Assembly (NCBI GenBank): GCA_964414675.1
Contig: CAYPYF010000007.1
Span: forward strand, 1-58,457
Source of the DNA: an uncultured Dehalococcoidaceae bacterium
GTDB lineage: Bacteria; Chloroflexota; Dehalococcoidia; UBA2979
Length of the DNA: 58,457 nt
Direction of reading: 5' to 3'
The notes beneath the pieces are model-generated. The model searched no databases and was not told where the DNA came from. It saw nothing but the letters and a program-made list of their open reading frames with translations. The translations under genes were made by a program, and so were the position numbers. Of the stretch, positions 1 to 58,457 are shown in pieces (within the stretch, counting starts at the first letter, position 1; the number at the start of each line of letters is the position of its first letter).

Positions 1-2
1 CC

Positions 3-449
3 GAATCGTACGAGTGGGTGGTGATCGACACCCCGGGCACGATGAATGAGGTGGTCGCCGCGTCCCTGAACGAAGCGGCGATCGTCCTGCTGGTGTCGTC
101 ACTCGACGTCTCGAGCATCAAGGACACCAAGACGGCACTGCGGATCCTCGAGTCATGGGCGGTGGCGCCGGAACGCGTGCGCCTGGTGGTCAACGACATC
201 ACGCGTGCGGCAGCGGTGACGCCGGAGGACGTCGAACGCGCGACCGGCAAGGACATCACCTCGCTGATCGCGCACGACGGCCACGTGGGACTGTCCGTGC
301 AGACGGGCATCCCGATCGTGCAGTCGAATCCACGCAGCCGCTTCGCACGGGAGTTGCTCGGGCTGTCCGAGTCCATCGCCGGCCTGACCGAGGACCGCTC
401 CCGCCGCTTCTCGTTCGCCAGCCTGCCGCTTGTGGGACGGAGCTCGTAA
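3..449 (+). CDS. cpaE: CpaE/TadZ pilus assembly protein, C-terminal part (5'-truncated by window)
   Basis: Frame is open from nt 3 (ESYEWVVIDTPG). Closely matches the C-terminus of the full CpaE at 23050..24255 (VIDTPG.MNE.VAASLNEAA...LDVSSIKDTKTALRILESW). TAATG overlap with cpaF. Confidence 0.9.
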   Translation, partial: ESYEWVVIDTPGTMNEVVAASLNEAAIVLLVSSLDVSSIKDTKTALRILESWAVAPERVRLVVNDITRAAAVTPEDVERATGKDITSLIAHDGHVGLSVQTGIPIVQSNPRSRFARELLGLSESIAGLTEDRSRRFSFASLPLVGRSS

Positions 450-1771
450 TGGTCACAGTCGGATCCGACCTGGTGCGCACCCCGCTGCGGAGCGTAGAGC
501 CCTCGAACGAAGCGCTCATCGAGCGGGTGCACGAGCGACTGGTGGAGGACCTCAACGTCCGCGCGATGGACGCGCTGCCGGACTCGCAGCGCCGGGCGCA
601 GGTGGAGGCGGCGACGGGACGCATCCTGGGTGAGGTGGCGCCGGGCCTCCAGGGCATCGCCCGCCAGGAAGTCCTCACGGACGTGGTGGACGAAGTGCTC
701 GGCTTCGGCCCGATCCAGTCGCTGCTGAACGACCCGGACGTGACCGAGATCATGGTCAACGGCCCGTCCGAGATCTTCTACGAGCGCGAAGGCCTCCTCT
801 ACGCCAGTGGGGTGCGGTTCCGCGGGCCTGACCACGTCCGGCGCATCGCCGAGCGGATCGTAGCCCCCCTCGGCCGGCGCCTCGACGAGAGCTCGCCGAT
901 GGTGGACGCGCGCCTGCCGGACGGCTCCCGCGTGAACATCGTCCTGCCCCCCATCGCCGTGCGGAGCACGACGATCAGCATCCGGAAGTTCCGCACGGAC
1001 CGCTTCGACGTGGACGACCTGGTACGGATCGGGACGATCACGCAGGAGGTCGCCGGGTTCCTTCGCGCCTGTGTCGTCTCCAAGGTGAACATCGTGATCT
1101 CGGGAGGGACGGGCTCCGGCAAGACCACGTTCCTGAACGCGCTGTCGGCCTTCATCCCGAAGCAGGAGCGCGTCGTCACGATCGAGGACCCGATGGAGAT
1201 CCGCCTCCGGCAGCCGCACGTCGTCTCGCTGGAGGCGCGCCCGGCCGGCGGCGAAGGCGGAGCCGATGTGACCCAGCGCGACCTCGTCCGGAACTCGCTC
1301 CGCATGCGCCCTGACCGCATCATCGTCGGCGAGGTCCGTTCGTCCGAAGCGTTCGACATGCTGCAGGCGATGAACACCGGCCACGAGGGTTCGATCACCA
1401 CGGTCCACGCGAACACACCTCGAGACGCGCTGTCCCGGATCGAGAACATGGTGATGATGGCCGGGTTCGACCTGCCCACCTCCGCGATCCGCCAGCAGAT
1501 GGCGTCCGCGCTGCACATGATCGTGCAGGTGAGCCGCATGATGGACGGCTCACGGCGCGTGACGCACATCACGGAAGTCGTCGGGCTGGAGGGGGACCTG
1601 GTCTCGATCCAGGACGTCTTCCGCTTCGCAGACCAGTCGCTGGATGCCGAGGGCCGCGTGACGGGACGCCTTGTCTCGACCGGGGTACGGCCACGCTTCT
1701 CCGAGCGGTTCCCCGCCTTCGGTATCTCTGAGCAGTGGGTCTCGCCCCCGACCGTCGGGCTGGCGATATGA
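449..1771 (+). CDS. cpaF: CpaF/TadA pilus assembly ATPase
   Basis: Walker A GGTGSGKTT, TIED, LRMRPDRIIVGEVR, MNTGHEGSITTVHAN. Start placed at ATG 449 (overlaps cpaE stop) rather than the ORF-track 155. Confidence 0.95.
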   Translation: MVTVGSDLVRTPLRSVEPSNEALIERVHERLVEDLNVRAMDALPDSQRRAQVEAATGRILGEVAPGLQGIARQEVLTDVVDEVLGFGPIQSLLNDPDVTEIMVNGPSEIFYEREGLLYASGVRFRGPDHVRRIAERIVAPLGRRLDESSPMVDARLPDGSRVNIVLPPIAVRSTTISIRKFRTDRFDVDDLVRIGTITQEVAGFLRACVVSKVNIVISGGTGSGKTTFLNALSAFIPKQERVVTIEDPMEIRLRQPHVVSLEARPAGGEGGADVTQRDLVRNSLRMRPDRIIVGEVRSSEAFDMLQAMNTGHEGSITTVHANTPRDALSRIENMVMMAGFDLPTSAIRQQMASALHMIVQVSRMMDGSRRVTHITEVVGLEGDLVSIQDVFRFADQSLDAEGRVTGRLVSTGVRPRFSERFPAFGISEQWVSPPTVGLAI

Positions 1772-2772
1772 GCACCTCGTTGGACCCGGTGCTATTGCAG
1801 TGGCTCATCGCGGGCGGCGCGGGGCTGATGGTGGCATCGATGGTCACCGCGCTCTCACGCGCATCCCAGCCGTCCCGCGCCCGGGTCCGTGGACGCCTCG
1901 AGTCGATCCAGGACGGCGCGACCTACACCGCACCATCCGATGTGGACCTCCTCCGTCCGCGGACGCGGATCCCACTGCTGCACCGCTTCGTGCAGAACGA
2001 GCAGTCCAGCTCCGAAGTCGAACGGATGCTGGAACGCGCCGGCCTGAGCATGCGCGTAAGCGAGTATGTCGGTCTGCGTTCGGTCATCGCGGGCGTCGGT
2101 GTGGTCTTCGGACTGATCCTGGGACTGGCGATGGGCGTGGGGCCGCTCGTAGCGATCGCCCTGATGGGGACAGCGGGGGTGCTCGCCGTACTGACACCCG
2201 GCTTCATCCTCCGGCGGCGCATCGCCGGTCGACGGGCACAGATCGAGCGCGAACTCGTCGAGATGTGCGACCTGATGGCGTCGATGCTGCAGTCCGGCTT
2301 CGGGTATCTGCAGGCGCTGCACTCAGTCTCCGAGCAGGTGGAGGAACCGCTGGCGAGCGAGCTGGTGCGGATGCGCGACCAGATCCGGCTCGGCGCCGGA
2401 GTAGACGAGGCGCTCATCCAGGCGAACGAACGGCTGGGCAGCCCGGACTTCGACATGGTGGCGACGGCGATCCTCATTCAGCGCACGAGCGGCGGCTCCC
2501 TCGCCCCGATCCTCGCCGGTGTGGCGAAGACGATCCGCGACCGGCACCTCTTCCGTGCGGAGATCAAGGCGCTCACCTCGCGCGAGCGGTACTCCGCGGT
2601 GATCCTCGCGAGCTTCCCGCTGCTCCTCACGGCGGCCCTCACGGCAATGCTCCCCGACACGTTCGGACTGCTCTTCACGGATCCCACGGGCCGCATCGTC
2701 CTGGCGATCGCGATGGTGTCGGACGCGCTGGGGTACTGGTTCATCAAGCGCGTCACGAAGCTGGAGGCGTGA
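1768..2772 (+). CDS. tadB: TadB type II secretion F-family membrane protein
   Basis: N-terminal TM helix and T2SSF core (LASELVRM..IRLG, ILIQRTSGGSLAPIL, EIKALTS). ATGA overlap with cpaF stop. Confidence 0.92.
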   Translation: MSTSLDPVLLQWLIAGGAGLMVASMVTALSRASQPSRARVRGRLESIQDGATYTAPSDVDLLRPRTRIPLLHRFVQNEQSSSEVERMLERAGLSMRVSEYVGLRSVIAGVGVVFGLILGLAMGVGPLVAIALMGTAGVLAVLTPGFILRRRIAGRRAQIERELVEMCDLMASMLQSGFGYLQALHSVSEQVEEPLASELVRMRDQIRLGAGVDEALIQANERLGSPDFDMVATAILIQRTSGGSLAPILAGVAKTIRDRHLFRAEIKALTSRERYSAVILASFPLLLTAALTAMLPDTFGLLFTDPTGRIVLAIAMVSDALGYWFIKRVTKLEA

Positions 2773-2773
2773 G

Positions 2774-3676
2774 GTGGAGCCACCGATCCTCGCGGGGATG
2801 GCCGGCCTGACCGTCGCGCTCTTCACCGCCGGCGCGATGCGACGTAGTCCGGCCCCCATGATCCGACGGCGCGTGCAGGACCTCGAAGACGTCGAGGTCT
2901 CCCCGGAGCAGCGATCGTTCATGGAGCGGGTCATCGGCCCGATGCTCGGCGCGATGTGGGCGTGGTCATCCTCGGTGATGCCGGGCACGTCCGAGGCGAA
3001 ACTGGGTCACCGGCTGGAGGCCGCGGGGGTCGCAATCCCCGTCGCGCGGTTCATCGCGGCGTGGGCGGGCTTCGGCGTCCTCCTCCCGTCCATGGTCATC
3101 CTCGTCGCCATCGCCCTGCGAGCGCCCGGGTTGAGCGTGATCGCCACCCTGATGGTGGCGTGGATCGGTGTGGGGATCGCCGCACCGGGTTACCTGCTCG
3201 GCAAGATGACCAGGAAACGGATCGACGTCATCGAGCGGTCTCTCTCGGACGCGATGGACCTCATCGTCACGAACGTGGAGGCGGGCGTCGGACTGCAGGC
3301 GGCGCTGATCAACGTCTCCGAGAAGCTGGACGGGCCGCTGACCGAGGAACTGGCGCGGTCGATCCGGGAGATCAGCCTGGGGCGACCTCGCGACGAGGTC
3401 ATGGAGGCGATGGCGCGACGCACGGGCTCGCGTGAGATGGCGCTGTTCACGCGCGCCATCGCGCAGGCCGAGCGGAACGGCGTCCCCATCGCGCGGGTGC
3501 TTCGCGCACAGTCGGCCGAGCTCCGCGAGCGTCGACGCCAGGCGGCGCGCGAGCGCGCCAACACCTTCCCGCTGCGGATCACGCTGCTGACGGTGATCTT
3601 CATCTTCCCCACGCTCTTCCTGCTCATCCTGGGACCGGTGGCGTTGAATGTCCTCGACTTCTTCGCGAACCGCTGA
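2774..3676 (+). CDS. tadC: TadC type II secretion F-family membrane protein
   Basis: DAMDLIVTNVEAGVGLQAAL, AIAQAERNG.PIARVLR.QS.ELR.RR, C-terminal IFPTLFLLILGP. Confidence 0.92.
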   Translation: MEPPILAGMAGLTVALFTAGAMRRSPAPMIRRRVQDLEDVEVSPEQRSFMERVIGPMLGAMWAWSSSVMPGTSEAKLGHRLEAAGVAIPVARFIAAWAGFGVLLPSMVILVAIALRAPGLSVIATLMVAWIGVGIAAPGYLLGKMTRKRIDVIERSLSDAMDLIVTNVEAGVGLQAALINVSEKLDGPLTEELARSIREISLGRPRDEVMEAMARRTGSREMALFTRAIAQAERNGVPIARVLRAQSAELRERRRQAARERANTFPLRITLLTVIFIFPTLFLLILGPVALNVLDFFANR

Positions 3677-3680
3677 TCCG

Positions 3681-4043
3681 ATGAACGCACCCTGCGCGAG
3701 CCTGCTCGGGCCGCGTGTGTCCGTGCGCGCCGCCGACCGCTGGTGGCTGCGGATGCGCGGCCTGATCGGACGCGCGGCGCCGGGCGCGGGCGAAGGGATG
3801 CTGTTCCCCGGTTGCACTTCCGTGCACACGTGGCTGATGTCGTACCCAATCGACGTCGTGTACCTGGACGATCATGCGACGGTCACACGCGTGCGTTCCT
3901 CCGTACGGCCGTGGCGGTTCAGCCGAGGCGGGCGAGGTGCTCGCCACGTGCTGGAGCTGGCCGAGGGTGAAGCCGGCCGTCTCCACCTCCAGCCGGGTGT
4001 GAACGTAGAACTCGTCCCGCATATGACCGGGGGGACTTCGTGA
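3681..4043 (+). CDS. DUF192 family protein
   Basis: RMRGLIGR...GEGMLFPGCTSVHTWLMSYPIDVVYLD...VLELAEG pattern typical of DUF192. Confidence 0.85.
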   Translation: MNAPCASLLGPRVSVRAADRWWLRMRGLIGRAAPGAGEGMLFPGCTSVHTWLMSYPIDVVYLDDHATVTRVRSSVRPWRFSRGGRGARHVLELAEGEAGRLHLQPGVNVELVPHMTGGTS

Positions 4044-4564
4044 GGGCCTCCTTGCGGTGGGACGCGCCGGTCGGGGGCGCCGCGTCGGTCATCGCGGGCG
4101 CTACCACCGGTGGGCTCGTGGCCCAGTCGTACGCGGGCGCCACCTTCGGCTGCAGCGTCGCGCTCCTCGCGATCGCGGTGGTCGTGGACCTCCGGGAACG
4201 CCGGATCCCCAACACCGTTACCTACCCGGCCGTGATGGCCGCCTTGCTGCTCGCTGCGTTGCAGGGACCAGCCGCACTCGGTTCCTCCCTCGGGGGGCTC
4301 GCGGCCGCCGGTGGGATCCTCGCGGGATTGTCGGTCCTCTCCCGGGGCGGCCTGGGGGCGGGTGACGTGAAGGCCGGCGCCGCCGTCGGTGCGCTGGTGG
4401 GGCCGTCGGCTGCGTTGCAGTTCGTGGTGGCGACCAGCGCAGCCGGCGCTGCCCTCGCCGTGGTCTGGCTGGTTGCAGGACATCGTCGTCAGGACACACT
4501 GCCCTACGCCCCGGCGCTTGCCGCGGGCGCGTTGATCGTCGCGCTCACCGCTCAGGTCGCGTGA
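4040..4564 (+). CDS. Prepilin peptidase (A24A, short TadV/CpaA type)
   Basis: Both catalytic Asp motifs present (VDLRERRIPN, GAGDVK), multiple TM helices, LPYAPAL tail. Confidence 0.88.
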   Translation: MRASLRWDAPVGGAASVIAGATTGGLVAQSYAGATFGCSVALLAIAVVVDLRERRIPNTVTYPAVMAALLLAALQGPAALGSSLGGLAAAGGILAGLSVLSRGGLGAGDVKAGAAVGALVGPSAALQFVVATSAAGAALAVVWLVAGHRRQDTLPYAPALAAGALIVALTAQVA

Positions 4565-4582
4565 GCTGAGGAGGACTCCGTC

Positions 4583-5890
4583 ATGCTGAAGAGACGCATG
4601 CACACGTTCGCCCGCGTCGGGTCACGGGTCCATCGCGACGAGCGAGGGCAGGCGCTGCCCCTCCTGGTCGCCGCCATGATGGTCTTCGTGGTGATGGGCG
4701 TGATCGTCATCGACTTCGGCCAGATGTTCGCGGACCGGCGCGAAGCACAGCGCGCCGTGGACCTCGCAGCACTGGCCGGAGCGCAAGACCTCCCATGGGA
4801 GGCGGACGACCCCAACGCACTGGCCAAGCTCCTCGCGGCACGCGCAAGCGCAGAGGGGTTCCTGGACACGAACGGCTACCCCGCCGTCGCGTCAGACGTC
4901 GAGGTGATCGTCACGACCGAGTATGGCAGCGACCCTCGCGCGATCGAGGTGGAGGCGCGACGGCCCAGCATCTGGCGCTTCGGGACGCTGTTTGGCGTCG
5001 GGCAGCCCTCGGTCGGTGCGCGCGCCGTGGCGCAGCTGCGGACCCTGCCGACCGAGTACGGGATCATGGCGCTGAGCCACGCGGCCTGCCAGGCGTTCCA
5101 GGTGGAAGGAAACGTCACCCTAGAGGTCATCGACGCAGGCATCCTGGTGAACTCGAGCTGTCCCAACTACGCCATCGACATCGTCGGCAACGTCATCGTC
5201 GAGAGCGCACAGTTCGACCGCTACTACGAGGGCTCGACGTGGATCACCTCGAACACGACCGTGGACCCGATGCCGCAGTCGCTCGGGTGGCGTGTCGACG
5301 ACCCGCTCTCATACCTGCTCGAGCCCGACCCGTTGACGCTCCCGACGTCACCCGATTCCGGGGGGACGTCCGCGAGCCCCGCGCTCAGGAGCCTCGGCGG
5401 TGGAGGGAGCCAGACCCTGCGGCCGGGCGTCTACTGGGGCGGCCTGTCGATCGCGGGCAACAAGGATGTGGTCTTCGAGTCCGGGCTGTACGTGATGGCC
5501 GGCGGCGGATTCACGATCCGCGGAAACGGCGACATCACCGGCGACGGGGTCACGATCTTCAATACGACCCGTGGAGGCTCCTGCGGCGCGATCGACCTCG
5601 CTGGCGGTCGGCCCCTCGGGTTCTCGCCGCAGTTGTCGGGGCCATACGAGAGCCTGACGTTCTGGCAGTCCGTGGGCTGCACCAGGACCATGGTTCACGG
5701 CGGCACCGTGGACTCCCTCAGCGGACTCATCTATCTCCCCACCGCGGCGTACGAGCTGGCGGGCGACGGCACGATGTCGGGCGTCCAGGTCATCGCCTCG
5801 ACGGTCCGGGTGAGCGGCAACGGCATCGTCACGATCGACTACGAGAACGGCGCCGTCGCCGAGGTCTGGACCGTGATGCTGGTGGAATGA
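4583..5890 (+). CDS. TadG-like pseudopilin/tip protein with large Gly-rich beta domain
   Basis: ERGQALPL + hydrophobic helix, IDFG, AQRAVDLAALAGA Tad N-terminal motif, GGAG RBS. Confidence 0.85.
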   Translation: MLKRRMHTFARVGSRVHRDERGQALPLLVAAMMVFVVMGVIVIDFGQMFADRREAQRAVDLAALAGAQDLPWEADDPNALAKLLAARASAEGFLDTNGYPAVASDVEVIVTTEYGSDPRAIEVEARRPSIWRFGTLFGVGQPSVGARAVAQLRTLPTEYGIMALSHAACQAFQVEGNVTLEVIDAGILVNSSCPNYAIDIVGNVIVESAQFDRYYEGSTWITSNTTVDPMPQSLGWRVDDPLSYLLEPDPLTLPTSPDSGGTSASPALRSLGGGGSQTLRPGVYWGGLSIAGNKDVVFESGLYVMAGGGFTIRGNGDITGDGVTIFNTTRGGSCGAIDLAGGRPLGFSPQLSGPYESLTFWQSVGCTRTMVHGGTVDSLSGLIYLPTAAYELAGDGTMSGVQVIASTVRVSGNGIVTIDYENGAVAEVWTVMLVE

Positions 5891-6010
5891 GTGAGCCCGC
5901 TGGACCTGTCGCACAGGGCCGGTGGAGTGGCGCGGCGTAACTGACCCACTCTTATGTTCTCTTTCGTTCGCCTGACGGGACGGCTCCTACGCTCACGACC
6001 TGGGGGATCC

Positions 6011-6175
6011 ATGCCTCGATGGCGTCAACGGCTCGTGAGCTACTTCGTCATGGTCTATCTGCTCCTGCAGGTGGCGTTCCCCGCCTGGGCGCTTCAGTAC
6101 GCTCACGAAGAGGAACAGTCGCCGCCGTTCTCGTGGCAGATGTTCGCGCGCGTCTTCGAGGACCGGGGTGAATAG
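6011..6175 (+). CDS. Small single-TM protein with FSWQMF motif (detached C-terminal helix of HTTM/VKGC-like proteins; SdpA/DUF5819-like)
   Basis: YLLLQVAFP...EEEQSPPFSWQMFAR. Start at ATG 6011 (GGGGG RBS-like) or 5954. Overlaps the next gene start. Confidence 0.6.
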   Translation: MPRWRQRLVSYFVMVYLLLQVAFPAWALQYAHEEEQSPPFSWQMFARVFEDRGE

Positions 6176-7271
6176 CCTCCTGTCTCGCGAGGCGAGCCCG
6201 CGACACCTGGCGGTGATACGCGTCGTCGTGGGTGTCATGGCAGCGGTGCGGGGCATCGGCTACCTGCCGATGGGCGAGGCGCCGTGGCTCCTGTTGCCAT
6301 GGATCGCGCTGTCAGTCCTCATCATCCTCGGGTGGTGGGCTCGTGCGGCCGCGGTGGCGATGCTCGGGCTCGCTCCGGTGCTGATGCTCGGGGCCGGCAT
6401 CTACAACAACCACTTCTACCTGCTCACCCTGATGGTGATGTTCGTCGCACTCCTCGACTGCGAGCGCCATTACGCGCTGCGGCCCCGAGGGGGCGGCCCC
6501 GTGCTGGCGTGGCCGCTCTTCCTGATGCAGGCCCAGGTCTCGATCATCTACACGTTCGCCGGGCTCGCGAAGATAAACGAGGAGTTCCTGACCGGCGTGG
6601 TCCTCCGCTACCACTTCACTGACGCGGAGATCCCGATCCCCGGGGTCTCCGCCATCGCGGTGCCACTCGCGATCACGACGGTCGCCCTCGAGCTTCTGAT
6701 GGGCTTCGGGATCTGGTCACGCAGGCTGCGGCCGCTCGTGATGGGCATCGCGCTCCCGCTTCACCTCGGGATGTTCGCGGTCGCCCCGACGCCGAACGAC
6801 GTGCTGGGCGTCGCCGTGTTCGCGGTGCTGATGTTCACCCTGCTCTCGGCGTTCCTGCGGCTTCCGGAGCGGGGCCGGCTGGTCGTCTGGGATGGCGACT
6901 GCTCTTCGTGCCGGCGCTGGATCGCCGCGTTCCAGCGCCTCGACCGGTACGGGGCGCTCCGCTTCGTCAGCTCGGGCGACCCGACGGCCTACGACGGGAC
7001 GGGCGTCACCCCCGCCGAGGCGGCGCGTGCCCTCCAGCTCATCGACCCGGACGGTCGAGTGCGCGGCGGCTTCGATGCCGTCGGCGGCGTCGTGGAGATC
7101 CTGCCTGGCGGGGTGCTGATCGCACCCTACTTCCGCCTGCCGGGCATCAGACAGGTGGGACGCCGCGCGTACGCGCGGGTCGCCGATCGGCGCGTGTGTC
7201 GCTATCAGCCTGTGCCGGCGGGAACGAGTGTGACGCAGCCTCGGAGGCCGGGTCCGACCTCCGAGGTATGA
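6168..7271 (+). CDS. HTTM (vitamin K-dependent carboxylase-like) membrane domain fused to a DCC1-like (DUF393) thiol-disulfide oxidoreductase
   Basis: NNHFYLL and QVSIIYTFAGLAKIN HTTM motifs. C-terminal VVWDGDCSSCRRW (DxxCxxC) ...GFDA...Y..VADRR is DCC1-like. Confidence 0.8.
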   Translation: MNSLLSREASPRHLAVIRVVVGVMAAVRGIGYLPMGEAPWLLLPWIALSVLIILGWWARAAAVAMLGLAPVLMLGAGIYNNHFYLLTLMVMFVALLDCERHYALRPRGGGPVLAWPLFLMQAQVSIIYTFAGLAKINEEFLTGVVLRYHFTDAEIPIPGVSAIAVPLAITTVALELLMGFGIWSRRLRPLVMGIALPLHLGMFAVAPTPNDVLGVAVFAVLMFTLLSAFLRLPERGRLVVWDGDCSSCRRWIAAFQRLDRYGALRFVSSGDPTAYDGTGVTPAEAARALQLIDPDGRVRGGFDAVGGVVEILPGGVLIAPYFRLPGIRQVGRRAYARVADRRVCRYQPVPAGTSVTQPRRPGPTSEV

Positions 7272-7289
7272 CTCAACATCGCGGTCGAG

Positions 7290-7395
7290 TCACGGCGCTA
7301 CCCGGTCGAGTCCGTAGCGGGGAACCGAGTTGTGGGGAGCGCCACTGCGGCGTCAAACGTACGGCGCGGACTAACCCCAGGTAATGCAGACCCAT
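7290..7395 (+). ncRNA. Possible shortened c-di-AMP (ydaO/yuaA)-like riboswitch
   Basis: GAGTCC, AGCGGGGAACC, TGGGG and CTAACCCCAGG occur in ydaO order, upstream of a secreted CAP protein. The P5-P7 consensus is missing. Confidence 0.4.
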
Positions 7396-7631
7396 CTGAA
7401 ACGTGTCAGGAATGATCGGAGCCACGGTCCGGAGCGCACGTGGGCTCTGACGTTCTATCAGGCCCGGGTGCCTCTGACCGGAGCAAATTGCTACGCCGAG
7501 AAAGACCGTGTGGCGGAATCACTGGCGATCCGGCCCGTCGCCTTCGAATCCCTCCCTTATGGCCTCTGATGAACCTCTGTTCGGTTCCTTGCGGAGCGCA
7601 GGCGATCCTCTCCGCAGTTGAGGAGGATCGG

Positions 7632-8690
7632 ATGCTACGGATCATTGGCGCGGGCCTGCTGATGGTGATCGCCGCGATCGCGGTGCTCACGGTCACTCCT
7701 CAAGAGAAGACATCGCTGCGCGCCGCCGTGAACGCAGGACCTTCGCACGTGCTGGACTGGGCGCAGGAGACCGCGTCACGTCGGCTCGGCATGGACTCCG
7801 AGGATGAGCCGGGCGGTAGCCCAGGCGGTTCAATCGGGACGAGCGCATCCACGGCCTCGGACCGCAACTCAGAGGTCGCACCATCGTCCGGAACGACGGA
7901 GGCCCCAACGTCTGCGAACACGTCGAACATCCCCGGCACCCCGGCCACATCCGGCGTGCCGGGTGCACCAGCCGATCTCCAGAACGGCACCGGAAGCCCC
8001 GGCCCGCGGGTCGTGTCGAGCATCGACGGCGGCGGGGACGGGGGACCTCAACTCGGGGCCGGCGCACCGAGCCCGTTGGAGGCCCAGGGCGGCCCGGCGC
8101 CAACGCCGACAGCGGCACCTGCGGTCGTACTGAATCACATCGCCAGCGGCACACCAGCCCCCGCAGCGCCGTCTGCGACCCCGTCCGCGGCGGCCACCCC
8201 GTTGCCGACCGCCCTCGCCCCGACACCCTCGGCCACCCAGCCGCCGATGGCCACGGTCACCTCGATGCCCCCGGCATCGATGGCCGCGGTGCCTGACAAC
8301 GCGGGGCTGGCGTCGGCACTGCTCGCGGCGATCAACGAGGCGCGAGCGGCCGAGGGGCTGCCGGCCCTGAACGCCCACACGACGCTCGGAACGATCGCCG
8401 CCGGGCACGCCTCTGACATCGCCGCGCAGCGCCGGCTGTCGCACAACGGTTCGGACGGCAGCAGCCTGAGCGGACGTCTGAACCGCGGAGGAGCGGCGTT
8501 CGGGGCGGCTGGCGAGAACGTCGGACGGGGGCGGGGCGGGGCAGCCGGGATGCCCGAGATCGTGCGCGCCTTCCTCGCCAGCCCCGTGCATCGCGCCAAC
8601 ATCCTGAATCCGGTCTTTCAGAAGGTTGGCCTGGGGGTCGTCGGGGAGAGCGACGGCACCAGCTGGGTCACGGTGGTCTTCACGGACTGA
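7632..8690 (+). CDS. Secreted/membrane-anchored CAP (SCP-like) domain protein with Pro/Ala/Thr-rich linker
   Basis: GGAGG RBS before ATG 7632, N-terminal hydrophobic helix. INEARAAEGLPAL, LSHNG, GENVG, SPVHRANIL...VGLG...WVTVVF. Confidence 0.88.
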   Translation: MLRIIGAGLLMVIAAIAVLTVTPQEKTSLRAAVNAGPSHVLDWAQETASRRLGMDSEDEPGGSPGGSIGTSASTASDRNSEVAPSSGTTEAPTSANTSNIPGTPATSGVPGAPADLQNGTGSPGPRVVSSIDGGGDGGPQLGAGAPSPLEAQGGPAPTPTAAPAVVLNHIASGTPAPAAPSATPSAAATPLPTALAPTPSATQPPMATVTSMPPASMAAVPDNAGLASALLAAINEARAAEGLPALNAHTTLGTIAAGHASDIAAQRRLSHNGSDGSSLSGRLNRGGAAFGAAGENVGRGRGGAAGMPEIVRAFLASPVHRANILNPVFQKVGLGVVGESDGTSWVTVVFTD

Positions 8691-8831
8691 CCTCCGCCAG
8701 GACGCGACGTTCTTTACAGATCCCGACACCCGCTCCACGGCCCATCACGACCTGCCGACGACTCGTGGAGGTCCCGCGCGATAGCCTTCCGGCATGGACG
8801 ACGCGCACGGGACCGGCTCGAGGCGACCACG

Positions 8832-9293
8832 ATGACGCTCATCGTGCTGGTCGAACACTCGGACGTCACCCGGACGCACCTGAAGCGCGGCCTGGAGGCA
8901 GCAGGGCTCGAGGTGGTGGCGACACAGGGTGGCGCAGAGACGCTCCGGCTACTGGTGGACACCCCGGCCGACCTCGCCATCGTCGACCTCGATGTGTCCG
9001 ACCTCGGCGGCCCGCAGTTGATCCGGGCGATCCGCTTCACGTATGACCTGGCTGTCCTCGCGCTGTCGGAATCGCACGACGCCTCGGGGGGCACGCGTGC
9101 ATCCCTCGCGGGTGCGGACCGGACGATCCGGAAGCTGGGAGACCCCGCCCGGCTCGTCCACGAGGTGATCAGCTGGGTGTACCGCCACGACCATCCTGAC
9201 CGCTGGGTGCAGGCGCGCCCGTTCGCACCTCCGATGGCGACAGCGAGTACCGCGGGCGGTGGGATCCTCCTGCAGTGGCCGGGCAGCGGCTGA
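8832..9293 (+). CDS. Stand-alone response-regulator receiver domain
   Basis: LIVLVEHS, AIVDLD (Asp kept), LALS (Ser kept), GAD.TIRK (Lys kept). No output domain. Confidence 0.75.
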   Translation: MTLIVLVEHSDVTRTHLKRGLEAAGLEVVATQGGAETLRLLVDTPADLAIVDLDVSDLGGPQLIRAIRFTYDLAVLALSESHDASGGTRASLAGADRTIRKLGDPARLVHEVISWVYRHDHPDRWVQARPFAPPMATASTAGGGILLQWPGSG

Positions 9294-9373
9294 CCACGTA
9301 CACGGCCGAGAAACGACAGGAGCCGGCGAATCGCCGGCTCCTGTCGTCAGGGCCTCGGTGGAGACTGGCTCGA

Positions 9374-10141
9374 CTAGCGCCCGAACGCGAGTGCGAGTTC
9401 GGGAGTCCGCGAGAACTCGGCCGCTTCCGTCCGGCGGAACGTCTCGACTGGGAGCCGCGCCAGGCGGTACCCGACGCCCCACTCGCTGACCAGGTACTGC
9501 GGGCTCTTGGGGTTGTCCTCGAGCTTCTGCCGCAGGTAGCCGGCGTAGACTCGGAGGTACTGCACGTCGTTCAGGTATTCCTCGCCCCACACCGTGGTGA
9601 GGAGGAAGCGGTGCGGTACGGTCTGGCCGACCTGGCTGGCGAGGGCGTCCAGGAAGCGATATTCGGTGTTCGAGAGGGACACCGGGACGCCGTGCTTCTT
9701 CACCGACCGCGCGTCGCGGTCGATGGTCAACGCCCCGGTCTCAACGACTCGCAGCGCCGCGGGGCGGGTGGCGACCCGCTGGTACCGACGTACCGCAGCG
9801 TGCACACGTGCGAGGAGCTCAACCGCCGCGCAGGACTTCGTGATGACGTCGTCCGCGCCGGCGTCCAGGGCCCGCACGATGTCCGCCGAGTCGTCGGCAT
9901 CGTCGACCAGTCCCACGATCGGGACATCGCAAGCCGCGCGAAGGATCCGGATCAGCTCAAGCCCCCCGACACCGCCAGCATCGAGGTCCACGAGCGCCAG
10001 GTCCGGGCGTTCCTCGTATGTCGTGCGAAGCGCCGAAACGCTGTCTGTCGCCTCGGCCACATCGAATCCATCGGTCTGGAGGATGCGCGCCACCCGTGCC
10101 CGGATGTCGTCCCGCATCTCGATTACTGCAACCAGTGCCAT
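9374..10141 (-). CDS. OmpR/KdpE-like winged-helix response regulator, atypical receiver
   Basis: Receiver plus wHTH (YLRVYAGYLRQKLE...EWGVGYRL). The switch Thr is replaced (IVGLV) and KP is KS. Confidence 0.88.
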   Translation of the reverse strand: MALVAVIEMRDDIRARVARILQTDGFDVAEATDSVSALRTTYEERPDLALVDLDAGGVGGLELIRILRAACDVPIVGLVDDADDSADIVRALDAGADDVITKSCAAVELLARVHAAVRRYQRVATRPAALRVVETGALTIDRDARSVKKHGVPVSLSNTEYRFLDALASQVGQTVPHRFLLTTVWGEEYLNDVQYLRVYAGYLRQKLEDNPKSPQYLVSEWGVGYRLARLPVETFRRTEAAEFSRTPELALAFGR

Positions 10142-10692
10142 GCCCGCCTCCTGGTTTGTCTACGTTCCGATCAATCGATCAGAACTCAATCAGAAGATGG
10201 AAGGAACCTCCGGTTTTGTTTCGCATCACTATCTCTGGGTGGCTACCCGAATGAAATCGTCAGAAAACGTCGTCGAGTGCACCTCGCCGACCATCCATCG
10301 CCGTCCCTGAGGCGACGCGCCACTGATCGGGACAGCGCGAGGCCGTCGATCGGTCAGATCCGTTGCAGCCTAACGAATCTTTGCGTTTTCTCTTGAGCGG
10401 GCGCATATTCGCCAAGCGCAGGGCCCTCATCATGAGTGGGTGAAGATCAACCGTGATCGCCAGCCTGAGGGCCATCCTCATCGAGACGCTCGAGTCGCGC
10501 AGCGACCGGGCCTGACCGGCGCCGCCGCCCTGCTGGACTCCGTCGCACGGGCCGAACTCCGAGGCCGGCAAGAGCGCGTCCGGCAGCACCTGAAGCTGGC
10601 GATGCGTCCACGAGCCCAGGCCTGAGTCCACGTACCTCCGGAGGAGGGCGTGGGGTCTGATCCGGCGACGGACAGCGGGCCGCCCTCAAGCC

Positions 10693-12522
10693 CTACTTCC
10701 CGCGGGAATTGCCCTTCCCACCGCCTTCGTTGCCGTGCCCGACACCGTTATTGCCCGCCCCCGCGACGTTGTTGACCTGAGTTCCGCCATTGCTCGCCGC
10801 GGAGGCGGCGGCACCGTTGCCATTCCCGTTTCCGTTGTTGCCGTTGCCGTTGTTGCCGTTGCCGTTGTTGCCGTTGTTCCCGTTCCCGGGGAGTACGGCG
10901 CTTCCCGTGGCCGTGCTGGCCAGGCTGTTCTGGGACATGACCGGGATCGAGCCAGCGGCCGCTTTGGCGGCACCAGTTTCCGTGGCTCGACCGCGCGCGA
11001 TGCCAGCGCCCTGTGCCTTCACGGCGGCATCCGTGGACCCGTTTCCGGGCGCGTGTGACGGCGAGACATCGGCTCGCCCCTGCTTGAGCTGGCCAGGTGC
11101 CGAGTTCCTGCCGTTGCCGGACGTGCCCCCCGTGCCCGAGGCGTTGCTCGCGGGAGCTGCGCCCGAACCCGAGGCATTCTGAGCATGGACCGCAGGGCCT
11201 GTCGCGGCAGGCACCTCAGACATACCGGCGAGCGGCTGGGCTCCCGGGCTGTCCGACTCGGAGGGGGTTTCCACGGCGTCCTGTGACTCCGGGAGCTCCG
11301 AGGCGAGGCCCGCGGTCGTGACAAGTTCGTCTGCAACCGAAGGCGAGGGAATGTCGGCGAGGCGCTGGTCAGCGGCGAGCGCTGCTGGGGGAGTCGCGGT
11401 CGGTCGTGCGTCGAGTACGGCCTCGTGCGTGGATGGCCCGATCACATCGGCCGAGGCGTACGTCGCTGCCAGCGGTTCGGTCACGTGAGGGGCACGGTCG
11501 ACCGGGAGCATGGCGCCACCCGCGATCGTCGTCGTCGCGATCAGGGTGACGACGACGGCCGAGATGCCTGCGCTGGACGCCGACGTCGCAGCCATGGTGG
11601 CCACAGCGGCGCCACCTGCGGTTGTCGCCCCGGCGACGGTCGTCGCGCCTGCGGCGCCTCCGCCTGCACTGCCCCCGAGGCCGACGAGGCCCAACACTCG
11701 CTGCGCGGCTTCCGCGAGGAATCCAAGGAGTCCGCCGCCGGTGAGGCCGGGCATCGCGAGGCCACCCCAGTTGCGGTAGACGGCCTGGCCAGCCTGCATC
11801 GTCACGAACCGCTCGTTGCATTCGCCGCAGCCCTTGATGTGGGCGCGCACGTCTCGCGCGGTGCTCTCGTCGAGCTCTGCGTCGATCAGCTCGCTGATCC
11901 GGAGCGGGTTGGTCCCGCACCGCGACTGCCTGTCCTCGACGAGGTCAAAGATCCGGCGGAACCGGTCGCGGGCACGACACACCCGTACTTCGGCCGCGTT
12001 CCGGGAGATACCCAGCCTGGTCGCGATCTCGTCGTAGTCGAGACGAAGACGCTCGCGCATGTCCAGCACATCGCGGTCGGTCTGGGACAGCGAGCCGAGT
12101 GCTTCGCAGATCTTCCGTCGGTTGTCGCGGGAGAGCGTGTAGGCCTCGGGCGTCGGTTCGCTCAGGTCCTCGAACTCCTCGACTTCATCGTCCTCGTAGG
12201 TGTGGAAGGTCCGGACGTGGGCGCCTTGCTTCGAACGGCCCGCGACGAAGGTGAGGGCGGAGTTCCGGGCGATGCTCTTCAGCCAGGGCCGGAAGCGGTG
12301 GACATCGCGCAGCGAGTCCAACCGGGAGAACGCCCGGATCCACGTCTCCTGCTCGACGTCGCTCGCGTCGTCCGAGTCCGTCACGAAGCGGCGGACCAGG
12401 CGGCGCACCGTTTCGCCGTACTCGCCCATGAGCTCGCTGAACGCTTCGTCGTCGCCGGCACGAGCGCGGGCGACGAGGACGGGCTCCATTTCCGACGGTG
12501 AGAAGCGGTACGCGACAACCAT
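10693..12522 (-). CDS. ECF sigma factor fused to zinc-binding anti-sigma (HxxxCxxC) domain, hydrophobic/TM segment and Gly/Asn-rich tail
   Basis: Region 2 (DVEQETWIRAF...FRPWLKSIARN) and region 4 (LDYDEIATRLGISRNAAEVRVCRAR), then HIKGCGEC, hydrophobic stretch and GNGNN repeats. Start at ATG 12522 (GGAG RBS) or 12576. Confidence 0.88.
   Translation of the reverse strand: MVVAYRFSPSEMEPVLVARARAGDDEAFSELMGEYGETVRRLVRRFVTDSDDASDVEQETWIRAFSRLDSLRDVHRFRPWLKSIARNSALTFVAGRSKQGAHVRTFHTYEDDEVEEFEDLSEPTPEAYTLSRDNRRKICEALGSLSQTDRDVLDMRERLRLDYDEIATRLGISRNAAEVRVCRARDRFRRIFDLVEDRQSRCGTNPLRISELIDAELDESTARDVRAHIKGCGECNERFVTMQAGQAVYRNWGGLAMPGLTGGGLLGFLAEAAQRVLGLVGLGGSAGGGAAGATTVAGATTAGGAAVATMAATSASSAGISAVVVTLIATTTIAGGAMLPVDRAPHVTEPLAATYASADVIGPSTHEAVLDARPTATPPAALAADQRLADIPSPSVADELVTTAGLASELPESQDAVETPSESDSPGAQPLAGMSEVPAATGPAVHAQNASGSGAAPASNASGTGGTSGNGRNSAPGQLKQGRADVSPSHAPGNGSTDAAVKAQGAGIARGRATETGAAKAAAGSIPVMSQNSLASTATGSAVLPGNGNNGNNGNGNNGNGNNGNGNGNGAAASAASNGGTQVNNVAGAGNNGVGHGNEGGGKGNSRGK
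10813..10887. repeat. Gly/Asn codon microsatellite (GCCGTT/GTT units) in the ECF tail
   Basis: Tandem GTTGCCGTTGCCGTT-type units encoding GNGNNGNNGNGNNGNGNNGNG. Confidence 0.85.
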
Positions 12523-12850
12523 GCTGTGCTCCGGGTCCCCATTCGGGGACTGGCCGCCCGGATCGCTGCGCTCCATCCGGAGTCGCTACCCAGCCACACT
12601 ACTGAGGGACACCCCTCTCCTCGCTTAGCGCTAACCCTGATCTTTGTGCTCCGCTTCCTTAGGGGAGCAATGAGAAGTCTTTCGAGAAGTACGACGCCCG
12701 AAATTCCGGCCTCGATGTGGGCCACCAAATGAGGCGGCGTCAGTCGGGTAAACAGAAGAATCAGGGTGAACCCCTACGACGGCGCTGTAAGCAATGGCCT
12801 CGGCGGCCGTCTAAGCACCTACACGCGTAACACGTGAACAGGAGCACACC

Positions 12851-13057
12851 ATGACGCCAGCCCTCTCCATGCAACTCGCCACCGAACTTCGCGACACGAT
12901 CCTCCAGGACCTCGTCGCCGTCAGCATGATGGTGAAGTTCGCCCAGGCGAAGCCCGAGACGAGCGACAAGCAGGTCCTGCAGAAGGCCGAGTCGATCCTG
13001 CGGACGGACCTGGACCAGCTCCGGCTGGTGATCTCGCGCCTCGGGCCGCCAGCCTAG
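12851..13057 (+). CDS. Stand-alone HisKA_3-like dimerisation (DHp) microprotein lacking the phospho-His
   Basis: AGGAG RBS. LATELRDTILQDL...LRLVISRLGP aligns with the HisKA_3 pattern IARELHD..Q.L...R.li..LrP, with H replaced by R. Confidence 0.65.
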   Translation: MTPALSMQLATELRDTILQDLVAVSMMVKFAQAKPETSDKQVLQKAESILRTDLDQLRLVISRLGPPA

Positions 13058-13120
13058 TCGTCGCGATGCTGTCCACCGACGCACCGTCCGAGGTGCACCA
13101 GGACCGTACGGGATCTGACC

Positions 13121-13894
13121 ATGACCGCCCTTCCACTCGTCCTCATCGCAGAGCCTGACCAGGCCGCCCGGATCGGGTTGTCTCGCGCCCTCGAGCAGCA
13201 GGGGTACCGGGTCGTCGAGGCCGGCGATGGCCCGTACGCCGTGCGCCAGGCGTTCAGCACGTCACCTGATGCGGTCATCCTCAACCTGTCGCTGCCACTC
13301 CTCAGCGGACTGGAGTTGGTGAAGTTGCTCCGCGCGGCGTCCGACATGGCGATCATCACGGTGACCGACAGCCCCTCCAGCCAGCTCGCGATCCGCGTGC
13401 TGGACTCCGGCGCGGACGACTACCTCCCGGCGAACATCCCACCGAGGGAGATCGTCGCCCGGATCCAGTCCGCGCTGCGGCGGGTCACCAGACAGGCGTC
13501 CATCGCGATCGCCGCAACCCCTGCGTACTCGGACAGTGCGGTGGTGCGGACCGGTGACCTGGAGATCGACCTGGACCACTACTCCGTGCGGAAGAATGGC
13601 GCCGAGCTGCAGATGACCCGTCTGGAGCATCTGCTGCTGCGAGCCCTCGCGCGGCGGATGGGCCAGGTGGCGCCGCACCGCTACCTGATGACCGAGGTCT
13701 GGGGCTCCGAGTACCTGGACGACACGCATTACTTGCGCGGTTATGTCGCTTCGCTCCGAAACAAGCTCGAGGCAGACCCCTCGCGCCCGCGGTTGCTCCT
13801 GACCGAGTGGGGCGTCGGCTACCGCCTGGAAGCGCTCCCCGTGGAGACGGAGGTCGCGCCGACCCGCGAGCTCGTCGAGGCTGCCAGCGCCTAG
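13121..13894 (+). CDS. OmpR/KdpE-like response regulator with pseudo-receiver (phospho-Asp replaced by Asn)
   Basis: PDAVILNLSLP (N at the Asp site), Lys absent (YLPAN). Intact wHTH HYLRGYVASLRNKLE...EWGVGYRL. Confidence 0.88.
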   Translation: MTALPLVLIAEPDQAARIGLSRALEQQGYRVVEAGDGPYAVRQAFSTSPDAVILNLSLPLLSGLELVKLLRAASDMAIITVTDSPSSQLAIRVLDSGADDYLPANIPPREIVARIQSALRRVTRQASIAIAATPAYSDSAVVRTGDLEIDLDHYSVRKNGAELQMTRLEHLLLRALARRMGQVAPHRYLMTEVWGSEYLDDTHYLRGYVASLRNKLEADPSRPRLLLTEWGVGYRLEALPVETEVAPTRELVEAASA

Positions 13895-14079
13895 GCGGCG
13901 CCGGCCTGCCGCGCCGCTCCTCGGGCGGTGACGAGCAGCATCGCGGAGCTGGTGATCGGCGTCGCCACAGCGTCCAGAAGACGCGCGCTGGTGGCGAAGG
14001 AGTCCGCTACGGCCTCGAGGTCGTCCTCGGTACCGGGGAAGGCGATGAGGTTGCGGAGCGGACGGGCGCGGTTCTCCAT
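13891..14079 (-). CDS. Small hypothetical protein
   Basis: 62-aa ORF filling the gap, with its stop overlapping the regulator stop (CTAG). No clear RBS. Confidence 0.3.
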   Translation of the reverse strand: MENRARPLRNLIAFPGTEDDLEAVADSFATSARLLDAVATPITSSAMLLVTARGAARQAGAA

Positions 14080-14207
14080 GCGGCGATCATCGGCAGCCTG
14101 GACGCGGACTTAAGGGGTCCGCCGCAGAATTCTCCTGATCCTGGCCCCTGCTGTCCCCGGTCGCCCAGTCCCCCGTGCGGGCAGACCCTTGGGGGCGGCG
14201 GGCGAAA

Positions 14208-14235
14208 GAGAGGGGGCGCGTACGCGCCCCCTCTC
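14208..14235. terminator. Perfect GC-rich palindrome, probable terminator of the DUF11 gene
   Basis: GAGAGGGGGCGCG-TA-CGCGCCCCCTCTC, 48 nt past stop 14283. Confidence 0.7.
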
Positions 14236-14282
14236 CTCAAGACTCATGCGTAAGTCAGGCTCATCCAATAAGAGGGACGCCG

Positions 14283-16256
14283 CTAGGCTTGGCCCGACTT
14301 CTTGGACTTGTCGACGGTGCAGCCCAGTTCGTTCTGCTCCGCCAGCGTGTTGTGGACATTGTTGATCTGGGTGGCGTTGCCACTGTCGATCGCTGCCTTC
14401 ACCATCGCCTTGATCTCAGCCTCGGTGTACTTGTAGTCCACCTCGCCGCTCACGGCGTTCAGGAGTGCCGCAACCGCGTGCCGAGCAAGCGCGTTGACGT
14501 CACCACCGTTGGCCTCGACGGCCTGGAGCATGGTCGGGTTCGCGTACGTAGTCTTGCCGGTGCCCCGAAGGGTCACGTCGACGTCGAACACGGCCTCGAA
14601 CGACTGACCAGGCGTGTAGCCGATCCAGTACTGGAAGTGCTGGGACTGGCGCCAGAAGCCCGGGGTACAACCCGCGAAGTCGTCACACACAACGGTGATC
14701 GAGGCCGTGGACGAGTTGTTGTTCGGGTTGGTGTCACCGAGAGCGGTCACGGTCGCCGTGTTCTCAATAACTCCACACCCGTCCACAGCGGTCGTCTTGG
14801 AGACCGTCACCTGGAACGTGGCGCCATTCGCCAGCGTGCCAATGTCACAGTTCAGCGTGTCGTTCGCCCCGGGGGTGATGGTGCAGCTGGCGCTGTTCTC
14901 AGACCAGCCGGTGCCCGGCAGGTTGTCGGTCAGCGTCACACCAGTCGCCGTACCCGGGCCGTTGCCCGTCACCGTGATGAGGAATGCAGCCACGTCACCG
15001 GCGTTGATCGGGCTGTTGTCAGCCGTCTTCAGTACCGACACGTCCGGGCAGTTCACCACGATGCTCGCGGACGAGCTGTTGTTCTGCGAGTTGGTGTCCC
15101 CAGTGGCGGTCACCGTGGCCGTGTTCGGCAGCGTGCCACACTGAGCGTGGGTCGTCGTCTTGGAGACCGTCACCTGGAACGTGGCGCCATTCGCCAGCGT
15201 GCCAATGTCACAGTTCAGCGTGTCGTTCGCCCCGGGGGTGATGGTGCAGCTGGCGCTGTCCTCAGACCAGCCGGTGCCCGGCAGGTTGTCGGTCAGCGTC
15301 ACACCAGTCGCGGTACCCGGGCCGTTGCCCGTCACCGTGATCAGGAATGCGGCCACGTCGCCGGCGTTGATCGGACTGTTGTCAGCCGTCTTCAGCACCG
15401 ACACGTCCGGGCAGTTCACCACGATGGAGGCATCGTCGGTGTTGTTGTCCAGCTTGGTCTGGTCCTCGTTCGTCGCGGCGACCGTCGCGGTGTTCGGCAG
15501 GGTGCCGCACTGCGCGGTAGTCGTCGTCTTCGAGACAGTGACTGAGGCCGTCGCACCCTGGACCATGTCGCCGAAGGTGCAGTTGAGTGCATCGTTCGCG
15601 GCCGGGGTGATCGTGCAGCTCGCGCTGTTCTCGGACCAGCCCGTGCCCACCAGCGTGTCGGAGAGCGTCACGCCCGTGGCAGTGCCGGGGCCGAGGTTCT
15701 CCACCTCGATGGTGTACGACGCGACGTCGCCAGCGTTGATCGGGCTGTTGTCAGCCGTCTTCGTCACCTTGACGTCCGGGAACTGGGCGTTGACCGAGGT
15801 CTGCTTCTGGCCCGTCGAGGGGCTGCTGAAGCCGTCCTGTAGCGTGCCATTCCACGACACCGTCGCTGTCCACGTGTTGCCGACGAGGTGTGCAGCGTTC
15901 GCTACGTACACTTCGTCCTCGACGAACGCGACAGCGGACGGGTTCGGGTAGTTGAACGGTCCGTAGTTGTAGACCGAGCCGTCCGGCAATGTCAGCGTCA
16001 GCGTCCGGCCGGTGATGTCGCACCCGTCCGCAGACGCCGGGTTCCCAGCCGAGACGGTGAACGTGATCGGATCGCCGATCGCTGCTGTTGCAGACGACCG
16101 CGCGATGTTCACCACGCTGTTGTCCGCGTTACAGCCGTCTGGAGAACCGACCGCGAAGGCTGTCCGCGGAGTCACCAGCGTCATAGCCAGCATGGCGAGA
16201 ATCGCCGCGACGACGATCAGAGCCGTCTTCTGCTTACCAAATGCTGAACTCAGCAT
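14283..16256 (-). CDS. Secreted DUF11-type Ig-like repeat surface protein with C-terminal GCTPGFW domain
   Basis: GAGGAG RBS before ATG 16256, signal peptide (...RTAFA), three DUF11 repeats (V.KTAD...V.YTI.V.N.GPGTATGV...NTATV), C-terminal GCTPGFWRQ...ARHAVAALLNA. No LPxTG. Confidence 0.85.
   Translation of the reverse strand: MLSSAFGKQKTALIVVAAILAMLAMTLVTPRTAFAVGSPDGCNADNSVVNIARSSATAAIGDPITFTVSAGNPASADGCDITGRTLTLTLPDGSVYNYGPFNYPNPSAVAFVEDEVYVANAAHLVGNTWTATVSWNGTLQDGFSSPSTGQKQTSVNAQFPDVKVTKTADNSPINAGDVASYTIEVENLGPGTATGVTLSDTLVGTGWSENSASCTITPAANDALNCTFGDMVQGATASVTVSKTTTTAQCGTLPNTATVAATNEDQTKLDNNTDDASIVVNCPDVSVLKTADNSPINAGDVAAFLITVTGNGPGTATGVTLTDNLPGTGWSEDSASCTITPGANDTLNCDIGTLANGATFQVTVSKTTTHAQCGTLPNTATVTATGDTNSQNNSSSASIVVNCPDVSVLKTADNSPINAGDVAAFLITVTGNGPGTATGVTLTDNLPGTGWSENSASCTITPGANDTLNCDIGTLANGATFQVTVSKTTAVDGCGVIENTATVTALGDTNPNNNSSTASITVVCDDFAGCTPGFWRQSQHFQYWIGYTPGQSFEAVFDVDVTLRGTGKTTYANPTMLQAVEANGGDVNALARHAVAALLNAVSGEVDYKYTEAEIKAMVKAAIDSGNATQINNVHNTLAEQNELGCTVDKSKKSGQA
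14695..15423. repeat. Near-identical 363-bp tandem duplication (two DUF11 domains)
   Basis: Matching anchors GTTCACCACG end at 15060 and 15423 (offset 363 nt = 121 aa). The translated units are almost identical. Confidence 0.9.
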
Positions 16257-16525
16257 ACGTATCTCCTCATGATGTTCCTGGTGGGCGAGGCGACCAAAGC
16301 GCCTCACGTTTCGGGCTAACGCCCGCCACACACCCCCTCTCGCTGGCATCCATGCCGTCGCTAGCCTCGAAGGGCGCATAGCCCCGAGGGTTGATTACCG
16401 ACCTCTGAACGACGGTAGGAGGCGGACGGCGTCGACTCGCTAAGGAGTCATAAGACGCGCGACAGACAAAGAAAGAGGGCGGCCGTTCCTCTTACGGAAT
16501 CCTGAGGTGCGGGGACGGCGAATAG

Positions 16526-16559
16526 CAGCAGGCCCGCCGTGGGTACGGCGGGCCTGCTG
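16526..16559. terminator. 15-bp perfect inverted repeat, probable terminator
   Basis: CAGCAGGCCCGCCGT-GGGT-ACGGCGGGCCTGCTG, downstream of the 16612 gene. Confidence 0.75.
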
Positions 16560-16611
16560 GGTGGAGCCTCGGGCGGGAGGATCCCGAGGGCAGCACCGGG
16601 GCGGGGCGCTC

Positions 16612-16833
16612 CTAGTAGTAGGGGCTCGCGTAGACCTGTCGGAGCGAACTGAGGGACCTCCACCCGATCATCGCGAAGAAGCCTGCGACGGGGATCATGA
16701 AGGCGCCGGCGGGGTCAAACTGCAGGGTGAGCCACACCGCCCAGAGGACGGTCATCGCGGACGCGAGCAGGAACTTCCACGCCACATAGGCGTAGAAGCC
16801 GACGTAGACGATCCGCTGCATCTTCGAGTACAC
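16612..16833 (-). CDS. 73-aa membrane protein of unknown family (paralog 1)
   Basis: Hydrophobic, AWK.L...DPAGA.MIP.AGF...PYY. Gapless paralog at 18598..18819. Confidence 0.8.
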   Translation of the reverse strand: MYSKMQRIVYVGFYAYVAWKFLLASAMTVLWAVWLTLQFDPAGAFMIPVAGFFAMIGWRSLSSLRQVYASPYY

Positions 16834-16851
16834 GGGGCGTCTCCAGATCGG

Positions 16852-17391
16852 CTAGTTGGCGGTCGCGTCCGCGGGAGCGCCCTCGACGGGGACGAGGATC
16901 ACCTGCCCCACGAAGAGCGCGTTCGGGTCGGCCAGGTCGTTCAACTCGATGAGCGCAGGGACCGTGGTGTCATACCGCAGGGCGATCTGCTCGAGTGTGT
17001 CGCCCGCCTCGACGGTGTGTGTCGCGGGGGCAGGTGTCATGGAGAGGACTGGCCGCCCGGTCTCGACTGGAGCGATCGATGCGGGGACAAGGATGGGGGC
17101 AGTGACATCCGCGACGGCCGCAACTGGCTCCGCGCTCCCTCGAAGGGCGGTGACACCGGCCACCGCCACGGCGACGGAGAGCACGAACACCGCGAGGATC
17201 AGCGTGAGGCTGCGACCCTGCCGAGGAGGAGGGGAGATGTCCTCGGCGGGGTCACTGCCTGTAGTGGAAGTCGCCGCCTGGGCGAGGGCGACTTCTCGGT
17301 CACGTTCCGCGAGGGCGCGGAGGTATTCGGTCGGGTCCCGGTGCGCGGGGACGACAACCGACTCTGTGGCGCTGGGCGACGTCGTGGTCAC
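16852..17391 (-). CDS. Single-TM protein with C-terminal LysM domain
   Basis: TM LTLILAVFVLSVAVAVAG. HTVEAGDTLEQIALRYDTTVPALIELNDLADPNALFVGQVILVP. Confidence 0.88.
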   Translation of the reverse strand: MTTTSPSATESVVVPAHRDPTEYLRALAERDREVALAQAATSTTGSDPAEDISPPPRQGRSLTLILAVFVLSVAVAVAGVTALRGSAEPVAAVADVTAPILVPASIAPVETGRPVLSMTPAPATHTVEAGDTLEQIALRYDTTVPALIELNDLADPNALFVGQVILVPVEGAPADATAN

Positions 17392-17603
17392 GTGCGGCTT
17401 CCTCGTCCCATCCGCGACAAGGGTGCCCCATGCGAAGTCAGAGTTTTATAAGAGAATCATCGGACTTCCTCAGAAGTTCACGCCGACATCAGATGGGACG
17501 CCTCGCGACATCAGTTGGAGTGCGGACCAGAGTTCTCAGCGGAGATAAGAGCCACGTCCCCGCACGCTTTACGAGGGCGGATCACGGCAGCATGATCGCG
17601 CTC

Positions 17604-17855
17604 ATGGAACGCACATTGCCTGAGGATCCGCTCGACGTGCTGAACGATCTGGTAGCAGTGCTCGACGGATCAGGACTCGATCCGGCGTTGCGTTATGCGC
17701 TGACGGTGATCCTTGTCGCGCAGGAAGTCCGTGGGACCGTCACAGGCCCGTTCCCTCGCCAGTTGCAAGAGCGAGTCAGTGACCTGCTCGATGAGCTGCA
17801 GATCGCGGCGAGTGCCGCCCAGCCGGTACGGCTCGCGCGCCACCGCGTCCCCTAG
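17604..17855 (+). CDS. Small hypothetical helical protein
   Basis: Protein-like composition (DPLDVLNDLVAVLD...VSDLLDELQ). Start at 17592 or 17604, divergent from lysM. Confidence 0.5.
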   Translation: MERTLPEDPLDVLNDLVAVLDGSGLDPALRYALTVILVAQEVRGTVTGPFPRQLQERVSDLLDELQIAASAAQPVRLARHRVP

Positions 17856-18066
17856 CCGCCCTCGGCCGCTCCGATCGCCATCGTTCCGTCATCGAATGGC
17901 CCTGACGCCCTCGCATCCGCGCGTCCGAGCGCTCGTCGCCGCCGTCGTTCATGTTCAACCGCAAGATCAGGGACAACCCCTATGGGGAACCAGCGGCCGA
18001 TGGCGCACGTTGTGCATGTGGTGAGGCCATGGAGCTGCACCCGGCGCGGCATCGAGGAGCGACGAC

Positions 18067-18195
18067 ATGCACACTGTTCAGCACAGCCTGTCCCTGAGGA
18101 GTCTTCTCGACCTGCTCCGGCTAAAGGTGCCCGGAAACAACCGTCGTGCGGCCATCCTCGCGCGCGTGGAGAAGTACGGACCGGTGTCCCGATGA
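18067..18195 (+). CDS. 42-aa small protein (not in the ORF track)
   Basis: GAGGAG RBS before ATG 18067: MHTVQHSLSLRSLLDLLRLKVPGNNRRAAILARVEKYGPVSR. ATGA overlap with the next ORF. Confidence 0.55.
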   Translation: MHTVQHSLSLRSLLDLLRLKVPGNNRRAAILARVEKYGPVSR

Positions 18196-18386
18196 GCACG
18201 ACGGCTGAAGGCCCCACGGTCAACGAGGACACGGCGCCAAAGGTGCTGAACAGCCTTCATCGAAGCGAACCCAACCTCCTCGGGCAGGCCTCAGCTTCGC
18301 TGGAGATCGACAGCCGCCGACTCGGACAACTCCGGACGGCGTTCCTGGCTCGGGCGCGCCGGGGTTGCCTCGCCTCGGCCAGCTAG
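18192..18386 (+). CDS. 64-aa small protein
   Basis: ATGA-coupled to the 18067 ORF and followed by a strong inverted repeat. Confidence 0.55.
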   Translation: MSTTAEGPTVNEDTAPKVLNSLHRSEPNLLGQASASLEIDSRRLGQLRTAFLARARRGCLASAS

Positions 18387-18408
18387 TCGCCGCGATACCG
18401 ATACAAAC

Positions 18409-18437
18409 AGAGAGCGCCGGGTTCCCCGGCGCTCTCT
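18409..18437. terminator. 13-bp inverted repeat, probable bidirectional terminator
   Basis: AGAGAGCGCCGGG-TTC-CCCGGCGCTCTCT between convergent genes. Confidence 0.75.
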
Positions 18438-18597
18438 CGTTGTGTGCGATCTTGTCTTTGATCGACTCCGGCCCCCCTCCCTCCTCGCGGGGGACGGTTG
18501 GGGTGAGGAAGTGCCGCGCTGCTGCACCGCTGTTCGCGGGCCGGTCGTCCGAACTCACCCGCTATCGGGTCGGAACATCCATCACTCAGGCTTCGTC

Positions 18598-18819
18598 CTA
18601 GTAGTGAGGCATCGCGAGCGCCGCGCTCATCCTCTGCAGCGCGTAGGCGCCGACATACCCGAGGAATCCAGCGATCGGGATCATGAGCGCGCCGGCTGGA
18701 TCGAGGGCGAGCGTGAACGCCAGCGAAGCGACGCCGATCACAGCGGATAGCGTGAGCAACTTCCAGGCGATGAAGAAGTAGATGGCAACCATGAGCGACC
18801 TGTCGCGACCGGAAACCAT
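18598..18819 (-). CDS. 73-aa membrane protein of unknown family (paralog 2)
   Basis: GGAGAGG RBS before ATG 18819. 29/73 identical to 16612..16833 without gaps (hand count). Confidence 0.8.
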   Translation of the reverse strand: MVSGRDRSLMVAIYFFIAWKLLTLSAVIGVASLAFTLALDPAGALMIPIAGFLGYVGAYALQRMSAALAMPHY

Positions 18820-18910
18820 CTGTCCCACCTCTCCGCCCACCACCACGACGATGGTACCGCATTTGAGGTTCCTCAGAGACTAGGGTTCCCCCTGACCACT
18901 CACTGAGAAG

Positions 18911-19438
18911 TCAGCCCACCGCGGTCGCGAACGACGAGGCATAGAGCGTCAATATGGCTCCGACGGCCAGCGCGGGGCCATAGGCGAACGTCGCACGCCG
19001 CCCTCGCCCCGCCGCGACGATCGCCACCGCAAGCAGGGCACCGGTGGCGGTGCCGAAGAGGAGATATGGGATCACGCCGCTGGCCCCGAGGAAGGCGCCG
19101 ACCATCGCGCTGAACTTCACATCTCCAAGCCCGAGCGATCCTCGCCCAAACCACCACGCGACACCGGAGATGCCGAGCGCCAGCAGCGCGCCAGACAGGG
19201 CGGCGAGGAACGCCGCCGGCCCGACGATGCCGGCAACGATGAACATCGCGACCGTGCCGGGGTACGTCAGCGCGTTCGGGATCCGCCGCTCGACGAGGTC
19301 GACGGCGACAGCGTATCCGATGAGGCAGCCGAACACCCCGATCCAGAGGACCGATGGACCGTCGACGCCCGCCCAGGCCGCGGGGACGGTCAGCGCCAGG
19401 ACGACAGCGGGCACGGCGAGGGGGGCAAACATTGCCAT
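18911..19438 (-). CDS. Prepilin peptidase (A24A), second Tad locus
   Basis: VDLVERRIPN and GLGDVK aspartate motifs, FAYGPAL tail. Confidence 0.88.
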   Translation of the reverse strand: MAMFAPLAVPAVVLALTVPAAWAGVDGPSVLWIGVFGCLIGYAVAVDLVERRIPNALTYPGTVAMFIVAGIVGPAAFLAALSGALLALGISGVAWWFGRGSLGLGDVKFSAMVGAFLGASGVIPYLLFGTATGALLAVAIVAAGRGRRATFAYGPALAVGAILTLYASSFATAVG

Positions 19439-19830
19439 CAGCCGTCGCCCCGCAGCGCCGCCCGGGTGGAGGCGCTGGCACCTCCACCCGGCGCGGTGGC
19501 GCTGACCCGGACACCGGGTGCGAGCCCGAGTCGATCAGCAGAGCCGGCGGCAACCTCGAGCGCATCGACGCCGCGTCCCCCGGCCACCATCCGGTACGGG
19601 ACGACATCTCGAGCGACCTGCGTCACGACGCCCTCGCGGAGGAACACGATGTCCAGGGGGAACCGCATCCCGATCGTGTGGAGGCTCGAACAGCGGGGAA
19701 ACAACATCCCCTCGACACCATCGGGCATCGTCCGCCGTCCCATGAGGCCGCGGAAGCGCGACCACGGGTTGGTGGCGTGTGCGGCGCTCAGGACACCCAC
19801 ATCCCCGACGGTGAGCTTGATCGTGTGCAC
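19438..19830 (-). CDS. DUF192 family protein, second Tad locus
   Basis: SRFRGLMGR...EGMLFPRCSSLHTIGMRFPLDIVFL...ALEVAAG. Confidence 0.85.
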   Translation of the reverse strand: MHTIKLTVGDVGVLSAAHATNPWSRFRGLMGRRTMPDGVEGMLFPRCSSLHTIGMRFPLDIVFLREGVVTQVARDVVPYRMVAGGRGVDALEVAAGSADRLGLAPGVRVSATAPGGGASASTRAALRGDG

Positions 19831-19832
19831 CG

Positions 19833-20735
19833 CTAGCTCCCGAACTGCTCGACGGCGTAGAGGCCGATCGGCCCGAGGATGACGAGGAACAGCGTCGGGA
19901 AGATGAACATCGCCGTCGGCAGGATGATCTTCACCGGCACCTTGGCTGCCTTCTCACGGGCGATCTGGCGTCGGCGCTCTCTGATCTCCCCGGCGTGGTT
20001 CCGCAGGATGCGAGCGATGGGGAACCCGGTGCGCTCCGACTGGGCGACCGCACGCGCGAACAACCGCATGTCGGCGACACCAGAGCGTCGCGCCATCGCC
20101 TCGAACACCTCGGTCCGGTCCCGGCCCAGGCTGATCTCGCGGACCGCCCGGCCGAACTCCTCGGCGGTCGGGCCACTCATCCGCTCGGACACCGTGAGGA
20201 GCGCTGCCTGGAGACCCAGTCCAGCCTCGATGTTGGTGATGATGAGGTCGATCGCGTCGGGCAAGCGCTTGTTGATGGCGGCAGAACGCGCCGCGGCCTT
20301 CCGACGAAGGAGGAACCACGGAAGCACCGTGCCCAGCGCCATCCAGACCAGCGGCGCAAGCAGCATGCGGCCGCTGAGTTCCCGCCCGGACACAATCGCG
20401 AACATCGTGACGAAGAGCGGCAGGACTATGCCGGACGCCACCCAGATCATGAGGAACGCGCGAAGTGAGATGGGGGCGCCGGCGGTCTCCAGCTGGCTCC
20501 GCACGGCGGCGACGACCCGGCTGGGCAACACCACCATGGCGGCGCCCGTGACCTTCGAGAACACGGGCTGCACCACCCGCTGCACGAACGATGTCGCGAG
20601 CGGGTCCGACTGCTCGGCCGGATCGGCCATTCGAGCGATGCGGCGCTCGGCCGCCTGCGACCGGTTCGACCGGAAGAGAGCGAGCACCAGGAGGCCAACG
20701 CTGAAACCGATGGCGCCTGCGATCAGTGCGGGCAT
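19833..20735 (-). CDS. tadC: TadC, second Tad locus
   Basis: Start MPALIAGAIG at 20735. LPDAIDLIITNIEAGLGLQAAL, AKVPVKIILPTAMFIFPTLFLVILGP. Confidence 0.92.
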   Translation of the reverse strand: MPALIAGAIGFSVGLLVLALFRSNRSQAAERRIARMADPAEQSDPLATSFVQRVVQPVFSKVTGAAMVVLPSRVVAAVRSQLETAGAPISLRAFLMIWVASGIVLPLFVTMFAIVSGRELSGRMLLAPLVWMALGTVLPWFLLRRKAAARSAAINKRLPDAIDLIITNIEAGLGLQAALLTVSERMSGPTAEEFGRAVREISLGRDRTEVFEAMARRSGVADMRLFARAVAQSERTGFPIARILRNHAGEIRERRRQIAREKAAKVPVKIILPTAMFIFPTLFLVILGPIGLYAVEQFGS

Positions 20736-20737
20736 GG

Positions 20738-21730
20738 CTACGCCTCCACCTTGCTGACCATCTTGATGACGAAGTAGCCGAACGCATCGAGGGCAATCGC
20801 AGCCCCGAGGATCAGGCGCCCGATGGGATCCGTGAACAGCAGCCCGTATCGGAGCGGGTCCATCACCACCAGGGCGGCGACCATGACAACCGGGATGCCG
20901 GCCACGATGACCGCCGAGTACCGAGCCTGCGAGGTGAGCGCGGCCACCTCTCGCTTGAAGCTCTGGCGATAGCGGATCGTCTCCGCGACTCCCTCGAGCA
21001 GTTCGGCGAGGTTGCCGCCGCTGCGTCGCTGGATGCTGATTGCGGTCGCGAGCATCTCGAAGTCGGCGCTGTTCAACCGCTGGTTCAGCGCCACGAGTTC
21101 CGTGTCGACATCCGACCCGAGTCGGACGCTGTCGACGAGCCGTGCGAGCTCGCTGCCGAGCGGTTGGCCGATCTCGGCGGCGGTCGAGGTGAGGGCCTGG
21201 ACGTATCCGTAGCCACCTCGGAGCATCGAGGCCATCAGCTCGCACAGCTCTACGAGTTGCCCCTCGATGGCGGCCGCGCGGCGGCGAATCAGGATCCCGA
21301 GGGCCAACGAGGGGATCGCGAACCCCGCCACAATCCCAACCAGCGCGCCGCCCACGGCGCCCCCACCAGCCGCGAGGATGCCACCCACGACGGCTCCCCC
21401 GGCGGCGCTGCCACCGATGGCTACCAGCCGGAGGGCAATGTACTCGCCCACGCGGAGCGGCAGGCCCGAACGCTGGAGCGCGTTCTGGGTCCCCAGGCTC
21501 GCGCCCTGCCCCAGTTGCTCCGTAAATCGACCGAATCGGCGCGGCCCCCCGCGTCGGACGGCATTGTCCAGGCCGGCGGCGTACGGCGAGTCGCTCTCCA
21601 CGAGCGCTTGCACGCGTCCCCGCGCTACGGCAGCCGGGGAGCGCAACATGCCGAACCCGGCCACGACCAGCATGACCGCAAGTCCGATGCCCGCGGCAAT
21701 CGTGAACGGGACCATGGTGACGTCGCTCAT
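20738..21730 (-). CDS. tadB: TadB, second Tad locus
   Basis: T2SSF core (ISIQRRSGGNLAELL, EVAALTSQAR). ATGA overlap with cpaF. Confidence 0.92.
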   Translation of the reverse strand: MSDVTMVPFTIAAGIGLAVMLVVAGFGMLRSPAAVARGRVQALVESDSPYAAGLDNAVRRGGPRRFGRFTEQLGQGASLGTQNALQRSGLPLRVGEYIALRLVAIGGSAAGGAVVGGILAAGGGAVGGALVGIVAGFAIPSLALGILIRRRAAAIEGQLVELCELMASMLRGGYGYVQALTSTAAEIGQPLGSELARLVDSVRLGSDVDTELVALNQRLNSADFEMLATAISIQRRSGGNLAELLEGVAETIRYRQSFKREVAALTSQARYSAVIVAGIPVVMVAALVVMDPLRYGLLFTDPIGRLILGAAIALDAFGYFVIKMVSKVEA

Positions 21731-23049
21731 CGGAGGGCCGTCCGATCCGGCGGGGCCGCCCAGGCCTCGGAGACCCCGAACATGTGGAATCGCTCTGCGA
21801 ACTTCGGGCGAATCCCCGTCGCCCGGATCTCACCGACCACGCGGCCGTCTGCGCTGAGGTCCTGCGAGTTGAAGCGGAAAATGTCCTGGAGGGCGATGAC
21901 CTCACCCTCCATGCCGGCGACTTCAGAGACCGCGACCACCTTGCGCGTGCCGTCCACCATGCGGCTGATCTGGATGATCAGGTGCAGCGCAGACGCCATC
22001 TGCTCACGGATCGCGATGGTCGGGAGTTCGAACCCCGCCATCATCACCATGTTCTCGATACGAGACAGGGCGTCCCGCGGCGTGTTCGCGTGGACCGTGG
22101 TGATCGAGCCCTCATGGCCGGTGTTCATCGCCTGCATCATGTCGAAGGCTTCCGACCCGCGGACCTCACCGATGATGATGCGATCCGGCCGCATACGGAG
22201 TGAGTTCCGCACCAGGTCGCGCTGGGTGACCTCGGCCTGCGACTCGCCGGTCTTCGGACGAGCCTCCAGCGTCACCTTGTGCGGCTGGCGCAACTGGAGC
22301 TCGATCGGGTCCTCGATCGTGACGATCCGCTCGTTCCGGGGGATGAAGCCGGAGAGACCGTTGAGCAGCGTGGTCTTCCCGGAGCCAGTGCCGCCAGAGA
22401 CGACGATGTTGACCTTGGAGATGACGGCCGCCCGGAGGAACCCGGCGACCTGCTGAGACATGCTCCCGATCCGGATCAGGTCGTCGATGTCAAAGCGATC
22501 CTTCTGGAACTTCCGGATCGTGATCGACGGGCTGTGGACCGCTACCGGCGGAATGACGATGTTCACACGGGAGCCGTCGGGCAGCCGCGCGTCGACGAAC
22601 GGGGAGGCCTCGTCCAGCCGCCGCCCGAGCGGGCCGACGATACGGTCCGCGACGCGGCGGATGTGGTCCCGGTCACGGAACCGCACCGGGCTGGCGTAGA
22701 GGATGCCCGAACGCTCGTAGTAGACCTCGTCGGGCGCGTTCACCATGACCTCGCTGACCTCGGGGTCGTCGAGGAGTGGCTGGATGGGGCCGAAGCCCAC
22801 CACTTCGTCCACGACCGCCTGGATCACCTCGGCGCGGGTGATACCAGCGATGCTGGGCGCGACCTCGAGCACGAGGTCGGTGACGAGCCGCTCGACGTTC
22901 TTCCGCGCCTCCTCGGGCGTCAGGAGCGTGAGCGCGCGAGCGTCGATCTCATCGACGGCCCGAGCGTGAATGCTGGTGATGAGGCGGTCCCGGCCATCGC
23001 GGGGATTGGCGTCGACCACTCGGATGGGATGCTCTTGCTGAAGCGTCAT
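21727..23049 (-). CDS. cpaF: CpaF/TadA ATPase, second Tad locus
   Basis: GGTGSGKTT, LRMRPDRIIIGEVRG, MNTGHEGS. Confidence 0.95.
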   Translation of the reverse strand: MTLQQEHPIRVVDANPRDGRDRLITSIHARAVDEIDARALTLLTPEEARKNVERLVTDLVLEVAPSIAGITRAEVIQAVVDEVVGFGPIQPLLDDPEVSEVMVNAPDEVYYERSGILYASPVRFRDRDHIRRVADRIVGPLGRRLDEASPFVDARLPDGSRVNIVIPPVAVHSPSITIRKFQKDRFDIDDLIRIGSMSQQVAGFLRAAVISKVNIVVSGGTGSGKTTLLNGLSGFIPRNERIVTIEDPIELQLRQPHKVTLEARPKTGESQAEVTQRDLVRNSLRMRPDRIIIGEVRGSEAFDMMQAMNTGHEGSITTVHANTPRDALSRIENMVMMAGFELPTIAIREQMASALHLIIQISRMVDGTRKVVAVSEVAGMEGEVIALQDIFRFNSQDLSADGRVVGEIRATGIRPKFAERFHMFGVSEAWAAPPDRTALR

Positions 23050-24255
23050 CTATGCGCCCTTTCCGACGAGGCGGCTGAGCGAGACCAGTGCGGCGCGTTC
23101 ACGAGTGGGGCGGACGCCGGCCAGCGATTCTGCCGCCTCCCGGAGGATCCGGCTGTACTTGCTCTTGGGATGCGACAGCGCGAGGGGCATGCCCGACTGG
23201 ACGGACAGGCCGACGGCGGAGTCGAAGGGGATGACGTGCGCCAGCTCCAGGCCGGTCGCCCGCTCGACGTGCTCGGGGCGGATCGCCGCGGCGCGGTTGC
23301 AGTCATTGACCACGAGGCGGACCCGCTCGCTGGGCATCCCCCAGGACTCGAGGATCCGCAGCGCGGTCTTCGTGTCCTTGATGCTGGACACGTCGAGCGA
23401 CGTCACCAGCATCACGACCGCGGCCTCGTTCAGGGAGGCGGCGACGAGCTCGTTCATGACGCCCGGGGTGTCGATGACGACGTACTCGTGCGTCTCAGCC
23501 AGGCTCCTGACGATCTCCGACATCTGCTCGGGCTGGACTGCCCGCCAGTCGTCCGGCTCGGAGGCCGCCATCAGGACGTTCAGGCCGCGCTCGTGACGGA
23601 CCAGGTACCGGCCCACGGTGTTGCGGTCGATCTCGCGCTCGTTCCGCGCGAGGTCCGCGATGGAGTGCTTCACGTCGAGGTCGAGCATGACGCCGACGTC
23701 GCCGAACTGGGCGTCACCGTCGACGAGCGCGATCTCCTGGCCCGTGACCTCGCGCAGCGAGACCGCGAGGTTCGTCGCGAGGGTCGTCTTGCCGATGCCA
23801 CCCTTCGCGCCGGCGACCGTGATCACGGTGCCGCGGGCTCGGACGTCGGGCGCGTCGGACCAGCGCGAGAGCTGCTTCTGCTCCTCCTGCGCCAGCACGG
23901 AGTGCACGGAGTCGCGTAGTTCCTGCGCAGACACCGGCTTCTCGAGGAAGTCTCGCGCGCCGGAACGCATCGCCTGCCGCATCAGCCCGGAGGCCAGCGC
24001 GGAGGAGTACGCGATGATCGGCGTGTCGGGGAGTTGCTGCTGCAGGCTCTCCAGCGTCGCGAGGGCGCGCACCGGAGGGTCCTCCAGTGCAATAACGATG
24101 ACGTTCGGACGCTGCTGAGTCGCCAGGAAGACGGCCTCCGTGCCGTACCCGGACTCACCGGCGCAGTCGATCCCGATGGTCTCCAGCGTCCGCGACATGT
24201 CGAGGCGGGAGTCGAGGTTCGGGTCGACGATCAAGGAGGTGAGGTTGCGTGCCAC
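23050..24255 (-). CDS. cpaE: CpaE/TadZ (receiver-like domain + MinD-like ATPase)
   Basis: N-terminal receiver-like fold, deviant Walker A GAKGGIGKTT, VIDTPG. Confidence 0.93.
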   Translation of the reverse strand: MARNLTSLIVDPNLDSRLDMSRTLETIGIDCAGESGYGTEAVFLATQQRPNVIVIALEDPPVRALATLESLQQQLPDTPIIAYSSALASGLMRQAMRSGARDFLEKPVSAQELRDSVHSVLAQEEQKQLSRWSDAPDVRARGTVITVAGAKGGIGKTTLATNLAVSLREVTGQEIALVDGDAQFGDVGVMLDLDVKHSIADLARNEREIDRNTVGRYLVRHERGLNVLMAASEPDDWRAVQPEQMSEIVRSLAETHEYVVIDTPGVMNELVAASLNEAAVVMLVTSLDVSSIKDTKTALRILESWGMPSERVRLVVNDCNRAAAIRPEHVERATGLELAHVIPFDSAVGLSVQSGMPLALSHPKSKYSRILREAAESLAGVRPTRERAALVSLSRLVGKGA

Positions 24256-24278
24256 GAGCGGGCCTCTTTCCGGGTGGG

Positions 24279-25145
24279 CTAGCGGCTGGCAGCGAGGCCG
24301 GTGGCGACGCCGTCAGCGGACTCGAGCTTGAAGAGCGGGTTGAGCGCCGTGCTGTTCGTGTCACCGAACGAGCGCAGTGCCAGCCCCAGCGTGCCGCGCT
24401 GGGCAGCCATGAAGAGCGCCTGGGCCTGTTCCGGGTCCACGGCCAGCGTCACGGAGCGCGCCTCTGGCTGGGCCTCGGCGGTCTCCACGCGCAGCGTCGC
24501 CGGGTCGCGCGCGCCGTCGAGCGGCGGCGTCGTCTGCTGCGCGACCGCGAGCACCAGGACGTCCTGGAGGACCGTGATCACCGTGGGGTGGCTGGACGGG
24601 TCGTCCTCGGTGTTGGTGGGGGTCTGGAGCTCGAACGGACCGAAGAGGTTGCCGTACTCCGTGGAGACCAGGACGTCGACGCGGTCGCCCGGGACGATGA
24701 GTCCGCCGGCGCCGCTGACCTCGGTCACCGGGACCGAGAGGCCGCGCATGCCGGCCGGGACCGTGAACGCGAGTCCGGTGCCAGTGGCGGAGTCCTCCCC
24801 GACAACGCGGGATGGGAGAATCTGCTCGCCCTGGACGAGGGGGTAGCGGGCGACGCGTCCGACCACGTCGTCAAGGTCGCGGACGGCGCCCGGCAGCACC
24901 GCGGAGGGGTGCACATCGCGCAGCTCCAGCATGGCGCTGGTGATCTCCGTGCCGGCCGCGATGCCTTCCCGCACGAGCACGACGGACTCCGTCCGCGCGT
25001 CGCTCATCATCGCCGAGGCCTCGGCGGTCGCGTCCGACTCCTGCGAGTCGATCCAGACGAAGGCCGCCGCTGCCGAGGCTGTCCCCAGGACAACCGCCAG
25101 GAGCATCAGCGCGCTCCCCGACGCCAGATTCCGCAAACGTTCCAT
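24279..25145 (-). CDS. cpaB: CpaB/RcpC pilus assembly protein (SAF domain)
   Basis: GMRGLSVPV..VSGAGGLIVPGDRVDVL, TVLQDVLVLAV, VTLAV.P.QA..L..A...G.L.LALR. Confidence 0.92.
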   Translation of the reverse strand: MERLRNLASGSALMLLAVVLGTASAAAAFVWIDSQESDATAEASAMMSDARTESVVLVREGIAAGTEITSAMLELRDVHPSAVLPGAVRDLDDVVGRVARYPLVQGEQILPSRVVGEDSATGTGLAFTVPAGMRGLSVPVTEVSGAGGLIVPGDRVDVLVSTEYGNLFGPFELQTPTNTEDDPSSHPTVITVLQDVLVLAVAQQTTPPLDGARDPATLRVETAEAQPEARSVTLAVDPEQAQALFMAAQRGTLGLALRSFGDTNSTALNPLFKLESADGVATGLAASR

Positions 25146-25222
25146 GTTGGTACTCCGCTACTTGTTCCCCGGCCCATGGGCCGGACTTCCGCTACTTGCC
25201 TCAGCGCTACTGCTGAGGGTTG

Positions 25223-26479
25223 CTACTGCTTGAGGAAGACCTCGATGTCGCCATAGGTGGTCTCGTAGCCGAGGCCCGAGTTGGTGAGCCCCGCCTGTTC
25301 GACGTAACGAGCGTGAATGGTGAATCGCTGCCCGCCGCCACCACCACCACCGGTAGGCATGTCGCAGTCCGGATAGAAGATCGCGTTGCGAGTACAGCCC
25401 TCGAGGAACATCCGTGCGAAGCCCCGTACTTCGTAAGAGTTTGTGAGGCTCCCATCGTGCTGAGTAAAGTTGCGGATGACGATCATGATCACGTTGCGCG
25501 GACTGGTCTGGATGCCGCTTGTGGAGGGATCGCAGTCATACGGCGCAAGGGATTCGGCGGGGTGTTGGGCGGGGTTCCCGTGATAGCGCCAGATTTCGTA
25601 GAAGTCGTCACGAGAGTTGTTCAAGCCAGGCGGGTACAGATCGATCGCGACTGAGTTCAGGGCTGAGTTCCCGGCATTGAAATTCGTGAGCGTCACGGCG
25701 GCGTTCGCATCACACAGACCCTCTCCCGCGATGCGAGCCTCAATGCCTGTTCGGATCTGTCCCACGCTTCCACCTGCATAGGCGTTCACTGTGTCGCCGA
25801 CGCTGCAGAAGATGTTGGAGCCGCTAGTGATGTTCGAGATGTAGGTGGGGCCGGTGTGTCCGCTTTTACTGGCACACGCACCAGCGTTCACGAGAGCAAG
25901 CGCTCCGACCATCGACCCCGCACCACCGTCAACGACGATGTCACAACGTTCTCCGAGGATGGGTTCCCTGGCCGGCGTGAAGCAGGTGCCTTCAGCGGTG
26001 CCGTCCTCGGAGAGTGCGAACGGCATCAGACCGTTCATGTCCGAAGGCCGCCCCGCGCACGCGATCGCTGTAGCCCTCGCCTCCCAGAGGTCGAGACCAA
26101 GGAGTCCCACGAGGAACGACGCTGGCTCACGCGCGACGGTGACACTGACCCCAAGTGGCGGGCTAGACGCTGAACCAGGAGGGAAGCACGTGTCAGCGTG
26201 TACCAAGGTTCGGCTGAAGTCGTCGTCGCCAGTCACGCCATTCCGAACTGCCCACTCGTCGGCAGCAAGAAGCGCATCTGCGCCGGTGTCGGAAGCGTCG
26301 ATGCGTAGTTGCAGCGCACCCGCCAATGCAGCCTTGTCCGCCGCGTTCTGAACGTCACGCCGCTCGTTCACGAGCAAGCCGACGTCCACTGAAAGTGCGC
26401 CGAACATGGCAAAGAGCCACACTCCGGCGGCCATCATCACGACGGCTTGCCCTCTGGAATCAGCGAGTCTCTTGAACAT
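25223..26479 (-). CDS. TadG-like pseudopilin/tip adhesin, second locus
   Basis: SRGQAVVM + hydrophobic helix, VDVG, VQNAADKAALAGA. Cys-rich variable body. Confidence 0.85.
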   Translation of the reverse strand: MFKRLADSRGQAVVMMAAGVWLFAMFGALSVDVGLLVNERRDVQNAADKAALAGALQLRIDASDTGADALLAADEWAVRNGVTGDDDFSRTLVHADTCFPPGSASSPPLGVSVTVAREPASFLVGLLGLDLWEARATAIACAGRPSDMNGLMPFALSEDGTAEGTCFTPAREPILGERCDIVVDGGAGSMVGALALVNAGACASKSGHTGPTYISNITSGSNIFCSVGDTVNAYAGGSVGQIRTGIEARIAGEGLCDANAAVTLTNFNAGNSALNSVAIDLYPPGLNNSRDDFYEIWRYHGNPAQHPAESLAPYDCDPSTSGIQTSPRNVIMIVIRNFTQHDGSLTNSYEVRGFARMFLEGCTRNAIFYPDCDMPTGGGGGGGQRFTIHARYVEQAGLTNSGLGYETTYGDIEVFLKQ

Positions 26480-26481
26480 CG

Positions 26482-26958
26482 TCAACTGCAATCTGCGCCG
26501 GTCGGCGTCGCGCCGCCCGGGATGGCTTCAAGCCGGGAGTCGGAGCACGCTCCGATGGTCCACTCTGCGTCGATGACCCCACCGGAGAGCAGAGCAAAGA
26601 TCCCGGGCAATGGCGTGATCGTTTGGTGCGTGTGTGTGATCTGGACGGCGACGCCGGCACCGCGGCCGACGTTGCCTTCTCCGTCAGCCTGGTACCTGAC
26701 CTCGACGTCCGCGCAATCGAGCAGGTTGTTGCTCGTGGCAAGCGTGCGAGACTGGATGGATCCGGCTGCGCAGCCGGCGTCGTAGTTGTTGGCTACCGCC
26801 GCGTAGCGAGCGCCCTCGGACGCCGCGTTGTTGATCGTGACCTGCGTGTACAGGGCGAACCCCAACTCGACGATCGCAAAGAGCATCAGGAGGAGAAAGG
26901 GCAGCATGAGCGTGAACTCGACCACGGCCTGCCCGCGGTCATCACGTACTCGCTTCAT
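26482..26958 (-). CDS. tadE: TadE-like minor pilin
   Basis: DRGQAVVEFTLMLPFLLLMLFAIVELG...NAASEGARYA. GAGGG RBS before ATG 26958. Confidence 0.92.
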   Translation of the reverse strand: MKRVRDDRGQAVVEFTLMLPFLLLMLFAIVELGFALYTQVTINNAASEGARYAAVANNYDAGCAAGSIQSRTLATSNNLLDCADVEVRYQADGEGNVGRGAGVAVQITHTHQTITPLPGIFALLSGGVIDAEWTIGACSDSRLEAIPGGATPTGADCS

Positions 26959-26984
26959 GCCGCCCTCTTCTCGGATGATTTCGG

Positions 26985-27173
26985 TTACTCGCCGAGCTTG
27001 GTGACGATCTTGCCAACGGCCGTCCCGACACCACCGGTGATGCCGGTGAGCTGGAACGCTCCGATGATTGCCACGACCAGAACGCCGAGAACAACGGCGT
27101 ACTCGACGGTGCCCTGGCCCTCTTCCGCCTCGAAACCCAGCTCGACGAGCTTGTTGTTGATCCAGTTCTTCAA
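26985..27173 (-). CDS. flp: Flp family type IVb major pilin
   Basis: AAGGAG RBS then TTG 27173. EEG|QGTVEYAVVLGVLVVAIIGA Flp processing motif, 62 aa. Confidence 0.92.
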   Translation of the reverse strand: MKNWINNKLVELGFEAEEGQGTVEYAVVLGVLVVAIIGAFQLTGITGGVGTAVGKIVTKLGE

Positions 27174-27451
27174 AGTGATCTCCTTCTGAATGCGGTTCGT
27201 TCTCTTGGTGGGAAGTCGGTCCGGTTCCGATGGTGCCCCGCGCCCCACCGGGCACGGCTCACGCCGGTCGCATGTCACGCTTGGGCGCTGGCGTCTCCCC
27301 TCGGCTCCCCGCTGCGTCACCGCCTCGGGAGGTCCTGCTTCTTGATGTGCTGAAACTACGGAGGGCGGCGTTAGGGCCACCGATCAGAGAGATCAGGAAA
27401 AAGAAGAAGAGCAATAGAGGAGATGCGAGCGGCTGGAGCCTGGACGACAGC

Positions 27452-27479
27452 GAAGGGGGCCGCGCATGCGGCCCCCTTC
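27452..27479. terminator. 12-bp inverted repeat, probable terminator
   Basis: GAAGGGGGCCGC-GCAT-GCGGCCCCCTTC, 34 nt past stop 27513. Confidence 0.7.
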
Positions 27480-27512
27480 ACCTGGAGGACTCGTCTGAGA
27501 CGAGTAGGCGAC

Positions 27513-28802
27513 CTACTGGCTGACGCTCACGGTCAAGCGCGCATCCCCAAAGCGGACCTCGTCCCCGTCCTCAAGGACGGCCCAGGTCATCGCCTCGCCA
27601 TTCACGAGGCAGCTGGCGTGCTGCTGGATGACGTGGAGCACCACCACGTCGTCCCTGAGCCAGGCCATGGCGTGCTCTAGCATCACCCCGTCCTGACGCA
27701 GTACGAGGTCGCAGCCGCCGTCTGAGCCGATGCGTAGCGGCAGTGTGCCCACGGGAACCTTCCGGTTCCCGGCGGGCGACTCCAGCACCAGCGCGGCCCT
27801 CACGGCGGGTGCCTCCGGGGCGGCTGTCGCGGTCGGAGCCGCCGTCGGTGACACCCCGGCGGCGGGGTCATCATCAGTGGGTGGCGCCTCGACGAGCGGC
27901 GCACCGACGGCGATCCGCTCGGTGACTTCGCGAAGCGGACTGCCGAGGCGATGGTCGACGTCGACCGACATCGACGTCGGGCCGTCCGAGCCGCTCCTCG
28001 CGGTAGACCAGCCGGCCTGGGCGGCGGCGCCGGCTGCCGAGCCGGCGCGGCGGGTGAGCGACGTCAGGACGCGGACGACGAACATGCCCAGCCCGATGAT
28101 GCCTCGACCACCGCCGCGCACCGTACGCGCGACCAGGCCGCCGACGCGACTGGTCCATCGGTCGGGGAGCGGAGCCCCCGACTCGCCCGTGGCGATCATG
28201 TCCAGCGCGCGGAGATATGCGGCGTCGAGCACCTCGAGGTCCTTGAGCGCCCGCGGATAGGTGCGGACGAGCAACAGGAGGCGCCCCACCTCCGACTGGT
28301 AGGCGCTCGTAACGTCCTCGACCGTCGCGTCGTCGCGCAGATGGAGCACGCGGAACGGGCTCATGCCGTTCACGATCTCCTGGTTCGCCCAGTGGGCGGC
28401 CAGCAGGAGGACGACGATCCCGAGGAGGCCGGAGCTCACGACGGCGATTGGGCCAAGACTCAGAGAGCCCCACATCGCGAGGCCGACGACGGGCACGAGC
28501 GCCACGACGACCAGGCTGCGCTGCCGCGCGCGTGACTCGTAGTCGGACATGCTGGGTTCCGCCTGCGCGATCCTGGAGCGGCGCTCTCGGTCGTACTCGG
28601 TGCGTCGTGCGTGGTCCGTGACGATCGCCAGGGCCTCGTTGAGCTCGGTGATCGCTGCGCGCGCCTCGGGATCTCCGGCGCGGTCGGCGTCGAGGTAGGC
28701 GTTCACACGGCGCCAGTACACGTCCTGTGCGAGCACGGCGCTGGCGCTGGCATCGATCCCCAGCAGTTCGTAGATGTCGCGGTCGCCGGTCAGAGCCGCC
28801 AT
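27513..28802 (-). CDS. Membrane protein with two HPD-less J-domain-like modules and a degenerate FHA domain
   Basis: DIYELLGI...AIVTDHARRTEYD, two TM helices, SPFRVLHL..DAT.EDV..AY, C-terminal LRIGSDGGCDLVL...EHA...VNG...LEDGDEVRFG. Confidence 0.72.
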   Translation of the reverse strand: MAALTGDRDIYELLGIDASASAVLAQDVYWRRVNAYLDADRAGDPEARAAITELNEALAIVTDHARRTEYDRERRSRIAQAEPSMSDYESRARQRSLVVVALVPVVGLAMWGSLSLGPIAVVSSGLLGIVVLLLAAHWANQEIVNGMSPFRVLHLRDDATVEDVTSAYQSEVGRLLLLVRTYPRALKDLEVLDAAYLRALDMIATGESGAPLPDRWTSRVGGLVARTVRGGGRGIIGLGMFVVRVLTSLTRRAGSAAGAAAQAGWSTARSGSDGPTSMSVDVDHRLGSPLREVTERIAVGAPLVEAPPTDDDPAAGVSPTAAPTATAAPEAPAVRAALVLESPAGNRKVPVGTLPLRIGSDGGCDLVLRQDGVMLEHAMAWLRDDVVVLHVIQQHASCLVNGEAMTWAVLEDGDEVRFGDARLTVSVSQ

Positions 28803-30721
28803 CAGGAGGCCTCCTCGTGTGATGCGGGGTTGTCCAGCCGGAGTAGCCACTGACCGATGCGGATCTCTTCGCCCGGCCGGAGGGTCAGCCACTGGTCGAT
28901 CAGGTCGTTCTCGTACGGCCGTGCACTCTTCGTGCCGAGGCCATGGATGTTCAGAGCACCGAGCGGTGTCAGGGAGACCCGGGCGTGCTGGGCGCGGACC
29001 CCACCACCATCGAGCACCACGTCGCAGTTCGCGGCGGAGCCAACAGTGAGCGGTCGCGGCCCGACGGCCACGATGCGCGCTTCACCACGCTCGTCGCTGA
29101 CAACGAGGCGCGCCGTGGACGACGCGGCGGACACGCGCTCGGCACCGGGGTCCGAGGCCGGGCGAGGCCGTGTGGAGGTGACCCGAACGGGGCCGGGCCG
29201 GAAGACGGGCTGCGCGGGTTGCTGCCGACGACGGCGGAGCAGCCACCAGCCACCGGCAAGCAACGCCAGGAGAAGCACCCCCAGCAGGAGGAGCACGGCG
29301 CTCGATCCGGCAGCGGTGGCCTCCGGGACCACCACCGGCTGCGACACGAGCGTTACGCCATCCGCCGCCTGTGCGATGAAGGTGAGCGTGAGGGCATCCT
29401 CCGCAGGGGTCACCGTCAGGGCGCCATCCTGGGAGCGGGCAACCTCGGCGCCGTCGACCATCGCGACCAGGGCGGGGGCCAGCGCGCCCTGCCAGCGGAG
29501 CGAAGCGGTGAAGGTACGGCTGCCCTCGCTCGCCGGCGAGACCGAGATCACCGGAAGCAGCTCGGCGATCGTGAGGGCCCGAGCGCCCTCGGCGACGACG
29601 GCGCCAGACTGCCTGGCCTCGATGCGGAGGATCCGGGGGCCCGGGTCGATCTCCCAGGGGTCAAGGAGCACCCGCCCGGCGGCGAGCGTCACGCCCTTGC
29701 TCCGCTCGCCATCCAGCGTCGCGGTCAGCGTCGCATCCGCGGGGACACCGTCCAGCGTCAGTTCGACCGGCTCGCCGGTCGCCGCCTCACTCGGGAGACC
29801 GATGACCAGGCTCGCCGGGGGGACCTCCAGCGTCAGCGAGGCCCTCACGACATCCTCGCCGATTCGGCCACGGACCTCCACGACGTGGGTGCTGGAGAGG
29901 CCCGGCGCGCGCACGCTCATCTCGAGGGTCGCGCCGAGGCGGCCGCCCAGTGACTCGAAGAGGGCGGAGAGGGAGGTCTCGTCGGGGACCTCGTAGGCGG
30001 TCCCGCCACTGGCGTCCGCCACCAGCCGCAGGAACTCCACGTCCGCGGTCGCGCCGAGGGCGAACGTGAAGACCTCGACACCGGAGGCAGAGACCGCGTT
30101 CAAGACCTCGGCCTGCGTAGCGGACGACACGCCGCTCTCCTCGCCGTCCGAGAGCAGGACCAGCACCGGCTGATCGGCGTCGGTGGACTGCACGGTCTGG
30201 AGCCCCAGGAGCACGGCGTCATGCAAGGCGGTGTCGCCAAAGGCGGCCAGCCCCGGCAGTACACCGAGGGACAGAGCGTGGTCCGAGGTCGGCGGGACCA
30301 GCACGGCCGGTGCATTCGAGAATGTGAGGACGCCCACCGAGTCGCCGTCCGCGAGCTTCTGGATCAGCGAGGCCGCTGCCTGTGATGCAGAGCTGATGGG
30401 AGCGCCCTCCATGCTGCCGCTGACATCGATCGCCAGCAGCACGCTGCGAGGCGCATCGCCCTCGGCGTCGGTCGGGACGACCGACCGCGGGACGTCATCG
30501 ACGAGGACGGTCAGGCCATCGATCGCCCGGTCGCGGGCGCCATCGGCACGGAGCTGCAGGTGCAGCGTCCCGGTCGCGTGGTCGAACTCGGCGCCGAGGA
30601 TCTCGAGCTCAGGCGGTGGCGTCTGCTGGGCCCAGGCGCCGGCCGGCAGCAGCGTCGAGAGGAGCAGCGTGGCAACGCCGGTCCAGAGAAACGTTCGAAG
30701 GCGCCTGGGCGGATTGAGCAT
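28802..30721 (-). CDS. Secreted vWA domain + Ig-like domains + TM + cytoplasmic degenerate FHA domain
   Basis: Signal peptide, MIDAS DVSGS / TALHDA / LLSDG, TM VLLLLGVLLLALLAGGWWLLRRRR, then LTVGSAANCDVVL...QHARV...LRPGEEIRIG. Confidence 0.85.
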   Translation of the reverse strand: MLNPPRRLRTFLWTGVATLLLSTLLPAGAWAQQTPPPELEILGAEFDHATGTLHLQLRADGARDRAIDGLTVLVDDVPRSVVPTDAEGDAPRSVLLAIDVSGSMEGAPISSASQAAASLIQKLADGDSVGVLTFSNAPAVLVPPTSDHALSLGVLPGLAAFGDTALHDAVLLGLQTVQSTDADQPVLVLLSDGEESGVSSATQAEVLNAVSASGVEVFTFALGATADVEFLRLVADASGGTAYEVPDETSLSALFESLGGRLGATLEMSVRAPGLSSTHVVEVRGRIGEDVVRASLTLEVPPASLVIGLPSEAATGEPVELTLDGVPADATLTATLDGERSKGVTLAAGRVLLDPWEIDPGPRILRIEARQSGAVVAEGARALTIAELLPVISVSPASEGSRTFTASLRWQGALAPALVAMVDGAEVARSQDGALTVTPAEDALTLTFIAQAADGVTLVSQPVVVPEATAAGSSAVLLLLGVLLLALLAGGWWLLRRRRQQPAQPVFRPGPVRVTSTRPRPASDPGAERVSAASSTARLVVSDERGEARIVAVGPRPLTVGSAANCDVVLDGGGVRAQHARVSLTPLGALNIHGLGTKSARPYENDLIDQWLTLRPGEEIRIGQWLLRLDNPASHEEAS

Positions 30722-30810
30722 CTACGACTTCCTGGCTGCCGCTCGTTCGCCGAGTCGGGCGCGAACCCTGTCTTACAGGGGTAATGGCGCAGGAAGCGGT
30801 GTGTGTTGCT

Positions 30811-31400
30811 CTAGCCGCCGTTCCCATTCCCATTCCCGTTCCCGTTGTTGCCTCCGCCGCCAGCGTTGCCATTCCCGTTCCCGCCGCCAGCGTTTCCGTT
30901 CCCGTTCCCACCGCCAGCGTTGCCGTTCCCGTTCCCACCGCCAGCGTTGCCGTTCCCGTTCCCACCGCCGGCGTTGCCGTTCCCATTCCCACCGCCGCCA
31001 TTGCCATTCCCAGGCGTCGGGGTGGGCGTCGGAGTGACGGTCGGAGTTGGCGTTGCCGTCGGGGTTGGCGTTGGCGTTGGCGTTGGCGTTGGCGTCACGG
31101 TCGGCGTGGGCGAGGGGACAAGCGGATTGCCGCCGTTGCCGTTCCCGTTGTTCCCGTTGCCGTTCCCGTTGTTCCCGTTGCCGTTCCCGTTGTTCCCGTT
31201 CCCGTTGTTCCCGTTCGCGTTCCCGTTTGCGTTCCCGTTGTTGCCGCTGTTCCCATTGCCGTTCCCGTTTGCGTTACCGTTGTTTCCGCTGTTCCCGTTG
31301 CCGTTCCCGTTACCGTTTGTGTTTCCGTTGTTGCCATTGTTCCCGTTGTTGCCATTGTTCCCGTTGTTGCCACTGTTCCCGTTGTTGCCGCCGGCGTTCG
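30811..31400. repeat. Low-complexity tandem repeats (27-nt GGGNGNGNA units, PT units, GN units)
   Basis: Repeated CCGCCAGCGTTGCCGTTCCCGTTCCCA, GGCGTT and GTTCCCGTT units. Confidence 0.9.
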
Positions 31401-32166
31401 AGTTGCCGCTCCCAGCGCCCGGGTTGCTCGGCGACGAGCCCGAAGGCGGCTCAGTCGTGGCTGTCGGGGTGGGAGTCGCACCTGGCCGCGCCGCCGGCTG
31501 GCCCTGATCCGGTGCGGAAGCGCCCGGTACGCCGTTGCCACCATTGCCGTTCGCTCCAGGATTGCCGCCCGTGCTGGGATTACCGTTCCCACCGGCGTTC
31601 CCGTTGCCGCCAGCGTTCCCGTTCCCGGCGGCGTTACCAGCACCGTTCCCACGGGCGTTGCCGTCCTCATCGGCGTTCCGCCCACCGCGCCCGCCCGGGG
31701 CACTCGAACGGTCCGTGGAGGGACCCTGCGCGATCGGCGCGACGACGGAGTTCCCCTCCTGCCCGCCCAGGTGGCCGGAGGTGTCGCCCTCGGGCCCGGT
31801 GAGCACCAACTGCACCGGGGCCGCAATCAGCCGGCCGAGGTGTGCCAGTGGAGTGAGGCCTGCCGCCTCCGCGACGAGCCCCCCGGATGCGAACAGGAAG
31901 ATGGCGCCGCCGGCCAGTACCGGCCGGACCGCCTGGGGGAAGCGCTGCACGAGGGTCGCGAGGGGCGAGCGAGTCTGCCGCGCCGGCACGGGCCGTACCT
32001 CAACCCGTACGGCCTCGGCACGGATCGTGTTCATGAAGCGCGACCGGGCGACGGCGACGTCGCCAGAGCTAGGATCGAGGTTCGACGAGTGGGTCTGGAA
32101 GAGACGGCCCAACTCGCGCTCGGTGCCGCTGTCGATGTCGCGCGGATGCCGAAGGAATTGCGTCAT
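30811..32166 (-). CDS. Putative membrane anti-sigma factor with Gly/Asn-rich and Pro/Thr-repeat extracytoplasmic tail
   Basis: ATGA overlap with the ECF sigma stop, ~80-aa cytoplasmic N-terminus, TM (VLAGGAIFLFASGGLVA), long GN and PT repeats. Confidence 0.75.
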   Translation of the reverse strand: MTQFLRHPRDIDSGTERELGRLFQTHSSNLDPSSGDVAVARSRFMNTIRAEAVRVEVRPVPARQTRSPLATLVQRFPQAVRPVLAGGAIFLFASGGLVAEAAGLTPLAHLGRLIAAPVQLVLTGPEGDTSGHLGGQEGNSVVAPIAQGPSTDRSSAPGGRGGRNADEDGNARGNGAGNAAGNGNAGGNGNAGGNGNPSTGGNPGANGNGGNGVPGASAPDQGQPAARPGATPTPTATTEPPSGSSPSNPGAGSGNSNAGGNNGNSGNNGNNGNNGNNGNNGNTNGNGNGNGNSGNNGNANGNGNGNSGNNGNANGNANGNNGNGNNGNGNGNNGNGNGNNGNGNGGNPLVPSPTPTVTPTPTPTPTPTPTATPTPTVTPTPTPTPGNGNGGGGNGNGNAGGGNGNGNAGGGNGNGNAGGGNGNGNAGGGNGNGNAGGGGNNGNGNGNGNGG

Positions 32167-32780
32167 TTCCACTTGGCCTCTCCCAATCGGGTGGTAAAGC
32201 CTGCCGGGTCAGCACCTCGCAGGGGTTGGCGCGTCACCACGCCCTCCTCGCCCCTCAACGACTCCTCACGGAATGCCTTCACGGCCCGGAAGAGGAGTGA
32301 TCGATAGGCGCCGTGGGACTTGCCCATGGCTTCCGCGGCCTCGACACCGGAAAGGCCGACGATGAATCGGAGTTCGAGCGCGGTCTGGTACTCGCGGGGC
32401 AGTGCCTCCAGCAGTTCACGGATCTCGATCGCGATGAACTCATCGCGGACGGCAGGTTCCGCCTCGAGGTCTGCATCCGTGATGTCGACCTTCCGGGAGC
32501 GGTAGAACGAGGCCAGCTGGTGACGGGCGATCCCGAACAGCCATGCCTCGAACGGCTTCCCCTGCCAGCGGAAGTTCTGAATCGAACGGAACGCTTCCAG
32601 GAAGACATTGGACGCGAGGTCCTCGGCCTGCTCCGCGCTGCTCAAGCGAGCGCGAAAGAAGCGATAGAGCCGCGCGTAATGGAGGTCGAACAATGTCTCC
32701 CACGCAGATTCGTCCCCAGCGCGCGCAGCAGCAATCACCCCTTCGGGTGTGCTTACACCTTGTTTGTCAGTCTTTGGCAT
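32163..32780 (-). CDS. ECF sigma-70 factor
   Basis: AEDLASNVFLEAF...FRWQGKPFEAWLFGIARHQL, region 4 ALELRFIVGLSGVEAAEAMGKSHGAYRSLLFRA. Start at 32780 or 32801. Confidence 0.92.
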   Translation of the reverse strand: MPKTDKQGVSTPEGVIAAARAGDESAWETLFDLHYARLYRFFRARLSSAEQAEDLASNVFLEAFRSIQNFRWQGKPFEAWLFGIARHQLASFYRSRKVDITDADLEAEPAVRDEFIAIEIRELLEALPREYQTALELRFIVGLSGVEAAEAMGKSHGAYRSLLFRAVKAFREESLRGEEGVVTRQPLRGADPAGFTTRLGEAKWK

Positions 32781-32936
32781 GACCCCGCCCGGATTTGCCA
32801 TTGTGTTCTGGCACCGGGATCAAGGGCGCTCGCGCCCAATTGATGTTTCCGCCGCCCGGCCCATGACGGGAGATGCCCGCCCGGGGCATCAGAGATCATC
32901 GACCGGCACGCATCGTACGTAAGTGGTGGTACGGAA

Positions 32937-32968
32937 TTCGTAAGAAGGTTCGTAGATTCATAAGAAGG
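32937..32968. promoter_or_regulatory. 12-bp direct repeat, candidate transcription-factor site upstream of the ECF sigma gene
   Basis: TTCGTAAGAAGG at 32937 and TTCATAAGAAGG at 32957, with a third CGTAAG at 32918. Confidence 0.55.
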
Positions 32969-33013
32969 AAGGCGGGGGTGCGAGGGATAGGACAGTTGAG
33001 TGCGAGTTAACGA

Positions 33014-33049
33014 GACAGAAGGGCACCCCTCTCGGGGTGCCCTTTTGTC
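33014..33049. terminator. Intrinsic terminator-like hairpin
   Basis: GACAGAAGGGCACCCC-TCTC-GGGGTGCCCTTTTGTC, 20 nt past stop 33069. Confidence 0.8.
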
Positions 33050-33068
33050 GGCATCGAGCCGGACGAGG

Positions 33069-36000
33069 CTAGCGGAACCGCTCGCGGTTCCATGCGACCG
33101 CGCCGACGCTCCCCAGTGACACAGCACCGAAGAGGACCGCGAGAATCAGCAAGCTGTTTCTCGAATCCTGCGTCGAACCGTCGCCGGTCGGCGGGAGTTG
33201 GACACCGATGATCTCGATAATCTCGACGTCATCCGCCGCAGGACCGATCTGCGCCGGAGCACCCGGGCCATCGCCATCGAGGTCCAGGGTGGCCGTCACC
33301 TCGTTGACCGTGCGGTCCGGCAGGGTCGACTTCAGCGCCCTGAACACGAGGTTGTATTCGACCACCTCGGTCCCGGGGGCGTCCGCCGTGCCCGGTGAAA
33401 CCGTACCGACCTCACAGCCGACGCTGGAGTGAGCGGCGTCCGGGAAGTTCGCCACCAGTGTGCAGAGTCCGGACGAGCTCACAAACTCCAGGTACTCGTT
33501 CTCGAACGTGTCCACCAGGACCACCTGGGTGACGTCCGTGTCACCGGTGATCGTGAGCCGTACGCGGAACGTCACCTGCTCACCCACCACGGCCGGATCG
33601 GCAGAGGTCAGGACCTTGTCGATCTGCGCTGTCGAGCCGAGCACCTCGACCGGAGGGGTCGGGGTCGGCGTCGGGGTGGGAGTTGGCCCAGGTGGGGGCG
33701 GAGGCGGAGGCGGCGTCGCCGTAATGGTCACGGTTGCCGTCGCGTCCGCACTCACCGGCTGCTCGTTGTCCATCGAGTAACCGTCCGCCGTGACGACGTT
33801 CACGTGGGTGGTACCCGCGGAACCCGACACGTTGCCCGTGAAGGCACAGTTGTACGACTCACCGGGGTCAAGCGTCTGGTCGACAGAGCACGTGCCCTTC
33901 CCGTCCAGGTCGCCAAACTTGTCGTCCACCAGCGAGGTGATGACGACGGTGTCCACATCCGACGTGTTGGTGATGACCACCGTGTAAGTGACGTTGGCAC
34001 CTGGCGCCGTCACAGAGGACGGGCTCGGGGTCTTCGTCATGGTGATCGTGGCCGGCACGTCCGTGTAGGTCACGGTCGCGTCGTCATCGTCGGAGGCTTC
34101 GTTGCCGTCGATGTCCTCGACGGTGGCCGTGAAGACGTTGACGTGCGTGTCACCAGGCAAGCCCGCCGGGATGGCGAACGTTGCCTCGAAGCCACACGAA
34201 GCGCCAACACCGAGCACCGTGCCGACTTCACAGTCGGCGTCGCCCACGAGCGCGCCAAACGTGTCGTCGACCAGGCTGATGATCTCAGCCGAGACCGTGC
34301 CCGAGTTCGTCACCGTGAACGTGAAGGTCACGTCATCGCCGGACTGCACCACCGTGTTCGGGTTGGCGCTCTTCGACACCGTCACCTGCGGAAGGACATC
34401 CGTGTAGGTGACGACGGCGTCGTCACTGTCCGAGACCTCGTTCTGGTCGGCATCGACCGCCGTCGCCGTGAACGTGTTCACGTGCGATCCCCCCGCAACG
34501 CCGGCCGGAACCGGGAGCAACGGGAGGTAGGAGCAACTCGCGCCGGGGCTCAGGACCGTACCCGGCTGGCAGAGGCCAGACCCCACAGCACCGAACTTGT
34601 CGTCCTCCATGGTCAGGATCGTGACCGTCTTGTTCCCCGTGTTGGCGACGGTGAACGTGAAGGTCACGTTGCCACCGGTCTCCGCGACGGAGGTCGGGTT
34701 CGCGGTCTTGGTGACCGTGATGGCCGGCAGGACGTTCGAGTACGACACTTCCGCGTCGTCCGTGTCAGAGTCCTCGTTCTGATCGCCGTCGGTCAGCGTC
34801 GCGGTAAACACGTTGACGTGTGAACCGTCGACCGGTCCGGCCGGGACCGCGAAGACCGCGGCGAACTGGCAGGACGCACCGGCAGCCAGCACCGTCCCGA
34901 CGTGGCAGTCCGCGTCACCCGCGAGGGCGCCGAACTTGTCATCGGTCAGGAGCGTGATAGTCGCAGAGACATCGCCGTTGTTCTCCACCACGTAGGTGAA
35001 GGTCACGTCGCCGCCGGTCTGCGGGATGGACGTCGGGTTCGCCGTCTTGGTGACGTTCACCATCGGCGGGACGTCCGTGTAGGTCACCGTCTCCTCGGCG
35101 GAGTCGGAGTCCTCGTTGCCGTCGTCGTCCTCAACGGTCGCGGTGAACACGTTCACGTGCGACTGGCCGAGGCTCCCTGAGGGGATCGCGACCGTCTCCT
35201 CGAAGGCGCAGGACGCGCCTGCCGCGAGCACGGTGCCGACCTCGCAGCCGGCGTCGCCTGAGAGCGTGCCGAGCTTGTCGTCTTGGAGCGAGATGATCGT
35301 AGCCGGGACAGTGCCGGTGTTCGTCACCGTGAAGGTGAACGTCACGTCGCCGCCGGTCTCCAGTACCTCGTCCGGGCTCGCGACCTTCGTGACGCTCACC
35401 TCGGGCAGGATGTCCGTGTAGGTGACCGTCGCGTCGTCGGTGTCGGAGGCCGGGTTCTCCTGGTCATCCTCAACCGTTGCTGTGAACACGTTGGTGTGCG
35501 TCGCGCCCGGGGCTGCAGGAGCCAGCGGGAACGTCGCGTCGAATTCACAGGATGCACCGGCCGCTAGGCTGGTACCCACGGCGCAGTCAGCGTCACCCGC
35601 GAGGGCGCCGAACTGGTCATCGTCGAGTCCGGTGATCTCGACCGGCACGCCGCCGCTGTTCGTCACGACGAACGTGTAGGTGACGTTCCCACCGGTCTGC
35701 GGCACGGTGGCCGAACCGGCGGTCTTGGTCACGGTCACCGCGGGAAGCTCGTCCACCACGTTGGTGATCGTGCAGTCGATGTGCTCGAAGGGGCCTGCGG
35801 TCACCTGGAATGAGGCACCGTCGCCGGAGGTGCCGTCAGAACACGACCAGCTGGCCGTGAACTCGAGGCCCTGGACGGAGGTCTCCGTGACCGTCACCGG
35901 CGTGTTCGGGTTGATCTGGACATCTGTCGTGGTCTGACCGTGGCCGATGACCTCCGAGGTGAAGTTGTCCACGTTCGGGGTGATCGAGATCTCCCACGTG

Positions 36001-36854
36001 GAGTTCGGGGCGTCGCCCTGGACCACCTTGGTGACGGAGACGTCACCACAGTTGGTCACCGGCACGCCGGAGCTGTTGAGGTCGATGCGGCCGCCGTTGA
36101 GCACGTCCTGGAGGGACGCCTGGTTGCTCTGCGAAGCCGCAGTCATGATCCACAACTGCGTCGCGTTCAGACAGGTGCCAGCATCCAGGACACCAGCGGC
36201 GGTCAGGTGGATGCCAGCCTCGACGAAGGTGTTCGCCGGCATCGGCAGGCCGTCCGGACCGATGGCGCCCTGCGCGTTGGAGATCGAGGTCGCGACGGCC
36301 GAGGTCAACCCGAGGTCGATCCACGTGGCGCCGTTGTACCGCATGACGGTGGGGACAAAGGTGCTCCCTCCGTTCACGAAGTCCATGATCACCATCATGT
36401 CGCCCTCGTTGAGGACGTTCGCGTCACGGTGCAGGGCGAAGATGGCGGAGGTGTTGCCGCCCGGGTCAGTCCCCTGCTGGCTCGGCATGCGCTGCGCGGC
36501 CAGGTAGAGGTACAGGTCGTCGCCATCCGCGATCGACGTAAGCCAGGCGCCGGTCAGGTCCGCCTTGTTTGGTGCGTTCTGATCCGCCCTCGTGGGGTAC
36601 GGGAAGACTCCGAAGAGCGACGTACCCGGCTCAATGATGGTCTCCTTCACGCCATGGGCGTCCGGGAAGAAGAGGGGGGAAGCATTTCCCCAGTCGTAGG
36701 CCTGAAGGCCGCCGTCCAGGGGATAGTTCCCGTCCAGCTCAAACTGATCTGCGGGGTCACCCGCCCTCACAGTGCTCACGATGGCAAACGCCAACGCGAG
36801 CACGAGGACGGGCAGAATGAGATAGGGCTTGAGCCCCACCTTCCTGCGAGTCAT
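33069..36854 (-). CDS. Large LPxTG-anchored Ig-like repeat surface protein (six tandem DUF11/DUF7507-like repeats plus a DUF11 domain)
   Basis: Signal peptide, ELDGN head domain, six ~112-aa repeats, P/PT linker, DUF11, then LPPTG + TM + NRERFR. GGAAGG RBS before ATG 36854. Confidence 0.88.
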   Translation of the reverse strand: MTRRKVGLKPYLILPVLVLALAFAIVSTVRAGDPADQFELDGNYPLDGGLQAYDWGNASPLFFPDAHGVKETIIEPGTSLFGVFPYPTRADQNAPNKADLTGAWLTSIADGDDLYLYLAAQRMPSQQGTDPGGNTSAIFALHRDANVLNEGDMMVIMDFVNGGSTFVPTVMRYNGATWIDLGLTSAVATSISNAQGAIGPDGLPMPANTFVEAGIHLTAAGVLDAGTCLNATQLWIMTAASQSNQASLQDVLNGGRIDLNSSGVPVTNCGDVSVTKVVQGDAPNSTWEISITPNVDNFTSEVIGHGQTTTDVQINPNTPVTVTETSVQGLEFTASWSCSDGTSGDGASFQVTAGPFEHIDCTITNVVDELPAVTVTKTAGSATVPQTGGNVTYTFVVTNSGGVPVEITGLDDDQFGALAGDADCAVGTSLAAGASCEFDATFPLAPAAPGATHTNVFTATVEDDQENPASDTDDATVTYTDILPEVSVTKVASPDEVLETGGDVTFTFTVTNTGTVPATIISLQDDKLGTLSGDAGCEVGTVLAAGASCAFEETVAIPSGSLGQSHVNVFTATVEDDDGNEDSDSAEETVTYTDVPPMVNVTKTANPTSIPQTGGDVTFTYVVENNGDVSATITLLTDDKFGALAGDADCHVGTVLAAGASCQFAAVFAVPAGPVDGSHVNVFTATLTDGDQNEDSDTDDAEVSYSNVLPAITVTKTANPTSVAETGGNVTFTFTVANTGNKTVTILTMEDDKFGAVGSGLCQPGTVLSPGASCSYLPLLPVPAGVAGGSHVNTFTATAVDADQNEVSDSDDAVVTYTDVLPQVTVSKSANPNTVVQSGDDVTFTFTVTNSGTVSAEIISLVDDTFGALVGDADCEVGTVLGVGASCGFEATFAIPAGLPGDTHVNVFTATVEDIDGNEASDDDDATVTYTDVPATITMTKTPSPSSVTAPGANVTYTVVITNTSDVDTVVITSLVDDKFGDLDGKGTCSVDQTLDPGESYNCAFTGNVSGSAGTTHVNVVTADGYSMDNEQPVSADATATVTITATPPPPPPPPGPTPTPTPTPTPPVEVLGSTAQIDKVLTSADPAVVGEQVTFRVRLTITGDTDVTQVVLVDTFENEYLEFVSSSGLCTLVANFPDAAHSSVGCEVGTVSPGTADAPGTEVVEYNLVFRALKSTLPDRTVNEVTATLDLDGDGPGAPAQIGPAADDVEIIEIIGVQLPPTGDGSTQDSRNSLLILAVLFGAVSLGSVGAVAWNRERFR

Positions 36855-37024
36855 CCGTTGCACCTTCCACGCGAAGGCGGAGCCGCGCGCACTCGCGCGC
36901 GGTATTCGCCTTCGCGTGGTTCATGGCTTTGACGTGCATCGGCGGTTGCGTATGAACCGATGTGAGTGCGTCAGGGAGTGCAGGAGGAAGTAAGAGAGTT
37001 CAGACGTTCCAGACCCGGCAGAGC

Positions 37025-37174
37025 TCAGTCTTCGACCGGAGCCTTCGGCTGGGCAGCCCTGAACGAGGCCAGAAGGTTCACGACGTCCATGAGTTCCCGC
37101 ATCCGGCGAGGGACGTCCGCACGCTCGAGCGGCAGCCCGGCCAGGACGCCGTCCACCAGGGCATCAAGGCGCAT
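37025..37174 (-). CDS. Small hypothetical protein (49 aa, or 71 aa from the ATGA-coupled start at 37240)
   Basis: GAGGA RBS before ATG 37174. Amphipathic helices RLDALVDGVLAG...RELMDVVNLLAS. Confidence 0.5.
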   Translation of the reverse strand: MRLDALVDGVLAGLPLERADVPRRMRELMDVVNLLASFRAAQPKAPVED

Positions 37175-37236
37175 GGCGTCCTCGACGTTGCGGTGTCGCA
37201 CTCCCGACCGAGGCACCCGACATCCCGTGGTCGAGG

Positions 37237-37971
37237 TCATGAGCGGACGGCCCCCACGTCCAGGACCGCCCGCACGACGACGCGCTGCTCATAGTCCCGG
37301 GTGGTGCGGTTGAATGTGCCACCACAGGTGATCAGCGTCAGCGTTGCGGCGCCCTCACGAGAGCCAACGATCGATGTGACATCGGCCGTGGCGAGGTCCA
37401 CCAACTCGACCGATTGCACGAGGTAGGTGAAGTGTTCGCCGGCGGGCGAGGTGACGGTGATCTCCGTCCCTGGCATCACCCCGTCCAGTCGGCTGAAGAC
37501 GCCCTGCTCGCCTCGCCAGTTCACGTGGGCCGCCAGGACAGCGTTCCCCTCCCGGCCGGGGACCGCGGTGAAGTCGTACCAGGCGACCGTCCGATGATCT
37601 GCGGGAACCTCCATGACTCCGGTCGGACTGAGTCCGAAGGTCGCCGTCGCCGCACGGACAGAGATGTCCGGGATCTCCAGCAGCCAACCCGCGGCATCCC
37701 CGGGCTCGATCGCCGGGGGCGTCGGGAGGACGGGGGTCGCCGTCGGGGAGGGCCGGTCAGCAGCAGCCTCGCCCGTAGTGGCCGTAGCGCCCCGCGTATC
37801 GGCCTCGACGGAGGCGACGAGCGGCGCCTCCACCTGCGTCGTCGGGACGGCGATCCGAAGTCCCGGCTCGGTCGGGGAGCCTCCACAGGCGACCACTGAG
37901 CAGATGGCAAAGGTCAGGGCGCCCCAGCGGACACCCCGTAACCACCCAATCCGACGCGCGACTCGAAACAT
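37237..37971 (-). CDS. Class F sortase, probably a lipoprotein
   Basis: VLAAHVNW (His), LTLITCGG (Cys), YEQRVVVRA (Arg), VAWY...PG..GNAVL class F signature, VVACGG lipobox-like. Confidence 0.9.
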   Translation of the reverse strand: MFRVARRIGWLRGVRWGALTFAICSVVACGGSPTEPGLRIAVPTTQVEAPLVASVEADTRGATATTGEAAADRPSPTATPVLPTPPAIEPGDAAGWLLEIPDISVRAATATFGLSPTGVMEVPADHRTVAWYDFTAVPGREGNAVLAAHVNWRGEQGVFSRLDGVMPGTEITVTSPAGEHFTYLVQSVELVDLATADVTSIVGSREGAATLTLITCGGTFNRTTRDYEQRVVVRAVLDVGAVRS

Positions 37972-38103
37972 CAGGGTTTTCCCCACCTCAAGCGCGGGGA
38001 TCCCCTATCAGGGCTCAACCCCCATCCGACCCAGACTCGCTGCATGTCAACGATGCCTACCCCCTTCATGGGGACGTCCAGCGGGCTTGTTTCATCAAAA
38101 CGG

Positions 38104-39036
38104 ATGCGCACCGCTCTTACGGTTGGCGTCGCGTCCGTTGCACTCGGGCTCGTCGGGACGGGAACCTACGCGCTCGCCAGCCACGACTCGGCGCCAGTCG
38201 AGGCTCCGGTGAGGGCACCGGCGCGTGTCGTGATCGACTCGCCGTCCTCGATCGAGATCGACTCCAGCGAGCGTGCGCTGAGCAGCCACCCCGCGATCGG
38301 CGATCGCCCGGCTTCGCCCGCCACTGACCTCAACGCCGGCCTCGTGGCGGGCAGCGAGGTCGCGGCGCTCGATGCAGCTCGCATCCGGTCGTCCGCCCCC
38401 GCGATCATCGCAACACAGTCGGCAGAGCTCGAGGCCGCGCCGGCCGCCATCCGCACGGCCACGCCGGCCGCCGCCGGCCCCGCGAGACAGGTCGCCTCCG
38501 CAGCGCCGGCCGAACGCAACGCATCCGGAGGCCCTGCGGCTGCCACACCCGCGACCACCGGCCCTCCAGCACCGGTCGTGGCGGCAACCCCCGCCCCCGT
38601 CGTGGCGGTAACGCCTGCACCTGCGGCCAGCAGCACCCTGAACGCTCGAGGACAGGCGTTCCTCGCCTCGTTGAACGAGGAGCGAGTAGCGGCGGGGCTC
38701 CCTGCGTTCACGGCAGCAGCCGACCTGAACGCCGTGGCCAGCACTCGCGCGTGGGACATGGTGTCGAACGGGTACTTCGCACATGTCAGCCCGACGGGGA
38801 CCTCGTGGCTCACGGTCCTGCAGGACCAGGGTGTGCGCGTCCGAGGCGGCGGCGAGAACCTCGCCCGTGTCTCGGGGGATCCTCAGCGGTCCGTGGGCAT
38901 CGCCGTCGAGCACCTCATGGAGAGCCCCACGCACCGTGCGAACATCCTGGCGCAGGCCTTCGACGAGGTTGGCATCGCAGCGGTTACGACCGACGACGGC
39001 GTGACGGTCTTCGTGACGATCTTCGCAACGCGCTAG
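38104..39036 (+). CDS. Second secreted CAP (SCP-like) domain protein
   Basis: Hydrophobic N-terminus, Pro/Ala linker. LNEERVAAGL, YFAHVSPTG, GENLA, MESPTHRANIL..FDEVGI. Confidence 0.88.
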   Translation: MRTALTVGVASVALGLVGTGTYALASHDSAPVEAPVRAPARVVIDSPSSIEIDSSERALSSHPAIGDRPASPATDLNAGLVAGSEVAALDAARIRSSAPAIIATQSAELEAAPAAIRTATPAAAGPARQVASAAPAERNASGGPAAATPATTGPPAPVVAATPAPVVAVTPAPAASSTLNARGQAFLASLNEERVAAGLPAFTAAADLNAVASTRAWDMVSNGYFAHVSPTGTSWLTVLQDQGVRVRGGGENLARVSGDPQRSVGIAVEHLMESPTHRANILAQAFDEVGIAAVTTDDGVTVFVTIFATR

Positions 39037-39197
39037 GACGCCCCTCCGCGGTCTGGTGCGAGAACCTCAGCCACCGCCCGACGAGCCAACCGCCGCGACC
39101 GTCGAGGTCGATCGGACGTTGTGTAGTTCTGGGCGGGCGCGCGAGCAGGGCCCCATACGCAGCAGGGCAGTACGGGACCGGAGATCAGGTGTGGTCT

Positions 39198-39587
39198 CTA
39201 GACGCCTGCGGTGTAGCGGAGAGGCAGGGCGCGACGGTGCGTGGCCCGTTCAACGAACGCGGCGACGAGGTCCGCGGGGGCGGGCCAGGCGATGACGTAC
39301 TCGAACCCGTACTCCTCGATCAGTCGCGCACGTTCCGCTGTGCTCAGCGGGACGTGCGAGAGGAGCACCTTCGGCGCTGACACGCGTTCGAGGTCTTCGC
39401 GGAAGAAATCGAGGAGAGCGGCGTCATAGAAGAGGACGACGACATCAGCCCAGGCGATCGACGCACGATCGTGCACGACGTGATCGAGGCGGTCAGACCA
39501 GGCGCTGAGTCGACGCTCGCGGAGGGCGCGGACAACTGCCGATGCGGAGCCCTCGGGGCCAGCTACCAGGACGTTGTAGTCGCGCAT
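39198..39587 (-). CDS. Highly degenerate stand-alone receiver-like protein
   Basis: GAGGAG RBS. Beta/alpha pattern VLVAG...ADVVVLF...PKVLLS...YGFEYVIAWP. No Asp or Lys at the canonical sites. Confidence 0.55.
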   Translation of the reverse strand: MRDYNVLVAGPEGSASAVVRALRERRLSAWSDRLDHVVHDRASIAWADVVVLFYDAALLDFFREDLERVSAPKVLLSHVPLSTAERARLIEEYGFEYVIAWPAPADLVAAFVERATHRRALPLRYTAGV

Positions 39588-39778
39588 CACATCTCCTCTG
39601 AGGAGAGTGCGCTTCGTCGCCGGGGCACGGGATCGGGGAACACCCCTATCTTGCGCTGCTTCGCGCGAGAGACCGTTTTCTTATGGTGTTGCGAGACGCC
39701 GAAACCTCCGATGATTCCAGTGGCTGTTAAAATCGGCCCCCAACTGAGGTAGACCCTCTTCGTTCGAGGTATGGATCA

Positions 39779-40498
39779 ATGCTCCCCAGCACCGAAGATC
39801 CGGCGACGACATCCGTCCCTGTCCGTGTGGGTGTGAGCTCTCCGGACGACGACCTGGTGCGTATTCTTGCAGAGGAGTTCGAGGCGGAGGAGGTGTCCCT
39901 GCGGACCGCCCTCGCGGCGCCGGAACAGCTCCACCTGGATGTCCTGCTGATCGACGCTCGACATCGGAGCCAGCTCGTCCCCACGGCACGGCTCGTCACG
40001 GAGGGCACGTTCTCCGTAGTGGTGATGGCGCGCCCTCAGGACTCGGTCGAGGCGATGAAGTACCTGGACGTGGGCGCGCTGGACGTGATCTGGAGCGGCG
40101 CCGCAGCATCCGAGATCGGCGCCCGTATCCGTTCCGCAGCCCGTTACGCCGAATCGATCGAGGTCGAGTGGTTGACCGTCGGAGACCTCGCGATCTCCAC
40201 GAAGCGACACGAGATCAGGCGCGCCGGACAGAGCATCCGGCTGACGCCCACGGAATTTCGCCTGGTGGAAGCGCTGGTGGAGGCGGCCGGTGAGACGGTC
40301 ACCCACCGGAGCATCACCTACCAGGTGTGGGGGACCACGGACGACGCCACGCGGCACCAGTTGCGCGTGTACGTCCGCCAGCTCCGCGAGAAGATCGAAC
40401 CCGACCCGGCGCACCCGACCGTGATCGTGACCGAGCCGGGAGTGGGCTACCGCCTCGACGGGTTGGGTCGTCCCGGGAGCCGCCGCGTCGCGAGTTAG
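39779..40498 (+). CDS. OmpR/KdpE-like response regulator, degenerate receiver
   Basis: wHTH LRVYVRQLREKIEPDPAHP.VIVTEPGVGYRL. The receiver lacks the acidic pocket, Thr and Lys. Confidence 0.88.
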   Translation: MLPSTEDPATTSVPVRVGVSSPDDDLVRILAEEFEAEEVSLRTALAAPEQLHLDVLLIDARHRSQLVPTARLVTEGTFSVVVMARPQDSVEAMKYLDVGALDVIWSGAAASEIGARIRSAARYAESIEVEWLTVGDLAISTKRHEIRRAGQSIRLTPTEFRLVEALVEAAGETVTHRSITYQVWGTTDDATRHQLRVYVRQLREKIEPDPAHPTVIVTEPGVGYRLDGLGRPGSRRVAS

Positions 40499-40542
40499 TC
40501 CTGTGTCACGGCGTGAGCCTGAGCCCGACGGCAGGTCTTGCG

Positions 40543-41289
40543 CTACTCGGCATTGACCGCGAGCGGTTCGCGGCTCCCACCCGAGTCGACGATGGGCAGG
40601 CGCGCCAGTCGGTAGCCGACGCCCCAGTCGTTCAGGATGTACTGCGGCTGCGCCGGCTGATCCTCGAACTTGGCACGCAGGTATCCGACATAGACACGCA
40701 GGTAGTGCGTGTCGTTGACGTACTGATCTCCCCAGACCGTGCTGAGCAGGTAGCGGTGGGGGGCGGTCTCCCCGAGTCGGGATCCGAGCGCCTCGAGCAG
40801 GCGGTACTCAGTCCGCGGGAGCTGGACGGGACGCCCTCGGTGGCGAACGACCTGGGCGTCGCGGTCGATTTCTATCGCGCCGGTGCGGATCAGCTGTCGC
40901 GCGCCCCCGAAGGCCGTGTCTGCGCGACGTTCGTAGCGTCGCACGGCGGCGCGGAGGCGGGCACGAAGCTCGGCGGACCCGGTCGCCTTCGGGACGACAT
41001 CGTCTGCGCCGGCATCAAGTGCGCGGACGACCGCGTCGGAGTCGTGGTTCGCGAGGAGCGCCACGATCGGGACATCGCATGCAGCGCGCAGGATCCGGAT
41101 GAGTTCGGCGCCGCCGACGTCGCCCGAGCCCAGGTCGATCACCGCGGCGTCCGGGCGGGCATCGAATGCGATCCGCAGACCCTCAAGCCCATCCTCGGCA
41201 GACAGGACTTCGAAGCCGTCTGCCCGAAGGAAGCGCTCCAGTCGTAGTCGTGACTGCTCGTCGCCGTCTACCAGTGCGATCGTCGCCAT
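40543..41289 (-). CDS. OmpR/KdpE-like response regulator, atypical receiver
   Basis: Paralog of 9374..10141 (shared LIRILRAACDVPIV). wHTH HYLRVYVGYLRAKFE...DWGVGYRL. Switch Thr absent. Confidence 0.9.
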   Translation of the reverse strand: MATIALVDGDEQSRLRLERFLRADGFEVLSAEDGLEGLRIAFDARPDAAVIDLGSGDVGGAELIRILRAACDVPIVALLANHDSDAVVRALDAGADDVVPKATGSAELRARLRAAVRRYERRADTAFGGARQLIRTGAIEIDRDAQVVRHRGRPVQLPRTEYRLLEALGSRLGETAPHRYLLSTVWGDQYVNDTHYLRVYVGYLRAKFEDQPAQPQYILNDWGVGYRLARLPIVDSGGSREPLAVNAE

Positions 41290-41404
41290 GAGTCCCTCGA
41301 GCCGTGAACATTGCCGCTACCCAGTGAATCGGCCCGAGCGATGCATTTGTTACGGAGGATCCGGACGGCACGAAAGGACGGGATGCGCCGGGCGCGGACT
41401 GACC

Positions 41405-42175
41405 TCAGCTGGAGGGGCTAGCACCGTCGCGGAGCCGGGCGACGCGCCCGCCCTGTTCCGAAGACGATCCGTCATCGACGGCATCGAGCACGACGAGGCG
41501 GTAGCCGACGCCCCACTCGCTTCGGATGTATCGGGGCGCGTGCGGATCGTCTTCCAGCTTCGAGCGCAGGTACCCGACATACACACGCAAGTAGTGCACA
41601 TCGTCGACGTACTCGTTGCCCCAGACCGCGGACAGGAGGAACCGATGGGGTGCGACCTGGCCCGCACGCGACGCGAGTGCGTCCAGCAGGCGGTACTCGG
41701 TGCGTGAGAGAGAGACCCGGACCCCCGCCTTGGTCACAGTCTGTGCAGAGCGGTCGATGGCAATGTCCCCCGTCTGGACGACGGGTGGGGACACGGCGGC
41801 GGCCTGAGTGACGCGCTGGCTCCGACGGATCGCAGCCTTCACCCGGGCGAGGATCTCGGACGGTGGTGTCGAGGGGCGTATGACATCGTCGGCGCCGAGG
41901 TCGAGCACCGCGACGCCGCGCGCCTGGTCCGCGATGCCGAGCACCGCCACGATCGCGAGGGGCGACGCCGCGCGGAGCATGCGCACCAGCTCCAGGCCGT
42001 CGACCTCATCGATGGTCAGGTCGATGAGGACGGCGTCGGGCGAGGCCTGAAACACGGCGCGAAACGCCTCGAGCCCGTCGACCGCCACCAGGCTCGCGAG
42101 CCCGTCGTCGTGCAGCAGTGAGACGAGGTTCTCACGGAGGCGGGCGTCCGAGCTCGCAACCAGGACGAGCGTCAT
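41405..42175 (-). CDS. OmpR/KdpE-like response regulator, degenerate receiver
   Basis: VLVASSD (acidic pocket lost), VIRPS (Lys lost). wHTH HYLRVYVGYLRSKLE...EWGVGYRL. Confidence 0.9.
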   Translation of the reverse strand: MTLVLVASSDARLRENLVSLLHDDGLASLVAVDGLEAFRAVFQASPDAVLIDLTIDEVDGLELVRMLRAASPLAIVAVLGIADQARGVAVLDLGADDVIRPSTPPSEILARVKAAIRRSQRVTQAAAVSPPVVQTGDIAIDRSAQTVTKAGVRVSLSRTEYRLLDALASRAGQVAPHRFLLSAVWGNEYVDDVHYLRVYVGYLRSKLEDDPHAPRYIRSEWGVGYRLVVLDAVDDGSSSEQGGRVARLRDGASPSS

Positions 42176-42355
42176 GAATTCCAGCTGTCAGGTGGCGCCC
42201 ACGGGCATGGCTGCTTCCGTACATCCCTCTTATCGACGCTCTAACTGACCGTGTTACGAGGCCGTTGCCGACTCATACAAACCCTGACCCTCTTCATATG
42301 GGAAGTCAGCGCGTTCCTATGCGGCCGACACAGTCCGGGTGGTGTCCTAGCCACG

Positions 42356-43225
42356 ATGAACGAGACACGCCTGTTCGCTCGCGCCGCACCGGACCCTCGG
42401 GAACTCCCGACGACGGTTGCTGCTGCCATCGACCAGAGCGACCTGCTGGCGTTCATCGTGGACGAAGCCGGGAACGTGAGTGGAGTGTCCGGCGGCTTCA
42501 CGCCGATCGACGCCCGGGGCGGAACGCTCCTCGAGGCGCTCGGTAGCGAGGCGCTGAACACCGCGTTGATGGACGCGTTCGTGGGCGCCATCGCGCTTGG
42601 CGCGACGGCGACGGCGATGTTCTCGCTGGGCGGCGTGAGATGCCAGGCGCTCTGCTGCCCGCTCGCAGGGGCACCCGTCCGTGCGCTGGTCGTGATCGCG
42701 CCCGACTACACCGCATCGGGAAGTGACGTGACCCCGGCCCGCGTCGGCGGCGGAACGGATGTCGCCGCAGCGCTGGTCGACTGGCGAGACCCGCTGGCCC
42801 TCCTGCCCGGCGGGAAGGAGCTCTTCATCTGGACCGGAAGCGCGCCGCTGACCGTCGCCTGCACCCGGGAGGCGATCCTGCGGATCCTGGACCAGATGCT
42901 TGAGGCCCCCCTGGCTGCGCATGACCTCGGCGGCACGTCTGTCCTGACCGCCCGTCAGGTGATGGATGGCGAGGAGCCGGAAGTCGAACTGCGGATGCGG
43001 ACGTACACAGAGCCGGTCGCCGACTCAATCGTGCGTGCCCTTGAGGCGATCTACGCGGAGCTCGGCGCAGCCTGCGGGATCCCGATCTTCCTCGATGCTG
43101 ATGAGCGCCGTCTCGATGTCGTCGCACGCCTGCCGATCCGGCGTCGGCTGGAACGGGTCGTTGCCTCGCGCGATTCAGTCGACCCGGATGCGCAGCTCTT
43201 GCGCCCGATCCGTCTCGCTCGCTGA
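42356..43225 (+). CDS. PAS-like domain + degenerate histidine-kinase ATPase-like domain (putative pseudokinase)
   Basis: LAFIVDEAGNV PAS-like start. ILRILDQMLEA sits at the N-box position and LDVVARLP is a terminal-strand match. No H-box or G boxes. Confidence 0.45.
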   Translation: MNETRLFARAAPDPRELPTTVAAAIDQSDLLAFIVDEAGNVSGVSGGFTPIDARGGTLLEALGSEALNTALMDAFVGAIALGATATAMFSLGGVRCQALCCPLAGAPVRALVVIAPDYTASGSDVTPARVGGGTDVAAALVDWRDPLALLPGGKELFIWTGSAPLTVACTREAILRILDQMLEAPLAAHDLGGTSVLTARQVMDGEEPEVELRMRTYTEPVADSIVRALEAIYAELGAACGIPIFLDADERRLDVVARLPIRRRLERVVASRDSVDPDAQLLRPIRLAR

Positions 43226-43531
43226 CGCCACGGTGACCTCAGGCGACGACGTCTGCGGATCGCTGATCTTCGTCGTCGGCGCGGCGAAGCCGCGAGATAT
43301 GACGGATCAACTCAAGCCGGAGACGGGCGCGTCTCGCCTTGGGCAGCGGGGGAACCGTCGCGGCTTCACCCAGAAGCTCGGCGAGCGGGAGGTATCCGCC
43401 GGCCGGGCGCGAACGTTGGCTGTTCATGGCGCTCGAGGGCCGATTCGGCTCAGGCATGTACACAGCATAGCAAATCTCACGTCAACCGGCACCTCCCGAG
43501 GACATCTGACAACGTGTGCACCGGCAGTGGC

Positions 43532-43846
43532 ATGACGACCAGGCGTTGCCAGAACTGCGACTCGACCTTCACCGACCGCGGAGGCGATCACCGTTACTGT
43601 TCCGGCCACTGCAAGCAGGCCGCCCGCCGTCAGCGCCGGGCGCCCGGTGCTACGGGCGAGGCCGCCCCGGTGGAAGCGCGGGCCACAGCCACCTCATCGA
43701 CCCCGGCCCCATCCGCGTACCCCGCGCACCATGCGAACGCGGCCCGACTGTGCCCGGGCGGCACCGTCACGAGCAGGCACTTCATCCCCCTGGGTGCGTC
43801 TCGCTGCGGAATGTGCGGCTGGGTGGAAGGAGCCCTGATCTCCTAG
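43532..43846 (+). CDS. Small Cys-rich putative zinc-binding protein
   Basis: CQNC...YCSGHCKQAARRQR and a C-terminal C..H...CGMC. Confidence 0.6.
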   Translation: MTTRRCQNCDSTFTDRGGDHRYCSGHCKQAARRQRRAPGATGEAAPVEARATATSSTPAPSAYPAHHANAARLCPGGTVTSRHFIPLGASRCGMCGWVEGALIS

Positions 43847-44180
43847 CACGGGACGTGGACTACGGAACGACCCGTGGTGAGGTGGACATGGACACCCTGC
43901 GGGGGCGCAGGCCCTGCCCGATCGAGAAGACGCCACCTCGTCCACATAACCCTTACCTCTGCCAGCGCCAGCGCGGACGAGCCACCCTCCCGCGCCGCTT
44001 CGAGGCCGGCCCAAGAGCTGTCTGCCCGTCATCCCTCTCGGCGCCGCTCCACACCCGGTTTTCGATGCTTCCGCGAGACAACCGCCCGGTTATTAGCGCG
44101 GGTGGCCTCTTCGCGCGCGCAGACTGGCGGTACGTCCATTCTGCACACTGCCCCACCGGACGAGGAAAAAGCGAGGAATC

Positions 44181-45191
44181 ATGACAGCCATCGGCTACCT
44201 CCTGTCCGGCGAGGAACATGGCCCGGACACGCTCGTGAGGAACGCGAGCCGTGCGGAAGAGGCTGGGTTCGGCCTGGCGATCGTCTCGGACCACATCCAC
44301 CCGTGGTCCAACGCGCAGGGACACAGTCCCTTCGTCTGGACGGTGCTGGGCGCGATGGCGCAGTCGACGAGCACGCTGACCCTCGGAACCGGCGTGACCT
44401 GCCCGACGGTGCGGATCCATCCGGCGATCGTGGCGCATGCAGCAGCGACGGTCGCGACGATGCTGCCGGACCGCTTCTTCCTCGGCGTCGGCTCCGGCGA
44501 GAACCTGAACGAGCACGTCCTCGGCGACTACTGGCCGCGTCCTCCCGTGCGCCTGGAGATGCTCGAAGAGGCGATCGAGGTCATCCACCGGTTGTGGGAG
44601 GGCAAGCAGTGGAGCCATGACGGGCTGCACTACACGGTGGACGACCTGCGCATCTTCGACCTGCCGGAACGCACGCCGCCGATCATCTGCTCCGCCACCG
44701 GCCCGGTCGCAGCCCGGGTCGCGGCCACGGCGGACGGCGTGATCGTGCCGTCCCTCTCGCCCGAGGTGCTCGATGCATGGCGCGACGCCGGTGGACGCGG
44801 GCCGACCCTGGCCATGTTCCACATGGTCTATGCGGACTCCGAAGACGCCGCCCGGACGATCCTCTCCGAACGCTGGCCCCACACTCCCCTGGGAGGCGGC
44901 CTCGGCCTGGAGCTTCGGACGCCGGGCGAGTTCGACGAAGCGTCGAGGTTTATCCGCCCCGAGGATTATGACAAGTCAGAGATCCCGCTCGGCCCCGATC
45001 CCGCTCCGGTGCTCGAGAAGATCGAGGAATTCGCGGCGGCTGGCTTCGAGCATGTGATCATCCACAACATCGGCGAGGATCAGGAGCCGTTCTTCCGGTT
45101 CTTCGAGAACGAGCTCGCTCCCTCGATCTCGATCGATCCGCCGACCGTCGTTACCGGCGCTCGAACGGCGGTCGCTGGGACGCGGGCCTGA
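44181..45191 (+). CDS. F420-dependent LLM-class oxidoreductase (G6PDH-like, TIGR03557-type)
   Basis: SGEEHGP...SDHIHPW...GHSPFVW, GVTCPT.R.HPAIVAHAAAT, LGVGSGENLNEH. Confidence 0.9.
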   Translation: MTAIGYLLSGEEHGPDTLVRNASRAEEAGFGLAIVSDHIHPWSNAQGHSPFVWTVLGAMAQSTSTLTLGTGVTCPTVRIHPAIVAHAAATVATMLPDRFFLGVGSGENLNEHVLGDYWPRPPVRLEMLEEAIEVIHRLWEGKQWSHDGLHYTVDDLRIFDLPERTPPIICSATGPVAARVAATADGVIVPSLSPEVLDAWRDAGGRGPTLAMFHMVYADSEDAARTILSERWPHTPLGGGLGLELRTPGEFDEASRFIRPEDYDKSEIPLGPDPAPVLEKIEEFAAAGFEHVIIHNIGEDQEPFFRFFENELAPSISIDPPTVVTGARTAVAGTRA

Positions 45192-45218
45192 GTAGATCGG
45201 GACGGCCTGGTGGATCCG

Positions 45219-45875
45219 CTACGCAAGGAGTGGGGCGATCTGCCGCAGGTCCTCGACGAAGAGCCTTCGCGCCGTCTGGCGCGCGTCGACGCCTCGCGCC
45301 CGGAGGATCGAGGACGGATGCACCGTGGCGAGTACAGCCGGTGCCAGATCCGTGTCGCGGATCACCTCGCCTCGGTGCCGGGTGACGCGGAACGCACGGC
45401 CCAGCAGGGCCTGCGCCGCGGTCGCGCCGAGGCAGACGACCACCCGGGGGCGCACCGCCGTCACTTCGGCCGCCAGCCAGGGGCCGCAGGCATCGATCTC
45501 ATCCTGGCGAGGCTTCTGGTGAAGCCGGCGCTTCCCTCTCGGCGTCCACTTGAAGTGTTTCACCACGTTCGTGACGTAGGCGCCTGACCGATCGATGCCG
45601 GCCTCGTCCAGTGCATCATCGAGGAGCTGCCCGGCAGGGCCGACGAACGGGCGTCCCTCCTGGTCCTCGTGATCGCCCGGCTGCTCGCCGATGAGCATGA
45701 GACGAGCGGTGCGTGGCCCCTCGCCAAAGACAGCCTGGGTGGCGTCGCGATAGAGCGGGCACGCCGTGCATTGCTGGGCAGCCTCGTCCATTGCACGCAG
45801 TCCGCCTCGGGCGGGTACGAAGGGGGCTGCTGCGCCATCGCGGAGGTCTTCGAGGATCGAGCCGTCTGGCCTCAT
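45219..45875 (-). CDS. udgX: UdgX family-4 uracil-DNA binding protein
   Basis: CTACPLY, GEQPGD.ED..G.PFVGPAG, KHFKW..RGKRRLHQKP R-loop with His, TVHPSSILR. Confidence 0.92.
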   Translation of the reverse strand: MRPDGSILEDLRDGAAAPFVPARGGLRAMDEAAQQCTACPLYRDATQAVFGEGPRTARLMLIGEQPGDHEDQEGRPFVGPAGQLLDDALDEAGIDRSGAYVTNVVKHFKWTPRGKRRLHQKPRQDEIDACGPWLAAEVTAVRPRVVVCLGATAAQALLGRAFRVTRHRGEVIRDTDLAPAVLATVHPSSILRARGVDARQTARRLFVEDLRQIAPLLA

Positions 45876-46018
45876 CCCGCAACGCTAACCGGACTCCACT
45901 ACTACGCACGCAACGCCAGCCGTCACCTTCCTCGCGATTTCGTTGCTCCCCCGTGTCCGCTGCGGCAAGCGATCCAGCGCACGCTGAATGATGATCTGCT
46001 CGGTTGAGGGCATCCACG

Positions 46019-49000
46019 TCACCCCCAGCTCTTGCCGGCGGGCACGGCGAGCGTCTCGGCAGGGAAGAACTGCGCGACGGAGTCCGCGATCAGCGTCCGC
46101 TGCTCTCCCGCGCGCTCCTCGAGGGGGCCGGTGACGCGGATGAACGGGGCGGTACGGATGATGTCGCGGTGGGCCTCGACGAGTTCGCGGTTCACGAGGA
46201 CGTTCACCATGCCGAACTCGTCCTCCAGCAGCAGGAAGATGATCCCCTTTGCGGTGAGCGGCTGCTGACGGCAGACCACGAGCCCGGCGAGGTCGACGCG
46301 AGTGCCGGCCGGCATCGAGCGCAGGTGCAGACTGGAGACGACGCCCTCACCGAGGCCCGGGCGCAGGAACTGCATCGGGTGGCTGTTGGGCGAGAGGCGC
46401 AGCACGGCGTAGTCGCTGGCCATGCGCTGGTACTCGCTGAAGTCCGCCAGGCGTACCGCGTCCTGCTCCACCGGCAGCGCGAGGCGCAACTGCCGGTCGT
46501 GCCGGCGGCGCAGGTCCGCCTGCTCGTACCCACCGACAAACAGTCCCAGCTGCCAGATCAGCTCACGCCGGTTAAGGCCGAGGCTGTCGAAGGCGCCGAT
46601 GCGGATGAGGTTCGTCGTCGCTTCCTTCGAGAGCCCCGTGCGCTGCACGAACTCGAAGAGTGACCGGTACTCGCCGTCGCGCTGTCGTTCGTCCTCGATG
46701 CGTGCGGCGGCGGCCGCGCCGACCCCCTTCACGTACGCCAGGCCGACGCGCACCACGCCCCGCAGGTCCACGCCGGGGTCGTCCGGAAGGACCACGTCCA
46801 CGGTGCACTTCGCATTGCTCTGGTTCACGTCCGGACGATGGACCGCCACGCCATGGCGCTGCGCATCGTTCGTGAGGACGTGCGCGGGGTAGAAGCCCAT
46901 CGGCTGCTCGTTGAGCAGTGCACACAGGTACTCCGCCGGGTGATAGTGCTTGAGCCACGTCGACTGGTACGCGAGCAGGCCGAACGCCGCGCCGTGTGAG
47001 CGCGGGAAGCCGAACTCAGCGAAGCCCAGCAGGTTCTCGAACATGCGGGTCGCCTCCGCCGTGGAGACGTCCGGGTGCGTGACCGCGTGCTCCATGAACT
47101 TCTGGCGGTACGACTCCATGATCGCGAGCGACCGCTTGCGGCTCATCGCCCGGCGGAACGTCTCAGCCTCCCCGGGGGTGAAGCCACCCATCTGCTTCGC
47201 CACCTCGATCACCTGCTCCTGGAACAGCACGACGCCGAGCGTGTCCTTGAGGGCCTCGCGGACGCACTTCGGCATCGGCACGCGGTAGTCCGGGTTCCGG
47301 CGCTGCTCCTCACGACGACGGACGTAGGGGTTCACGGCGCCGCCGACGATCGGACCGGGACGCACGATCGACACCTGCACGGTGAGGTCATCGAGGTCCT
47401 CGGGGCGCGTGCGCGGCAGCATTGCGATCTGCGCGCGGGACTCGATCTGAAAGACGCCGACAGTGTCGCCGTTGCAGATCTCCTCGAAGACCGCTTTGTC
47501 CTGCATGGGGATGCGCGACAGGTCCACCACCCGTTGCGTCTGCTGTTCGACGAGGTCGACGCACTCCTCGACCACGGAAAGCATGCCGAGGCCGAGGAAG
47601 TCGATCTTCACCATGCGCGCGTCCTCGATGCTGTCCTTGTCCCAGTGCGCGATGAAGCGGTCCGGCCAGCGCGCCGGCTGGCAGGGGACGCAGTCGATGA
47701 GCGGGTCAGAGGAGATCACCATCCCCCCCACGTGCTGCGACAGGTGGCGAGGGAACCCGGCGAGCTGGTGCGCCATCTCCGAGAGGTGCCGCCAGGCGCG
47801 GTCCTCCGCACCCTCGTACGTACCGGAGAGCTCCGCGACGCCGCGCTGACGCTGTACCTCCTCTGCCATCTGCGTCGCGCGGTCGTACGGCTTCGCCCGC
47901 TTGGCGAGGCGGTCGACCTCGGTCTCGGGCAGGCCAAACGCGCGGCCGATGTCGCGCACCGCGCTGCGGATGCGGTACGTGGGGAAGATCGCGACGAGCG
48001 CGGCGTGGTCTCGGCCCCAGTGCTCGTACACGCGCTTGATGAGCTGCTCGCGGATGTCGCGCGGGAAGTCAAGGTCGATGTCCGGCAGCGACAGCAGCGA
48101 GTCGTTGAGGAACCGGTCGACCGAAAGGTGGTTTCGGATCGGATCGATGTGCGACAGGCCAATGAGGTAACAGACCAGCGAGGACACCGACGATCCTCGA
48201 CCGCGCCCCGGCGGCAACTCCGTGACGCTGCGCGCGCGGCTCGGGCCGCGGACCTCCTCGGCGACCTGGACCGCAAGCTTCATCACCTCGAAGTAGACGA
48301 GGAAGAACCCCGCGAGGCCGTTCATCTCGATCATCTCGAGTTCGTACTCGAGGCGGTCGAGCGCCGGCTGGCGCTCGTTCAGCACGTACTTCGGGAGCAG
48401 GCGCTCCATGCAGATGCGGCGCAACTCCTCGATCGGCGGCAGGCCGCTCTCGTTCTCGGGGTCGGGCAGGCGGTAGCCGAGGTCCTGGGTGAGGTCGAAG
48501 GTGCAGCGCCGCGCAATGCGGACGGAGTTCGCGGCGGCCTCCGGGTGGTACGTCTCGAATCGCCGGGCCTGGTCCTGCGGGGACCGCAGGTAGAACTCCC
48601 CGTTCGGACGGCGCTCACGATGCGACTCGTCGAGGGTCTTTCGGTGCTTGATGGAGACGAGCACGTCCTGCAGCCGCGCCCGGTCCGGCTCGTGGTAGTG
48701 CACATCCCCGGTGCCGACGACCTCGACCCCGACGCGCTCTGCGAGGGCCACGAGCGCACGGTTCCTCGGCCGGTCGCCGAAGACGAGGTTGTCGACCAGC
48801 TCGACGTACACGTCCTCGCGGCCGAACCAGGTGACCCAGCGCGCGAGGGCCGCCTCGGCCTCGGCTGTCCGTCCGGCGTGCACCAATTGCGTCACGAGGC
48901 CCTCGCGACAGCCCGTGAGCAGGATCAGCCCGTCCGTGTGTCCTTCCAGGAACGCGACCGGCAGCACCGGATCGAGGCGACGCTGCTCGCGGCCGTCCTG

Positions 49001-49471
49001 CTTCTCCTCGTGCAGTCCAAACGCCTCGCTCGAGAGCCGGCAGAGGTTCGCGTACCCCTCGCGGCGTTCGGCGAGCAGCGTGACATGGTGGCGGGCGCCG
49101 TCCTCCTCGGCGAGCGTGAGCTCCAGGCCGGTGATCGGTCGCATGCCGATCTCCTTCGCCGCGCGCGCGAACTCCATCGAGCCGTACATGCCCTCGTGGT
49201 CCGTGAGGGCGAGCGCGCGGTGGCCCTGGTCGTAGGCCTGCACCAGCAACTCGTCGATCCGCGAGGCACCCTCGAGCAGCGAGTAGTTCGAGTGCGCGTG
49301 CAGCTCGACGTATGGCACGTCGTCGAGGACGGAGAGCGGGACGGCCGCGGCGGGATCCCGCGGGGCCATCGAGCGTGGCGTGTCCGCCTCCACCTGGGTA
49401 TCGATCTGGCGGCGTCGTTCCGCGAACGCCTCCCACGAGTAGTCGTAGGGCGAGTGCTTGAGCGGACTCAT
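46019..49471 (-). CDS. dnaE2: Error-prone DNA polymerase III alpha homolog DnaE2/ImuC
   Basis: PHP motifs (ELHAHS, TDH), GRGSS, PDIDLDF, KIDFLGLGML, FAEFGFPRSH, LLNEQPMGFY, OB fold. Context next to imuB. Start placed at ATG 49471. Confidence 0.95.
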   Translation of the reverse strand: MSPLKHSPYDYSWEAFAERRRQIDTQVEADTPRSMAPRDPAAAVPLSVLDDVPYVELHAHSNYSLLEGASRIDELLVQAYDQGHRALALTDHEGMYGSMEFARAAKEIGMRPITGLELTLAEEDGARHHVTLLAERREGYANLCRLSSEAFGLHEEKQDGREQRRLDPVLPVAFLEGHTDGLILLTGCREGLVTQLVHAGRTAEAEAALARWVTWFGREDVYVELVDNLVFGDRPRNRALVALAERVGVEVVGTGDVHYHEPDRARLQDVLVSIKHRKTLDESHRERRPNGEFYLRSPQDQARRFETYHPEAAANSVRIARRCTFDLTQDLGYRLPDPENESGLPPIEELRRICMERLLPKYVLNERQPALDRLEYELEMIEMNGLAGFFLVYFEVMKLAVQVAEEVRGPSRARSVTELPPGRGRGSSVSSLVCYLIGLSHIDPIRNHLSVDRFLNDSLLSLPDIDLDFPRDIREQLIKRVYEHWGRDHAALVAIFPTYRIRSAVRDIGRAFGLPETEVDRLAKRAKPYDRATQMAEEVQRQRGVAELSGTYEGAEDRAWRHLSEMAHQLAGFPRHLSQHVGGMVISSDPLIDCVPCQPARWPDRFIAHWDKDSIEDARMVKIDFLGLGMLSVVEECVDLVEQQTQRVVDLSRIPMQDKAVFEEICNGDTVGVFQIESRAQIAMLPRTRPEDLDDLTVQVSIVRPGPIVGGAVNPYVRRREEQRRNPDYRVPMPKCVREALKDTLGVVLFQEQVIEVAKQMGGFTPGEAETFRRAMSRKRSLAIMESYRQKFMEHAVTHPDVSTAEATRMFENLLGFAEFGFPRSHGAAFGLLAYQSTWLKHYHPAEYLCALLNEQPMGFYPAHVLTNDAQRHGVAVHRPDVNQSNAKCTVDVVLPDDPGVDLRGVVRVGLAYVKGVGAAAAARIEDERQRDGEYRSLFEFVQRTGLSKEATTNLIRIGAFDSLGLNRRELIWQLGLFVGGYEQADLRRRHDRQLRLALPVEQDAVRLADFSEYQRMASDYAVLRLSPNSHPMQFLRPGLGEGVVSSLHLRSMPAGTRVDLAGLVVCRQQPLTAKGIIFLLLEDEFGMVNVLVNRELVEAHRDIIRTAPFIRVTGPLEERAGEQRTLIADSVAQFFPAETLAVPAGKSWG

Positions 49472-49507
49472 TGAGGTGGCCTGGCGACCGTGTGCACGGA
49501 GGCAGTG

Positions 49508-49540
49508 CATGTATATACTTCATAACGGAGCGTATATATG
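49508..49540. promoter_or_regulatory. AT-rich inverted repeat, probable TA operator/promoter between divergent dnaE2 and antitoxin
   Basis: CATGTATATAC-N13-GTATATATG, containing a TATACT -10-like hexamer. Confidence 0.6.
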
Positions 49541-49861
49541 GAACTCACCACTGTGCAGTACTCGACCGTCTCGACGAAGGGCCTCGCCGTCATCCCCAGG
49601 GCCGTACGGGAACGGCTGGGCCTGCGACAGGGCGACAAGGTGGCGTTCGTGATGACCTCGGACGGTGTCTGGATCCAACCGGCCACCGAGGATCCCGTGG
49701 CCCGTGGGCTCGGCCTGCTCGCTCCGGCGCGGATCGACATCCTCGCGGACAAGCGCGCTGAAGCGGCGGCCGAGGAGCGGGACCTGCCCGCCCCTCGCCG
49801 GCAGACGGCCCCACGCGTGGCTGAACAGTCAGGGACATATCGGACGCCGCGGAAGCGGTGA
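49538..49861 (+). CDS. AbrB/MazE/SpoVT-family antitoxin
   Basis: STVSTKGLAVIPRAVRERLGLRQGDKVAF. GTGA overlap with the PIN gene. Confidence 0.88.
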   Translation: MELTTVQYSTVSTKGLAVIPRAVRERLGLRQGDKVAFVMTSDGVWIQPATEDPVARGLGLLAPARIDILADKRAEAAAEERDLPAPRRQTAPRVAEQSGTYRTPRKR

Positions 49862-50298
49862 ATCCCCGCGCCGCCGAAGAGGAGTCGCGCCGGGTCGTCC
49901 TCGACTCCTTCGCCGTGCTCGCGTACCTGCAGGACGAACCCGGTGGACGCGCGGTGCAGGCGCTGCTCCGAGCAGCGGCCGAGGGCGCCGCCTCGCTTCA
50001 CATGACCACCGTGAATGTCGGTGAGGTCGCATACCGCGTCGAGCGCGCCTACGGCGCAGCGCGACTGCGCGATGTCCTCGTCTGGCTGCGTTCCGCGCCG
50101 ATCGAGCTGCACGCAGTCGACGAGGAACTGGCGCTGGGTGCTGCTGAGATCAAGGCCAGGCACGCGATGGCGTTCGCCGACTGCATCGCGGCTGCGCTGG
50201 CCCGTCTGCTCGATGCGGAGCTGGCGACCGGTGATCCTGAGCTGCGCCCCCTGGACGGTCACCCGCGGCTCCTCTGGTTGCCATCGCCGAAGCGTTGA
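49858..50298 (+). CDS. vapC: PIN-domain (VapC) toxin
   Basis: VVLDSFAVLAY, NVGEV, AFADCIAAA, LATGDPEL: the acidic tetrad is present. Confidence 0.9.
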   Translation: MNPRAAEEESRRVVLDSFAVLAYLQDEPGGRAVQALLRAAAEGAASLHMTTVNVGEVAYRVERAYGAARLRDVLVWLRSAPIELHAVDEELALGAAEIKARHAMAFADCIAAALARLLDAELATGDPELRPLDGHPRLLWLPSPKR

Positions 50299-50636
50299 CC
50301 ATCTCCTCCTTGAGCAGGCTCGCTGTACGGCTGCTCGTACCAGGCGCCGGTCACGTCATCGCGGTAGAGCGTCAGAGGTCTGCCGTCCGAGAGGACGATC
50401 CGGTAGTACGTCCGTCGCTGTGGCGCCTCGCGCCACCATGCTTCGGCCAGCCGCCACTGCTCCTCGATGCTCTCGACGCGGGACTCCGGCCCTCGATGCC
50501 CCCGCGCGTCGAGGCGCGCGACGGCGAGCGGCATCGCGTCGCCGTCTTCCTGCACGACGACTCCACGAGGCAGCCCCAGCGGACGCAGGCCCAACGGACG
50601 CAGGGAGGTGGGACTCATGCGCCGTGCGGGCGTCAC
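50259..50636 (-). CDS. DUF6504-like small mutasome-associated protein
   Basis: V..I.E.WR....WWR....RTYYR+.L.DGR.L.LYRD...G.WY pattern. GTGA overlap with the imuB stop (alternative start 50618). Confidence 0.75.
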   Translation of the reverse strand: MTPARRMSPTSLRPLGLRPLGLPRGVVVQEDGDAMPLAVARLDARGHRGPESRVESIEEQWRLAEAWWREAPQRRTYYRIVLSDGRPLTLYRDDVTGAWYEQPYSEPAQGGDGQRFGDGNQRSRG

Positions 50637-51856
50637 GGGTCGTACTCCAGCAGCGCGTGACGCCGCTCCGGCAGGCGGTGCCACGGCTCCATGTCCACGA
50701 CCCGCGTGATCGGCGACTCGCCGAAGCGCACCTTCAGGTGCCGCACCATCTCGTCCAGTTGCTCGCTTCGGCGGGACTGTTCGACGAACAGGCTGTGCTG
50801 GCGTCCGCTCTCCTCGGTCAGTCCGCCCAGTTCCAGCGTGACCAGCGAGAACGGCCCCGGGAACTCCGCGTACTCCACTGCCGTGCGCAGCACGGTCCAG
50901 AGCCGTGCCCGGTCGCCCAGCGGCTCGCGCAGGACCTGATCGTGCTCCCAGAGCGCACCGCGCTCCGTCTCCGCCCAGAGCCGGATGCTCCGCACGAAGC
51001 GATTGCGCGCGCGAGGGTGCCGCAGTGCGCGGCCCAGCATCTGCTCGATGCCGTGGAGGATCGCCTCGCGGCTCACGAGCGGCGGCTCGGCCTGCACATA
51101 CTCGACGACGCGCTCGCGCTCCCACGGCCGAGGGCGCAACGGACGGGGGTCCTCGCCTCGCGCCGCCAGCCAGGCGACCCCGCCGGCGAGCCCGAACCGC
51201 GCCTCCACCGCGTGCCGGGGCAGGACCGCGAGTTGCCCGCAGGCGTCGATGCCGAGCAGGTGAAGTTGCTCGATGTCCTCCGGCGCCAGCGGCAGGTAGC
51301 GCACCGACTCATCCGCCATGAACGTGGCGGCTTCGCCCTCCGACACCTGGACCACCGCCGAGGGCTCCGCTCGACGTGCGGCGAGGTACGCCGTCAGCCG
51401 ATGACTGCCGAGGCCGAGCTGTGGACTCAGCCGCTCCGGTACCCCGGCGAACACCGCCCGTCGCAGGTCCTCGATGCGCGGGTACAGCGCCTCCGTCCCG
51501 CGCAGGTCTGCGAAGACGATCCCGGGCTCTGCCTCCTCGACGAGCGGGCTGACCGAGGCCATCGCCTCCACCAGGCTCGCTGCGTAGCGCGCCACCAGTG
51601 CGGGGCGCTGCTCGAGGATGGTGAGCGTCGGGCACACGGCCACGGCATCGCGCAGCGTCATCCCCGTCCGCACGCCGTGCAGACGCGCCTCGCGGGTCAC
51701 CTCGACGACGCGGCCCCGCCCGAGGTCGCTCAGCGCGACGGGAGCACCGGCCAGGCCCGGGCGCTCCACCAGTTCGCACTGGAATGCGAGCGCGGGGATC
51801 GCGAGGCAGGCGATCGCGCGGGAGTGGTCGGGGAGCGGCAAGCGGGCTGTGGACAT
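50633..51856 (-). CDS. imuB: ImuB-like catalytically inactive Y-family polymerase
   Basis: Y-family fold (AR..GVR.GM.L.DA...CP, SPLVE) without the catalytic Asp/DE residues. C-terminal RLPERR. SOS box upstream. Confidence 0.85.
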   Translation of the reverse strand: MSTARLPLPDHSRAIACLAIPALAFQCELVERPGLAGAPVALSDLGRGRVVEVTREARLHGVRTGMTLRDAVAVCPTLTILEQRPALVARYAASLVEAMASVSPLVEEAEPGIVFADLRGTEALYPRIEDLRRAVFAGVPERLSPQLGLGSHRLTAYLAARRAEPSAVVQVSEGEAATFMADESVRYLPLAPEDIEQLHLLGIDACGQLAVLPRHAVEARFGLAGGVAWLAARGEDPRPLRPRPWERERVVEYVQAEPPLVSREAILHGIEQMLGRALRHPRARNRFVRSIRLWAETERGALWEHDQVLREPLGDRARLWTVLRTAVEYAEFPGPFSLVTLELGGLTEESGRQHSLFVEQSRRSEQLDEMVRHLKVRFGESPITRVVDMEPWHRLPERRHALLEYDP

Positions 51857-51890
51857 CCTCATCCCTGCCAATCGGGGGAGGGATGGTATC

Positions 51891-51904
51891 AGAACGTCCG
51901 TTCT
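51891..51904. promoter_or_regulatory. LexA (SOS) box
   Basis: AGAAC-GTCC-GTTCT, 35 nt upstream of imuB. Matches the GAAC-N4-GTTC class and the AGAAC-N4-GTTCT site described for Dehalococcoides. Confidence 0.85.
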
Positions 51905-51994
51905 ATCTCTGTGACACGGCACTCCGCGTGCCGAGATTTAGCCCACCTTGCCAATGTGGCGGTGTGGAGCGAAGTGCGGGAGCGCCGAGCCGAC

Positions 51995-53596
51995 CTACGG
52001 CCGGACGGCGCGCTTCTCGCGTTTCGCGAGGCGCGCGAGGGCCGGCTGGGCGAGCCGGACGAACCGGCAGGCGAGCGCGCGGGTGTCGCGAGGATCGATC
52101 AGGTCGGTGACGTCGAAGTGGTGGGCGGAGCGGAACGGGGAACGGAGTTTGATGATCCGCTCCTCGATCATCTTCTGGTGCGCCTCCGGATCCGCCGCCG
52201 CCGCGATCTCGCGTGCGTAGGAGGCAGCGACACCGCCCTCGATCGGGATGCCGCCCCACTCGCCGGAGGGCCACCCGAAGCGGAGGTTCACGCCGGCGGG
52301 CACGCCGATGCTGTTGGGGACGCCGGCTCCCACGCCGTACGCCTTGCGGATCGCGAACAGCACCTTCGGCACTTTCGCCTCGGCGCTGGCGATCAGCGCG
52401 CGCGCACCTCGACGCATCGAGGCCTGCGACTCCGAGTGCGAGCCGATCATGAACCCCGGCATGTCCAGGAAGATGATCATCGGGAGGTTGAACGCGTCAC
52501 AGAGGTCCACGAAGTGCGCGTACTTGTCGGAGGCGTCCGCCGTGAGCGAGCCGCCGACGACCATCGGGTCGCTCGCGAGGATCCCGACGCTGAAGCCGTC
52601 CAGGCGCGCGAAGGCCGTCATGATCGAGCCGCCGTAGTAGCGCCGCATCTCGAAGAACTGGCCGTTGTCCACGACATGCCCGATGAGGCGGCGGATGTCA
52701 TACCCGGCCCGCCGGTCCCGGGGCATGATCGTCAGGAGCTCCTCGGCGCGGCGCTCCGGCGGGTCGCCGGTCTCCACGCGCGGGGCGACATCGTTCGTCG
52801 TGTCCGGGAGGTAGCTGAGGAACTGCTTGATCTGGTCGAAGGCGTCTTCCTCGGACTCCGCTTCGTTATCCACCTGGCCGCTGCGATGCACATGCATCGC
52901 AGCCCCGCCGAGCTCGTCCTTGGTGAGTTGCTCGCCGAGCGACCGCCGGACGACCTGCGGGCCGGACGGGAAGATCTGGGACTGCTCTTTCACCATGACG
53001 GAGAAGTGGGTCATCATCGCGTGCGCCGCCGGTGCCCCGGCGGTGGAGCCCATGATGCCCGTCGCCACCGGGACGGTGCGCAGGACCTCGGCCAGCCGCC
53101 AGTAGCCCTCGCCGGTGGAGAGCGCCATGTGCTGGCGCGTCTCGTCCGAGCGCGCGCTGTGGCCGACACCCTCCACGAGCTGGACGTACGGGATGCCGTA
53201 CTGCGACGCGAGCGGCATCGCGAACTGCGCGGGGCCTTTCTGCACATCGTGCGGGCTGCCGCCGGAGCGCGTGAAGTCGTGCCCGCCGATGGCGATGGGG
53301 CGCCCGTCGATCTCTCCGAGGCCCATCACGTAGCCCCCGGGGTTGAACGAGCGCAGGTTCCCATCGTCGTCATACTCGGCGGCGCCGACGAGCGGGCCGG
53401 CTTCGAAGAAGCTGCCCGGGTCCACGAACTTCTCGACGCGCTCGCGGATCGTGTAGCGGCCCCCGGCGTGCTGTCGTTCGATGCGTTCAGGTCCACCCAT
53501 CTCCTCGGCGAGGCCGCGGATGTAGGCGATGTCCTCGACTGCCTGGTCCCAGGGCATGCCGGGCTTCCAGCTTTCGCGCGTCGGATCGATGGGCAT
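51995..53596 (-). CDS. Acyl-CoA carboxylase/decarboxylase carboxyl transferase subunit
   Basis: GRYTIRERVEKFVDPGSF, DFTRSGGS, FPSGPQVV, ELGGA.MH..SG.VD, DMPGFMIG..SE. Confidence 0.92.
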   Translation of the reverse strand: MPIDPTRESWKPGMPWDQAVEDIAYIRGLAEEMGGPERIERQHAGGRYTIRERVEKFVDPGSFFEAGPLVGAAEYDDDGNLRSFNPGGYVMGLGEIDGRPIAIGGHDFTRSGGSPHDVQKGPAQFAMPLASQYGIPYVQLVEGVGHSARSDETRQHMALSTGEGYWRLAEVLRTVPVATGIMGSTAGAPAAHAMMTHFSVMVKEQSQIFPSGPQVVRRSLGEQLTKDELGGAAMHVHRSGQVDNEAESEEDAFDQIKQFLSYLPDTTNDVAPRVETGDPPERRAEELLTIMPRDRRAGYDIRRLIGHVVDNGQFFEMRRYYGGSIMTAFARLDGFSVGILASDPMVVGGSLTADASDKYAHFVDLCDAFNLPMIIFLDMPGFMIGSHSESQASMRRGARALIASAEAKVPKVLFAIRKAYGVGAGVPNSIGVPAGVNLRFGWPSGEWGGIPIEGGVAASYAREIAAAADPEAHQKMIEERIIKLRSPFRSAHHFDVTDLIDPRDTRALACRFVRLAQPALARLAKREKRAVRP

Positions 53597-53655
53597 GGGG
53601 CAGGCCTATTCCTCGTCGGCCAGCAGGCCGGACTGTGCTGGATCGCAGACGCGGG

Positions 53656-53865
53656 CTACTCGATCGTCGCGAGCGGCGTCCCGGGGTTGATGAAGTCACC
53701 GACGGCGACGTGGATCGCGGTCACGCGCCCGGCCGCGGTGGCCAGGACGGGCTGGAACATCTTCATGGACTCCAGCGTGAACAGTTCCTGGTCCACGGTG
53801 ACCTCGTCGCCCACGGATACGTGGATCGTCTGCACCAGCCCTGGCCAGGTGGTCGAAACCTGCAC
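53656..53865 (-). CDS. Stand-alone biotin carboxyl carrier protein
   Basis: LESMKMF biotinylation motif. GGAG RBS before GTG 53865. Confidence 0.88.
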   Translation of the reverse strand: MQVSTTWPGLVQTIHVSVGDEVTVDQELFTLESMKMFQPVLATAAGRVTAIHVAVGDFINPGTPLATIE

Positions 53866-53918
53866 GTGTACTCCTGTCTCTCCCAGATGCTTGCTGACCG
53901 GGGGTGTCAGATCGGCCG

Positions 53919-56306
53919 CTACTCGGGCGGACGGTCGACGAGGACGCCCGCTTCCCACAGCGCGGCGATCTCGTCGCTGCTCTTCGAAAGCACCTCGGTC
54001 AGGACGGACTCATTGTGCTCACCCAGCCGGGGTGAGGGAAGCCACGCGTCGTAGCCGCGCTGCCCGTCGAAGACGAACGGCGAGCCGTCGTACTGCTGGA
54101 CGCCGGTCGCCGGGTGCTCGAGGCGTGCGTAGTACCCGCGCTCCTCAAGGTGGGCATCAGCGAGGTACTCGGGGCAGGTGAGGACGGCGCCGGCCGGGAC
54201 GCCCGCGCGCACCAGCCGCTCCATCACGTCGAACTTCCCGAGGTTGCGCGTCCACTCCGCGATCGCCTCGTCGAGCTCGGCACGATGCGCGAGACGCGCC
54301 TCGGCGGTCGCGAACCGCGGATCGGAGGCCCAGGGACGTTCCGCGACGTCACAGAGCGTGGCCCACTCCGCGTCATCGCGCGCGGCGAGGGCGACCCAGT
54401 CGTCGTCTCCGGCGCAGCGGTAGATCCCGTGCGGTGCGAACTGCGGGTGGCCGTTGCCGACGTAGGCCGGCGTCTCGCCGGACTGCTGATACTCGACGAA
54501 GTACTCGCCGAGGAGGGCGATCCCCGCTTCGTGCTGCGAGACATCGATGCAGGCGCCCTCGCCGGTGCGTGCTCGACGTTCGAGCGCGGTGAGCACGGCC
54601 GACGCGGCCGCGAGGCCGGCGATGGCGTCGGGCGTCGCCGTCCCCGTGACGCGCACCTCGTCCGGGCCGTAACCCATCACGGCGGGCAGGCCGGTCATCG
54701 GCTCGACGGCCGGGCCGTAGCCGACGTAGTCGCGATACGGGCCATCGGCGCCGAAGGCGGGCATCCCCACGTAGATGATCCCGGGGTTCGCCTCGCGCAG
54801 TCGCTCGTAGCCGAGGTCGAGGCCGCCCATCGCCCTCGCACTGAAGTTCTCGATCACCACGTCGCTCTCCGCGACGAGATCGAGGAAGAGCGCACGCCCC
54901 TGCGGCTGCTTCAGGTCGATCCCGACGCTCTTCCGATTCCGGTGGAGCTTGTGGAAGAGCGGTTGCTGGTTCCACGGCTCCGGCAACTGACCGCCCTCGA
55001 AGTAGGTCGGTGTATCGGCCGGAACGGTGGCCGGGCCCCGGCCAGTCGGTCCTTCGATACAGATGACGTCCGCGCCGAGGTCCGCGATGACGCGCGCGGC
55101 GAGCGGCCCCGCCCAGACGCGCGTCAGGTCGAGGACACGGATGCCCTCCAGCGGACGCGCGGGAGAGGTGGCGTGAGCGGACGTGAGCGCCGGACGCGGC
55201 TCGGCGGGATGCGTCGATCCGAGGCCGGCGAGGACGGCGGCGGTGTCTGTGCCCGCAGGTACGGCGGGACGCTCGGGCGGCTGCTCCTCGCCTCGGAAGC
55301 GGAACGGCGAGCCGGGCATCCGGACGGAGCCACTCGCACCGGCGCCCTCAAGGGGCCGCCAGAACTCGCGCGCCTCGAGGTGACGGTCGGAGAGGCAGTC
55401 CGCGAGCGATGCGCCGTAGCCCATCGCCAGACGCCAGGTCTCCTGCGCCTCCGTGAAGATCTCGTGCCGCGTGCGGCCGGAGAGCGCCGCCTGCACCAGC
55501 GCATCGAACTCGTCGCGGTTCTCGAGGCGACCGGCGTTCGTCGAGAAGCGCGGATCCTCGATGAGGTCGGGACGCCCGAGCATGAGCGCCAGTTGCATCC
55601 AGTTCTCGCCGGCGGTGCTGAACCCGAACCAGCCGTCCCGGCACGGCAGCATGCCACCCGTGCTCGCCGAGGACCGGTTCCCGACGCGCGTCCGGATCTC
55701 GTCGTTCACGAGCCAGCGCGTGTCGGTCATCTGATGCAGTCCGACGAGGCACTCGAGGATGCTGAGGTCGATGAGACGCGGCTCCGCTGCGGGATGCCTC
55801 CGCGCGTCGAGCATCGCGGCGAGCGACGCGGTGTAGGCCATCGTCCCGGCCTGGTAGGCCGCGTAGTGTCCCGGCATCGTGAGCGGCGCCCTGCCCGGGT
55901 CGCCGGTGAGGTAGGTCAGCCCGGCGAGGGCGAGAAGTGTCGCCTCGGTGGCCGCGAACCCGGCGTATGGGCCGGTGAGACCGAAGGGCGTGACCGCGAT
56001 CCGCACGCTCGGCGCCTGCTGGCCGCCGAGGCCGAGCAGCCCGAACGACTCGATGTCCGAGACGGGCGCATCGGTCAGCAGGACATCGCAGGTCGCGGCG
56101 AGGGCATCCAGGGCGGCGCGCCCCTCGGTCGTCCGGTAGTCGAGGGCGACCCGGCGCTTGCCGCCGTGGAGATAGGTCACTTCTGCATCAACGGACAGGG
56201 GGCGGTCCGGCGACTCGACGCGGATGACCTCGGAGCCCCAGCGCGCGAAGAGCTTCCCGGCGAAGCCGGCAGCGGCCTCCGCGTCGCTCAGTTCGAGGAC
56301 TCTCAT
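53919..56306 (-). CDS. Family III (CaiB/BaiF) CoA-transferase, fused tandem domains
   Basis: Two CoA-transferase III domains (RVLEL...GSEVIRVE; LEGIRVLDLTRVWAGP...RNRKSV.IDLK). Catalytic Asp seen only in the second (PDAIAG). Confidence 0.92.
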   Translation of the reverse strand: MRVLELSDAEAAAGFAGKLFARWGSEVIRVESPDRPLSVDAEVTYLHGGKRRVALDYRTTEGRAALDALAATCDVLLTDAPVSDIESFGLLGLGGQQAPSVRIAVTPFGLTGPYAGFAATEATLLALAGLTYLTGDPGRAPLTMPGHYAAYQAGTMAYTASLAAMLDARRHPAAEPRLIDLSILECLVGLHQMTDTRWLVNDEIRTRVGNRSSASTGGMLPCRDGWFGFSTAGENWMQLALMLGRPDLIEDPRFSTNAGRLENRDEFDALVQAALSGRTRHEIFTEAQETWRLAMGYGASLADCLSDRHLEAREFWRPLEGAGASGSVRMPGSPFRFRGEEQPPERPAVPAGTDTAAVLAGLGSTHPAEPRPALTSAHATSPARPLEGIRVLDLTRVWAGPLAARVIADLGADVICIEGPTGRGPATVPADTPTYFEGGQLPEPWNQQPLFHKLHRNRKSVGIDLKQPQGRALFLDLVAESDVVIENFSARAMGGLDLGYERLREANPGIIYVGMPAFGADGPYRDYVGYGPAVEPMTGLPAVMGYGPDEVRVTGTATPDAIAGLAAASAVLTALERRARTGEGACIDVSQHEAGIALLGEYFVEYQQSGETPAYVGNGHPQFAPHGIYRCAGDDDWVALAARDDAEWATLCDVAERPWASDPRFATAEARLAHRAELDEAIAEWTRNLGKFDVMERLVRAGVPAGAVLTCPEYLADAHLEERGYYARLEHPATGVQQYDGSPFVFDGQRGYDAWLPSPRLGEHNESVLTEVLSKSSDEIAALWEAGVLVDRPPE

Positions 56307-56435
56307 GACCTCACCCACCCGATCGAGGCGGACCGACCTGCAAACGTTTACGGACTCTACGCCAACGTCCGCGTGGTCGGGAAGGGCGCAAGCGGGTGGA
56401 CAGGCCGGTCGGCCACATGGCACGATCCGCCTCTG

Positions 56436-56876
56436 ATGACTACCACCGTCGAGGCTCAACGACTGCTCGACCTCGCGGGTCTGCGCCGCGTGCGCGACCG
56501 CATGGACCGGGAGTACGCGCAGCCACTGGACGTGGAGGCGCTCGCGCGGGGCGCAGGGATGTCGGCCGGACACCTCAGCCGGCAGTTCCGGCTGGCGTAT
56601 GGCGAGTCGCCCTACAGCTACCTCATGACGCGGCGGATCGAGCGTGCGATGGCGCTCCTGCGTCGGGGCGACCTCAGCGTCACCGACGTCTGCTTCGCCG
56701 TCGGCTGTTCCTCGCTCGGCACGTTCAGCACACGCTTCACGGAGCTCACCGGCATGCCGCCGAGTGTGTACCGCGAACGGGCCGCCCAGGCGACGGTGGG
56801 GATGCCCTCCTGCGTGGCGAGGCAGGTCACGAAACCGGTCAGGAATCGAGAAGCGCCGGCCCAGACGCCCTCCTAG
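56436..56876 (+). CDS. Stand-alone AraC-family HTH regulator
   Basis: RRVRDRMDREYAQPLDVEALAR...YGESPYSYLMTRRIERA...VGCSSLGTFSTRF. Start at ATG 56436. Confidence 0.92.
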   Translation: MTTTVEAQRLLDLAGLRRVRDRMDREYAQPLDVEALARGAGMSAGHLSRQFRLAYGESPYSYLMTRRIERAMALLRRGDLSVTDVCFAVGCSSLGTFSTRFTELTGMPPSVYRERAAQATVGMPSCVARQVTKPVRNREAPAQTPS

Positions 56877-56915
56877 AGTGACCCCAACAGGTGTTGGAGT
56901 GACCAGGAGACTGCT

Positions 56916-57326
56916 ATGGACATCACGATTCACGCGAGCTTCCTCCCGCACAACGACCCGGAAGCATCGCTCGCCTTCTACCGCGACACGCTGGGGTTCG
57001 AGGTCCGTCAGGACGTGGGGTACGAGGGGATGCGCTGGCTCACCGTCGGCCCGCCAGACCAGCCCCAGACCTCGATCGTCCTGAACCCGCCGTTCGCCGC
57101 CCCCGGCTTCACGGAGGACGAACGCCGCGTGATCTCCGAGATGATGGCGAAGGGCACCTACGCGGGCCTGCTACTCGCGACGCCCGACCTCGACGGCACG
57201 TTCGAGAAGGTACAGGCGAGCGGCGCAGAGGTCGTCCAGGAGCCGACGGAGCAGCCGTATGGCGTCCGGGACTGCGCCGTGCGCGACCCCGCCGGCAACC
57301 TGATCCGGATCCAGGAGCGCGCCTAG
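56916..57326 (+). CDS. VOC (glyoxalase/bleomycin resistance) family protein
   Basis: SLAFYRDTLGFEV, EVVQEPTEQPYGVRDCAVRDPAGNLIRI. Confidence 0.92.
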   Translation: MDITIHASFLPHNDPEASLAFYRDTLGFEVRQDVGYEGMRWLTVGPPDQPQTSIVLNPPFAAPGFTEDERRVISEMMAKGTYAGLLLATPDLDGTFEKVQASGAEVVQEPTEQPYGVRDCAVRDPAGNLIRIQERA

Positions 57327-57475
57327 CTCGCAGTCGCTACAGATGTCGGACGCGTGTGGCCGCTCGAGCGGCCGCCGCGTCTGCTGCGCCGCGGGCACGG
57401 GTCGCCTCGGTCAGCGCGGGGCTATCTTCGAGACTCAGGCTTGGGACTCGGGCATCGACGGATGGGATCGAGATC

Positions 57476-58457
57476 ATGACGACGACCGGCCGCGCCACGA
57501 AGCGCACGACTGATGCGCGCACCGCAGCGGGGCACCCCGCGGACACGCACGACGTGATCCGCGTGCAGGGGGCGCGGGAGAACAACCTCAAGGACGTCAG
57601 CGTCGAGATCCCGAAGCGACGCCTGACGGTGTTCACCGGCGTGTCCGGCTCCGGCAAGAGTTCCCTGGTCTTTGGCACCATCGCCGCCGAGTCCCAGCGG
57701 ATGATCAACGAGACCTACAGCGCCTTCGTCCAGGGGTTTATGCCGACGCTGGCGCGGCCAGACGTCGACCGCCTCGAGGGCCTGACGACCGCGATCCTCG
57801 TCGACCAGGAACGCATGGGGGCGAACTCGCGCTCGACGGTGGGCACCGTCACCGATGCGAACGCGATGCTCCGGATGCTCTTCAGCCGCCTCGGGCAGCC
57901 GTATGTGGGATCCGCCAAGGCGTTCTCGTTCAACGTCCCGTCGGTCAGCGGAGCCGGGAAGATCTCGGTGCAGAAGGGCGCCGGCGCCCCGAAGACCGAA
58001 GCGCGCACCTTCACCGTCCTCGGCGGCATGTGCCCACGCTGTGAGGGCATGGGCAACGTCACCGACATCGACCTCACGCAGATCTATGACGCCAGCAAGT
58101 CGCTCGCCGAGGGCGCGATCACGATCCCCGGGTACACCGCCGACGGGTGGAACGTGCGCGTGTTCAGCGAGTCAGGGTTCCTCGATCCTGACAAGCCGAT
58201 CGCGAAGTACTCGAAGAAGGAGCTCAACGACTTCCTGTACCACGAGCCGACCAAGGTGAAGTTCAGCAGCATGAACCTCACCTACGAAGGGCTGATCCCG
58301 CGCGTCCAGAAGTCGTTCCTCTCGAAGGACAAGGAGGCGATGCAGCCGCACATCCGCGCCTTCGTCGACCGGGCCGTCACCTTCACTGAATGCCCCGACT
58401 GCGGTGGCACCCGGCTGAACGAGGCCGCGCGGTCCTCGAAGATCAAGGGCATCAACA
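57476..58457 (+). CDS. uvrA: UvrA-like (class II/DrrC-type) ABC ATPase, 3'-truncated by window
   Basis: [61 protein letters not shown]. Open to the window end, so absent from the ORF track. Confidence 0.9.

What the first reader, a model, noticed from the sequence alone, without database searches (positions are those of the whole stretch)
6011..7271. Split, permuted vitamin K-dependent carboxylase-like enzyme fused to a thiol oxidoreductase beside a pilus tip gene
The HTTM protein keeps the NNHxYL motif and the Lys of AGLAK, equivalent by my alignment to the His160 and catalytic Lys218 regions of gamma-glutamyl carboxylase. The last helix plus FSWxM motif, which normally follows HTTM in the same chain, is instead a separate small gene upstream (YLLLQVAFP...FSWQMF). 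A DCC1-like DxxCxxC domain takes its C-terminal place. This recalls both the SdpA/SdpB two-gene layout and VKOR-thioredoxin fusions. Inference: a quinone/thiol-coupled modification system, possibly acting on pilins or surface proteins.
Basis: partly seen in the sequence, partly recalled or inferred. Interest (0 to 1): 0.65.

Follow-up and report, generated by a model that had tools for sequence, protein, structure and literature searches.

The report
Two-piece bacterial vitamin K carboxylase-like enzyme
A bacterial relative of the vitamin K-dependent carboxylase is encoded in two pieces, with a 54-residue membrane microprotein carrying the last helix and active-site lid; a similar split was predicted for another family in a 2026 preprint, so this is a stripped-down variant, not a new kind.

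Summary
A 54-aa gene (6011-6175) overlaps by 8 nt the start of a 367-aa gene (6168-7271). The larger gene encodes an HTTM domain followed by a DCC1-like DxxCxxC domain.

Equivalents of the GGCX active-site residues (K218, N159/H160, D263, F299) are invariant in the family. The microprotein aligns by profile (93%, E 3e-7) to the last transmembrane helix plus the conserved lumenal loop LL9 (Q374, P378, W399, M401). In human GGCX, LL9 covers the vitamin K pocket and M401 contacts K218.

The small gene is under purifying selection (pN/pS 0.11). It precedes and overlaps every related HTTM gene examined, and it co-occurs with that gene in 2 of 61 related genomes and no others. Its family has 289 clusters and no Pfam or NCBIfam model.

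Most likely this is a two-subunit, menaquinol- and O2-dependent GGCX-like enzyme. The active site would be completed in trans, and the DCC domain would face the cytoplasm. Subunit assembly, chemistry and substrate are inferred, not shown.

The link to the Tad pilus is not conserved. A 2026 preprint already predicts an analogous split (DUF5819 plus HTTM-DCC1). I therefore class this as a new, minimal variant of a known kind.

The parts
6011..6175 (+). Gene for a 54-aa membrane microprotein. The basic N-terminus is predicted inside, followed by one TM helix, with FSWQMF and an acidic tail outside. It is the equivalent of GGCX TM9 plus lumenal loop LL9. An alternative in-frame ATG at 5954 would give 73 aa.
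   Evidence: Q20, P24, L28, F40, W42 and M44 are invariant in the closest relatives; across the 17-sequence set P24, F40, W42 and M44 stay invariant and Q20 and L28 are in at least 90%. hhalign to canonical proteins gives 93%, E 3.3e-7. pN/pS is 0.11.
6032..6094 (+). Transmembrane helix of the microprotein (about residues 8-28, LVSYFVMVYLLLQVAFPAWAL). Q20 and P24 correspond to GGCX Q374 and P378.
   Evidence: Hydropathy; alignments.
6128..6145 (+). FSWQMF motif, equivalent to GGCX Y397-S398-W399-D400-M401-M402 in loop LL9.
   Evidence: The role of LL9 and M401 is taken from PMC12647623.
6168..6175 (+). The 8-nt overlap GTGAATAG: the start codon of the HTTM-DCC gene lies inside the end of the microprotein gene. 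GAGGA at 6158-6162 could serve as the ribosome-binding site. This layout suggests translational coupling.
   Evidence: Overlaps of about 8-17 nt recur at L001, L002, L003, L006, L008, L009, the P0007 contig and G025.
6168..7271 (+). Gene for the 367-aa HTTM + DCC1-like fusion protein.
6201..6860 (+). HTTM membrane domain (residues 12-231), with eight predicted helices. Equivalents to GGCX: N81-H82 to N159-H160, A131 to A214, K135 to K218, F140 to W223, E175 to D263, H199 to H287, F218 to F299. It lacks the long first lumenal loop and has only a very short cap.
6882..7193 (+). DCC1-like thioredoxin-fold domain (residues 239-342). The D242-x-x-C245-x-x-C248 motif at 6891-6911 is invariant in the family. 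The domain follows the eighth helix after a basic linker, so it is predicted to face the cytoplasm.
5948..6010 (+). Conserved non-coding block upstream of the microprotein gene. It is 58 of 59 nt identical to the relative L001, apart from a 7-nt variable gap, and includes GGGGGA at 6002-6007. It is probably the pair's own promoter or leader.
   Evidence: compared with about 52% divergence at synonymous sites in the adjacent genes.

Best explanation
The two overlapping genes encode the two subunits of a minimal, split homologue of the vitamin K-dependent carboxylase.

The 367-aa subunit provides the eight-helix HTTM core, which carries the quinol-deprotonating Lys and the Asn-His, Glu and Phe residues of the GGCX active site. 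The 54-aa microprotein is predicted to insert with its N-terminus in the cytoplasm. It supplies in trans the ninth helix and the conserved FSWxM lid loop. In human GGCX that loop closes the vitamin K pocket, and the backbone of its Met contacts the catalytic Lys and bicarbonate.

Once assembled, the enzyme most likely uses menaquinol and O2 to generate the strong base typical of this family. The base would act on a still unknown extracytoplasmic substrate, by carboxylation or another base-driven reaction. The C-terminal DCC1-like CxxC domain sits on the cytoplasmic face. It probably feeds thiol reducing power to the quinone or its epoxide, or regulates the enzyme.

Shown here: gene structure, homology, residue conservation, selection and co-occurrence. 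Inferred: heterodimer formation, the chemistry, the DCC role and the substrate.
For: Anatomy and domains:
- ORFs, overlap and Pfam domains.
- The AF2 model (pLDDT 73.6) has 8 TM helices plus a Trx-like domain, and its top 13 PDB fold matches are all GGCX (E 2e-4).

Active site:
- K135, N81, H82, E175, H199, F218 and D242/C245/C248 are invariant in the family.
- They map to GGCX K218, N159, H160, D263, H287 and F299.

Microprotein:
- Its profile aligns to the helix + FSWRM segment at the start of PF22777 in canonical proteins (93%, E 3.3e-7).
- A 171-aa member of the same family hits PF22777 itself (E 3.7e-6).
- The LL9/M401 function comes from PMC12647623.
- It is a real gene: pN/pS 0.11 and a family of 289 clusters.

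Linkage of the two genes:
- The partner gene lies upstream and overlaps in all loci with DNA.
- Among 61 related genomes the partner occurs only in the two that have this type of HTTM gene.

Topology and cofactors:
- Charge distribution and GGCX homology put the microprotein N-in/C-out and the DCC domain in the cytoplasm. A single permuted chain would therefore be topologically impossible.
- The genome has MenA and two haem-copper oxidases but no VKOR.
- AF3 predicts an analogous complex for DUF5819 + HTTM-DCC1 (bioRxiv 10.64898/2026.08.19.745780).
Against:
- The Glu-anchoring Tyr395 equivalent is not conserved (P, S, M, Y or Q), the lumenal clamp domains are absent and the cap is tiny. Protein Glu carboxylation as in GGCX is therefore unlikely, and the substrate is unknown.
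- No conserved neighbouring substrate gene was found.
- The quinone pocket faces the outer leaflet while the DCC domain is cytoplasmic, so a direct redox link is speculative.
- A medium-sized partner modelled alone gave no fold match to GGCX.
- Absence of VKOR rests on a genome that is 88.6% complete.
Confidence: 0.65

Rival explanations
1. The two ORFs are one gene broken by a frameshift, either a sequencing error in the GGGG run or a pseudogene. The real product would be a single circularly permuted chain.
For: The ORFs overlap at a G run (CCGGGGTGA), and removing one base would fuse them in frame.
Against: - The same two-frame overlap, with its own stop and start, recurs in independent assemblies at 39-75% identity (L001, L003-L008, the P0007 contig, G025, L009).
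- Homologues are consistently about 365 aa.
- The microprotein's C-terminus is predicted outside and the HTTM N-terminus inside, so a direct fusion would not thread through the membrane.
Confidence: 0.03
2. The pair is an accessory of the neighbouring Tad pilus and modifies pilins or pilus-associated surface proteins.
For: In the window and in L001 the pair follows T2SSF, DUF192, the prepilin peptidase and a TadG-like gene on the same strand. In L008 it lies convergent to DUF192 and T2SSF genes.
Against: - Five other lineages have unrelated neighbours: GT2, GT87, halogenase/TetR, succinate dehydrogenase-like genes and a CPBP protease.
- Same-genus genomes lack the pair, and one of them was checked and carries a Tad locus without it.
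- The pair has its own conserved upstream block.
Confidence: 0.12
3. The complex is not a carboxylase. It would be a quinol oxidase or epoxidase, or a thiol:quinone oxidoreductase, whose main job is redox transfer between cytoplasmic thiols (through the DCC domain) and the menaquinone pool. The GGCX-like site would only bind quinone.
For: - The substrate-recognition parts of GGCX are missing: clamp domains, Y395 and most of the cap.
- A CxxC domain is fused, and the genome has no VKOR.
- From my own knowledge: the Leptospira orthologue is reported to epoxidise vitamin K without carboxylating (Rishavy et al. 2005).
Against: - Residues tied to CO2 trapping and Glu-carboxylate binding in GGCX (F299, N159/H160, M401) remain invariant. 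That would not be expected for a pure quinone-binding role.
- The same split partner also serves HTTM proteins that have no DCC domain.
Confidence: 0.2

Closest known systems
DUF5819 protein + HTTM-DCC1-like protein pair (Melghirimyces thermohalophilus A0A1G6IAS5 / A0A1G6IBF2), predicted by AF3 to form a GGCX-like complex (bioRxiv 10.64898/2026.08.19.745780)
   Same: - Two adjacent genes.
- One partner is an HTTM domain with a C-terminal DCC1-like domain.
- The other begins with a TM helix that takes the place of a GGCX helix and contributes residues to the quinone pocket.
- In Chloroflexota, DUF5819 genes also lie upstream of and overlap an HTTM gene.
   Different: - The window partner is 54 aa, with only a helix and lid loop and no extracytoplasmic domain. 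DUF5819 partners are about 190-220 aa.
- The window partner does not match PF19136, even at E<=10.
- Profile comparison with DUF5819 is not significant (E 0.079).
- The window partner does show sequence homology to the canonical VKGC tail.
Human gamma-glutamyl carboxylase GGCX (PDB 9L21, 9BVK and others)
   Same: - HTTM fold.
- Equivalents of K218, N159/H160, D263 (as Glu), H287 and F299.
- Q374, P378, W399 and M401 of TM9/LL9 are present in the microprotein.
   Different: - GGCX is a single 758-aa chain.
- GGCX has a long first lumenal loop, a cap, clamp A/B and a C-terminal domain, all absent here or reduced to a short remnant (the cap).
- Y395 is not conserved here.
- GGCX has no DCC domain.
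Canonical bacterial HTTM + VKGC_lumenal_dom proteins (PF05090 + PF22777, for example P0020 and P0024; MloH is the characterised example)
   Same: The HTTM core aligns at E 1e-26. The microprotein aligns to their post-HTTM helix and RFSWRM motif.
   Different: In those proteins the helix, motif and lumenal domain are in the same chain, downstream of HTTM. Here they are a separate, upstream and truncated gene.
SdpA/SdpB (Bacillus subtilis SDP toxin maturation)
   Same: A two-gene layout with an HTTM-type membrane protein.
   Different: The window protein has no match to the SdpB family model TIGR04033. The small partner here is a membrane helix, not an SdpA-like protein, and there is no SdpC-like neighbour.

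Membership tests
HTTM / vitamin K-dependent carboxylase superfamily (PF05090) | Match to the family model above the curated cut-off | tested here: met
   55 bits against a cut-off of 27.7. hhalign to canonical members gives 99.7%, E 1e-26. The top 13 fold matches are all GGCX.
HTTM / vitamin K-dependent carboxylase superfamily (PF05090) | Catalytic Lys (GGCX K218) and the Asn-His pair (N159/H160) | tested here: met
   K135, N81 and H82 are invariant in 8 family members. Their positions are confirmed.
HTTM / vitamin K-dependent carboxylase superfamily (PF05090) | Ninth helix and LL9 loop (Q374, P378, W399, M401) in the same chain, followed by the lumenal domain PF22777 | tested here: not met
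   The helix and loop are encoded by the separate 54-aa gene. Neither window protein matches PF22777.
HTTM / vitamin K-dependent carboxylase superfamily (PF05090) | Glu-anchoring Tyr (Y395), as needed for gamma-glutamyl carboxylation | tested here: not met
   The equivalent position is P, S, M, Y or Q in the partner family.
HTTM / vitamin K-dependent carboxylase superfamily (PF05090) | Quinol- and O2-dependent epoxidase or carboxylase activity | not testable with these tools
   Only cofactor availability could be checked: MenA and haem-copper oxidases are present.
DCC1-like thiol-disulfide oxidoreductase (PF04134) | Model match above the cut-off, and the DxxCxxC motif | tested here: met
   57.3 bits against a cut-off of 27.8. 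D242, C245 and C248 are invariant.
DUF5819 + HTTM-DCC1 split complex (2026 preprint) | An HTTM-DCC1 protein with an adjacent partner that starts with a TM helix | tested here: met
   The same holds in all relatives.
DUF5819 + HTTM-DCC1 split complex (2026 preprint) | The partner belongs to DUF5819 (PF19136) | tested here: not met
   No PF19136 match in the genome at E<=10. There was no Pfam hit at E<=1 for seven of nine longer partner-family members, nor for the window's own ORF beyond a chance DctQ hit at E 0.047. hhalign against DUF5819 gives E 0.079, probability 0.7%.
DUF5819 + HTTM-DCC1 split complex (2026 preprint) | A confidently predicted heterodimer that resembles whole GGCX | not testable with these tools
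SdpA/SdpB system | Match to the SdpB family model (TIGR04033) | tested here: not met
   No NCBIfam hit for either window protein at E<=1.
VKOR-thioredoxin fusions | VKOR domain (PF07884) | tested here: not met
   No VKOR anywhere in the genome. The resemblance is functional analogy only.
Tad pilus operon component | Conserved linkage to Tad genes across relatives | tested here: not met
   Tad genes flank the pair in 2 of 7 lineages. A same-genus genome has the Tad locus without the pair.

The most novel reading that the evidence does not exclude
The pair is a self-contained bacterial vitamin K cycle. In this reading a minimal GGCX-type oxygenase has its active-site lid delivered by a 54-aa microprotein. 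Its fused cytoplasmic DCC1 CxxC domain re-reduces menaquinone or its epoxide, doing the job of VKOR in an organism that has none. With all substrate-clamp domains gone, the enzyme would act on a small molecule or lipid rather than a protein.
Probability: 0.12. Interest if true: 0.8.

Novelty: new variant of a known kind. Interest (0 to 1): 0.5.

Why it matters
- It shows that the vitamin K carboxylase fold can be divided so that a 54-residue microprotein carries an essential active-site loop. This would be the smallest natural version of the enzyme's ninth helix and lid.
- It defines a partner family of 289 clusters that has no Pfam or NCBIfam model and that gene callers can easily miss.
- It gives a compact two-protein system, about 420 residues in all, for studying quinol-driven base generation and CO2 use without the large eukaryotic substrate-binding domains.
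- It corrects a tempting but weak inference that the system serves the neighbouring pilus.

Tried and rejected
- **Frameshift or pseudogene reading.** Rejected. The two-frame overlap is conserved in independent assemblies, and the topology of a fused chain would be incompatible with the membrane.
- **Spurious high-GC ORF.** Rejected on pN/pS 0.11 and the 289-cluster family.
- **Direct BLASTP of the 54-aa protein against a canonical protein.** This found nothing. A profile search of the PDB with the small ORFs returned only chance hits to designed proteins. The profile-profile comparison was needed to see the homology.
- **AF2 model of a 122-aa partner on its own.** Foldseek found no significant PDB match. 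The loop equivalent to LL9 had pLDDT below 50, as expected for a loop that needs its partner.
- **Homology of the partner to DUF5819.** Not demonstrable.
- **Handing the two ORFs in as one chain for structure prediction.** Not possible. In-frame CGG codons rule out the four-letter-codon device, so no complex model was made.
- **First metagenome scan.** It failed because the mixed alignment had no stretch conserved enough to search with. The second scan returned only 4 loci, all of the medium-size partner class.
- **Rfam and simple promoter/terminator scans of 5700-7700.** Nothing found.
- **SdpB family membership.** Rejected.

Full report
**What is in the sequence**

Two ORFs lie on the + strand. 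The first is a small ORF at 6011-6175, giving 54 aa; an in-frame ATG at 5954 would extend it to 73 aa. The second is a 367-aa ORF at 6168-7271. They are in different frames and overlap by 8 nt (GTGAATAG). GAGGA lies 5 nt before the GTG start, and GGGGGA precedes the ATG at 6011.

Pfam places HTTM at residues 45-200 of the large protein (55 bits, cut-off 27.7) and DCC1-like at residues 239-342 (57.3 bits, cut-off 27.8). The small ORF's only Pfam match is a chance-level one (DctQ, E 0.047, far below the cut-off). Upstream are T2SSF, DUF192, a prepilin peptidase and a TadG-like gene. Downstream is a CAP-domain protein.

**Is the large protein a carboxylase homologue with an intact active site?**

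Yes. Direct alignment to GGCX chains in the PDB pairs YNNH with WNNH160 and AGLAK with AGVKK218. An eight-member family alignment has several invariant residues: N81, H82, Y84, L85, A131, K135, F140, E175, H199, F218, and D242, C245 and C248.

Profile-profile comparison with canonical bacterial HTTM + lumenal-domain proteins gives 99.7% probability, E 1e-26, over window residues 12-231. Those canonical proteins align to full-length GGCX at E 1.7e-73, which fixes the numbering. The resulting equivalences are:

| Window residue | GGCX residue |
|---|---|
| K135 | K218 |
| F140 | W223 |
| A131 | A214 |
| N81 / H82 | N159 / H160 |
| E175 | D263 |
| H199 | H287 |
| F218 | F299 |

An AF2 model (mean pLDDT 73.6) shows eight membrane helices followed by a thioredoxin-like domain. 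Its 13 best PDB fold matches are all GGCX (E from 2e-4). Compared with canonical proteins, the window protein lacks the long first lumenal loop and has only a very short cap.

**Is the small ORF the missing tail?**

Yes, by profile. Pairwise BLASTP of the 54-aa protein against a canonical protein finds nothing. An alignment of the small ORFs from seven loci, however, aligns to the helix plus RFSWRM segment of canonical proteins at 93% probability, E 3.3e-7. That segment is the start of Pfam PF22777.

Through the equivalences to GGCX are Q20 to Q374, P24 to P378, F40 to Y397, W42 to W399, M44 to M401 and F45 to M402. In the closest relatives Q20, P24, L28, F40, W42 and M44 are invariant. Across 17 diverse partners P24, F40, W42 and M44 stay invariant, and Q20, L28 and the Ser after the motif (Ala in the window) are in at least 90%.

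According to PMC12647623 this loop (LL9) covers the vitamin K pocket. The backbone of M401 hydrogen-bonds K218 and bicarbonate, and M401/M402 help trap CO2. Y395 anchors the substrate Glu. The Y395 position is not conserved in the partner family, where it is P, S, M, Y or Q.

**Is the small ORF a real, separate gene?**

- *Selection.* Against a 75%-identity syntenic relative (L001) it shows 16 synonymous and 5 non-synonymous codon differences, pN/pS 0.11. The large gene has pN/pS 0.29.
- *Family size.* A HMMER search of 1.84 billion representative proteins with the small-ORF profile finds 289 clusters at E<=0.001. Among the 150 listed, nearly all fall into two size classes, about 45-66 aa and about 100-170 aa.
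- *The longer class.* These add a small domain with two conserved Cys. One 171-aa member matches PF22777 directly (E 3.7e-6). The others have no Pfam or NCBIfam match.
- *Gene layout.* The partner lies immediately upstream and overlaps the HTTM gene by about 8-17 nt in every locus with DNA. These are L001, L002, L003-L005 (Candidatus Limnocylindria MAGs), L006/L007, L008, the P0007 contig, G025, and the distant 487-aa HTTM-DCC protein in L009, whose partner is 208 aa.
- *Topology.* Charge distribution and homology with GGCX put the microprotein N-in/C-out, the HTTM N-terminus in the cytoplasm, and the DCC domain, after eight helices, in the cytoplasm. A direct fusion of the two ORFs would therefore not thread correctly through the membrane.

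Together these points rule out a frameshift artefact.

**Linkage and distribution**

Among 61 related genomes, the window-type HTTM gene is found only in the window's own genome and, truncated at a contig end, in G025. The partner profile hits exactly those two genomes and no others. The other eleven species of the same genus lack the pair. One of them, G008, has a Tad locus (T2SSF, DUF192, TadG-like) without it.

The neighbours of the pair differ between lineages:

| Locus | Neighbouring genes |
|---|---|
| Window and L001 | Tad genes, co-directional |
| L008 | Tad genes (DUF192, T2SSF), convergent |
| L006 | GT2 glycosyltransferase |
| P0007 contig | Succinate dehydrogenase-like genes |
| L002 | Halogenase, TetR |
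| L003-L005 | GT87 glycosyltransferases |
| G025 | CPBP protease |

The only invariably linked gene is the partner. The pair behaves as a mobile two-gene cassette. It also has its own conserved upstream block, 58 of 59 nt identical to L001 even though synonymous sites are about 52% diverged.

The split does not require the DCC domain. Four metagenome loci carry a medium-size partner; three of them extend far enough downstream to show an overlapping HTTM gene, which ends without a DCC domain in the two complete ones and runs off the contig in the third.

**Cofactors**

The genome, 88.6% complete, encodes MenA (207 bits, cut-off 102) and two haem-copper oxidases. It has no MqnA, no VKOR and no other HTTM gene. 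Menaquinol and O2 are therefore plausibly available. If an epoxide is formed, no VKOR is present to recycle it.

**Comparison with what is known**

A preprint from August 2026 (bioRxiv 10.64898/2026.08.19.745780) describes an adjacent pair in Melghirimyces thermohalophilus: a DUF5819 protein (N-terminal TM helix plus DUF5819) and a 447-aa HTTM + DCC1-like protein. AF3 predicts a confident complex (ipSAE 0.806) that resembles whole GGCX. The partner helix takes the place of a GGCX helix, and partner residues touch the predicted vitamin K pocket. The concept of a split, DCC-fused, GGCX-like bacterial complex is therefore already in the literature.

The window's partner is different in several ways:
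- It does not match PF19136, even at E<=10.
- Profile comparison with DUF5819 proteins from other Chloroflexota is not significant (E 0.079). Those proteins also lie upstream of and overlap an HTTM gene.
- DUF5819 itself shows no sequence similarity to the canonical tail, whereas the window's partner does.
- At 54 aa it has no extracytoplasmic domain at all.

**Mechanism**

Shown:
- Two overlapping, co-inherited genes.
- The large one carries every mapped catalytic residue of the HTTM core.
- The small one carries the helix and lid loop that complete the GGCX active site.

Inferred:
- The two proteins assemble in the membrane.
- The enzyme deprotonates and oxygenates menaquinol to make a strong base.
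- The base acts on an extracytoplasmic substrate.
- The cytoplasmic DCC CxxC domain supplies reducing equivalents or regulates the enzyme.

Because Y395, the clamp domains and most of the cap are missing, the substrate is unlikely to be recognised as GGCX recognises Gla proteins. It remains unknown. The pilin hypothesis is not excluded, but gene context gives it little support.

**Verdict**

This is a new, minimal variant of a recently described kind of split GGCX-like system, and its partner family has not been annotated before.

Noticed in passing
window 5948-5978 and 5986-6010: The non-coding stretch just upstream of the microprotein gene is 58 of 59 nt identical to the 75%-identity relative L001, apart from a 7-nt variable gap. 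Synonymous sites in the adjacent genes are about 52% diverged, and the sequence further upstream is unrelated. It is probably a promoter, operator or leader. It also argues for the ATG at 6011 rather than 5954 as the start.
   Followed up: partly
L002 about 5930-5990: The HTTM-DCC gene of this metagenome relative changes frame once near its 5' end. The N-terminal 60 or so residues are in one frame and the rest in another. This is either a sequencing error or a pseudogene. The upstream partner ORF is intact.
   Followed up: no
Partner family: P0042, P0046, P0050, P0054, P0056, P0029, and L028-L031: A medium-size class of partners (about 100-170 aa) adds a small extracytoplasmic domain with two conserved Cys (LC...C at the C-terminus), presumably disulfide-bonded. 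It has no Pfam or NCBIfam model. A 171-aa member bridges to PF22777.
   Followed up: partly
L033, L034, L035 (another genus of Chloroflexota): DUF5819 genes lie upstream of and overlap an HTTM gene that has no DCC domain. This is the same gene layout as the window pair. Their QNWxLFAP motif sits where FSWQMF sits, but the similarity is not statistically significant.
   Followed up: partly
Contig of P0007 (no DNA held): Here the pair is followed by genes for a succinate dehydrogenase/fumarate reductase-type flavoprotein, an Fe-S subunit and a CCG-domain subunit. That is a quinone-linked neighbour and may or may not be meaningful.
   Followed up: no
window 7290-7395: The intergenic region before the CAP-domain gene was flagged by another first-stage note as a possible c-di-AMP riboswitch variant. 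It gave no Rfam match at E<=1 in a permissive scan of 5700-7700.
   Followed up: partly
P0036 (2909 aa), P0088, P0163, P0166: A few very long proteins matched the small-ORF profile in 5-10 separate stretches. These are probably hydrophobic repeats rather than homologues.
   Followed up: no
L009 4390-5016 and 6479-6820: The distant 487-aa HTTM-DCC protein has a 208-aa upstream partner. It consists of a TM helix, then YAYRFY in place of FSWxM, then a larger domain. A 113-aa gene of unknown function follows immediately downstream.
   Followed up: no

Follow-up and report, generated by a model that had tools for sequence, protein, structure and literature searches.

An ancient clade of KdpE-related regulators with degenerate receivers, linked to a pilus and adhesin island in an uncultured Dehalococcoidaceae bacterium

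Five genes for KdpE-like regulators with defective receiver domains lie close together in an uncultured Dehalococcoidaceae bacterium (assembly GCA_964414675.1, 3.0 Mb, 88.6% complete). The window analysed here is 58,457 nt of contig CAYPYF010000007.1 (Table 1), and it raises the question of how regulators of this kind could work and which genes they might control. The initial annotation had proposed a paralog set, each member broken at a different receiver residue, with combinatorial control by homodimers and heterodimers. All five of its reading frames are present.

Table 1. Features of the 58-kb window. Residues of the regulators are those at KdpE positions E8/D9/D52/S79/Y98/K101/P102.
Feature	Position	Strand	Description
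Surface-structure island	1-44180		Holds the five regulators; Tad, ECF sigma, adhesin and sortase gene content
Tad pilus operon 1	155-5890	+	
Stand-alone pseudo-receiver	8832-9293	+	'EHSD' at acidic-pair position; 31% identical to ARR_A receiver
ARR_A	9374-10141	-	Pseudo-receiver (E M D V V K S) and winged helix; C-terminal EWGVGYRL
TCTGAT / TCTGAT direct repeat, 11 bp apart	10170-10200	-	Upstream of ARR_A; included in phasing test
ECF sigma genes (two)	10693-12576; 32163-32801		
68-aa HisKA_3-like helical hairpin	12851-13057	+	Phospho-His replaced by Arg (ELRD); directly upstream of ARR_B
ARR_B	13121-13894	+	Aspartate-less pseudo-receiver (E P N T Y A N; Asn at phospho-site) and winged helix
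DUF11/CLIPPER adhesins (two)	14283-16379; 33069-36863		
TCTTAT / TCCTTAG (minus strand), TCTTAC (plus strand)	16440-16500		Upstream of 698-aa DUF11 adhesin gene
LysM protein	16852-17391		
TCTTAT boxes (17448, 17545)	17440-17555	-	Upstream of LysM gene
Tad pilus operon 2	18911-30721	-	Includes VWA-FHA, DnaJ-FHA, flp
Three TCTTAY/CTTAC boxes, 20-21 bp apart	32918-32965	-	Weaker boxes between; upstream of ECF sigma gene; conserved in L103 and L099
TCTGAAC / TCTTAC / TCCTGC phased boxes	36975-37010	-	Upstream of 1264-aa CLIPPER/DUF7507 adhesin gene; conserved in L103
Sortase	37237-37986		
CAP protein	38044-39036		
130-aa cryptic stand-alone pseudo-receiver	39198-39590	-	Predicted receiver fold; no Pfam match
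TCTTAT box	39679-39684	+	About 100 bp upstream of ARR_C
ARR_C	39779-40498	+	Most degenerate receiver (S P D A V S G; 11-residue deletion) and winged helix; C-terminal EPGVGYRL
ARR_D	40543-41289	-	Pseudo-receiver (D G D L V K A) and winged helix; C-terminal DWGVGYRL
ARR_E	41405-42175	-	Pseudo-receiver (S S D L V P S) and winged helix; C-terminal EWGVGYRL
TCTTAT then TCTAAC	42228-42245	+	ARR_E/orf42251 intergenic region
Conserved uncharacterised protein	42353-43225	+	Divergent from ARR_E

All five proteins are OmpR/PhoB-type (OmpR/KdpE-like) regulators with degenerate receiver domains. Each has the layout of that family, a receiver-fold N-terminal domain followed by a Trans_reg_C winged helix. 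Pfam matches both Response_reg and Trans_reg_C in ARR_A, ARR_B, ARR_D and ARR_E. Trans_reg_C is the sole Pfam match of ARR_C, and profile comparison (hhalign, 100%) identifies its N-terminal domain as homologous to the receivers of the other four. Among solved structures the best match is E. coli KdpE (E value 1.8e-42), and the scores against the KdpE equivalog model NF007820 (NCBIfam), 94 to 152 bits, all fall short of its cut-off of 325 bits. Automatic annotation pipelines name these proteins 'KdpE', a label that is functionally wrong because the genome lacks a kdp system. KdpA (PF03814) and KdpD (PF02702) were not found in the whole 88.6%-complete assembly, in which controls were detected, and the 20 HATPase_c matches of the genome include none on the 58-kb contig. 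The initial remark that neither kdp genes nor a sensor are nearby thus extends, for KdpA and KdpD, to the entire assembly, and the contig is without a histidine kinase. The canonical regulators checked in the same genome each adjoin a kinase; given the completeness of the assembly, a distant kinase may have been missed.

A response regulator is atypical, with a pseudo-receiver, when at least one of five conserved active-site residues is missing (PMC12632262). ARR_A and ARR_D lack two of these residues, ARR_B three, and ARR_C and ARR_E four, so all are atypical, and a complete phospho-acceptor site (acidic pair, Asp, Ser/Thr and Lys) is found in none of them. The Mg-binding Asp (KdpE D9) is missing throughout the set and the Lys-Pro pair (K101/P102) is retained by no member. 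The switch Tyr (Y98) is replaced by Val in all but ARR_B, and the Ser/Thr at the S79 position is missing in four of five, including ARR_E. Asp52 is present in ARR_A, ARR_C, ARR_D and ARR_E, leaving ARR_B as the only aspartate-less receiver, and Lys101 is present in ARR_A and ARR_D. Every defect listed in the initial annotation is there, but the list omitted the loss of D9 in all five, of Tyr in four and of Thr in ARR_E. Because D9 is lost everywhere, the acidic pocket of ARR_A and ARR_D is also broken, in addition to their missing Thr, and the description of each gene as broken at a different residue is misleading.

Phylogenetic reconstruction against KdpE places ARR_A, ARR_B, ARR_D and ARR_E in one well-supported clade of 73 sequences, nearly all metagenomic, that is split from canonical KdpE at 99% SH-aLRT. 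ARR_C lies outside this clade on its own long branch, in a separate degenerate clade, and none of the five falls inside the canonical KdpE clade. The complete active-site quintet occurs in 0 of the 73 clade members and in 26 of 26 canonical KdpE sequences; the refuting condition named in the initial annotation, that orthologs keep the canonical residues, therefore does not hold. A Trp in the wing, within (E/D)WGxGYR, has the reverse distribution (72/73 vs 0/26). Asp52 is retained in 50 of the 73, and the orthologs of ARR_B have N, S or E at this position. These data favour a single ancient loss of the active site, in the ancestor of the clade, over independent breakage; positions freed from constraint then drifted.

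The five are old paralogs and do not stem from a recent expansion within the genome, since each has its own orthologs elsewhere. P0004 and P0006 are orthologs of ARR_A, and P0020, P0017 and P0011 of ARR_E. The ARR_D ortholog P0005, 88% identical (89% by BLASTP), is found at L103, one of the related loci compared, with the gene order kept. In four congeners the gene that immediately precedes the VWA-FHA/Tad operon is an ortholog of ARR_B, about 60% identical.

Loss of the active site has not released the receivers from selection. Within the clade, D9, the G54-D57 loop, S79-R81, K87 and T100-P102 are without constraint, and L91, G94, A95, D96, D97, E107, A110, R111 and R117, in the alpha4-beta5-alpha5 region, are near-invariant. 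This region contains the dimerisation face of OmpR-family receivers. K87, on the conserved alpha4 face, is lost, so the dimer geometry may differ from that of KdpE. The receiver halves have dN/dS values of 0.044 to 0.086, similar to those of the DNA-binding halves (0.04 to 0.10 across both domains). The pseudo-receivers have therefore been under purifying selection since the active site was lost in the clade ancestor. The many missing catalytic residues would also be expected of decaying, non-functional duplicates of a KdpE-like regulator, a reading that the selection and synteny data contradict: all five reading frames are intact and each paralog has conserved orthologs and gene neighbourhoods in other genomes. 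We consider decay extremely improbable.

The DNA-binding domains, described initially as very similar, are so in ARR_A, ARR_D and ARR_E (61-68% identity, with near-identical recognition helices); identity to ARR_B is 52-57% and to ARR_C 38-43%. R193 and R200, which contact DNA in KdpE (PMC3264566), are present in all five. The distinctive (E/D)WGVGYRL end reported for four genes was seen in ARR_A, ARR_B, ARR_D and ARR_E.

The regulators lie in an island of genes for surface structures. The Tad pilus, sortase, adhesin and ECF-sigma context, and its conservation elsewhere, were absent from the initial annotation. The genome encodes 20 Trans_reg_C proteins, of which eight are atypical and five of these eight are on this one contig, so that the clustering noted earlier is not due to chance. 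In other genomes, too, members of the family recur next to Tad pilus operons or sortase/adhesin/ECF-sigma modules. Orthologs of ARR_B adjoin VWA-FHA/Tad genes in the four congeners, other members adjoin Tad operons at L101, L106 and L107, and L099 and L103 repeat a module of E-, (D-) and C-type genes with CAP, sortase, adhesin and ECF genes. At L100 and L104 the family members have no pilus or sortase genes alongside. The locus of the window was found in no RNA run.

TCTTAT is the top hexamer in the intergenic DNA of the island (8 seen, 0.5 expected). TCTTAY occurs there at 0.32 per kb, compared with 0.038 per kb genome-wide, and 12 of the 14 island copies are intergenic. The offsets of direct repeats peak at 10, 11, 21 and 22 bp (15 pairs, 4.2 expected from other offsets), and orthologous promoters at L103 and L099 retain the boxes; a box also precedes the C-type gene at both loci. 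A looser YACRRA-type motif, derived from the spacers between the B-type and VWA genes of congeners, is not enriched in the window. The half-sites of KdpE are TTTATA/TTTACA with a 5-bp spacer (PMC3264566); TCTTAY resembles them and the core TTAY matches. Enriched, phased and conserved, the repeats are candidate sites of the OmpR-type layout, in which half-sites of 6-7 bp form direct repeats with a period of about 10-11 bp.

Several other proteins of the island resemble signalling components. The stand-alone pseudo-receiver beside ARR_A has a 36% homolog in the L099 island. The 130-aa protein is conserved beside C-type genes, and HP1043 is among the top matches to its predicted receiver fold. 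The pair formed by the 68-aa HisKA_3 'ELRD' protein and a B-type gene recurs at L105. The protein at 42353-43225, orf42251, has a low-confidence model (pLDDT 54.6) resembling a PAS domain and a kinase CA domain, and no ATP-binding motifs were recognised in it by eye. The pseudo-receiver, the 130-aa protein, the 'ELRD' protein and orf42251 are all conserved in synteny.

These features suggest, with a probability of roughly 0.6, that the five are phosphorylation-independent regulators dedicated to the surface-structure island and acting through the candidate TCTTAY sites; that they control the pilus and adhesin genes is probable. A KdpE-derived winged helix is joined in each to a pseudo-receiver that should be incapable of Mg2+ binding or of a phospho-switch. 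From the lost Mg site, the unconstrained active-site columns and the absence of a linked kinase, we infer that Asp phosphorylation is not needed for their action. They would bind DNA as pre-formed dimers or as dimers assembled on the DNA. Their sites would be the KdpE-box-like TCTTAY direct repeats, with a period of 10-11 bp and units of about 21 bp, that precede ARR_A, ARR_C and the genes for the ECF sigma factor, the adhesins and the LysM protein, and through these sites they would switch pilus and adhesin genes. Not a histidine kinase but the amounts of the regulators, together with protein partners, may set their activity; such partners could be the PAS/CA-like protein, the DHp hairpin that lacks its His, and the two stand-alone pseudo-receivers. 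Phosphorylation at Asp52, at least in ARR_A, ARR_D, ARR_C and ARR_E, whether canonical, by cross-talk or by a small molecule, with a kinase encoded elsewhere, would accord with the Asp itself, with the HATPase_c matches on other contigs and with the incompleteness of the assembly. Weak phosphorylation of ARR_A and ARR_D is formally possible because both Asp52 and Lys101 are still present. We regard this route as improbable, given the loss of Mg-binding Asp, Ser/Thr and switch Tyr, the clade-wide lack of constraint at active-site positions with Asp52 in only 50/73 members, and the kinases adjoining the canonical regulators checked.

The repeats could instead be ECF-sigma promoter or operator elements, or sites of another protein, the five regulators having other targets. 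The strongest array precedes one of the two ECF sigma genes, as for an autoregulated ECF promoter. However, up to three full units running in phase at 10-11 and 21 bp are an OmpR-family layout and not a single -35/-10 pair, a second conserved block at a fixed promoter-like spacing from the boxes was not found, and the core matches the KdpE half-site; we find this assignment doubtful. Slightly more credible, though still tentative, is an elaboration in which exchangeable hetero-oligomers form among the five regulators, both stand-alone pseudo-receivers, the His-less DHp hairpin and the PAS/CA-like protein, the last two being relics derived from a kinase. Their pairing would pick the promoters, as a coincidence detector or titration circuit made from a phospho-dead two-component toolkit. 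The conserved alpha4-beta5-alpha5 region, the syntenic accessory genes and the precedent of BldM/WhiI are in its favour, as are the near-identical recognition helices, from which ARR_A, ARR_D and ARR_E are expected to compete for or share sites. But in many genomes a single family member stands beside the Tad operon, so heteromers are not required for function, and the model of orf42251 is of low confidence. Control by homodimers and heterodimers, as first proposed, is plausible. The toolkit would comprise five pseudo-receiver DNA binders, two stand-alone pseudo-receivers, a DHp hairpin with His changed to Arg and a PAS protein that also carries a kinase-like domain. That it is phospho-dead as a complete unit, and signals only through exchangeable contacts along old kinase-receiver and receiver-receiver interfaces to time pili and adhesins, is a speculative and rather unlikely extension.

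The means by which pseudo-receivers are turned on and off is recognised as an open problem (PMC12632262). The clade is a useful natural case: its ancestry (KdpE) is clear, its marker (the wing Trp) is sharp, its likely targets form a defined set, and there is a candidate site on the DNA. Co-conserved candidate partners lie in the same island, namely the stand-alone pseudo-receivers, the DHp hairpin that lacks its His, and a possible pseudo-kinase. Control of the island by this family would give a first handle on the regulation of Tad pili and sortase-anchored adhesins in uncultured Dehalococcoidia-like bacteria.

The clade is a new family, and atypical, phosphorylation-independent regulators are already a known kind. 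KdpE of E. coli (PDB 4KNY/4KFC) shares the two-domain layout, the recognition-helix motif HYLR(V/I)Y.G.LR.KLE, R193 and R200, and half-sites comparable to the candidate TCTTAY with its 11-bp period. It differs in its complete phospho-acceptor site, in the KdpD/kdpFABC system that this assembly lacks, in the equivalog scores and in clade; its wing residue T217 is Trp in the present clade, and its context is K+ transport, in place of pili and adhesins. ChxR (Chlamydia) and HP1043/HsrA (Helicobacter) are likewise OmpR-family orphans with a degenerate receiver and a wHTH; they need no phosphorylation to bind direct repeats as dimers (PMC3960148, PMC8345958). These are single genes for global or essential regulators, of another evolutionary origin than the KdpE lineage, whereas the present set has several paralogs tied to one accessory island. 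The actinobacterial GlnR (Pfam GlnR_1st, PF21695) is also an orphan OmpR-type regulator with a non-canonical pocket; ARR_D (24.6 bits) and ARR_E (21.5 bits) match it weakly, below the Pfam gathering threshold of 27, and the other three have no match. GlnR functions in nitrogen control and in another context, and a separate GlnR-like gene (C81) is present elsewhere in this genome. BldM and WhiI of Streptomyces are orphan atypical regulators that, as a heterodimer, govern a separate group of genes (PMC4125116, as summarised in PMC12632262). They are members of the NarL/FixJ family and their heterodimer is demonstrated, whereas the proteins described here are of OmpR type and theirs is hypothesised. 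CmrT of Clostridioides difficile (cmrRST) is an OmpR-family pseudo-receiver regulator of cell-surface and motility phenotypes (PMC12548384), but it shares its operon with a canonical regulator and a kinase, neither of which is linked to the five regulators of this island.

All five KdpE-like OmpR/PhoB-type regulators described in the initial annotation are present as it gave them; they are called A to E here. The source assembly comprises 3.0 Mb in 187 contigs and is 88.6% complete, and the window is all of contig C7. C is alignable over its full length to the other four at 100% probability in profile comparison, with an 11-residue deletion in its receiver. The closest relative of solved structure is E. 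coli KdpE (E 1.8e-42). Scores against the KdpE equivalog model are 94-152 bits against a cut-off of 325, and the MtrA and YycF models score similarly. On four tests of membership A to E fall outside KdpE.

Regulators A to E and four putative partner proteins. Residues are those aligned with E8/D9/D52/S79/Y98/K101/P102 of E. coli KdpE.
Feature	Position	Strand	Domains or description	Residues
REC	8832-9293		Stand-alone pseudo-receiver; homolog in locus L099
A	9374-10141	minus	Response_reg + Trans_reg_C (Pfam)	E M D V V K S
68-aa hairpin	12851-13057	plus	HisKA_3, 31.6 bits; directly upstream of B
B	13121-13894	plus	Response_reg + Trans_reg_C (Pfam)	E P N T Y A N
130-aa protein	39198-39590	minus	No Pfam or NCBIfam match; predicted receiver (beta-alpha)5 fold
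C	39779-40498	plus	Trans_reg_C only (Pfam)	S P D A V S G
D	40543-41289	minus	Response_reg + Trans_reg_C (Pfam)	D G D L V K A
E	41405-42175	minus	Response_reg + Trans_reg_C (Pfam)	S S D L V P S
orf42251	42353-43225	plus	Conserved unknown, divergent from E; no Pfam match

The genome's receiver-containing OmpR-family proteins were all aligned with KdpE. The Mg-binding Asp is missing from all five regulators, the switch Tyr is replaced by Val in four, and the Lys-Pro pair is kept in none; the full canonical residue set is found in 11 other regulators of the same genome. Each receiver defect listed previously is confirmed by this alignment, but the list is incomplete: the loss of the Mg-binding Asp is common to all five, and E also lacks the Thr. 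Judged by these residues, A to E are all pseudo-receivers as defined in PMC12632262, and B is additionally an aspartate-less receiver. Three more OmpR-family regulators with degenerate receivers are encoded in the genome, one GlnR-like and two forming a neighboring pair on contig C1 (C81:7896-8117, C1:86723-86947 and C1:87681-87905). Genome-wide, 8 of 20 Trans_reg_C proteins are atypical.

No kdp genes or sensor lie nearby, as had been claimed. KdpA and KdpD are absent from the 88.6%-complete assembly, although the same search found control genomes, and all 20 HATPase_c matches of the genome are on contigs other than that of the window. Canonical regulators on C1, C3, C9, C29, C40, C42, C59 and C65 each adjoin a kinase match.

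A profile search covering 5.8 billion proteins returned about 70 clusters that outscore the canonical KdpE plateau; almost all are metagenomic and many are automatically labeled KdpE. The only named members of the family are from "Dehalococcoidia bacterium" MAGs. For a housekeeping carboxyltransferase of the genome, the closest named matches come from SAR202 and Dehalococcoidia MAGs (72-73% identity). Both results point to an uncultured Dehalococcoidia bacterium (Chloroflexota) as the most likely source. A contig search with the five-protein alignment gave, among the matches listed, canonical KdpE at no more than 45% identity and no relatives; canonical KdpE dominated that search because the pattern permitted W or P.

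Phylogenetic reconstruction with 114 sequences places A, B, D and E in a single clade of 73 (99% SH-aLRT), apart from the 26 canonical KdpE sequences, E. coli KdpE among them, which form a clade of their own; C is found on a long branch in a separate five-member clade. Orthologs were recovered for A (P0004 and P0006), D (P0005, 88%, and P0007), E (P0020, P0017 and P0011) and B (four congeneric genomes, about 60% identity). The quintet of the phospho-acceptor site (acidic pair, Asp, Ser/Thr and Lys) is complete in none of the 73 clade members and in all 26 canonical sequences, so the orthologs do not keep the canonical residues. An acidic residue at position 9 is kept in five of the 73. The Trp in the wing, within the (E/D)WGxGYR end, is present in 72 of 73 clade members and in none of the 26 canonical sequences. 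The initial observation is real, but its summary, that each regulator is broken at a different residue, is misleading: the defects have a core in common and are ancestral to a clade.

Column statistics reveal that constraint has been lost at D9, E10, the G54-L55-P56-D57 loop, S79-A80-R81, K87 and T100-K101-P102, and this loss spans the entire phospho-switch apparatus. Among the B orthologs the residue at the phospho-site varies (N, S or E). Nearly invariant columns in the clade are L91, G94, A95, D96, D97, E107, A110, R111 and R117, and residues gained specifically in it are R39, F42, L63, A69, A70, V88 and R118. The conserved receiver residues map to the alpha4-beta5-alpha5 region, which is the dimerization site of OmpR-family receivers and of most pseudo-receivers of solved structure (PMC12632262); dimerization is therefore most likely the job that the receiver has retained. 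The simplest history suggested by the sequences would be a single ancient loss of phosphorylation, after which the domain was kept for a different job. In two neighboring relatives just beyond the Trp clade (L098, G028:C347, 9215-10801) the acidic pair and Lys-Pro are intact, Ser and Tyr survive in one of them, and the phospho-Asp is replaced by Gly in both; these two genes may represent an intermediate stage in receiver decay.

Decaying pseudogenes would also lack active-site residues, but synteny and dN/dS rule them out: in comparison with L103, which is closely related, dN/dS is 0.086 for the receiver half of E, 0.044 for that of D and 0.052 for that of C, and the DNA-binding halves are equally low. 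A protein-interaction network among the regulators and four putative partners, in line with the heterodimer idea of the initial annotation, would be an attractive reading by analogy with the BldM/WhiI precedent (PMC4125116, as summarized in PMC12632262). The four candidates are all encoded in the island. The 130-aa protein gave a model with pLDDT 80.5 that matches the receivers of HP1043, PhoB, CpaE and KdpE at TM about 0.7; it is 65% identical to its counterpart in L099 and adjoins C-type regulators in L099 and L103. The predicted receiver fold and the conservation beside C-type regulators thus indicate that it is a cryptic stand-alone pseudo-receiver. The 68-aa hairpin has ELRD for ELHD, with Arg replacing the phospho-His, and in L105 a copy 66% identical precedes a B-type regulator, as the same pair. 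The model of orf42251 (290 aa) is of low confidence (pLDDT 54.6) and matches PAS-histidine-kinase structures and isolated CA domains; the N and G boxes (ATP-binding motifs) were not recognized by eye in its sequence, and the protein may be a pseudo-kinase. For the 130-aa and 290-aa proteins, Pfam to E 10, a PDB profile search and hhalign against receivers found nothing at the sequence level, and only fold prediction was informative. Against the network, a single family member suffices in many genomes. A second HisKA_3 hairpin without the His is present elsewhere in the genome (C2:87131-87334).

The regulators lie in a surface-structure island that spans 1 to about 44 kb of the contig, and it is this context that suggests their function. 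The island holds two Tad pilus operons, VWA-FHA and DnaJ-FHA genes, flp, a prepilin peptidase, two ECF sigma genes, two DUF11/CLIPPER adhesins (698 and 1264 aa), a sortase, a CAP protein and a LysM protein. B orthologs are directly upstream of VWA-FHA, DnaJ-FHA, CpaB, TadZ, TadA, TadB and TadC in four congeners, and one to three family members border a Tad operon in L101, L106 and L107. The module at 32-43 kb is repeated in L099 and L103 in the order 270-290-aa unknown, E, (D), C, 129-aa protein, CAP, sortase, adhesin of about 1260 aa, ECF sigma; in G012 two family members adjoin a sortase. The members in L100 and L104 have no linkage of the pilus or sortase type. The family is patchy, with a member in 4 of 11 congeners and few among other relatives. 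In a DNA survey of 401 genomes of the class for [E/D]WGxGYR, which is meaningful only at two or more matches per genome because single ones are about as frequent in a reversed control, the source genome ranks highest with four W-type signatures, followed by one with three. The locus was present in three DNA metagenome runs only and in no RNA run.

One ECF sigma factor is fused to a zf-HC2 anti-sigma domain with a long Asn/Gly-repeat tail (10693-12576, minus), and the gene downstream of the other, which has a tail of NG and TP repeats (about 30810-32160, minus), is probably its anti-sigma. The short contig C149 carries DnaJ-FHA, CpaB and a TadZ 64% identical to the window copy, and it probably supplies the upstream half that is missing from the Tad operon at the start of the window (1-5890). 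In the window the prepilin peptidase gene is followed by one of 73 aa (positions noted, 16612-16833 and 18598-18846); the gene at this place in L107 (9525-9746) is equally long, and that in L106 encodes 105 aa.

KdpE requires R193, R200 and T215 for binding (PMC3264566). A to E all keep both arginines, have S, T or N at position 215, and carry Trp in place of T217. A half-site guessed from the B-VWA spacers of congeners, YACRRA with its variants at intervals of 10-11 bp, showed no enrichment in the window; an unbiased hexamer count of island intergenic DNA took its place. In that count TCTTAT ranks first, with 8 copies where 0.5 would be expected, and CTCTTA comes next. The genome contains 116 copies of TCTTAY (0.038 per kb); 14 of them fall in the 44-kb island, a density of 0.32 per kb, with 12 in intergenic DNA, and the 14 kb of housekeeping DNA on the same contig has none. 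The majority of copies face the gene downstream, whose start is 50-160 bp away. TCT[T/G]AY half-sites form direct repeats with offset peaks at 10, 11, 21 and 22 bp; 15 pairs have these offsets versus 4.2 expected from the others, and none of 500 Markov shuffles reached 15. L103 retains the strongest array, three boxes 20-21 bp apart upstream of an ECF sigma gene, and so does L099, where the spacers have diverged; the boxes that precede the adhesin and C-type genes are likewise conserved. Congeners have related boxes (TTCTTACGGAAATTCACAA; TTTCTACGGACTCCCGACGGAA) both upstream of B and in the interval that separates B from the Tad operon. The KdpE half-sites, TTTATA/TTTACA with a 5-bp spacer (PMC3264566), resemble the island boxes in the TTAY core and 11-bp period. 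The phasing of the boxes appears to fit tandem binding of the OmpR type better than a single ECF promoter. Specific assignment of the repeats to these regulators is tentative, at slightly less than even odds. At C44:13998-14045, with no island paralog near it, CTTAY recurs three times at a spacing of about 20 bp, separated by GTACCAC-like spacers, in an array that resembles the one upstream of the ECF sigma gene. The TCTTAC copy at 30765-30779, between the NG-tail gene and VWA-FHA, lies within a perfect palindrome (CCCTGTCTTACAGGG) and could be a hairpin, not a binding box.

A to E are best classed as atypical OmpR-type regulators that form a new family derived from KdpE, and we put the probability that they regulate this island independently of phosphorylation at roughly 60%. 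Atypical OmpR-type regulators as a kind are already known from ChxR, HP1043, GlnR and CmrT; what is new is the clean loss of the active site across a clade marked by the wing Trp, the close tie to Tad and sortase islands, and the co-conserved relics derived from kinases.

Follow-up and report, generated by a model that had tools for sequence, protein, structure and literature searches.

Background

The locus studied here raises the question of what a histidine kinase hairpin may do once it is encoded on its own and devoid of its histidine. It lies in a window of 58,457 nucleotides (the whole stretch of DNA that was analysed, from an uncultured Dehalococcoidaceae bacterium) and encodes a microprotein in which an arginine occupies the place of the phospho-accepting residue. 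Pseudo-kinases and pseudo-receivers are common in bacterial genomes. Pseudo-histidine kinases still signal, by binding a regulator or a kinase or by phosphatase activity (PMC4211667, PMC12469816, PMC9491836, PMC12632262). HisKA_3 kinases and CheZ have the phosphatase motif DxxxQ in common (PMC3510030). When DesK and DesR form their phosphatase complex, the attacking water is placed by Gln193 of DesK, Leu200 inserts into the regulator and Arg235 bonds DesR Asp103, with His188 buried more than 18 Å from the reaction centre (PMC5231405). According to a 2025 survey, the histidine takes no part in HisKA_3 phosphatase activity, just 0.3% of HisKA_3 domains lack it and proteins of this kind have no known general function (PMC12632262).

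The family to which the microprotein belongs represents a clean natural experiment, in which the hairpin stands alone, the replacement of the histidine is always the same and the phosphatase and docking residues are kept. With a protein of 68 residues, it becomes testable what a lone DHp does, whether the histidine is dispensable for the phosphatase activity of HisKA_3 proteins and whether arginine can act in catalysis or binding in a new way. Through the family, the control of pili, flagella and adhesins also becomes accessible in uncultured Dehalococcoidia, and synthetic circuits could gain from it a minimal, portable module to damp two-component pathways.

A genuine gene for a histidine-less HisKA_3 hairpin

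The open reading frame (Table 1) is a genuine gene. Its 68 codons, translated as MTPALSMQLATELRDTILQDLVAVSMMVKFAQAKPETSDKQVLQKAESILRTDLDQLRLVISRLGPPA, have a GC content of 0.68, 0.38 and 0.93 at the first, second and third position, a strongly coding-like pattern in a host genome of 68% GC, and they are preceded by a ribosome-binding site of their own, as the initial annotation had remarked. Only 63 nt separate the stop codon (13055-13057) from the next gene, which leaves no space for a sensor or a HATPase domain, and no terminator was found between the two genes.

The Pfam profile HisKA_3 (PF07730) matches residues 8-67 of the microprotein over profile positions 4-66 of 68, with 31.6 bits (E=2.5e-7; gathering cut-off 24), and scores 30.7 bits in a search of its own genome. 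It is the sole Pfam match at E<=10, with no homology to CheZ, CheX, CheC or Spo0E, and NCBIfam gave weak local matches only, to the DHp part of the MadS, MctS and LiaS kinases. The alignment of the family profile with the DHp of DesK (PDB) is free of gaps and places R14 on His188, D15 on Asp189, Q19 on Gln193, M26 on Leu200 and R58 on Arg235. The His-box reads ELRD where kinases have ELHD, the phospho-accepting histidine being absent with Arg14 in its place. The DxxxQ motif is retained as D15 and Q19, with the same spacing as D143 and Q147 of CheZ (CheZ positions per PMC3510030), and so is the arginine of helix 2 (R58).

The AF2 single-chain model is an antiparallel two-helix hairpin (helices 3-33 and 40-64, mean pLDDT 76.7). 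Compared with the PDB using Foldseek, it gave no match with E<=0.001, such hairpins resembling many coiled coils; a RetS/GacS DHp structure is among the weak fold matches.

The microprotein resembles the HisKA_3 DHp of DesK and NarX/NarQ by its full-length profile match, its gapless alignment with DesK, its hairpin, its E-L-x-D-x-x-x-Q pattern and its helix-2 arginine. It differs from them in that its family always carries arginine for histidine and has neither HATPase_c domain nor sensor nor membrane anchor. The initial annotation had read it as a stand-alone, histidine-less HisKA_3 hairpin deprived of sensor and ATPase domains, and this description stands on the profile score, the alignment of R14 with His188, the lack of any other Pfam match and the proximity of the next gene. 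Judged on its sequence, it qualifies as a pseudo-histidine kinase in the sense of PMC12632262, derived from HisKA_3 and lacking both the histidine and the ATPase domain.

Table 1. Coordinates of the features discussed; positions refer to the window unless a contig or another locus is named
Feature	Position	Strand	Evidence or remarks
Tad genes	155-5890
OmpR-type regulator gene	9374-10159	-	paralogous to the four other regulators listed
ECF sigma (regions 2 and 4), zf-HC2 anti-sigma, membrane segment, low-complexity tail	10693-12576	-	Pfam
Box1-like site	12646-12625	-	before the sigma fusion gene
Box1, palindrome-like, 22 bp, GAAGAATCAGGGTGAACCCCTA	12755-12776	+	recurrent upstream of family genes
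Box2, TGTAAG	12786-12791	+	GTAAG common to a subset of loci
Box3, CGTCTAAG	12808-12815	+	CGT(T/C)CTA pattern
Shine-Dalgarno AGGAG	12840-12844	+	6 nt 5' of ATG; read from sequence
68-aa R-DHp microprotein gene	12851-13057	+	ORF, Pfam HisKA_3, DesK alignment, AF2 model, dN/dS
OmpR-type regulator gene, 257 aa, pseudo-receiver	13121-13894	+	Pfam Response_reg and Trans_reg_C; alignment
Region with LysM protein gene	16612-17391	-
Box1 site	17961	+	before small-ORF region
Box1 site	18874	+	before 82-aa membrane protein gene
Box1 site	37965	+	before CAP-domain gene
Lone receiver gene	39198-39590	-
Box1 sites	39627; 39654	+; -	flanked by the genes of the lone receiver and of the 39779 regulator
Sigma-28-like -10 box	~39700-39725	+	before the regulator gene at 39779
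OmpR-type regulator gene	39779-40498	+	atypical
OmpR-type regulator gene	40543-41316	-
OmpR-type regulator gene	41405-42187	-
Box1 site, eighth match	contig C2:87024		before R-DHp paralog
Sigma-28-like -10 boxes, CCGATGATTCC	contig C71:11183 and 12773		after Box1, before two flagellin genes
Sigma/anti-sigma fusion, contig of P0002			255 aa as called; divergent, upstream of R-DHp gene
Sigma/anti-sigma fusion, L019 (G011)			667 aa; tandem, 1.3 kb downstream of R-DHp gene
Sigma/anti-sigma fusion, L040/41			296 aa; convergent with R-DHp gene
Sigma/anti-sigma fusion, L044			713 aa; convergent with R-DHp gene
Sigma/anti-sigma fusion, L049			630 aa; convergent with R-DHp gene
PAS-PAS-HisKA_3-HATPase kinase gene, G007 contig C53	L051: 628-2178	-	directly downstream of sigma/anti-sigma ortholog
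84-aa protein gene (examples)	L033: 4070-4321; L027: 4072-4326; L015: 4162-4419		upstream of R-DHp gene
Region with LysM protein gene	L010: 2567-3387	-
LysM protein gene	L042: 3950-4465
Region with R-DHp and EF-G-like genes	L046: 6001-8282; L037: 6001-7138		adjoins R-DHp gene

A lineage-restricted family with an invariant arginine

A search of 5.8 billion proteins returned two orthologs of exactly 68 aa, 84% and 69% identical to the microprotein and both reading ELRD, and the pairwise dN/dS values among the three sequences (0.20, 0.51 and 0.35) indicate purifying selection. Short open frames of 10 of the 11 other genomes of the same genus contain one to three homologs each, and the host genome itself holds a second copy, on contig C2. 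When 400 genomes evenly sampled from the phylum were searched, small family members were found nowhere outside the host genome, so the family appears lineage-restricted, rare in reference genomes and mostly retrieved from metagenomes. Its members stand alone, measure 65-90 aa and are annotated in their sources as “signal transduction histidine kinase”, “histidine kinase” or “hypothetical protein”, the named sources being MAGs of Dehalococcoidia.

A profile search run exhaustively over 1.84 billion representative proteins gave the family statistics, which were drawn from its best 150 matches. Among these best 150, the His site of the 73 proteins of at most 140 aa is occupied by Arg in 66, His in 6 and Cys in 1, and that of the 77 longer ones (kinases) by His in 71, Arg in 3, Asn in 2 and Lys in 1; two of the three long Arg-bearing matches look like over-called ORFs and the third is a membrane protein, P0070. 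The 66 Arg-bearing clusters have Asp (60) or Glu (6) at position +1 from the His site, Gln (60) or Pro (5) at +5, Asp at +6 in 63, Ala at +9 in all 66, Asp at +42 in 54 and Arg at +47 in 63. The conserved Asp+6, Ala+9 and Asp+42 are specific to the family and come in addition to the kinase pattern, and the Arg-rich stretch that kinases carry ahead of the histidine is missing. The arginine codons at the His site differ synonymously (CGC 20, CGG 5, CGT 2) with the residue constant, which indicates that selection acts on the arginine itself. Moreover, helix 1 is near-invariant from -2 to +9 across paralogs otherwise 30-45% identical, which argues for one conserved partner rather than many. In 14 loci, all from named MAGs (Dehalococcoidia/Chloroflexota), a start codon with GGAG(G) ahead lies 9-13 codons, mostly exactly 10, before the Glu of ELRD.

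The recurrence of same-size ELRD homologs in the genus and in the 66 clusters places the microprotein far beyond chance. It belongs to an undescribed, lineage-restricted family of small proteins of uncultured Dehalococcoidia, made of a HisKA_3 hairpin with arginine in place of histidine (hereafter R-DHp). That the gene would be a chance ORF or the non-functional remnant of a degraded kinase gene is extremely improbable. The protein is short and of no annotated function, one source giving it the automatic label “histidine kinase” only. Conversely, such a remnant is refuted by its orthologs of identical length with dN/dS below 1, by the 66 clusters of the same architecture with conserved start sites, by its GC content at third codon positions, by a conserved upstream element and by an interval to the next gene too short to hold what would be left of a HATPase domain. 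The initial annotation had also described the protein as a decoy of kinases; a passive decoy leaves unexplained the arginine present in all 66 clusters with synonymous codons, the kept DxxxQ motif and the kept regulator-contact arginine. With the profile match and the purifying selection, and nothing marking the gene as a recent kinase remnant, the hairpin itself holds, and the invariant arginine together with Asp+6, Ala+9 and Asp+42 point, at the level of sequence, to a gained function and not just a lost one.

The membrane protein P0070 (469 aa, from a metagenome) combines an N-terminal R-DHp hairpin (AEELRDGLLPD...) with a membrane segment and, outside the cytoplasm, a large repeat domain, and has no ATPase domain. 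Its hairpin may represent the sole cytoplasmic output of a sensor.

A fused sigma/anti-sigma factor as recurrent neighbour

The most recurrent neighbour of R-DHp genes encodes an ECF sigma factor fused to a zf-HC2 anti-sigma domain, found in at least 6 loci of at least 5 divergent subfamilies. In the window, this fusion of 627 aa is divergent from the microprotein gene at a distance of 274 bp. It is the only one in the host genome, and among 41 relatives its orthologs are confined to the genus of the microprotein. Its homologs begin with MV(L/V)A, from which the true start of the window copy is probably Met19 (12522) and not 12576. The sigma gene of L040/41 and that of L044 precede flp, tadE, rcpC, a receiver-ParA gene and cpaF, and the window contains a DUF11 adhesin gene in addition to Tad genes. 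Sigma factors of the ECF48/52/53 type, from actinobacterial groups, likewise carry a fused zinc anti-sigma domain and a membrane extension, and their activation is presumed to occur by proteolysis (PMC8999054). The fusion of the window resembles them by its succession of sigma2 and sigma4, zf-HC2, a membrane segment and a long tail, but is distinguished by its Chloroflexota host and by its pairing with an R-DHp microprotein and Flp/Tad genes; no accessory small protein described for the ECF48/52/53 groups was found in the literature.

In five further genomes of the genus, no R-DHp gene was found adjoining the sigma fusion: the contigs of G002 and G003 are too short to judge, and the fusion has no adjacent R-DHp gene in G001, G006, where 17 kb separate the two, and G007. 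On a contig of G007, a full PAS-PAS-HisKA_3-HATPase kinase is encoded directly downstream of the sigma/anti-sigma ortholog (Table 1), and this neighbourhood, shared by the kinase and R-DHp genes, possibly reflects an evolutionary or functional link.

The hairpin could act as a partner of the fusion by binding the sigma or zinc anti-sigma region of its cytoplasmic part, which covers residues 1-260, for instance as an anti-anti-sigma or a stabiliser, and would then control the release of the sigma factor driving the Flp/Tad and adhesin genes. The variety of arrangements in which homologous fusions adjoin R-DHp genes (divergent, convergent and tandem), the position of the sole fusion of the host genome, its restriction to the genus and the Box1-like sites found before both genes are consistent with such a role. 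We nevertheless hold it improbable, as many members have no sigma gene nearby (e.g. a genus-wide group associated with an ABC transporter, P0031, P0033 and P0030), the fusions of G001, G006 and G007 lack an adjacent R-DHp gene, and the retained regulator-contact and phosphatase residues are left unexplained. We also know of no precedent for an interaction between a DHp and a sigma factor.

Response regulators and kinases

An Asp-to-Asn regulator directly downstream of the microprotein gene had been reported in the initial annotation. This regulator is present, with Asn at the phospho-acceptor position (VILNLS) and loss of the conserved Lys (LPANIP), and may be co-transcribed with the microprotein gene in the host genome, but the pairing is genome-specific. 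DNA homology to the locus of the 84% ortholog stops exactly at the stop codon of the microprotein gene, no counterpart of the regulator was found downstream of the orthologs, and different genes flank the 69% ortholog and the genus paralogs. At the locus of the 69% ortholog (L010), the sole regulator gene is divergent and upstream, and by inspection of the alignment is most like the window gene at 9374-10159; the genus paralogs have no regulator adjoining the R-DHp gene. No response-regulator gene is conserved beside R-DHp: such a neighbour exists in the window and L010 only, and the two regulators are mutually non-orthologous. The window encodes five paralogous regulators of the OmpR type (Table 1) with differing receiver defects, in the acidic pair, the Thr/Ser, the Lys or the Asp, and only the one at 13121 has lost the phospho-Asp.

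Although many receiver domains are encoded in the window, among them lone receivers at 8832 and 39198 and a receiver-ParA protein at 23050-24312, it contains no kinase gene. The protein encoded at 42251-43225 (plus strand) had been suggested as a partner of the hairpin under the name of an orphan PAS/pseudo-HATPase; it has no Pfam match at E<=1. A split kinase formed by the two proteins was rejected on the same absence of any Pfam domain and on the lack of similarity between the 42251-43225 protein and the PAS-HisKA_3 kinase of G007.

Another way in which a lone hairpin could act is by heterodimerising with the DHp of a full-length HisKA_3 kinase, giving poisoned dimers with one histidine and one ATPase domain only, or none productive, and damping the output of the kinase. 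The DHp is the dimerisation module of HisKA_3 kinases. The host genome encodes one orphan HisKA_3 kinase (contig C82), and in G007 a full HisKA_3 kinase gene lies downstream of the sigma ortholog, a neighbourhood where several other genomes have R-DHp. Deprived of its CA domain, a variant of the HisKA_3 kinase ChrS forms heterodimers with the paralog HrrS, by which signalling is rewired (PMC9491836). This explanation appears unlikely all the same: the core of the bundle would suffice for it, so that the invariant arginine, the DxxxQ motif, the regulator-contact arginine, Asp+6 and Ala+9 are left unexplained, the host genome has two R-DHp paralogs for a single HisKA_3 kinase, and the DHp of kinases is only distantly similar, the G007 kinase scoring 14 bits against the family profile.

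An upstream element common to motility and adhesion genes

Among 25 family loci, the protein products of which share just 30-45% identity, nearly all have a palindrome-like element (Box1, family consensus AAGATCAGGG-N4-CCCTGA) 85-150 nt 5' of the ATG. Box1 also precedes the R-DHp genes of distant Dehalococcoidia. Box3 follows Box1 by 47-49 nt, as counted by hand in three loci (the window, L024 and L037), and the other listed sequences have the same layout; Box2 and Box3, whose distance from Box1 is fixed, may form a core promoter. A scan for sigma-70 consensus promoters found none. The GGG-N4-CCC core of Box1 occurs in both orientations at the same position, which suggests that Box1 is likely the site of a dimeric regulator. 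This same property led us to reject Box1 as an ECF-type -35 element. A described riboswitch or leader was rejected as well, positions 12500-13200 matching no known RNA family of Rfam.

A weight matrix of Box1 built from 23 sites was scanned over the 3.0-Mb genome. Seven of the ten best matches fall inside the 58-kb window (Table 1), the eighth precedes the R-DHp paralog of contig C2, and weaker matches lie ahead of two flagellin genes (contig C71), of dnaJ (C20) and of a greA-like gene (C93). From the distribution of the predicted sites, Box1 marks a candidate regulon concentrated in this Tad-pilus/adhesin island, and the sites common to the microprotein gene and to the motility and adhesion genes suggest that they are co-regulated. 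Ahead of each of the two flagellin genes, Box1 is followed by a sigma-28-like -10 box, as it is ahead of the atypical regulator gene at 39779.

A candidate receiver-binding phosphatase or sequestering protein

We tentatively favour the reading of the microprotein as a kinase-independent protein that binds a receiver, acting as a phosphatase or by sequestration, in a circuit of motility and adhesion. With neither ATPase domain nor histidine, autophosphorylation and phosphoryl transfer would both be impossible, but the surface with which HisKA_3 kinases dock on a receiver and dephosphorylate it is kept in Asp+1, Gln+5, the hydrophobic residues at +8 and +12 and the arginine of helix 2 (DesK Arg235). 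The microprotein would form a small dimer in a four-helix bundle, bind one conserved partner with a receiver domain, and either speed the hydrolysis of the aspartyl-phosphate of this partner or merely sequester it. Acting on its own, it would then be an auxiliary regulator in the manner of CheZ or Spo0E, albeit derived from a kinase, and probably a feedback or modulator component of the motility/adhesion regulatory circuit. We infer here from conserved residues and gene context that the microprotein dimerises, that it binds a receiver, that it dephosphorylates or sequesters, and which kind of partner it has.

This reading is drawn from the selective retention of the docking and phosphatase residues, the features proper to kinases (the histidine, the Arg-rich stretch that leads up to it and the ATPase domain) being lost. 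The abundance of receivers without kinases in the window and the receiver-ParA proteins encoded in the Flp/Tad loci adjoining other members are also in its favour. Several observations argue against it. No response-regulator gene is consistently linked to the family, and phosphatase activity on the Asn regulator next door would be pointless, as this regulator is not phosphorylatable. HisKA_3 kinases are normally paired with regulators of the NarL type, not of the OmpR type found here. Five of the 66 clusters carry Pro for the catalytic Gln, the strongest genomic link is with the sigma/anti-sigma fusion and not with a receiver, and Foldseek cannot distinguish the hairpin of the microprotein from any other.

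Known systems offer partial parallels to a receiver-directed hairpin. CheZ (DxxxQ), CheX/CheC (ExxN) and Spo0E are likewise small or made of a helical hairpin and present an acidic residue and an amide on an exposed helix facing the active site of the receiver, but the microprotein is not homologous to them in sequence, originates from a kinase DHp, and its phosphatase activity is only predicted. DivL (Tyr for His), BumS of Campylobacter jejuni, RocA and the CA-frameshift variant of ChrS also derive from kinases and have lost kinase function; unlike the microprotein, which is a DHp hairpin alone with a universal arginine, they are multi-domain proteins that keep a sensor and a (pseudo-)ATPase domain. 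Sda, KipI and the RetS-GacS DHp heteromer share with it the control of two-component signalling through small proteins or DHp-mediated protein-protein contacts. Sda and KipI are small protein inhibitors of kinases and not DHp homologs, RetS is a large hybrid kinase, and none of the three has the DxxxQ/Arg pattern.

A bolder form of the receiver-binding reading, which seems rather doubtful to us, is that R-DHp would constitute a new class of dedicated response-regulator phosphatase or clamp, which arose by reduction of a HisKA_3 kinase to its hairpin. Its arginine would enter the active site of the receiver, either as an “arginine finger” together with the Gln of DxxxQ or by clamping the acidic pocket through a salt bridge. 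The regulator acting on the palindromic element would in this case switch on the genes of the microprotein, the fused ECF sigma/anti-sigma factor, flagellin and the Tad pilus and adhesins, and close a feedback loop. Together these would control the switch from a motile to an attached state in a lineage of uncultured Dehalococcoidia with almost no conventional HisKA_3 kinases.

Other recurrent neighbours of R-DHp genes

One subgroup of R-DHp genes shows a conserved synteny of alpha-2-macroglobulin, an 84-aa protein, R-DHp, an ABC transporter and a CHASE4-HisKA kinase. The conserved 84-aa protein, without Pfam domain (MPRFQRLDPNQVVLGRGR...), is encoded upstream of the R-DHp gene in 8 loci, at a distance of ~0.6-0.9 kb in 6 of them and of ~2.7-3 kb in L026 and L028, and the alpha-2-macroglobulin gene is also upstream in 5 of these 8. 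A LysM protein of ~175 aa is encoded near R-DHp genes of three subfamilies, those of the window, L010 and L042; in the window and L010 its gene is preceded by that of a 73-80 aa protein, the window copy of which is hydrophobic and membrane-like. An EF-G-like gene adjoins R-DHp in two divergent subfamilies, and in one of them (L046) it starts just 27 nt past the R-DHp stop codon.

Follow-up and report, generated by a model that had tools for sequence, protein, structure and literature searches.

Error-prone DnaE2 mutasomes are a driver of mutation after DNA damage, drug resistance in mycobacteria included, and toxin-antitoxin (TA) pairs are associated with growth arrest. A mutasome with a split ImuB is known from Deinococcus deserti, where the genes run lexA-imuY-imuB-C-dnaE2, and from the Kyrpidia tusciae type (PMC8072749, PMC6511836, PMC12926913); these three papers make no mention of toxins or antitoxins in the cassette. 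An SOS-regulated type II TA within a translesion-polymerase operon has been described in E. coli, namely dinB-yafN-yafO-yafP (PMC2814082, PMC3105422). Opposed, overlapping transcription is covered by the excludon concept from Listeria (PMC7154746) and by a type IIb RelBE with antisense RNA in M. tuberculosis (PMC9325379). A literature search yielded no report of a TA lodged within an imuB/dnaE2 cassette.

The window analysed here, a 58,457-nt stretch of DNA from an uncultured Dehalococcoidaceae bacterium with a genomic G+C content of 69%, carries a split mutasome with a TA pair lodged in it on the opposite strand (Table 1). We refer to this as the window locus and to other loci by L numbers.

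Table 1. Features of the window locus, a minus-strand operon of imuY/imuB, imuB-C and dnaE2 with a LexA box and without imuA. Positions are those of the window.
Feature	Position	Strand	Basis or remark
LexA (SOS) box AGAACGTCCGTTCT	51891-51904		~29 nt upstream of the imuY/imuB start codon; from sequence
imuY/imuB-like Y-family polymerase homologue (iPolY)	50633-51862	-	start ATG 51862 or 51856
Standalone ImuB-C (DUF6504) gene	50259-50618	-	PF20114 and positional orthologues
Inserted TA cassette, 811 bp (promoter/operator, abrB-type antitoxin, vapC)	49488-50298	+	alignment to TA-free relatives
TA promoter	49491-49519	+	-35 TGTGCA 49491-49496, spacer 17 nt, -10 TATACT 49514-49519
Putative antitoxin operator, inverted repeat	49511-49538		GTATATAC 49511-49518 and GTATATA 49532-49538
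SD GGAG of abrB	49527-49530
AbrB/SpoVT/MazE-fold antitoxin gene, 107 aa	49538-49861	+	PF04014, TIGR01439
PIN-domain VapC toxin gene, 146 aa	49858-50298	+	PF01850
Stub of the original imuB-C 3' end	49472-49487	-	match to the intact tail of L004
dnaE2, error-prone C-family polymerase, 1150 aa	46019-49471	-	NF004225
Open frame, 264 codons, antisense to the whole TA	49468-50262	-

The imuY/imuB product, a protein of ~410 aa, has the IMS domain alone (PF00817, E 2.4e-17), without the ImuB C-terminal domain, and scores below cutoff in all Pol IV models. Active Y-family enzymes bear a catalytic DxD; inspection of the translation gave CLAIPALAF as the N-terminal motif instead of the catalytic DxD/Asp motif, and from this we presume the product to be catalytically inactive. 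The Pfam match of ImuB-C is weak (PF20114, DUF6504, E 1.3e-3, under the gathering score), but 26 of 40 relatives, and every cassette retrieved, have a positional orthologue with the motif W-R-x-x-E-W-W-R. The third gene matched NF004225, 'error-prone DNA polymerase', with 966.5 bits against a cutoff of 939. By gene content, the operon thus classes as an iPolY/ImuY - ImuB-C - DnaE2 split mutasome. Its LexA box is the sole GAAC-N4-GTTC with at most one mismatch in 45.8-52.1 kb and lies upstream of imuB; between abrB and dnaE2 there is none, even with one mismatch allowed. The same motif stands upstream of recA and ruvB in this genome, which also has a double box elsewhere, and it precedes imuB in nearly all relatives, never falling between abrB and dnaE2.

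The antitoxin matched PF04014 (E 2.7e-6) and TIGR01439 AbrB (E 5.6e-9) over residues 10-49. The toxin matched the PIN profile PF01850 (E 2.2e-15), and its acidic quartet D16, E56, D108 and D126 is invariant across five orthologues. The GTG start of vapC overlaps the antitoxin stop (GTGA, 49858-49861), as is typical of translational coupling; the quartet, the upstream antitoxin and the coupled overlap place the pair among the type II VapBC systems. An earlier, sequence-only reading of this DNA had set a plus-strand abrB-vapC between the DUF6504 gene and dnaE2, and the coordinates and profile matches agree, except that 49471, its start coordinate, is the dnaE2 start codon and lies outside the TA.

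The TA promoter, taken to be of sigma-70 type, was assigned by homology to the TTGACA/TTGCCA-N17-TATACT of other family members; the promoter scan did not call it (8/12 matches) and gave no promoter on either strand. The palindrome arms, TATATAC and GTATATA, are 100% complementary, the left one overlapping the -10 and the right one abutting the abrB ATG. An AT-rich inverted repeat occupies the same position in 31 of 78 family loci, compared with 2.8% of shuffles, and a -10-overlapping repeat precedes TA family members in many phyla and contexts. The AT-rich palindrome is therefore likely to be a putative promoter/operator belonging to the TA cassette itself, which accords with the earlier view of it as the probable antitoxin operator devoid of an SOS box.

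Comparison with relatives that have a contiguous DUF6504-dnaE2, as the sequence-only reading had proposed, did reveal empty sites. In the nearest relatives (L002-L009, L027), there is no TA and the imuB-C stop overlaps the dnaE2 start (ATGA/GTGA). The insert boundaries come from aligning the window locus to TA-free L002-L004 and others. Both halves of the imuB-C tail are still recognisable around the insert; the downstream stub matches the intact tail of L004 at ~19 of 23 bases and, together with the dnaE2 start, preserves the ancestral ATGA stop/start overlap. The insert is flanked by GGTC, a 4-bp microhomology, and one of its ends is exactly the vapC stop codon. In the ImuB tree, the window ImuB is nested among TA-free cassettes (support 98-99). 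All this indicates that the cassette is a real insertion, placed backwards into the imuB-C 3' tail, with its boundary 16 nt and its -35 20 nt from the dnaE2 start codon. Judged against the empty sites, the insertion uncoupled the imuB-C stop from the dnaE2 start, to which it was ancestrally joined, and left dnaE2 without an SOS box and without room for a separate promoter beyond the TA control region.

The insertion also removed the imuB-C stop, so that the frame continues into the insert, and the last 12 codons and stop of imuB-C (50259-50298) are encoded opposite the 3' end of vapC. The 40-nt overlap of the vapC and DUF6504 3' ends, correctly noted before, is hence a by-product of the insertion and not a designed feature. 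The earlier interpretation is thus supported in part, namely in the insertion, the likely operator and the need for a LexA-controlled transcript to run antisense to the TA. The absence of a visible terminator was likewise confirmed: a scan of 45800-52400 found none, folding at the convergent vapC/imuB-C junction was no better than in shuffles (z +0.35 and +0.38), and a search of the junction for known RNA families found none.

The TA occupies this junction in at least 19 loci/genomes of Dehalococcoidia from at least eight families, and is antisense in 19/19. In a class sample of 401 genomes, 12 of the 42 strong members of the TA family lie within 2 kb of imuB, representing at least eight families. 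By these counts, one VapBC family is a recurrent coloniser of exactly this junction, always antisense, across the class. The TA is carried by ~6% of mutasome cassettes and its turnover is high, which would suit a parasite that is tolerated no less than a component that is of use. On the ImuB tree of 54 cassettes, at least 12 changes between presence and absence are needed, at least eight of them forced, and presence is barely clustered. The family sits in unrelated contexts at 72 of its best 80 loci. The three genus-level VapC copies, from the window locus, L028 and L038, form one clade (support 90), and the junctions at these three loci are unlike one another. A single origin of the linked TAs was rejected, as the AU test excludes one clade for the linked VapCs (p = 0.00018). 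Throughout the TA-bearing loci, dnaE2 is intact (1081-1163 aa). Recurrence across a whole bacterial class had no place in the sequence-only reading. Among inserts at the imuB-C/dnaE2 junction, no other TA types were seen; the insert of L012 is ~700 nt of repeat-like DNA without ORFs. Three annotated records of plasmid-borne imuABC cassettes, also examined for a TA, yielded no informative case. In L015, L023, L136 and L144, there is no dnaE2 within 1.4 kb downstream.

The most likely reading, to which we assign a probability of about 0.5, is that a mobile cassette repeatedly colonised the junction and that dnaE2 is reached by LexA-controlled read-through. DNA damage would release LexA and RNA polymerase would start before imuY. 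Because there is no terminator, it would continue past imuB-C into the TA, traverse ~0.8 kb of antisense vapC-abrB, and pass head-on over the TA promoter into dnaE2; the RNA made by read-through after SOS induction would therefore be complementary to the TA message in full. Transcription of the TA, for its part, would run convergently into imuB-C and imuY, and the SOS and TA programmes appear to be set up for mutual interference in an excludon-like layout. Damage-induced transcription probably has to cross the toxin genes antisense to reach dnaE2, as had been suggested before for any LexA-controlled transcript, and two further loci add weight to this. In L117, a TTGAGT-[CGAACGTTTGTTCG]-TATACT LexA-box promoter leads into a dnaE2 5' stub, after which come the antisense TA and an intact dnaE2; L109 is arranged likewise, its LexA box perfect and its stub decayed. 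A LexA-box promoter and dnaE2 stub aimed through an antisense TA support the antisense route; TA-free L018 has a dnaE2 promoter of the same type as L117. Also in line with read-through, the dnaE2 ATG falls at or within the TA -35/spacer in L096, L108 and L113. There are difficulties too. Rho might cut short an untranslated antisense stretch of 0.8 kb, and a repressor complex bound at the putative operator might stand in the way of read-through. Unrelated genes spanning 0.5-1.4 kb separate imuB-C from the TA in L108, L109 and L111, and yet dnaE2 is intact there; with these intervening genes, read-through from the imuY promoter would be hard put to serve dnaE2, although L109 has a second, nearer LexA box.

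The strand opposite the TA also offers an apparent bridge to dnaE2. The antisense open frame of the window locus begins with a GTG that overlaps the imuB-C stop (GTGA) and ends with a TGA that overlaps the dnaE2 ATG (ATGA). A stop-free antisense frame over the full cassette was present in 10 of 19 linked loci and 2 of 58 non-linked ones. In most linked loci, the last stop of this frame falls -15 to +47 nt from the dnaE2 start (in L096 the gap is 73 nt), with exact ATGA/TTGA overlaps in the window locus, L020 and L050. We nevertheless rejected the 'bridging ORF' as evidence, since shuffle and flanking-window controls do not clearly set it apart. Synonymous-codon shuffles gave p < 0.05 for L020 only, and antisense openness in linked versus other loci gave p = 0.19 (Mann-Whitney). 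In many of these high-G+C genomes, 25-70% of the 720-nt windows taken from flanking genes are fully open; with these windows as control, 9/17 fully open antisense frames were observed where 6.2 were expected. The frame is possibly translated on a read-through transcript, or may be a product of chance in a 69% G+C genome.

Scars at the junctions bear on another explanation, which we hold to be doubtful, namely that the cassette is a passenger, selfish or neutral, of no regulatory use, and that the expression of dnaE2 is merely tolerated or reduced. The cassette would travel with pieces of its neighbours (the dnaE2 5' end or the imuB-C 3' end) and be anchored through them by homology, so that site and orientation would both be fixed; addiction would slow its loss and incidentally stabilise a dispensable mutasome cassette. 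Indeed, dnaE2 5' stubs convergent with vapC are found in L108 and L117 and, decayed, in L109, and an imuB-C 3' stub in L056. Among non-linked copies, L099/L123 has a recognisable dnaE2 stub (a regex search found no others) and L126 a more decayed one, seen on reading the sequence only; when dnaE2/DUF6504 stubs beside non-linked family members were sought by tblastn, none passed the threshold. The patchy presence of the TA and the unrelated contexts of its family also point towards a passenger, as does the window insert, a bare cassette between microhomology. The window junctions, however, lack donor flanks, and this event shows no evident anchoring by homology. Given the AU test, several VapC lineages are linked, and repeated capture at one of ~2,500 possible sites is hard to explain without targeting or selection. 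Moreover, dnaE2 and the TA have both remained intact over family-level divergence, e.g. in the f53 trio and the f74 pair.

We consider it just as unlikely that the TA control region itself drives dnaE2, with the palindrome serving as a bidirectional promoter/operator repressed together with the TA by the antitoxin-toxin complex. The reverse complement of the left arm would be the -10 and the right arm a weak -35, and the polymerase would be switched on by antitoxin loss under stress, not by LexA cleavage. The geometry is suggestive, as 0-45 nt part the dnaE2 start from the TA -35 at nearly every linked locus although the junctions differ; yet a compact operon whose genes overlap would be expected to be this tightly spaced in any case. 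Since GTATATAC is its own reverse complement, a -10-like hexamer is present on both strands, but the reverse-strand hexamers are poor (position -7 is A, C or G, not T, in the window locus), a TTGACA-like -35 is lacking on that strand, and the promoter scan was empty on both. This explanation would account for the antisense-only orientation and for the intact dnaE2 in L108 and L111, where other genes part the TA from imuB-C. Against this, non-linked members share the operator geometry, which thus has nothing dnaE2-specific about it, and there would be no point in the perfect LexA-box promoters that L117 and L109 keep ahead of the antisense TA.

Least credible to us is that the backwards layout is an SOS-gated switch and the reason why one VapBC lineage was captured repeatedly at the imuB-C/dnaE2 junction, in which case antisense polymerase would silence antitoxin resupply through collision and RNA pairing, freed VapC would put translation and growth on pause during DnaE2 synthesis over damaged DNA, leaky mutasome expression in undamaged cells would be held down by TA transcription without a terminator and by the operator-bound complex, and a translated antisense frame would bring ribosomes, and protection from Rho, across the insert.

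If the recurrent link between mutasome and TA reflects real coupling, it would offer a natural setting in which to ask whether mutagenic synthesis is paired with a growth pause. Even as a mere parasite, a single TA family found backwards every time at the same junction across many lineages, with scars of neighbouring genes, would still be valuable for understanding how TA cassettes move and persist within operons.

Compared with described VapBC systems with AbrB/SpoVT-fold antitoxins, the proteins of the window locus look ordinary: a PIN toxin with four acidic residues, a small DNA-binding antitoxin upstream, genes overlapping by 4 nt and a putative palindromic operator covering the -10. It is the location of the cassette that is unusual. 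Its host operon resembles the split-ImuB mutasomes in having a Y-family homologue, an ImuB-C gene of ~100 aa, dnaE2 and predicted LexA/SOS control without imuA, and the TA-free relatives are ordinary members of that group; unlike in the D. deserti-type operon, lexA is not part of it. With excludons and antisense TA loci, the window locus shares opposed neighbours without a terminator between them, and, by prediction, a long transcript antisense to a neighbour that could double as the mRNA of a downstream gene; overlapping transcripts have been demonstrated in the excludon and RelBE cases, whereas the overlap in the window locus is deduced from sequence. The likeness to dinB-yafNO lies in a type II TA lodged in an error-prone polymerase operon under LexA control, predicted for the window locus, and the content of the dinB operon likewise varies between strains. 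There, however, YafO is paired with Pol IV, and the TA shares both orientation and transcript with the polymerase gene. In the window locus, a PIN/VapC toxin is paired with DnaE2, and the TA lies antisense, under its own putative promoter/operator, upstream of the polymerase gene; indeed, it is on the strand opposite to the polymerase operon in 19/19 loci.

The mutasome operon of the window is an ImuA-less, split-ImuB cassette of the type made up of imuY/iPolY, a standalone ImuB-C and DnaE2 (PMC8072749, PMC6511836, PMC12926913). The window annotation has no imuA-like gene before imuB, the upstream gene being a carboxyltransferase, and the DUF6504 gene is the standalone ImuB-C. An earlier, sequence-only reading had placed an abrB-vapC toxin-antitoxin (TA) pair on the opposite strand between DUF6504 and dnaE2, and gene order, strands and domain matches bear this out; all four acidic PIN residues are conserved in VapC. 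Immediately following dnaE2 in the same direction is a uracil-DNA glycosylase superfamily gene (45219-45875 (-), PF03167, E 1.2e-38), possibly in the same transcription unit. In family f1, the DnaE2 proteins of the window (49322-49471 (-)) and its relatives carry a ~50-residue N-terminal extension preceding the PHP motif (YVELHAHS), which is absent from cassettes of other families.

Features of the mutasome operon and the TA pair in the window
Feature	Position	Strand	Remarks
LexA-type box AGAACGTCCGTTCT	51891-51904	- (operon)	upstream of imuB; from sequence
imuB-like Y-family gene	50633-51862	-	IMS domain only
imuB-C, 119 codons	50259-50618	-	weak DUF6504 match
PIN/VapC toxin gene	49858-50298	+	GTGA stop/start overlap with antitoxin gene
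AbrB/MazE-fold antitoxin gene	49538-49861	+	between imuB-C and dnaE2
dnaE2	46019-49471	-	NCBIfam 'error-prone DNA polymerase', score above cutoff

The sequence-only reading had proposed a search for relatives with contiguous DUF6504 and dnaE2 lacking the pair, and these are found among the closest relatives, where the imuB-C stop overlaps the dnaE2 start as ATGA or GTGA. Overlaps of this kind are a signature of translational coupling within one operon. Alignment of the window to these TA-free relatives delimits an insert of 811 bp (49488-50298) that starts just before the TA -35, ends exactly with the vapC stop codon and is flanked by GGTC at both ends, the junctions showing 4-bp microhomology only. 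The variable imuB-C tail is split in two by the insert. Its proximal half reads through into vapC antisense as far as a stop, which fully explains the 40 nt shared by the 3' ends of vapC and imuB-C, and its distal 16 nt, including the old ATGA, remain before dnaE2 and match the compared locus L004. That this overlap lacks a visible terminator also held: at the junction we found no terminator, no hairpin better than chance and no match to an Rfam family. In the ImuB tree the window is nested within TA-free cassettes (support 98-99). The insert of the window is a recent, cleanly delimited case of TA insertion at the imuB-C|dnaE2 junction.

Four more genomes among 40 relatives carry the pair at this position and in this orientation. 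A VapC profile scan of public genomes returned 323 relatives, and 8 of the best 80 occupy the imuB-C|dnaE2 position, all eight in Dehalococcoidia or Chloroflexota. In an even sample of the class (401 genomes), 12 of the 42 strong members of the VapBC family lie within 2 kb of imuB, spread over eight families (f1, f2, f7, f49, f53, f58, f60, f74) and amounting to about 6% of roughly 200 cassettes. The TA is antisense in 19/19 loci, with vapC toward imuB-C and the abrB promoter toward dnaE2. A single clade of mutasome-linked VapCs was rejected (AU test, p = 0.00018), and the tree calls for at least 7 changes of context; the window's genus contributes three copies, which group together (support 90). 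On a 54-protein ImuB tree, TA presence must have changed at least 12 times, and branches with strong support force at least 8 of these changes. The junctions differ as well: the L028 insert follows an intact imuB-C stop and that of L038 replaced the first ~31 dnaE2 codons, unlike the window insert inside the imuB-C tail. Two tandem, mutually diverged AbrB-VapC pairs sit at the junction in L050 (4700-6210). One VapBC family recurrently colonises the imuB-C|dnaE2 junction, always backwards.

Two further loci deserve mention. In the family-level relative L012 (G012, ~1780-2500), ~700 nt of ORF-poor DNA with internal repeats separates imuB-C from dnaE2, so the junction is also occupied by non-TA DNA. 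In L022 (G030, 1786-2508) antitoxin and VapC form one fused 240-codon ORF, and in this single-contig genome both imuB and dnaE2 are split over several frames, which could reflect decay or long-read indel errors.

Several copies carry scars of neighbouring genes. In L108 and L117, where dnaE2 is intact on the side of abrB, a second dnaE2 5' end (…ELHAHSNFSFLEGASHIEELVLRA…) is present as a stub beyond the vapC 3' end, and L109 shows a decayed stub of this type. The L056 scar is a 46-codon imuB-C 3' stub on the side of dnaE2, where it shares the interval up to the TA promoter (4247-4663) with an 88-codon coiled-coil-like ORF. Among copies in other contexts, the copy L099/L123 retains a recognisable dnaE2 stub beside the TA promoter and L126, by reading of its sequence, a more decayed one. 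One-sided, homology-anchored integration would produce duplications of this sort, which suggest that fragments of neighbouring mutasome genes can move along with the cassette. A purely selfish cassette, whose site and orientation are fixed by such homology-anchored spread and whose loss is slowed by addiction, is compatible with either transcription route to dnaE2 discussed below; we consider this reading rather unlikely.

The window promoter upstream of abrB reads TGTGCA-N17-TATACT, and an inverted repeat, GTATATAC...GTATATA, overlaps the -10 with its left arm and reaches up to the abrB start codon with its right. The same design (TTGACA-like, 17 nt, (GT)TATACT, with a second arm such as GTATAAC or GTATTAC ahead of the ribosome site) recurs in this VapBC family across many phyla and unrelated contexts, and 31/78 family loci contain a perfect AT-rich inverted repeat vs 2.8% of shuffles. 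This comparison gives good support to the suggestion that the palindrome is the antitoxin operator; the element is well supported as the cassette's own promoter and putative operator and, by its distribution, is not peculiar to dnaE2. For initiation of dnaE2 by divergent transcription from this symmetric operator the reverse-strand hexamers are poor, but the geometry would allow it and it would also account for the invariably antisense orientation; we hold this route to be rather unlikely.

The reported absence of an SOS box at the palindrome was upheld, the only GAAC-N4-GTTC site within 45.8-52.1 kb, one mismatch allowed, being that before imuB. This is a credible SOS site because the same box precedes recA and ruvB in the window's own genome, which has a double box elsewhere. 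Nearly all cassettes of relatives, whether or not they contain the TA, have a LexA box before imuB, and none has one between abrB and dnaE2. Outside the window, on contig C20 of the same genome (G000, ~6047), a GAAC-N4-GTTC palindrome (CGAACGCCCGTTCG) precedes the gene for the replicative polymerase, dnaE (Pol III alpha), by ~60 nt; this may be due to chance, with 51 such sites genome-wide vs ~24 expected.

Ahead of the L117 stub stands a textbook SOS promoter, TTGAGT-[ATGCGAACGTTTGTTCG]-TATACT, with a near-leaderless GTG after it, and L109 keeps a perfect LexA box and -10 despite its decayed stub. In both loci a LexA-controlled promoter is aimed through the antisense TA at the intact dnaE2; in the TA-free L018 a promoter of the L117 type directly precedes dnaE2. 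The second LexA box of L109 (G277, 5166-5908) is also ~50 nt upstream of an opposite-direction membrane methyltransferase-like ORF (226 aa), and one palindromic box may serve two divergent units. The reading frame of dnaE2 begins at or within the TA -35/spacer in several loci (its start codon is only 13 nt from the -10 in L113), so that any dnaE2 mRNA from these loci necessarily overlaps the control region of the TA. Taken together with the missing terminator, these layouts make damage-induced read-through, in which a transcript from the LexA-controlled promoter would cross the antisense TA into dnaE2, the most parsimonious way of reaching dnaE2 in the window, to which we assign a probability of about 0.5. 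A 264-codon open frame on the mutasome strand (49468-50262) spans the whole insert, its GTG start overlapping the imuB-C stop and its TGA the dnaE2 ATG, and spanning frames occur in 10/19 linked vs 2/58 non-linked cassettes; we rejected them as evidence, such frames being common at this G+C in synonymous-codon shuffles and flanking-gene windows.

In summary, the observation made from the sequence is confirmed in every element and its interpretation partly supported: in this arrangement any LexA-driven dnaE2 transcript would have to be antisense to the TA message. Toxins go unmentioned in two wide surveys that cover Y-family and DnaE2 modules, and full-text literature searches turned up no account of a toxin-antitoxin pair lodged in an imuB/dnaE2 cassette. 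Among SOS operons for translesion polymerases that contain a TA, dinB-yafN-yafO-yafP of E. coli (PMC2814082, PMC3105422) comes nearest; there the TA is co-oriented and co-transcribed with the polymerase, whereas that of the window is antisense. In this respect the layout, as read from the sequence, is reminiscent of excludons (PMC7154746) and of M. tuberculosis RelBE with its antisense co-regulation (PMC9325379).
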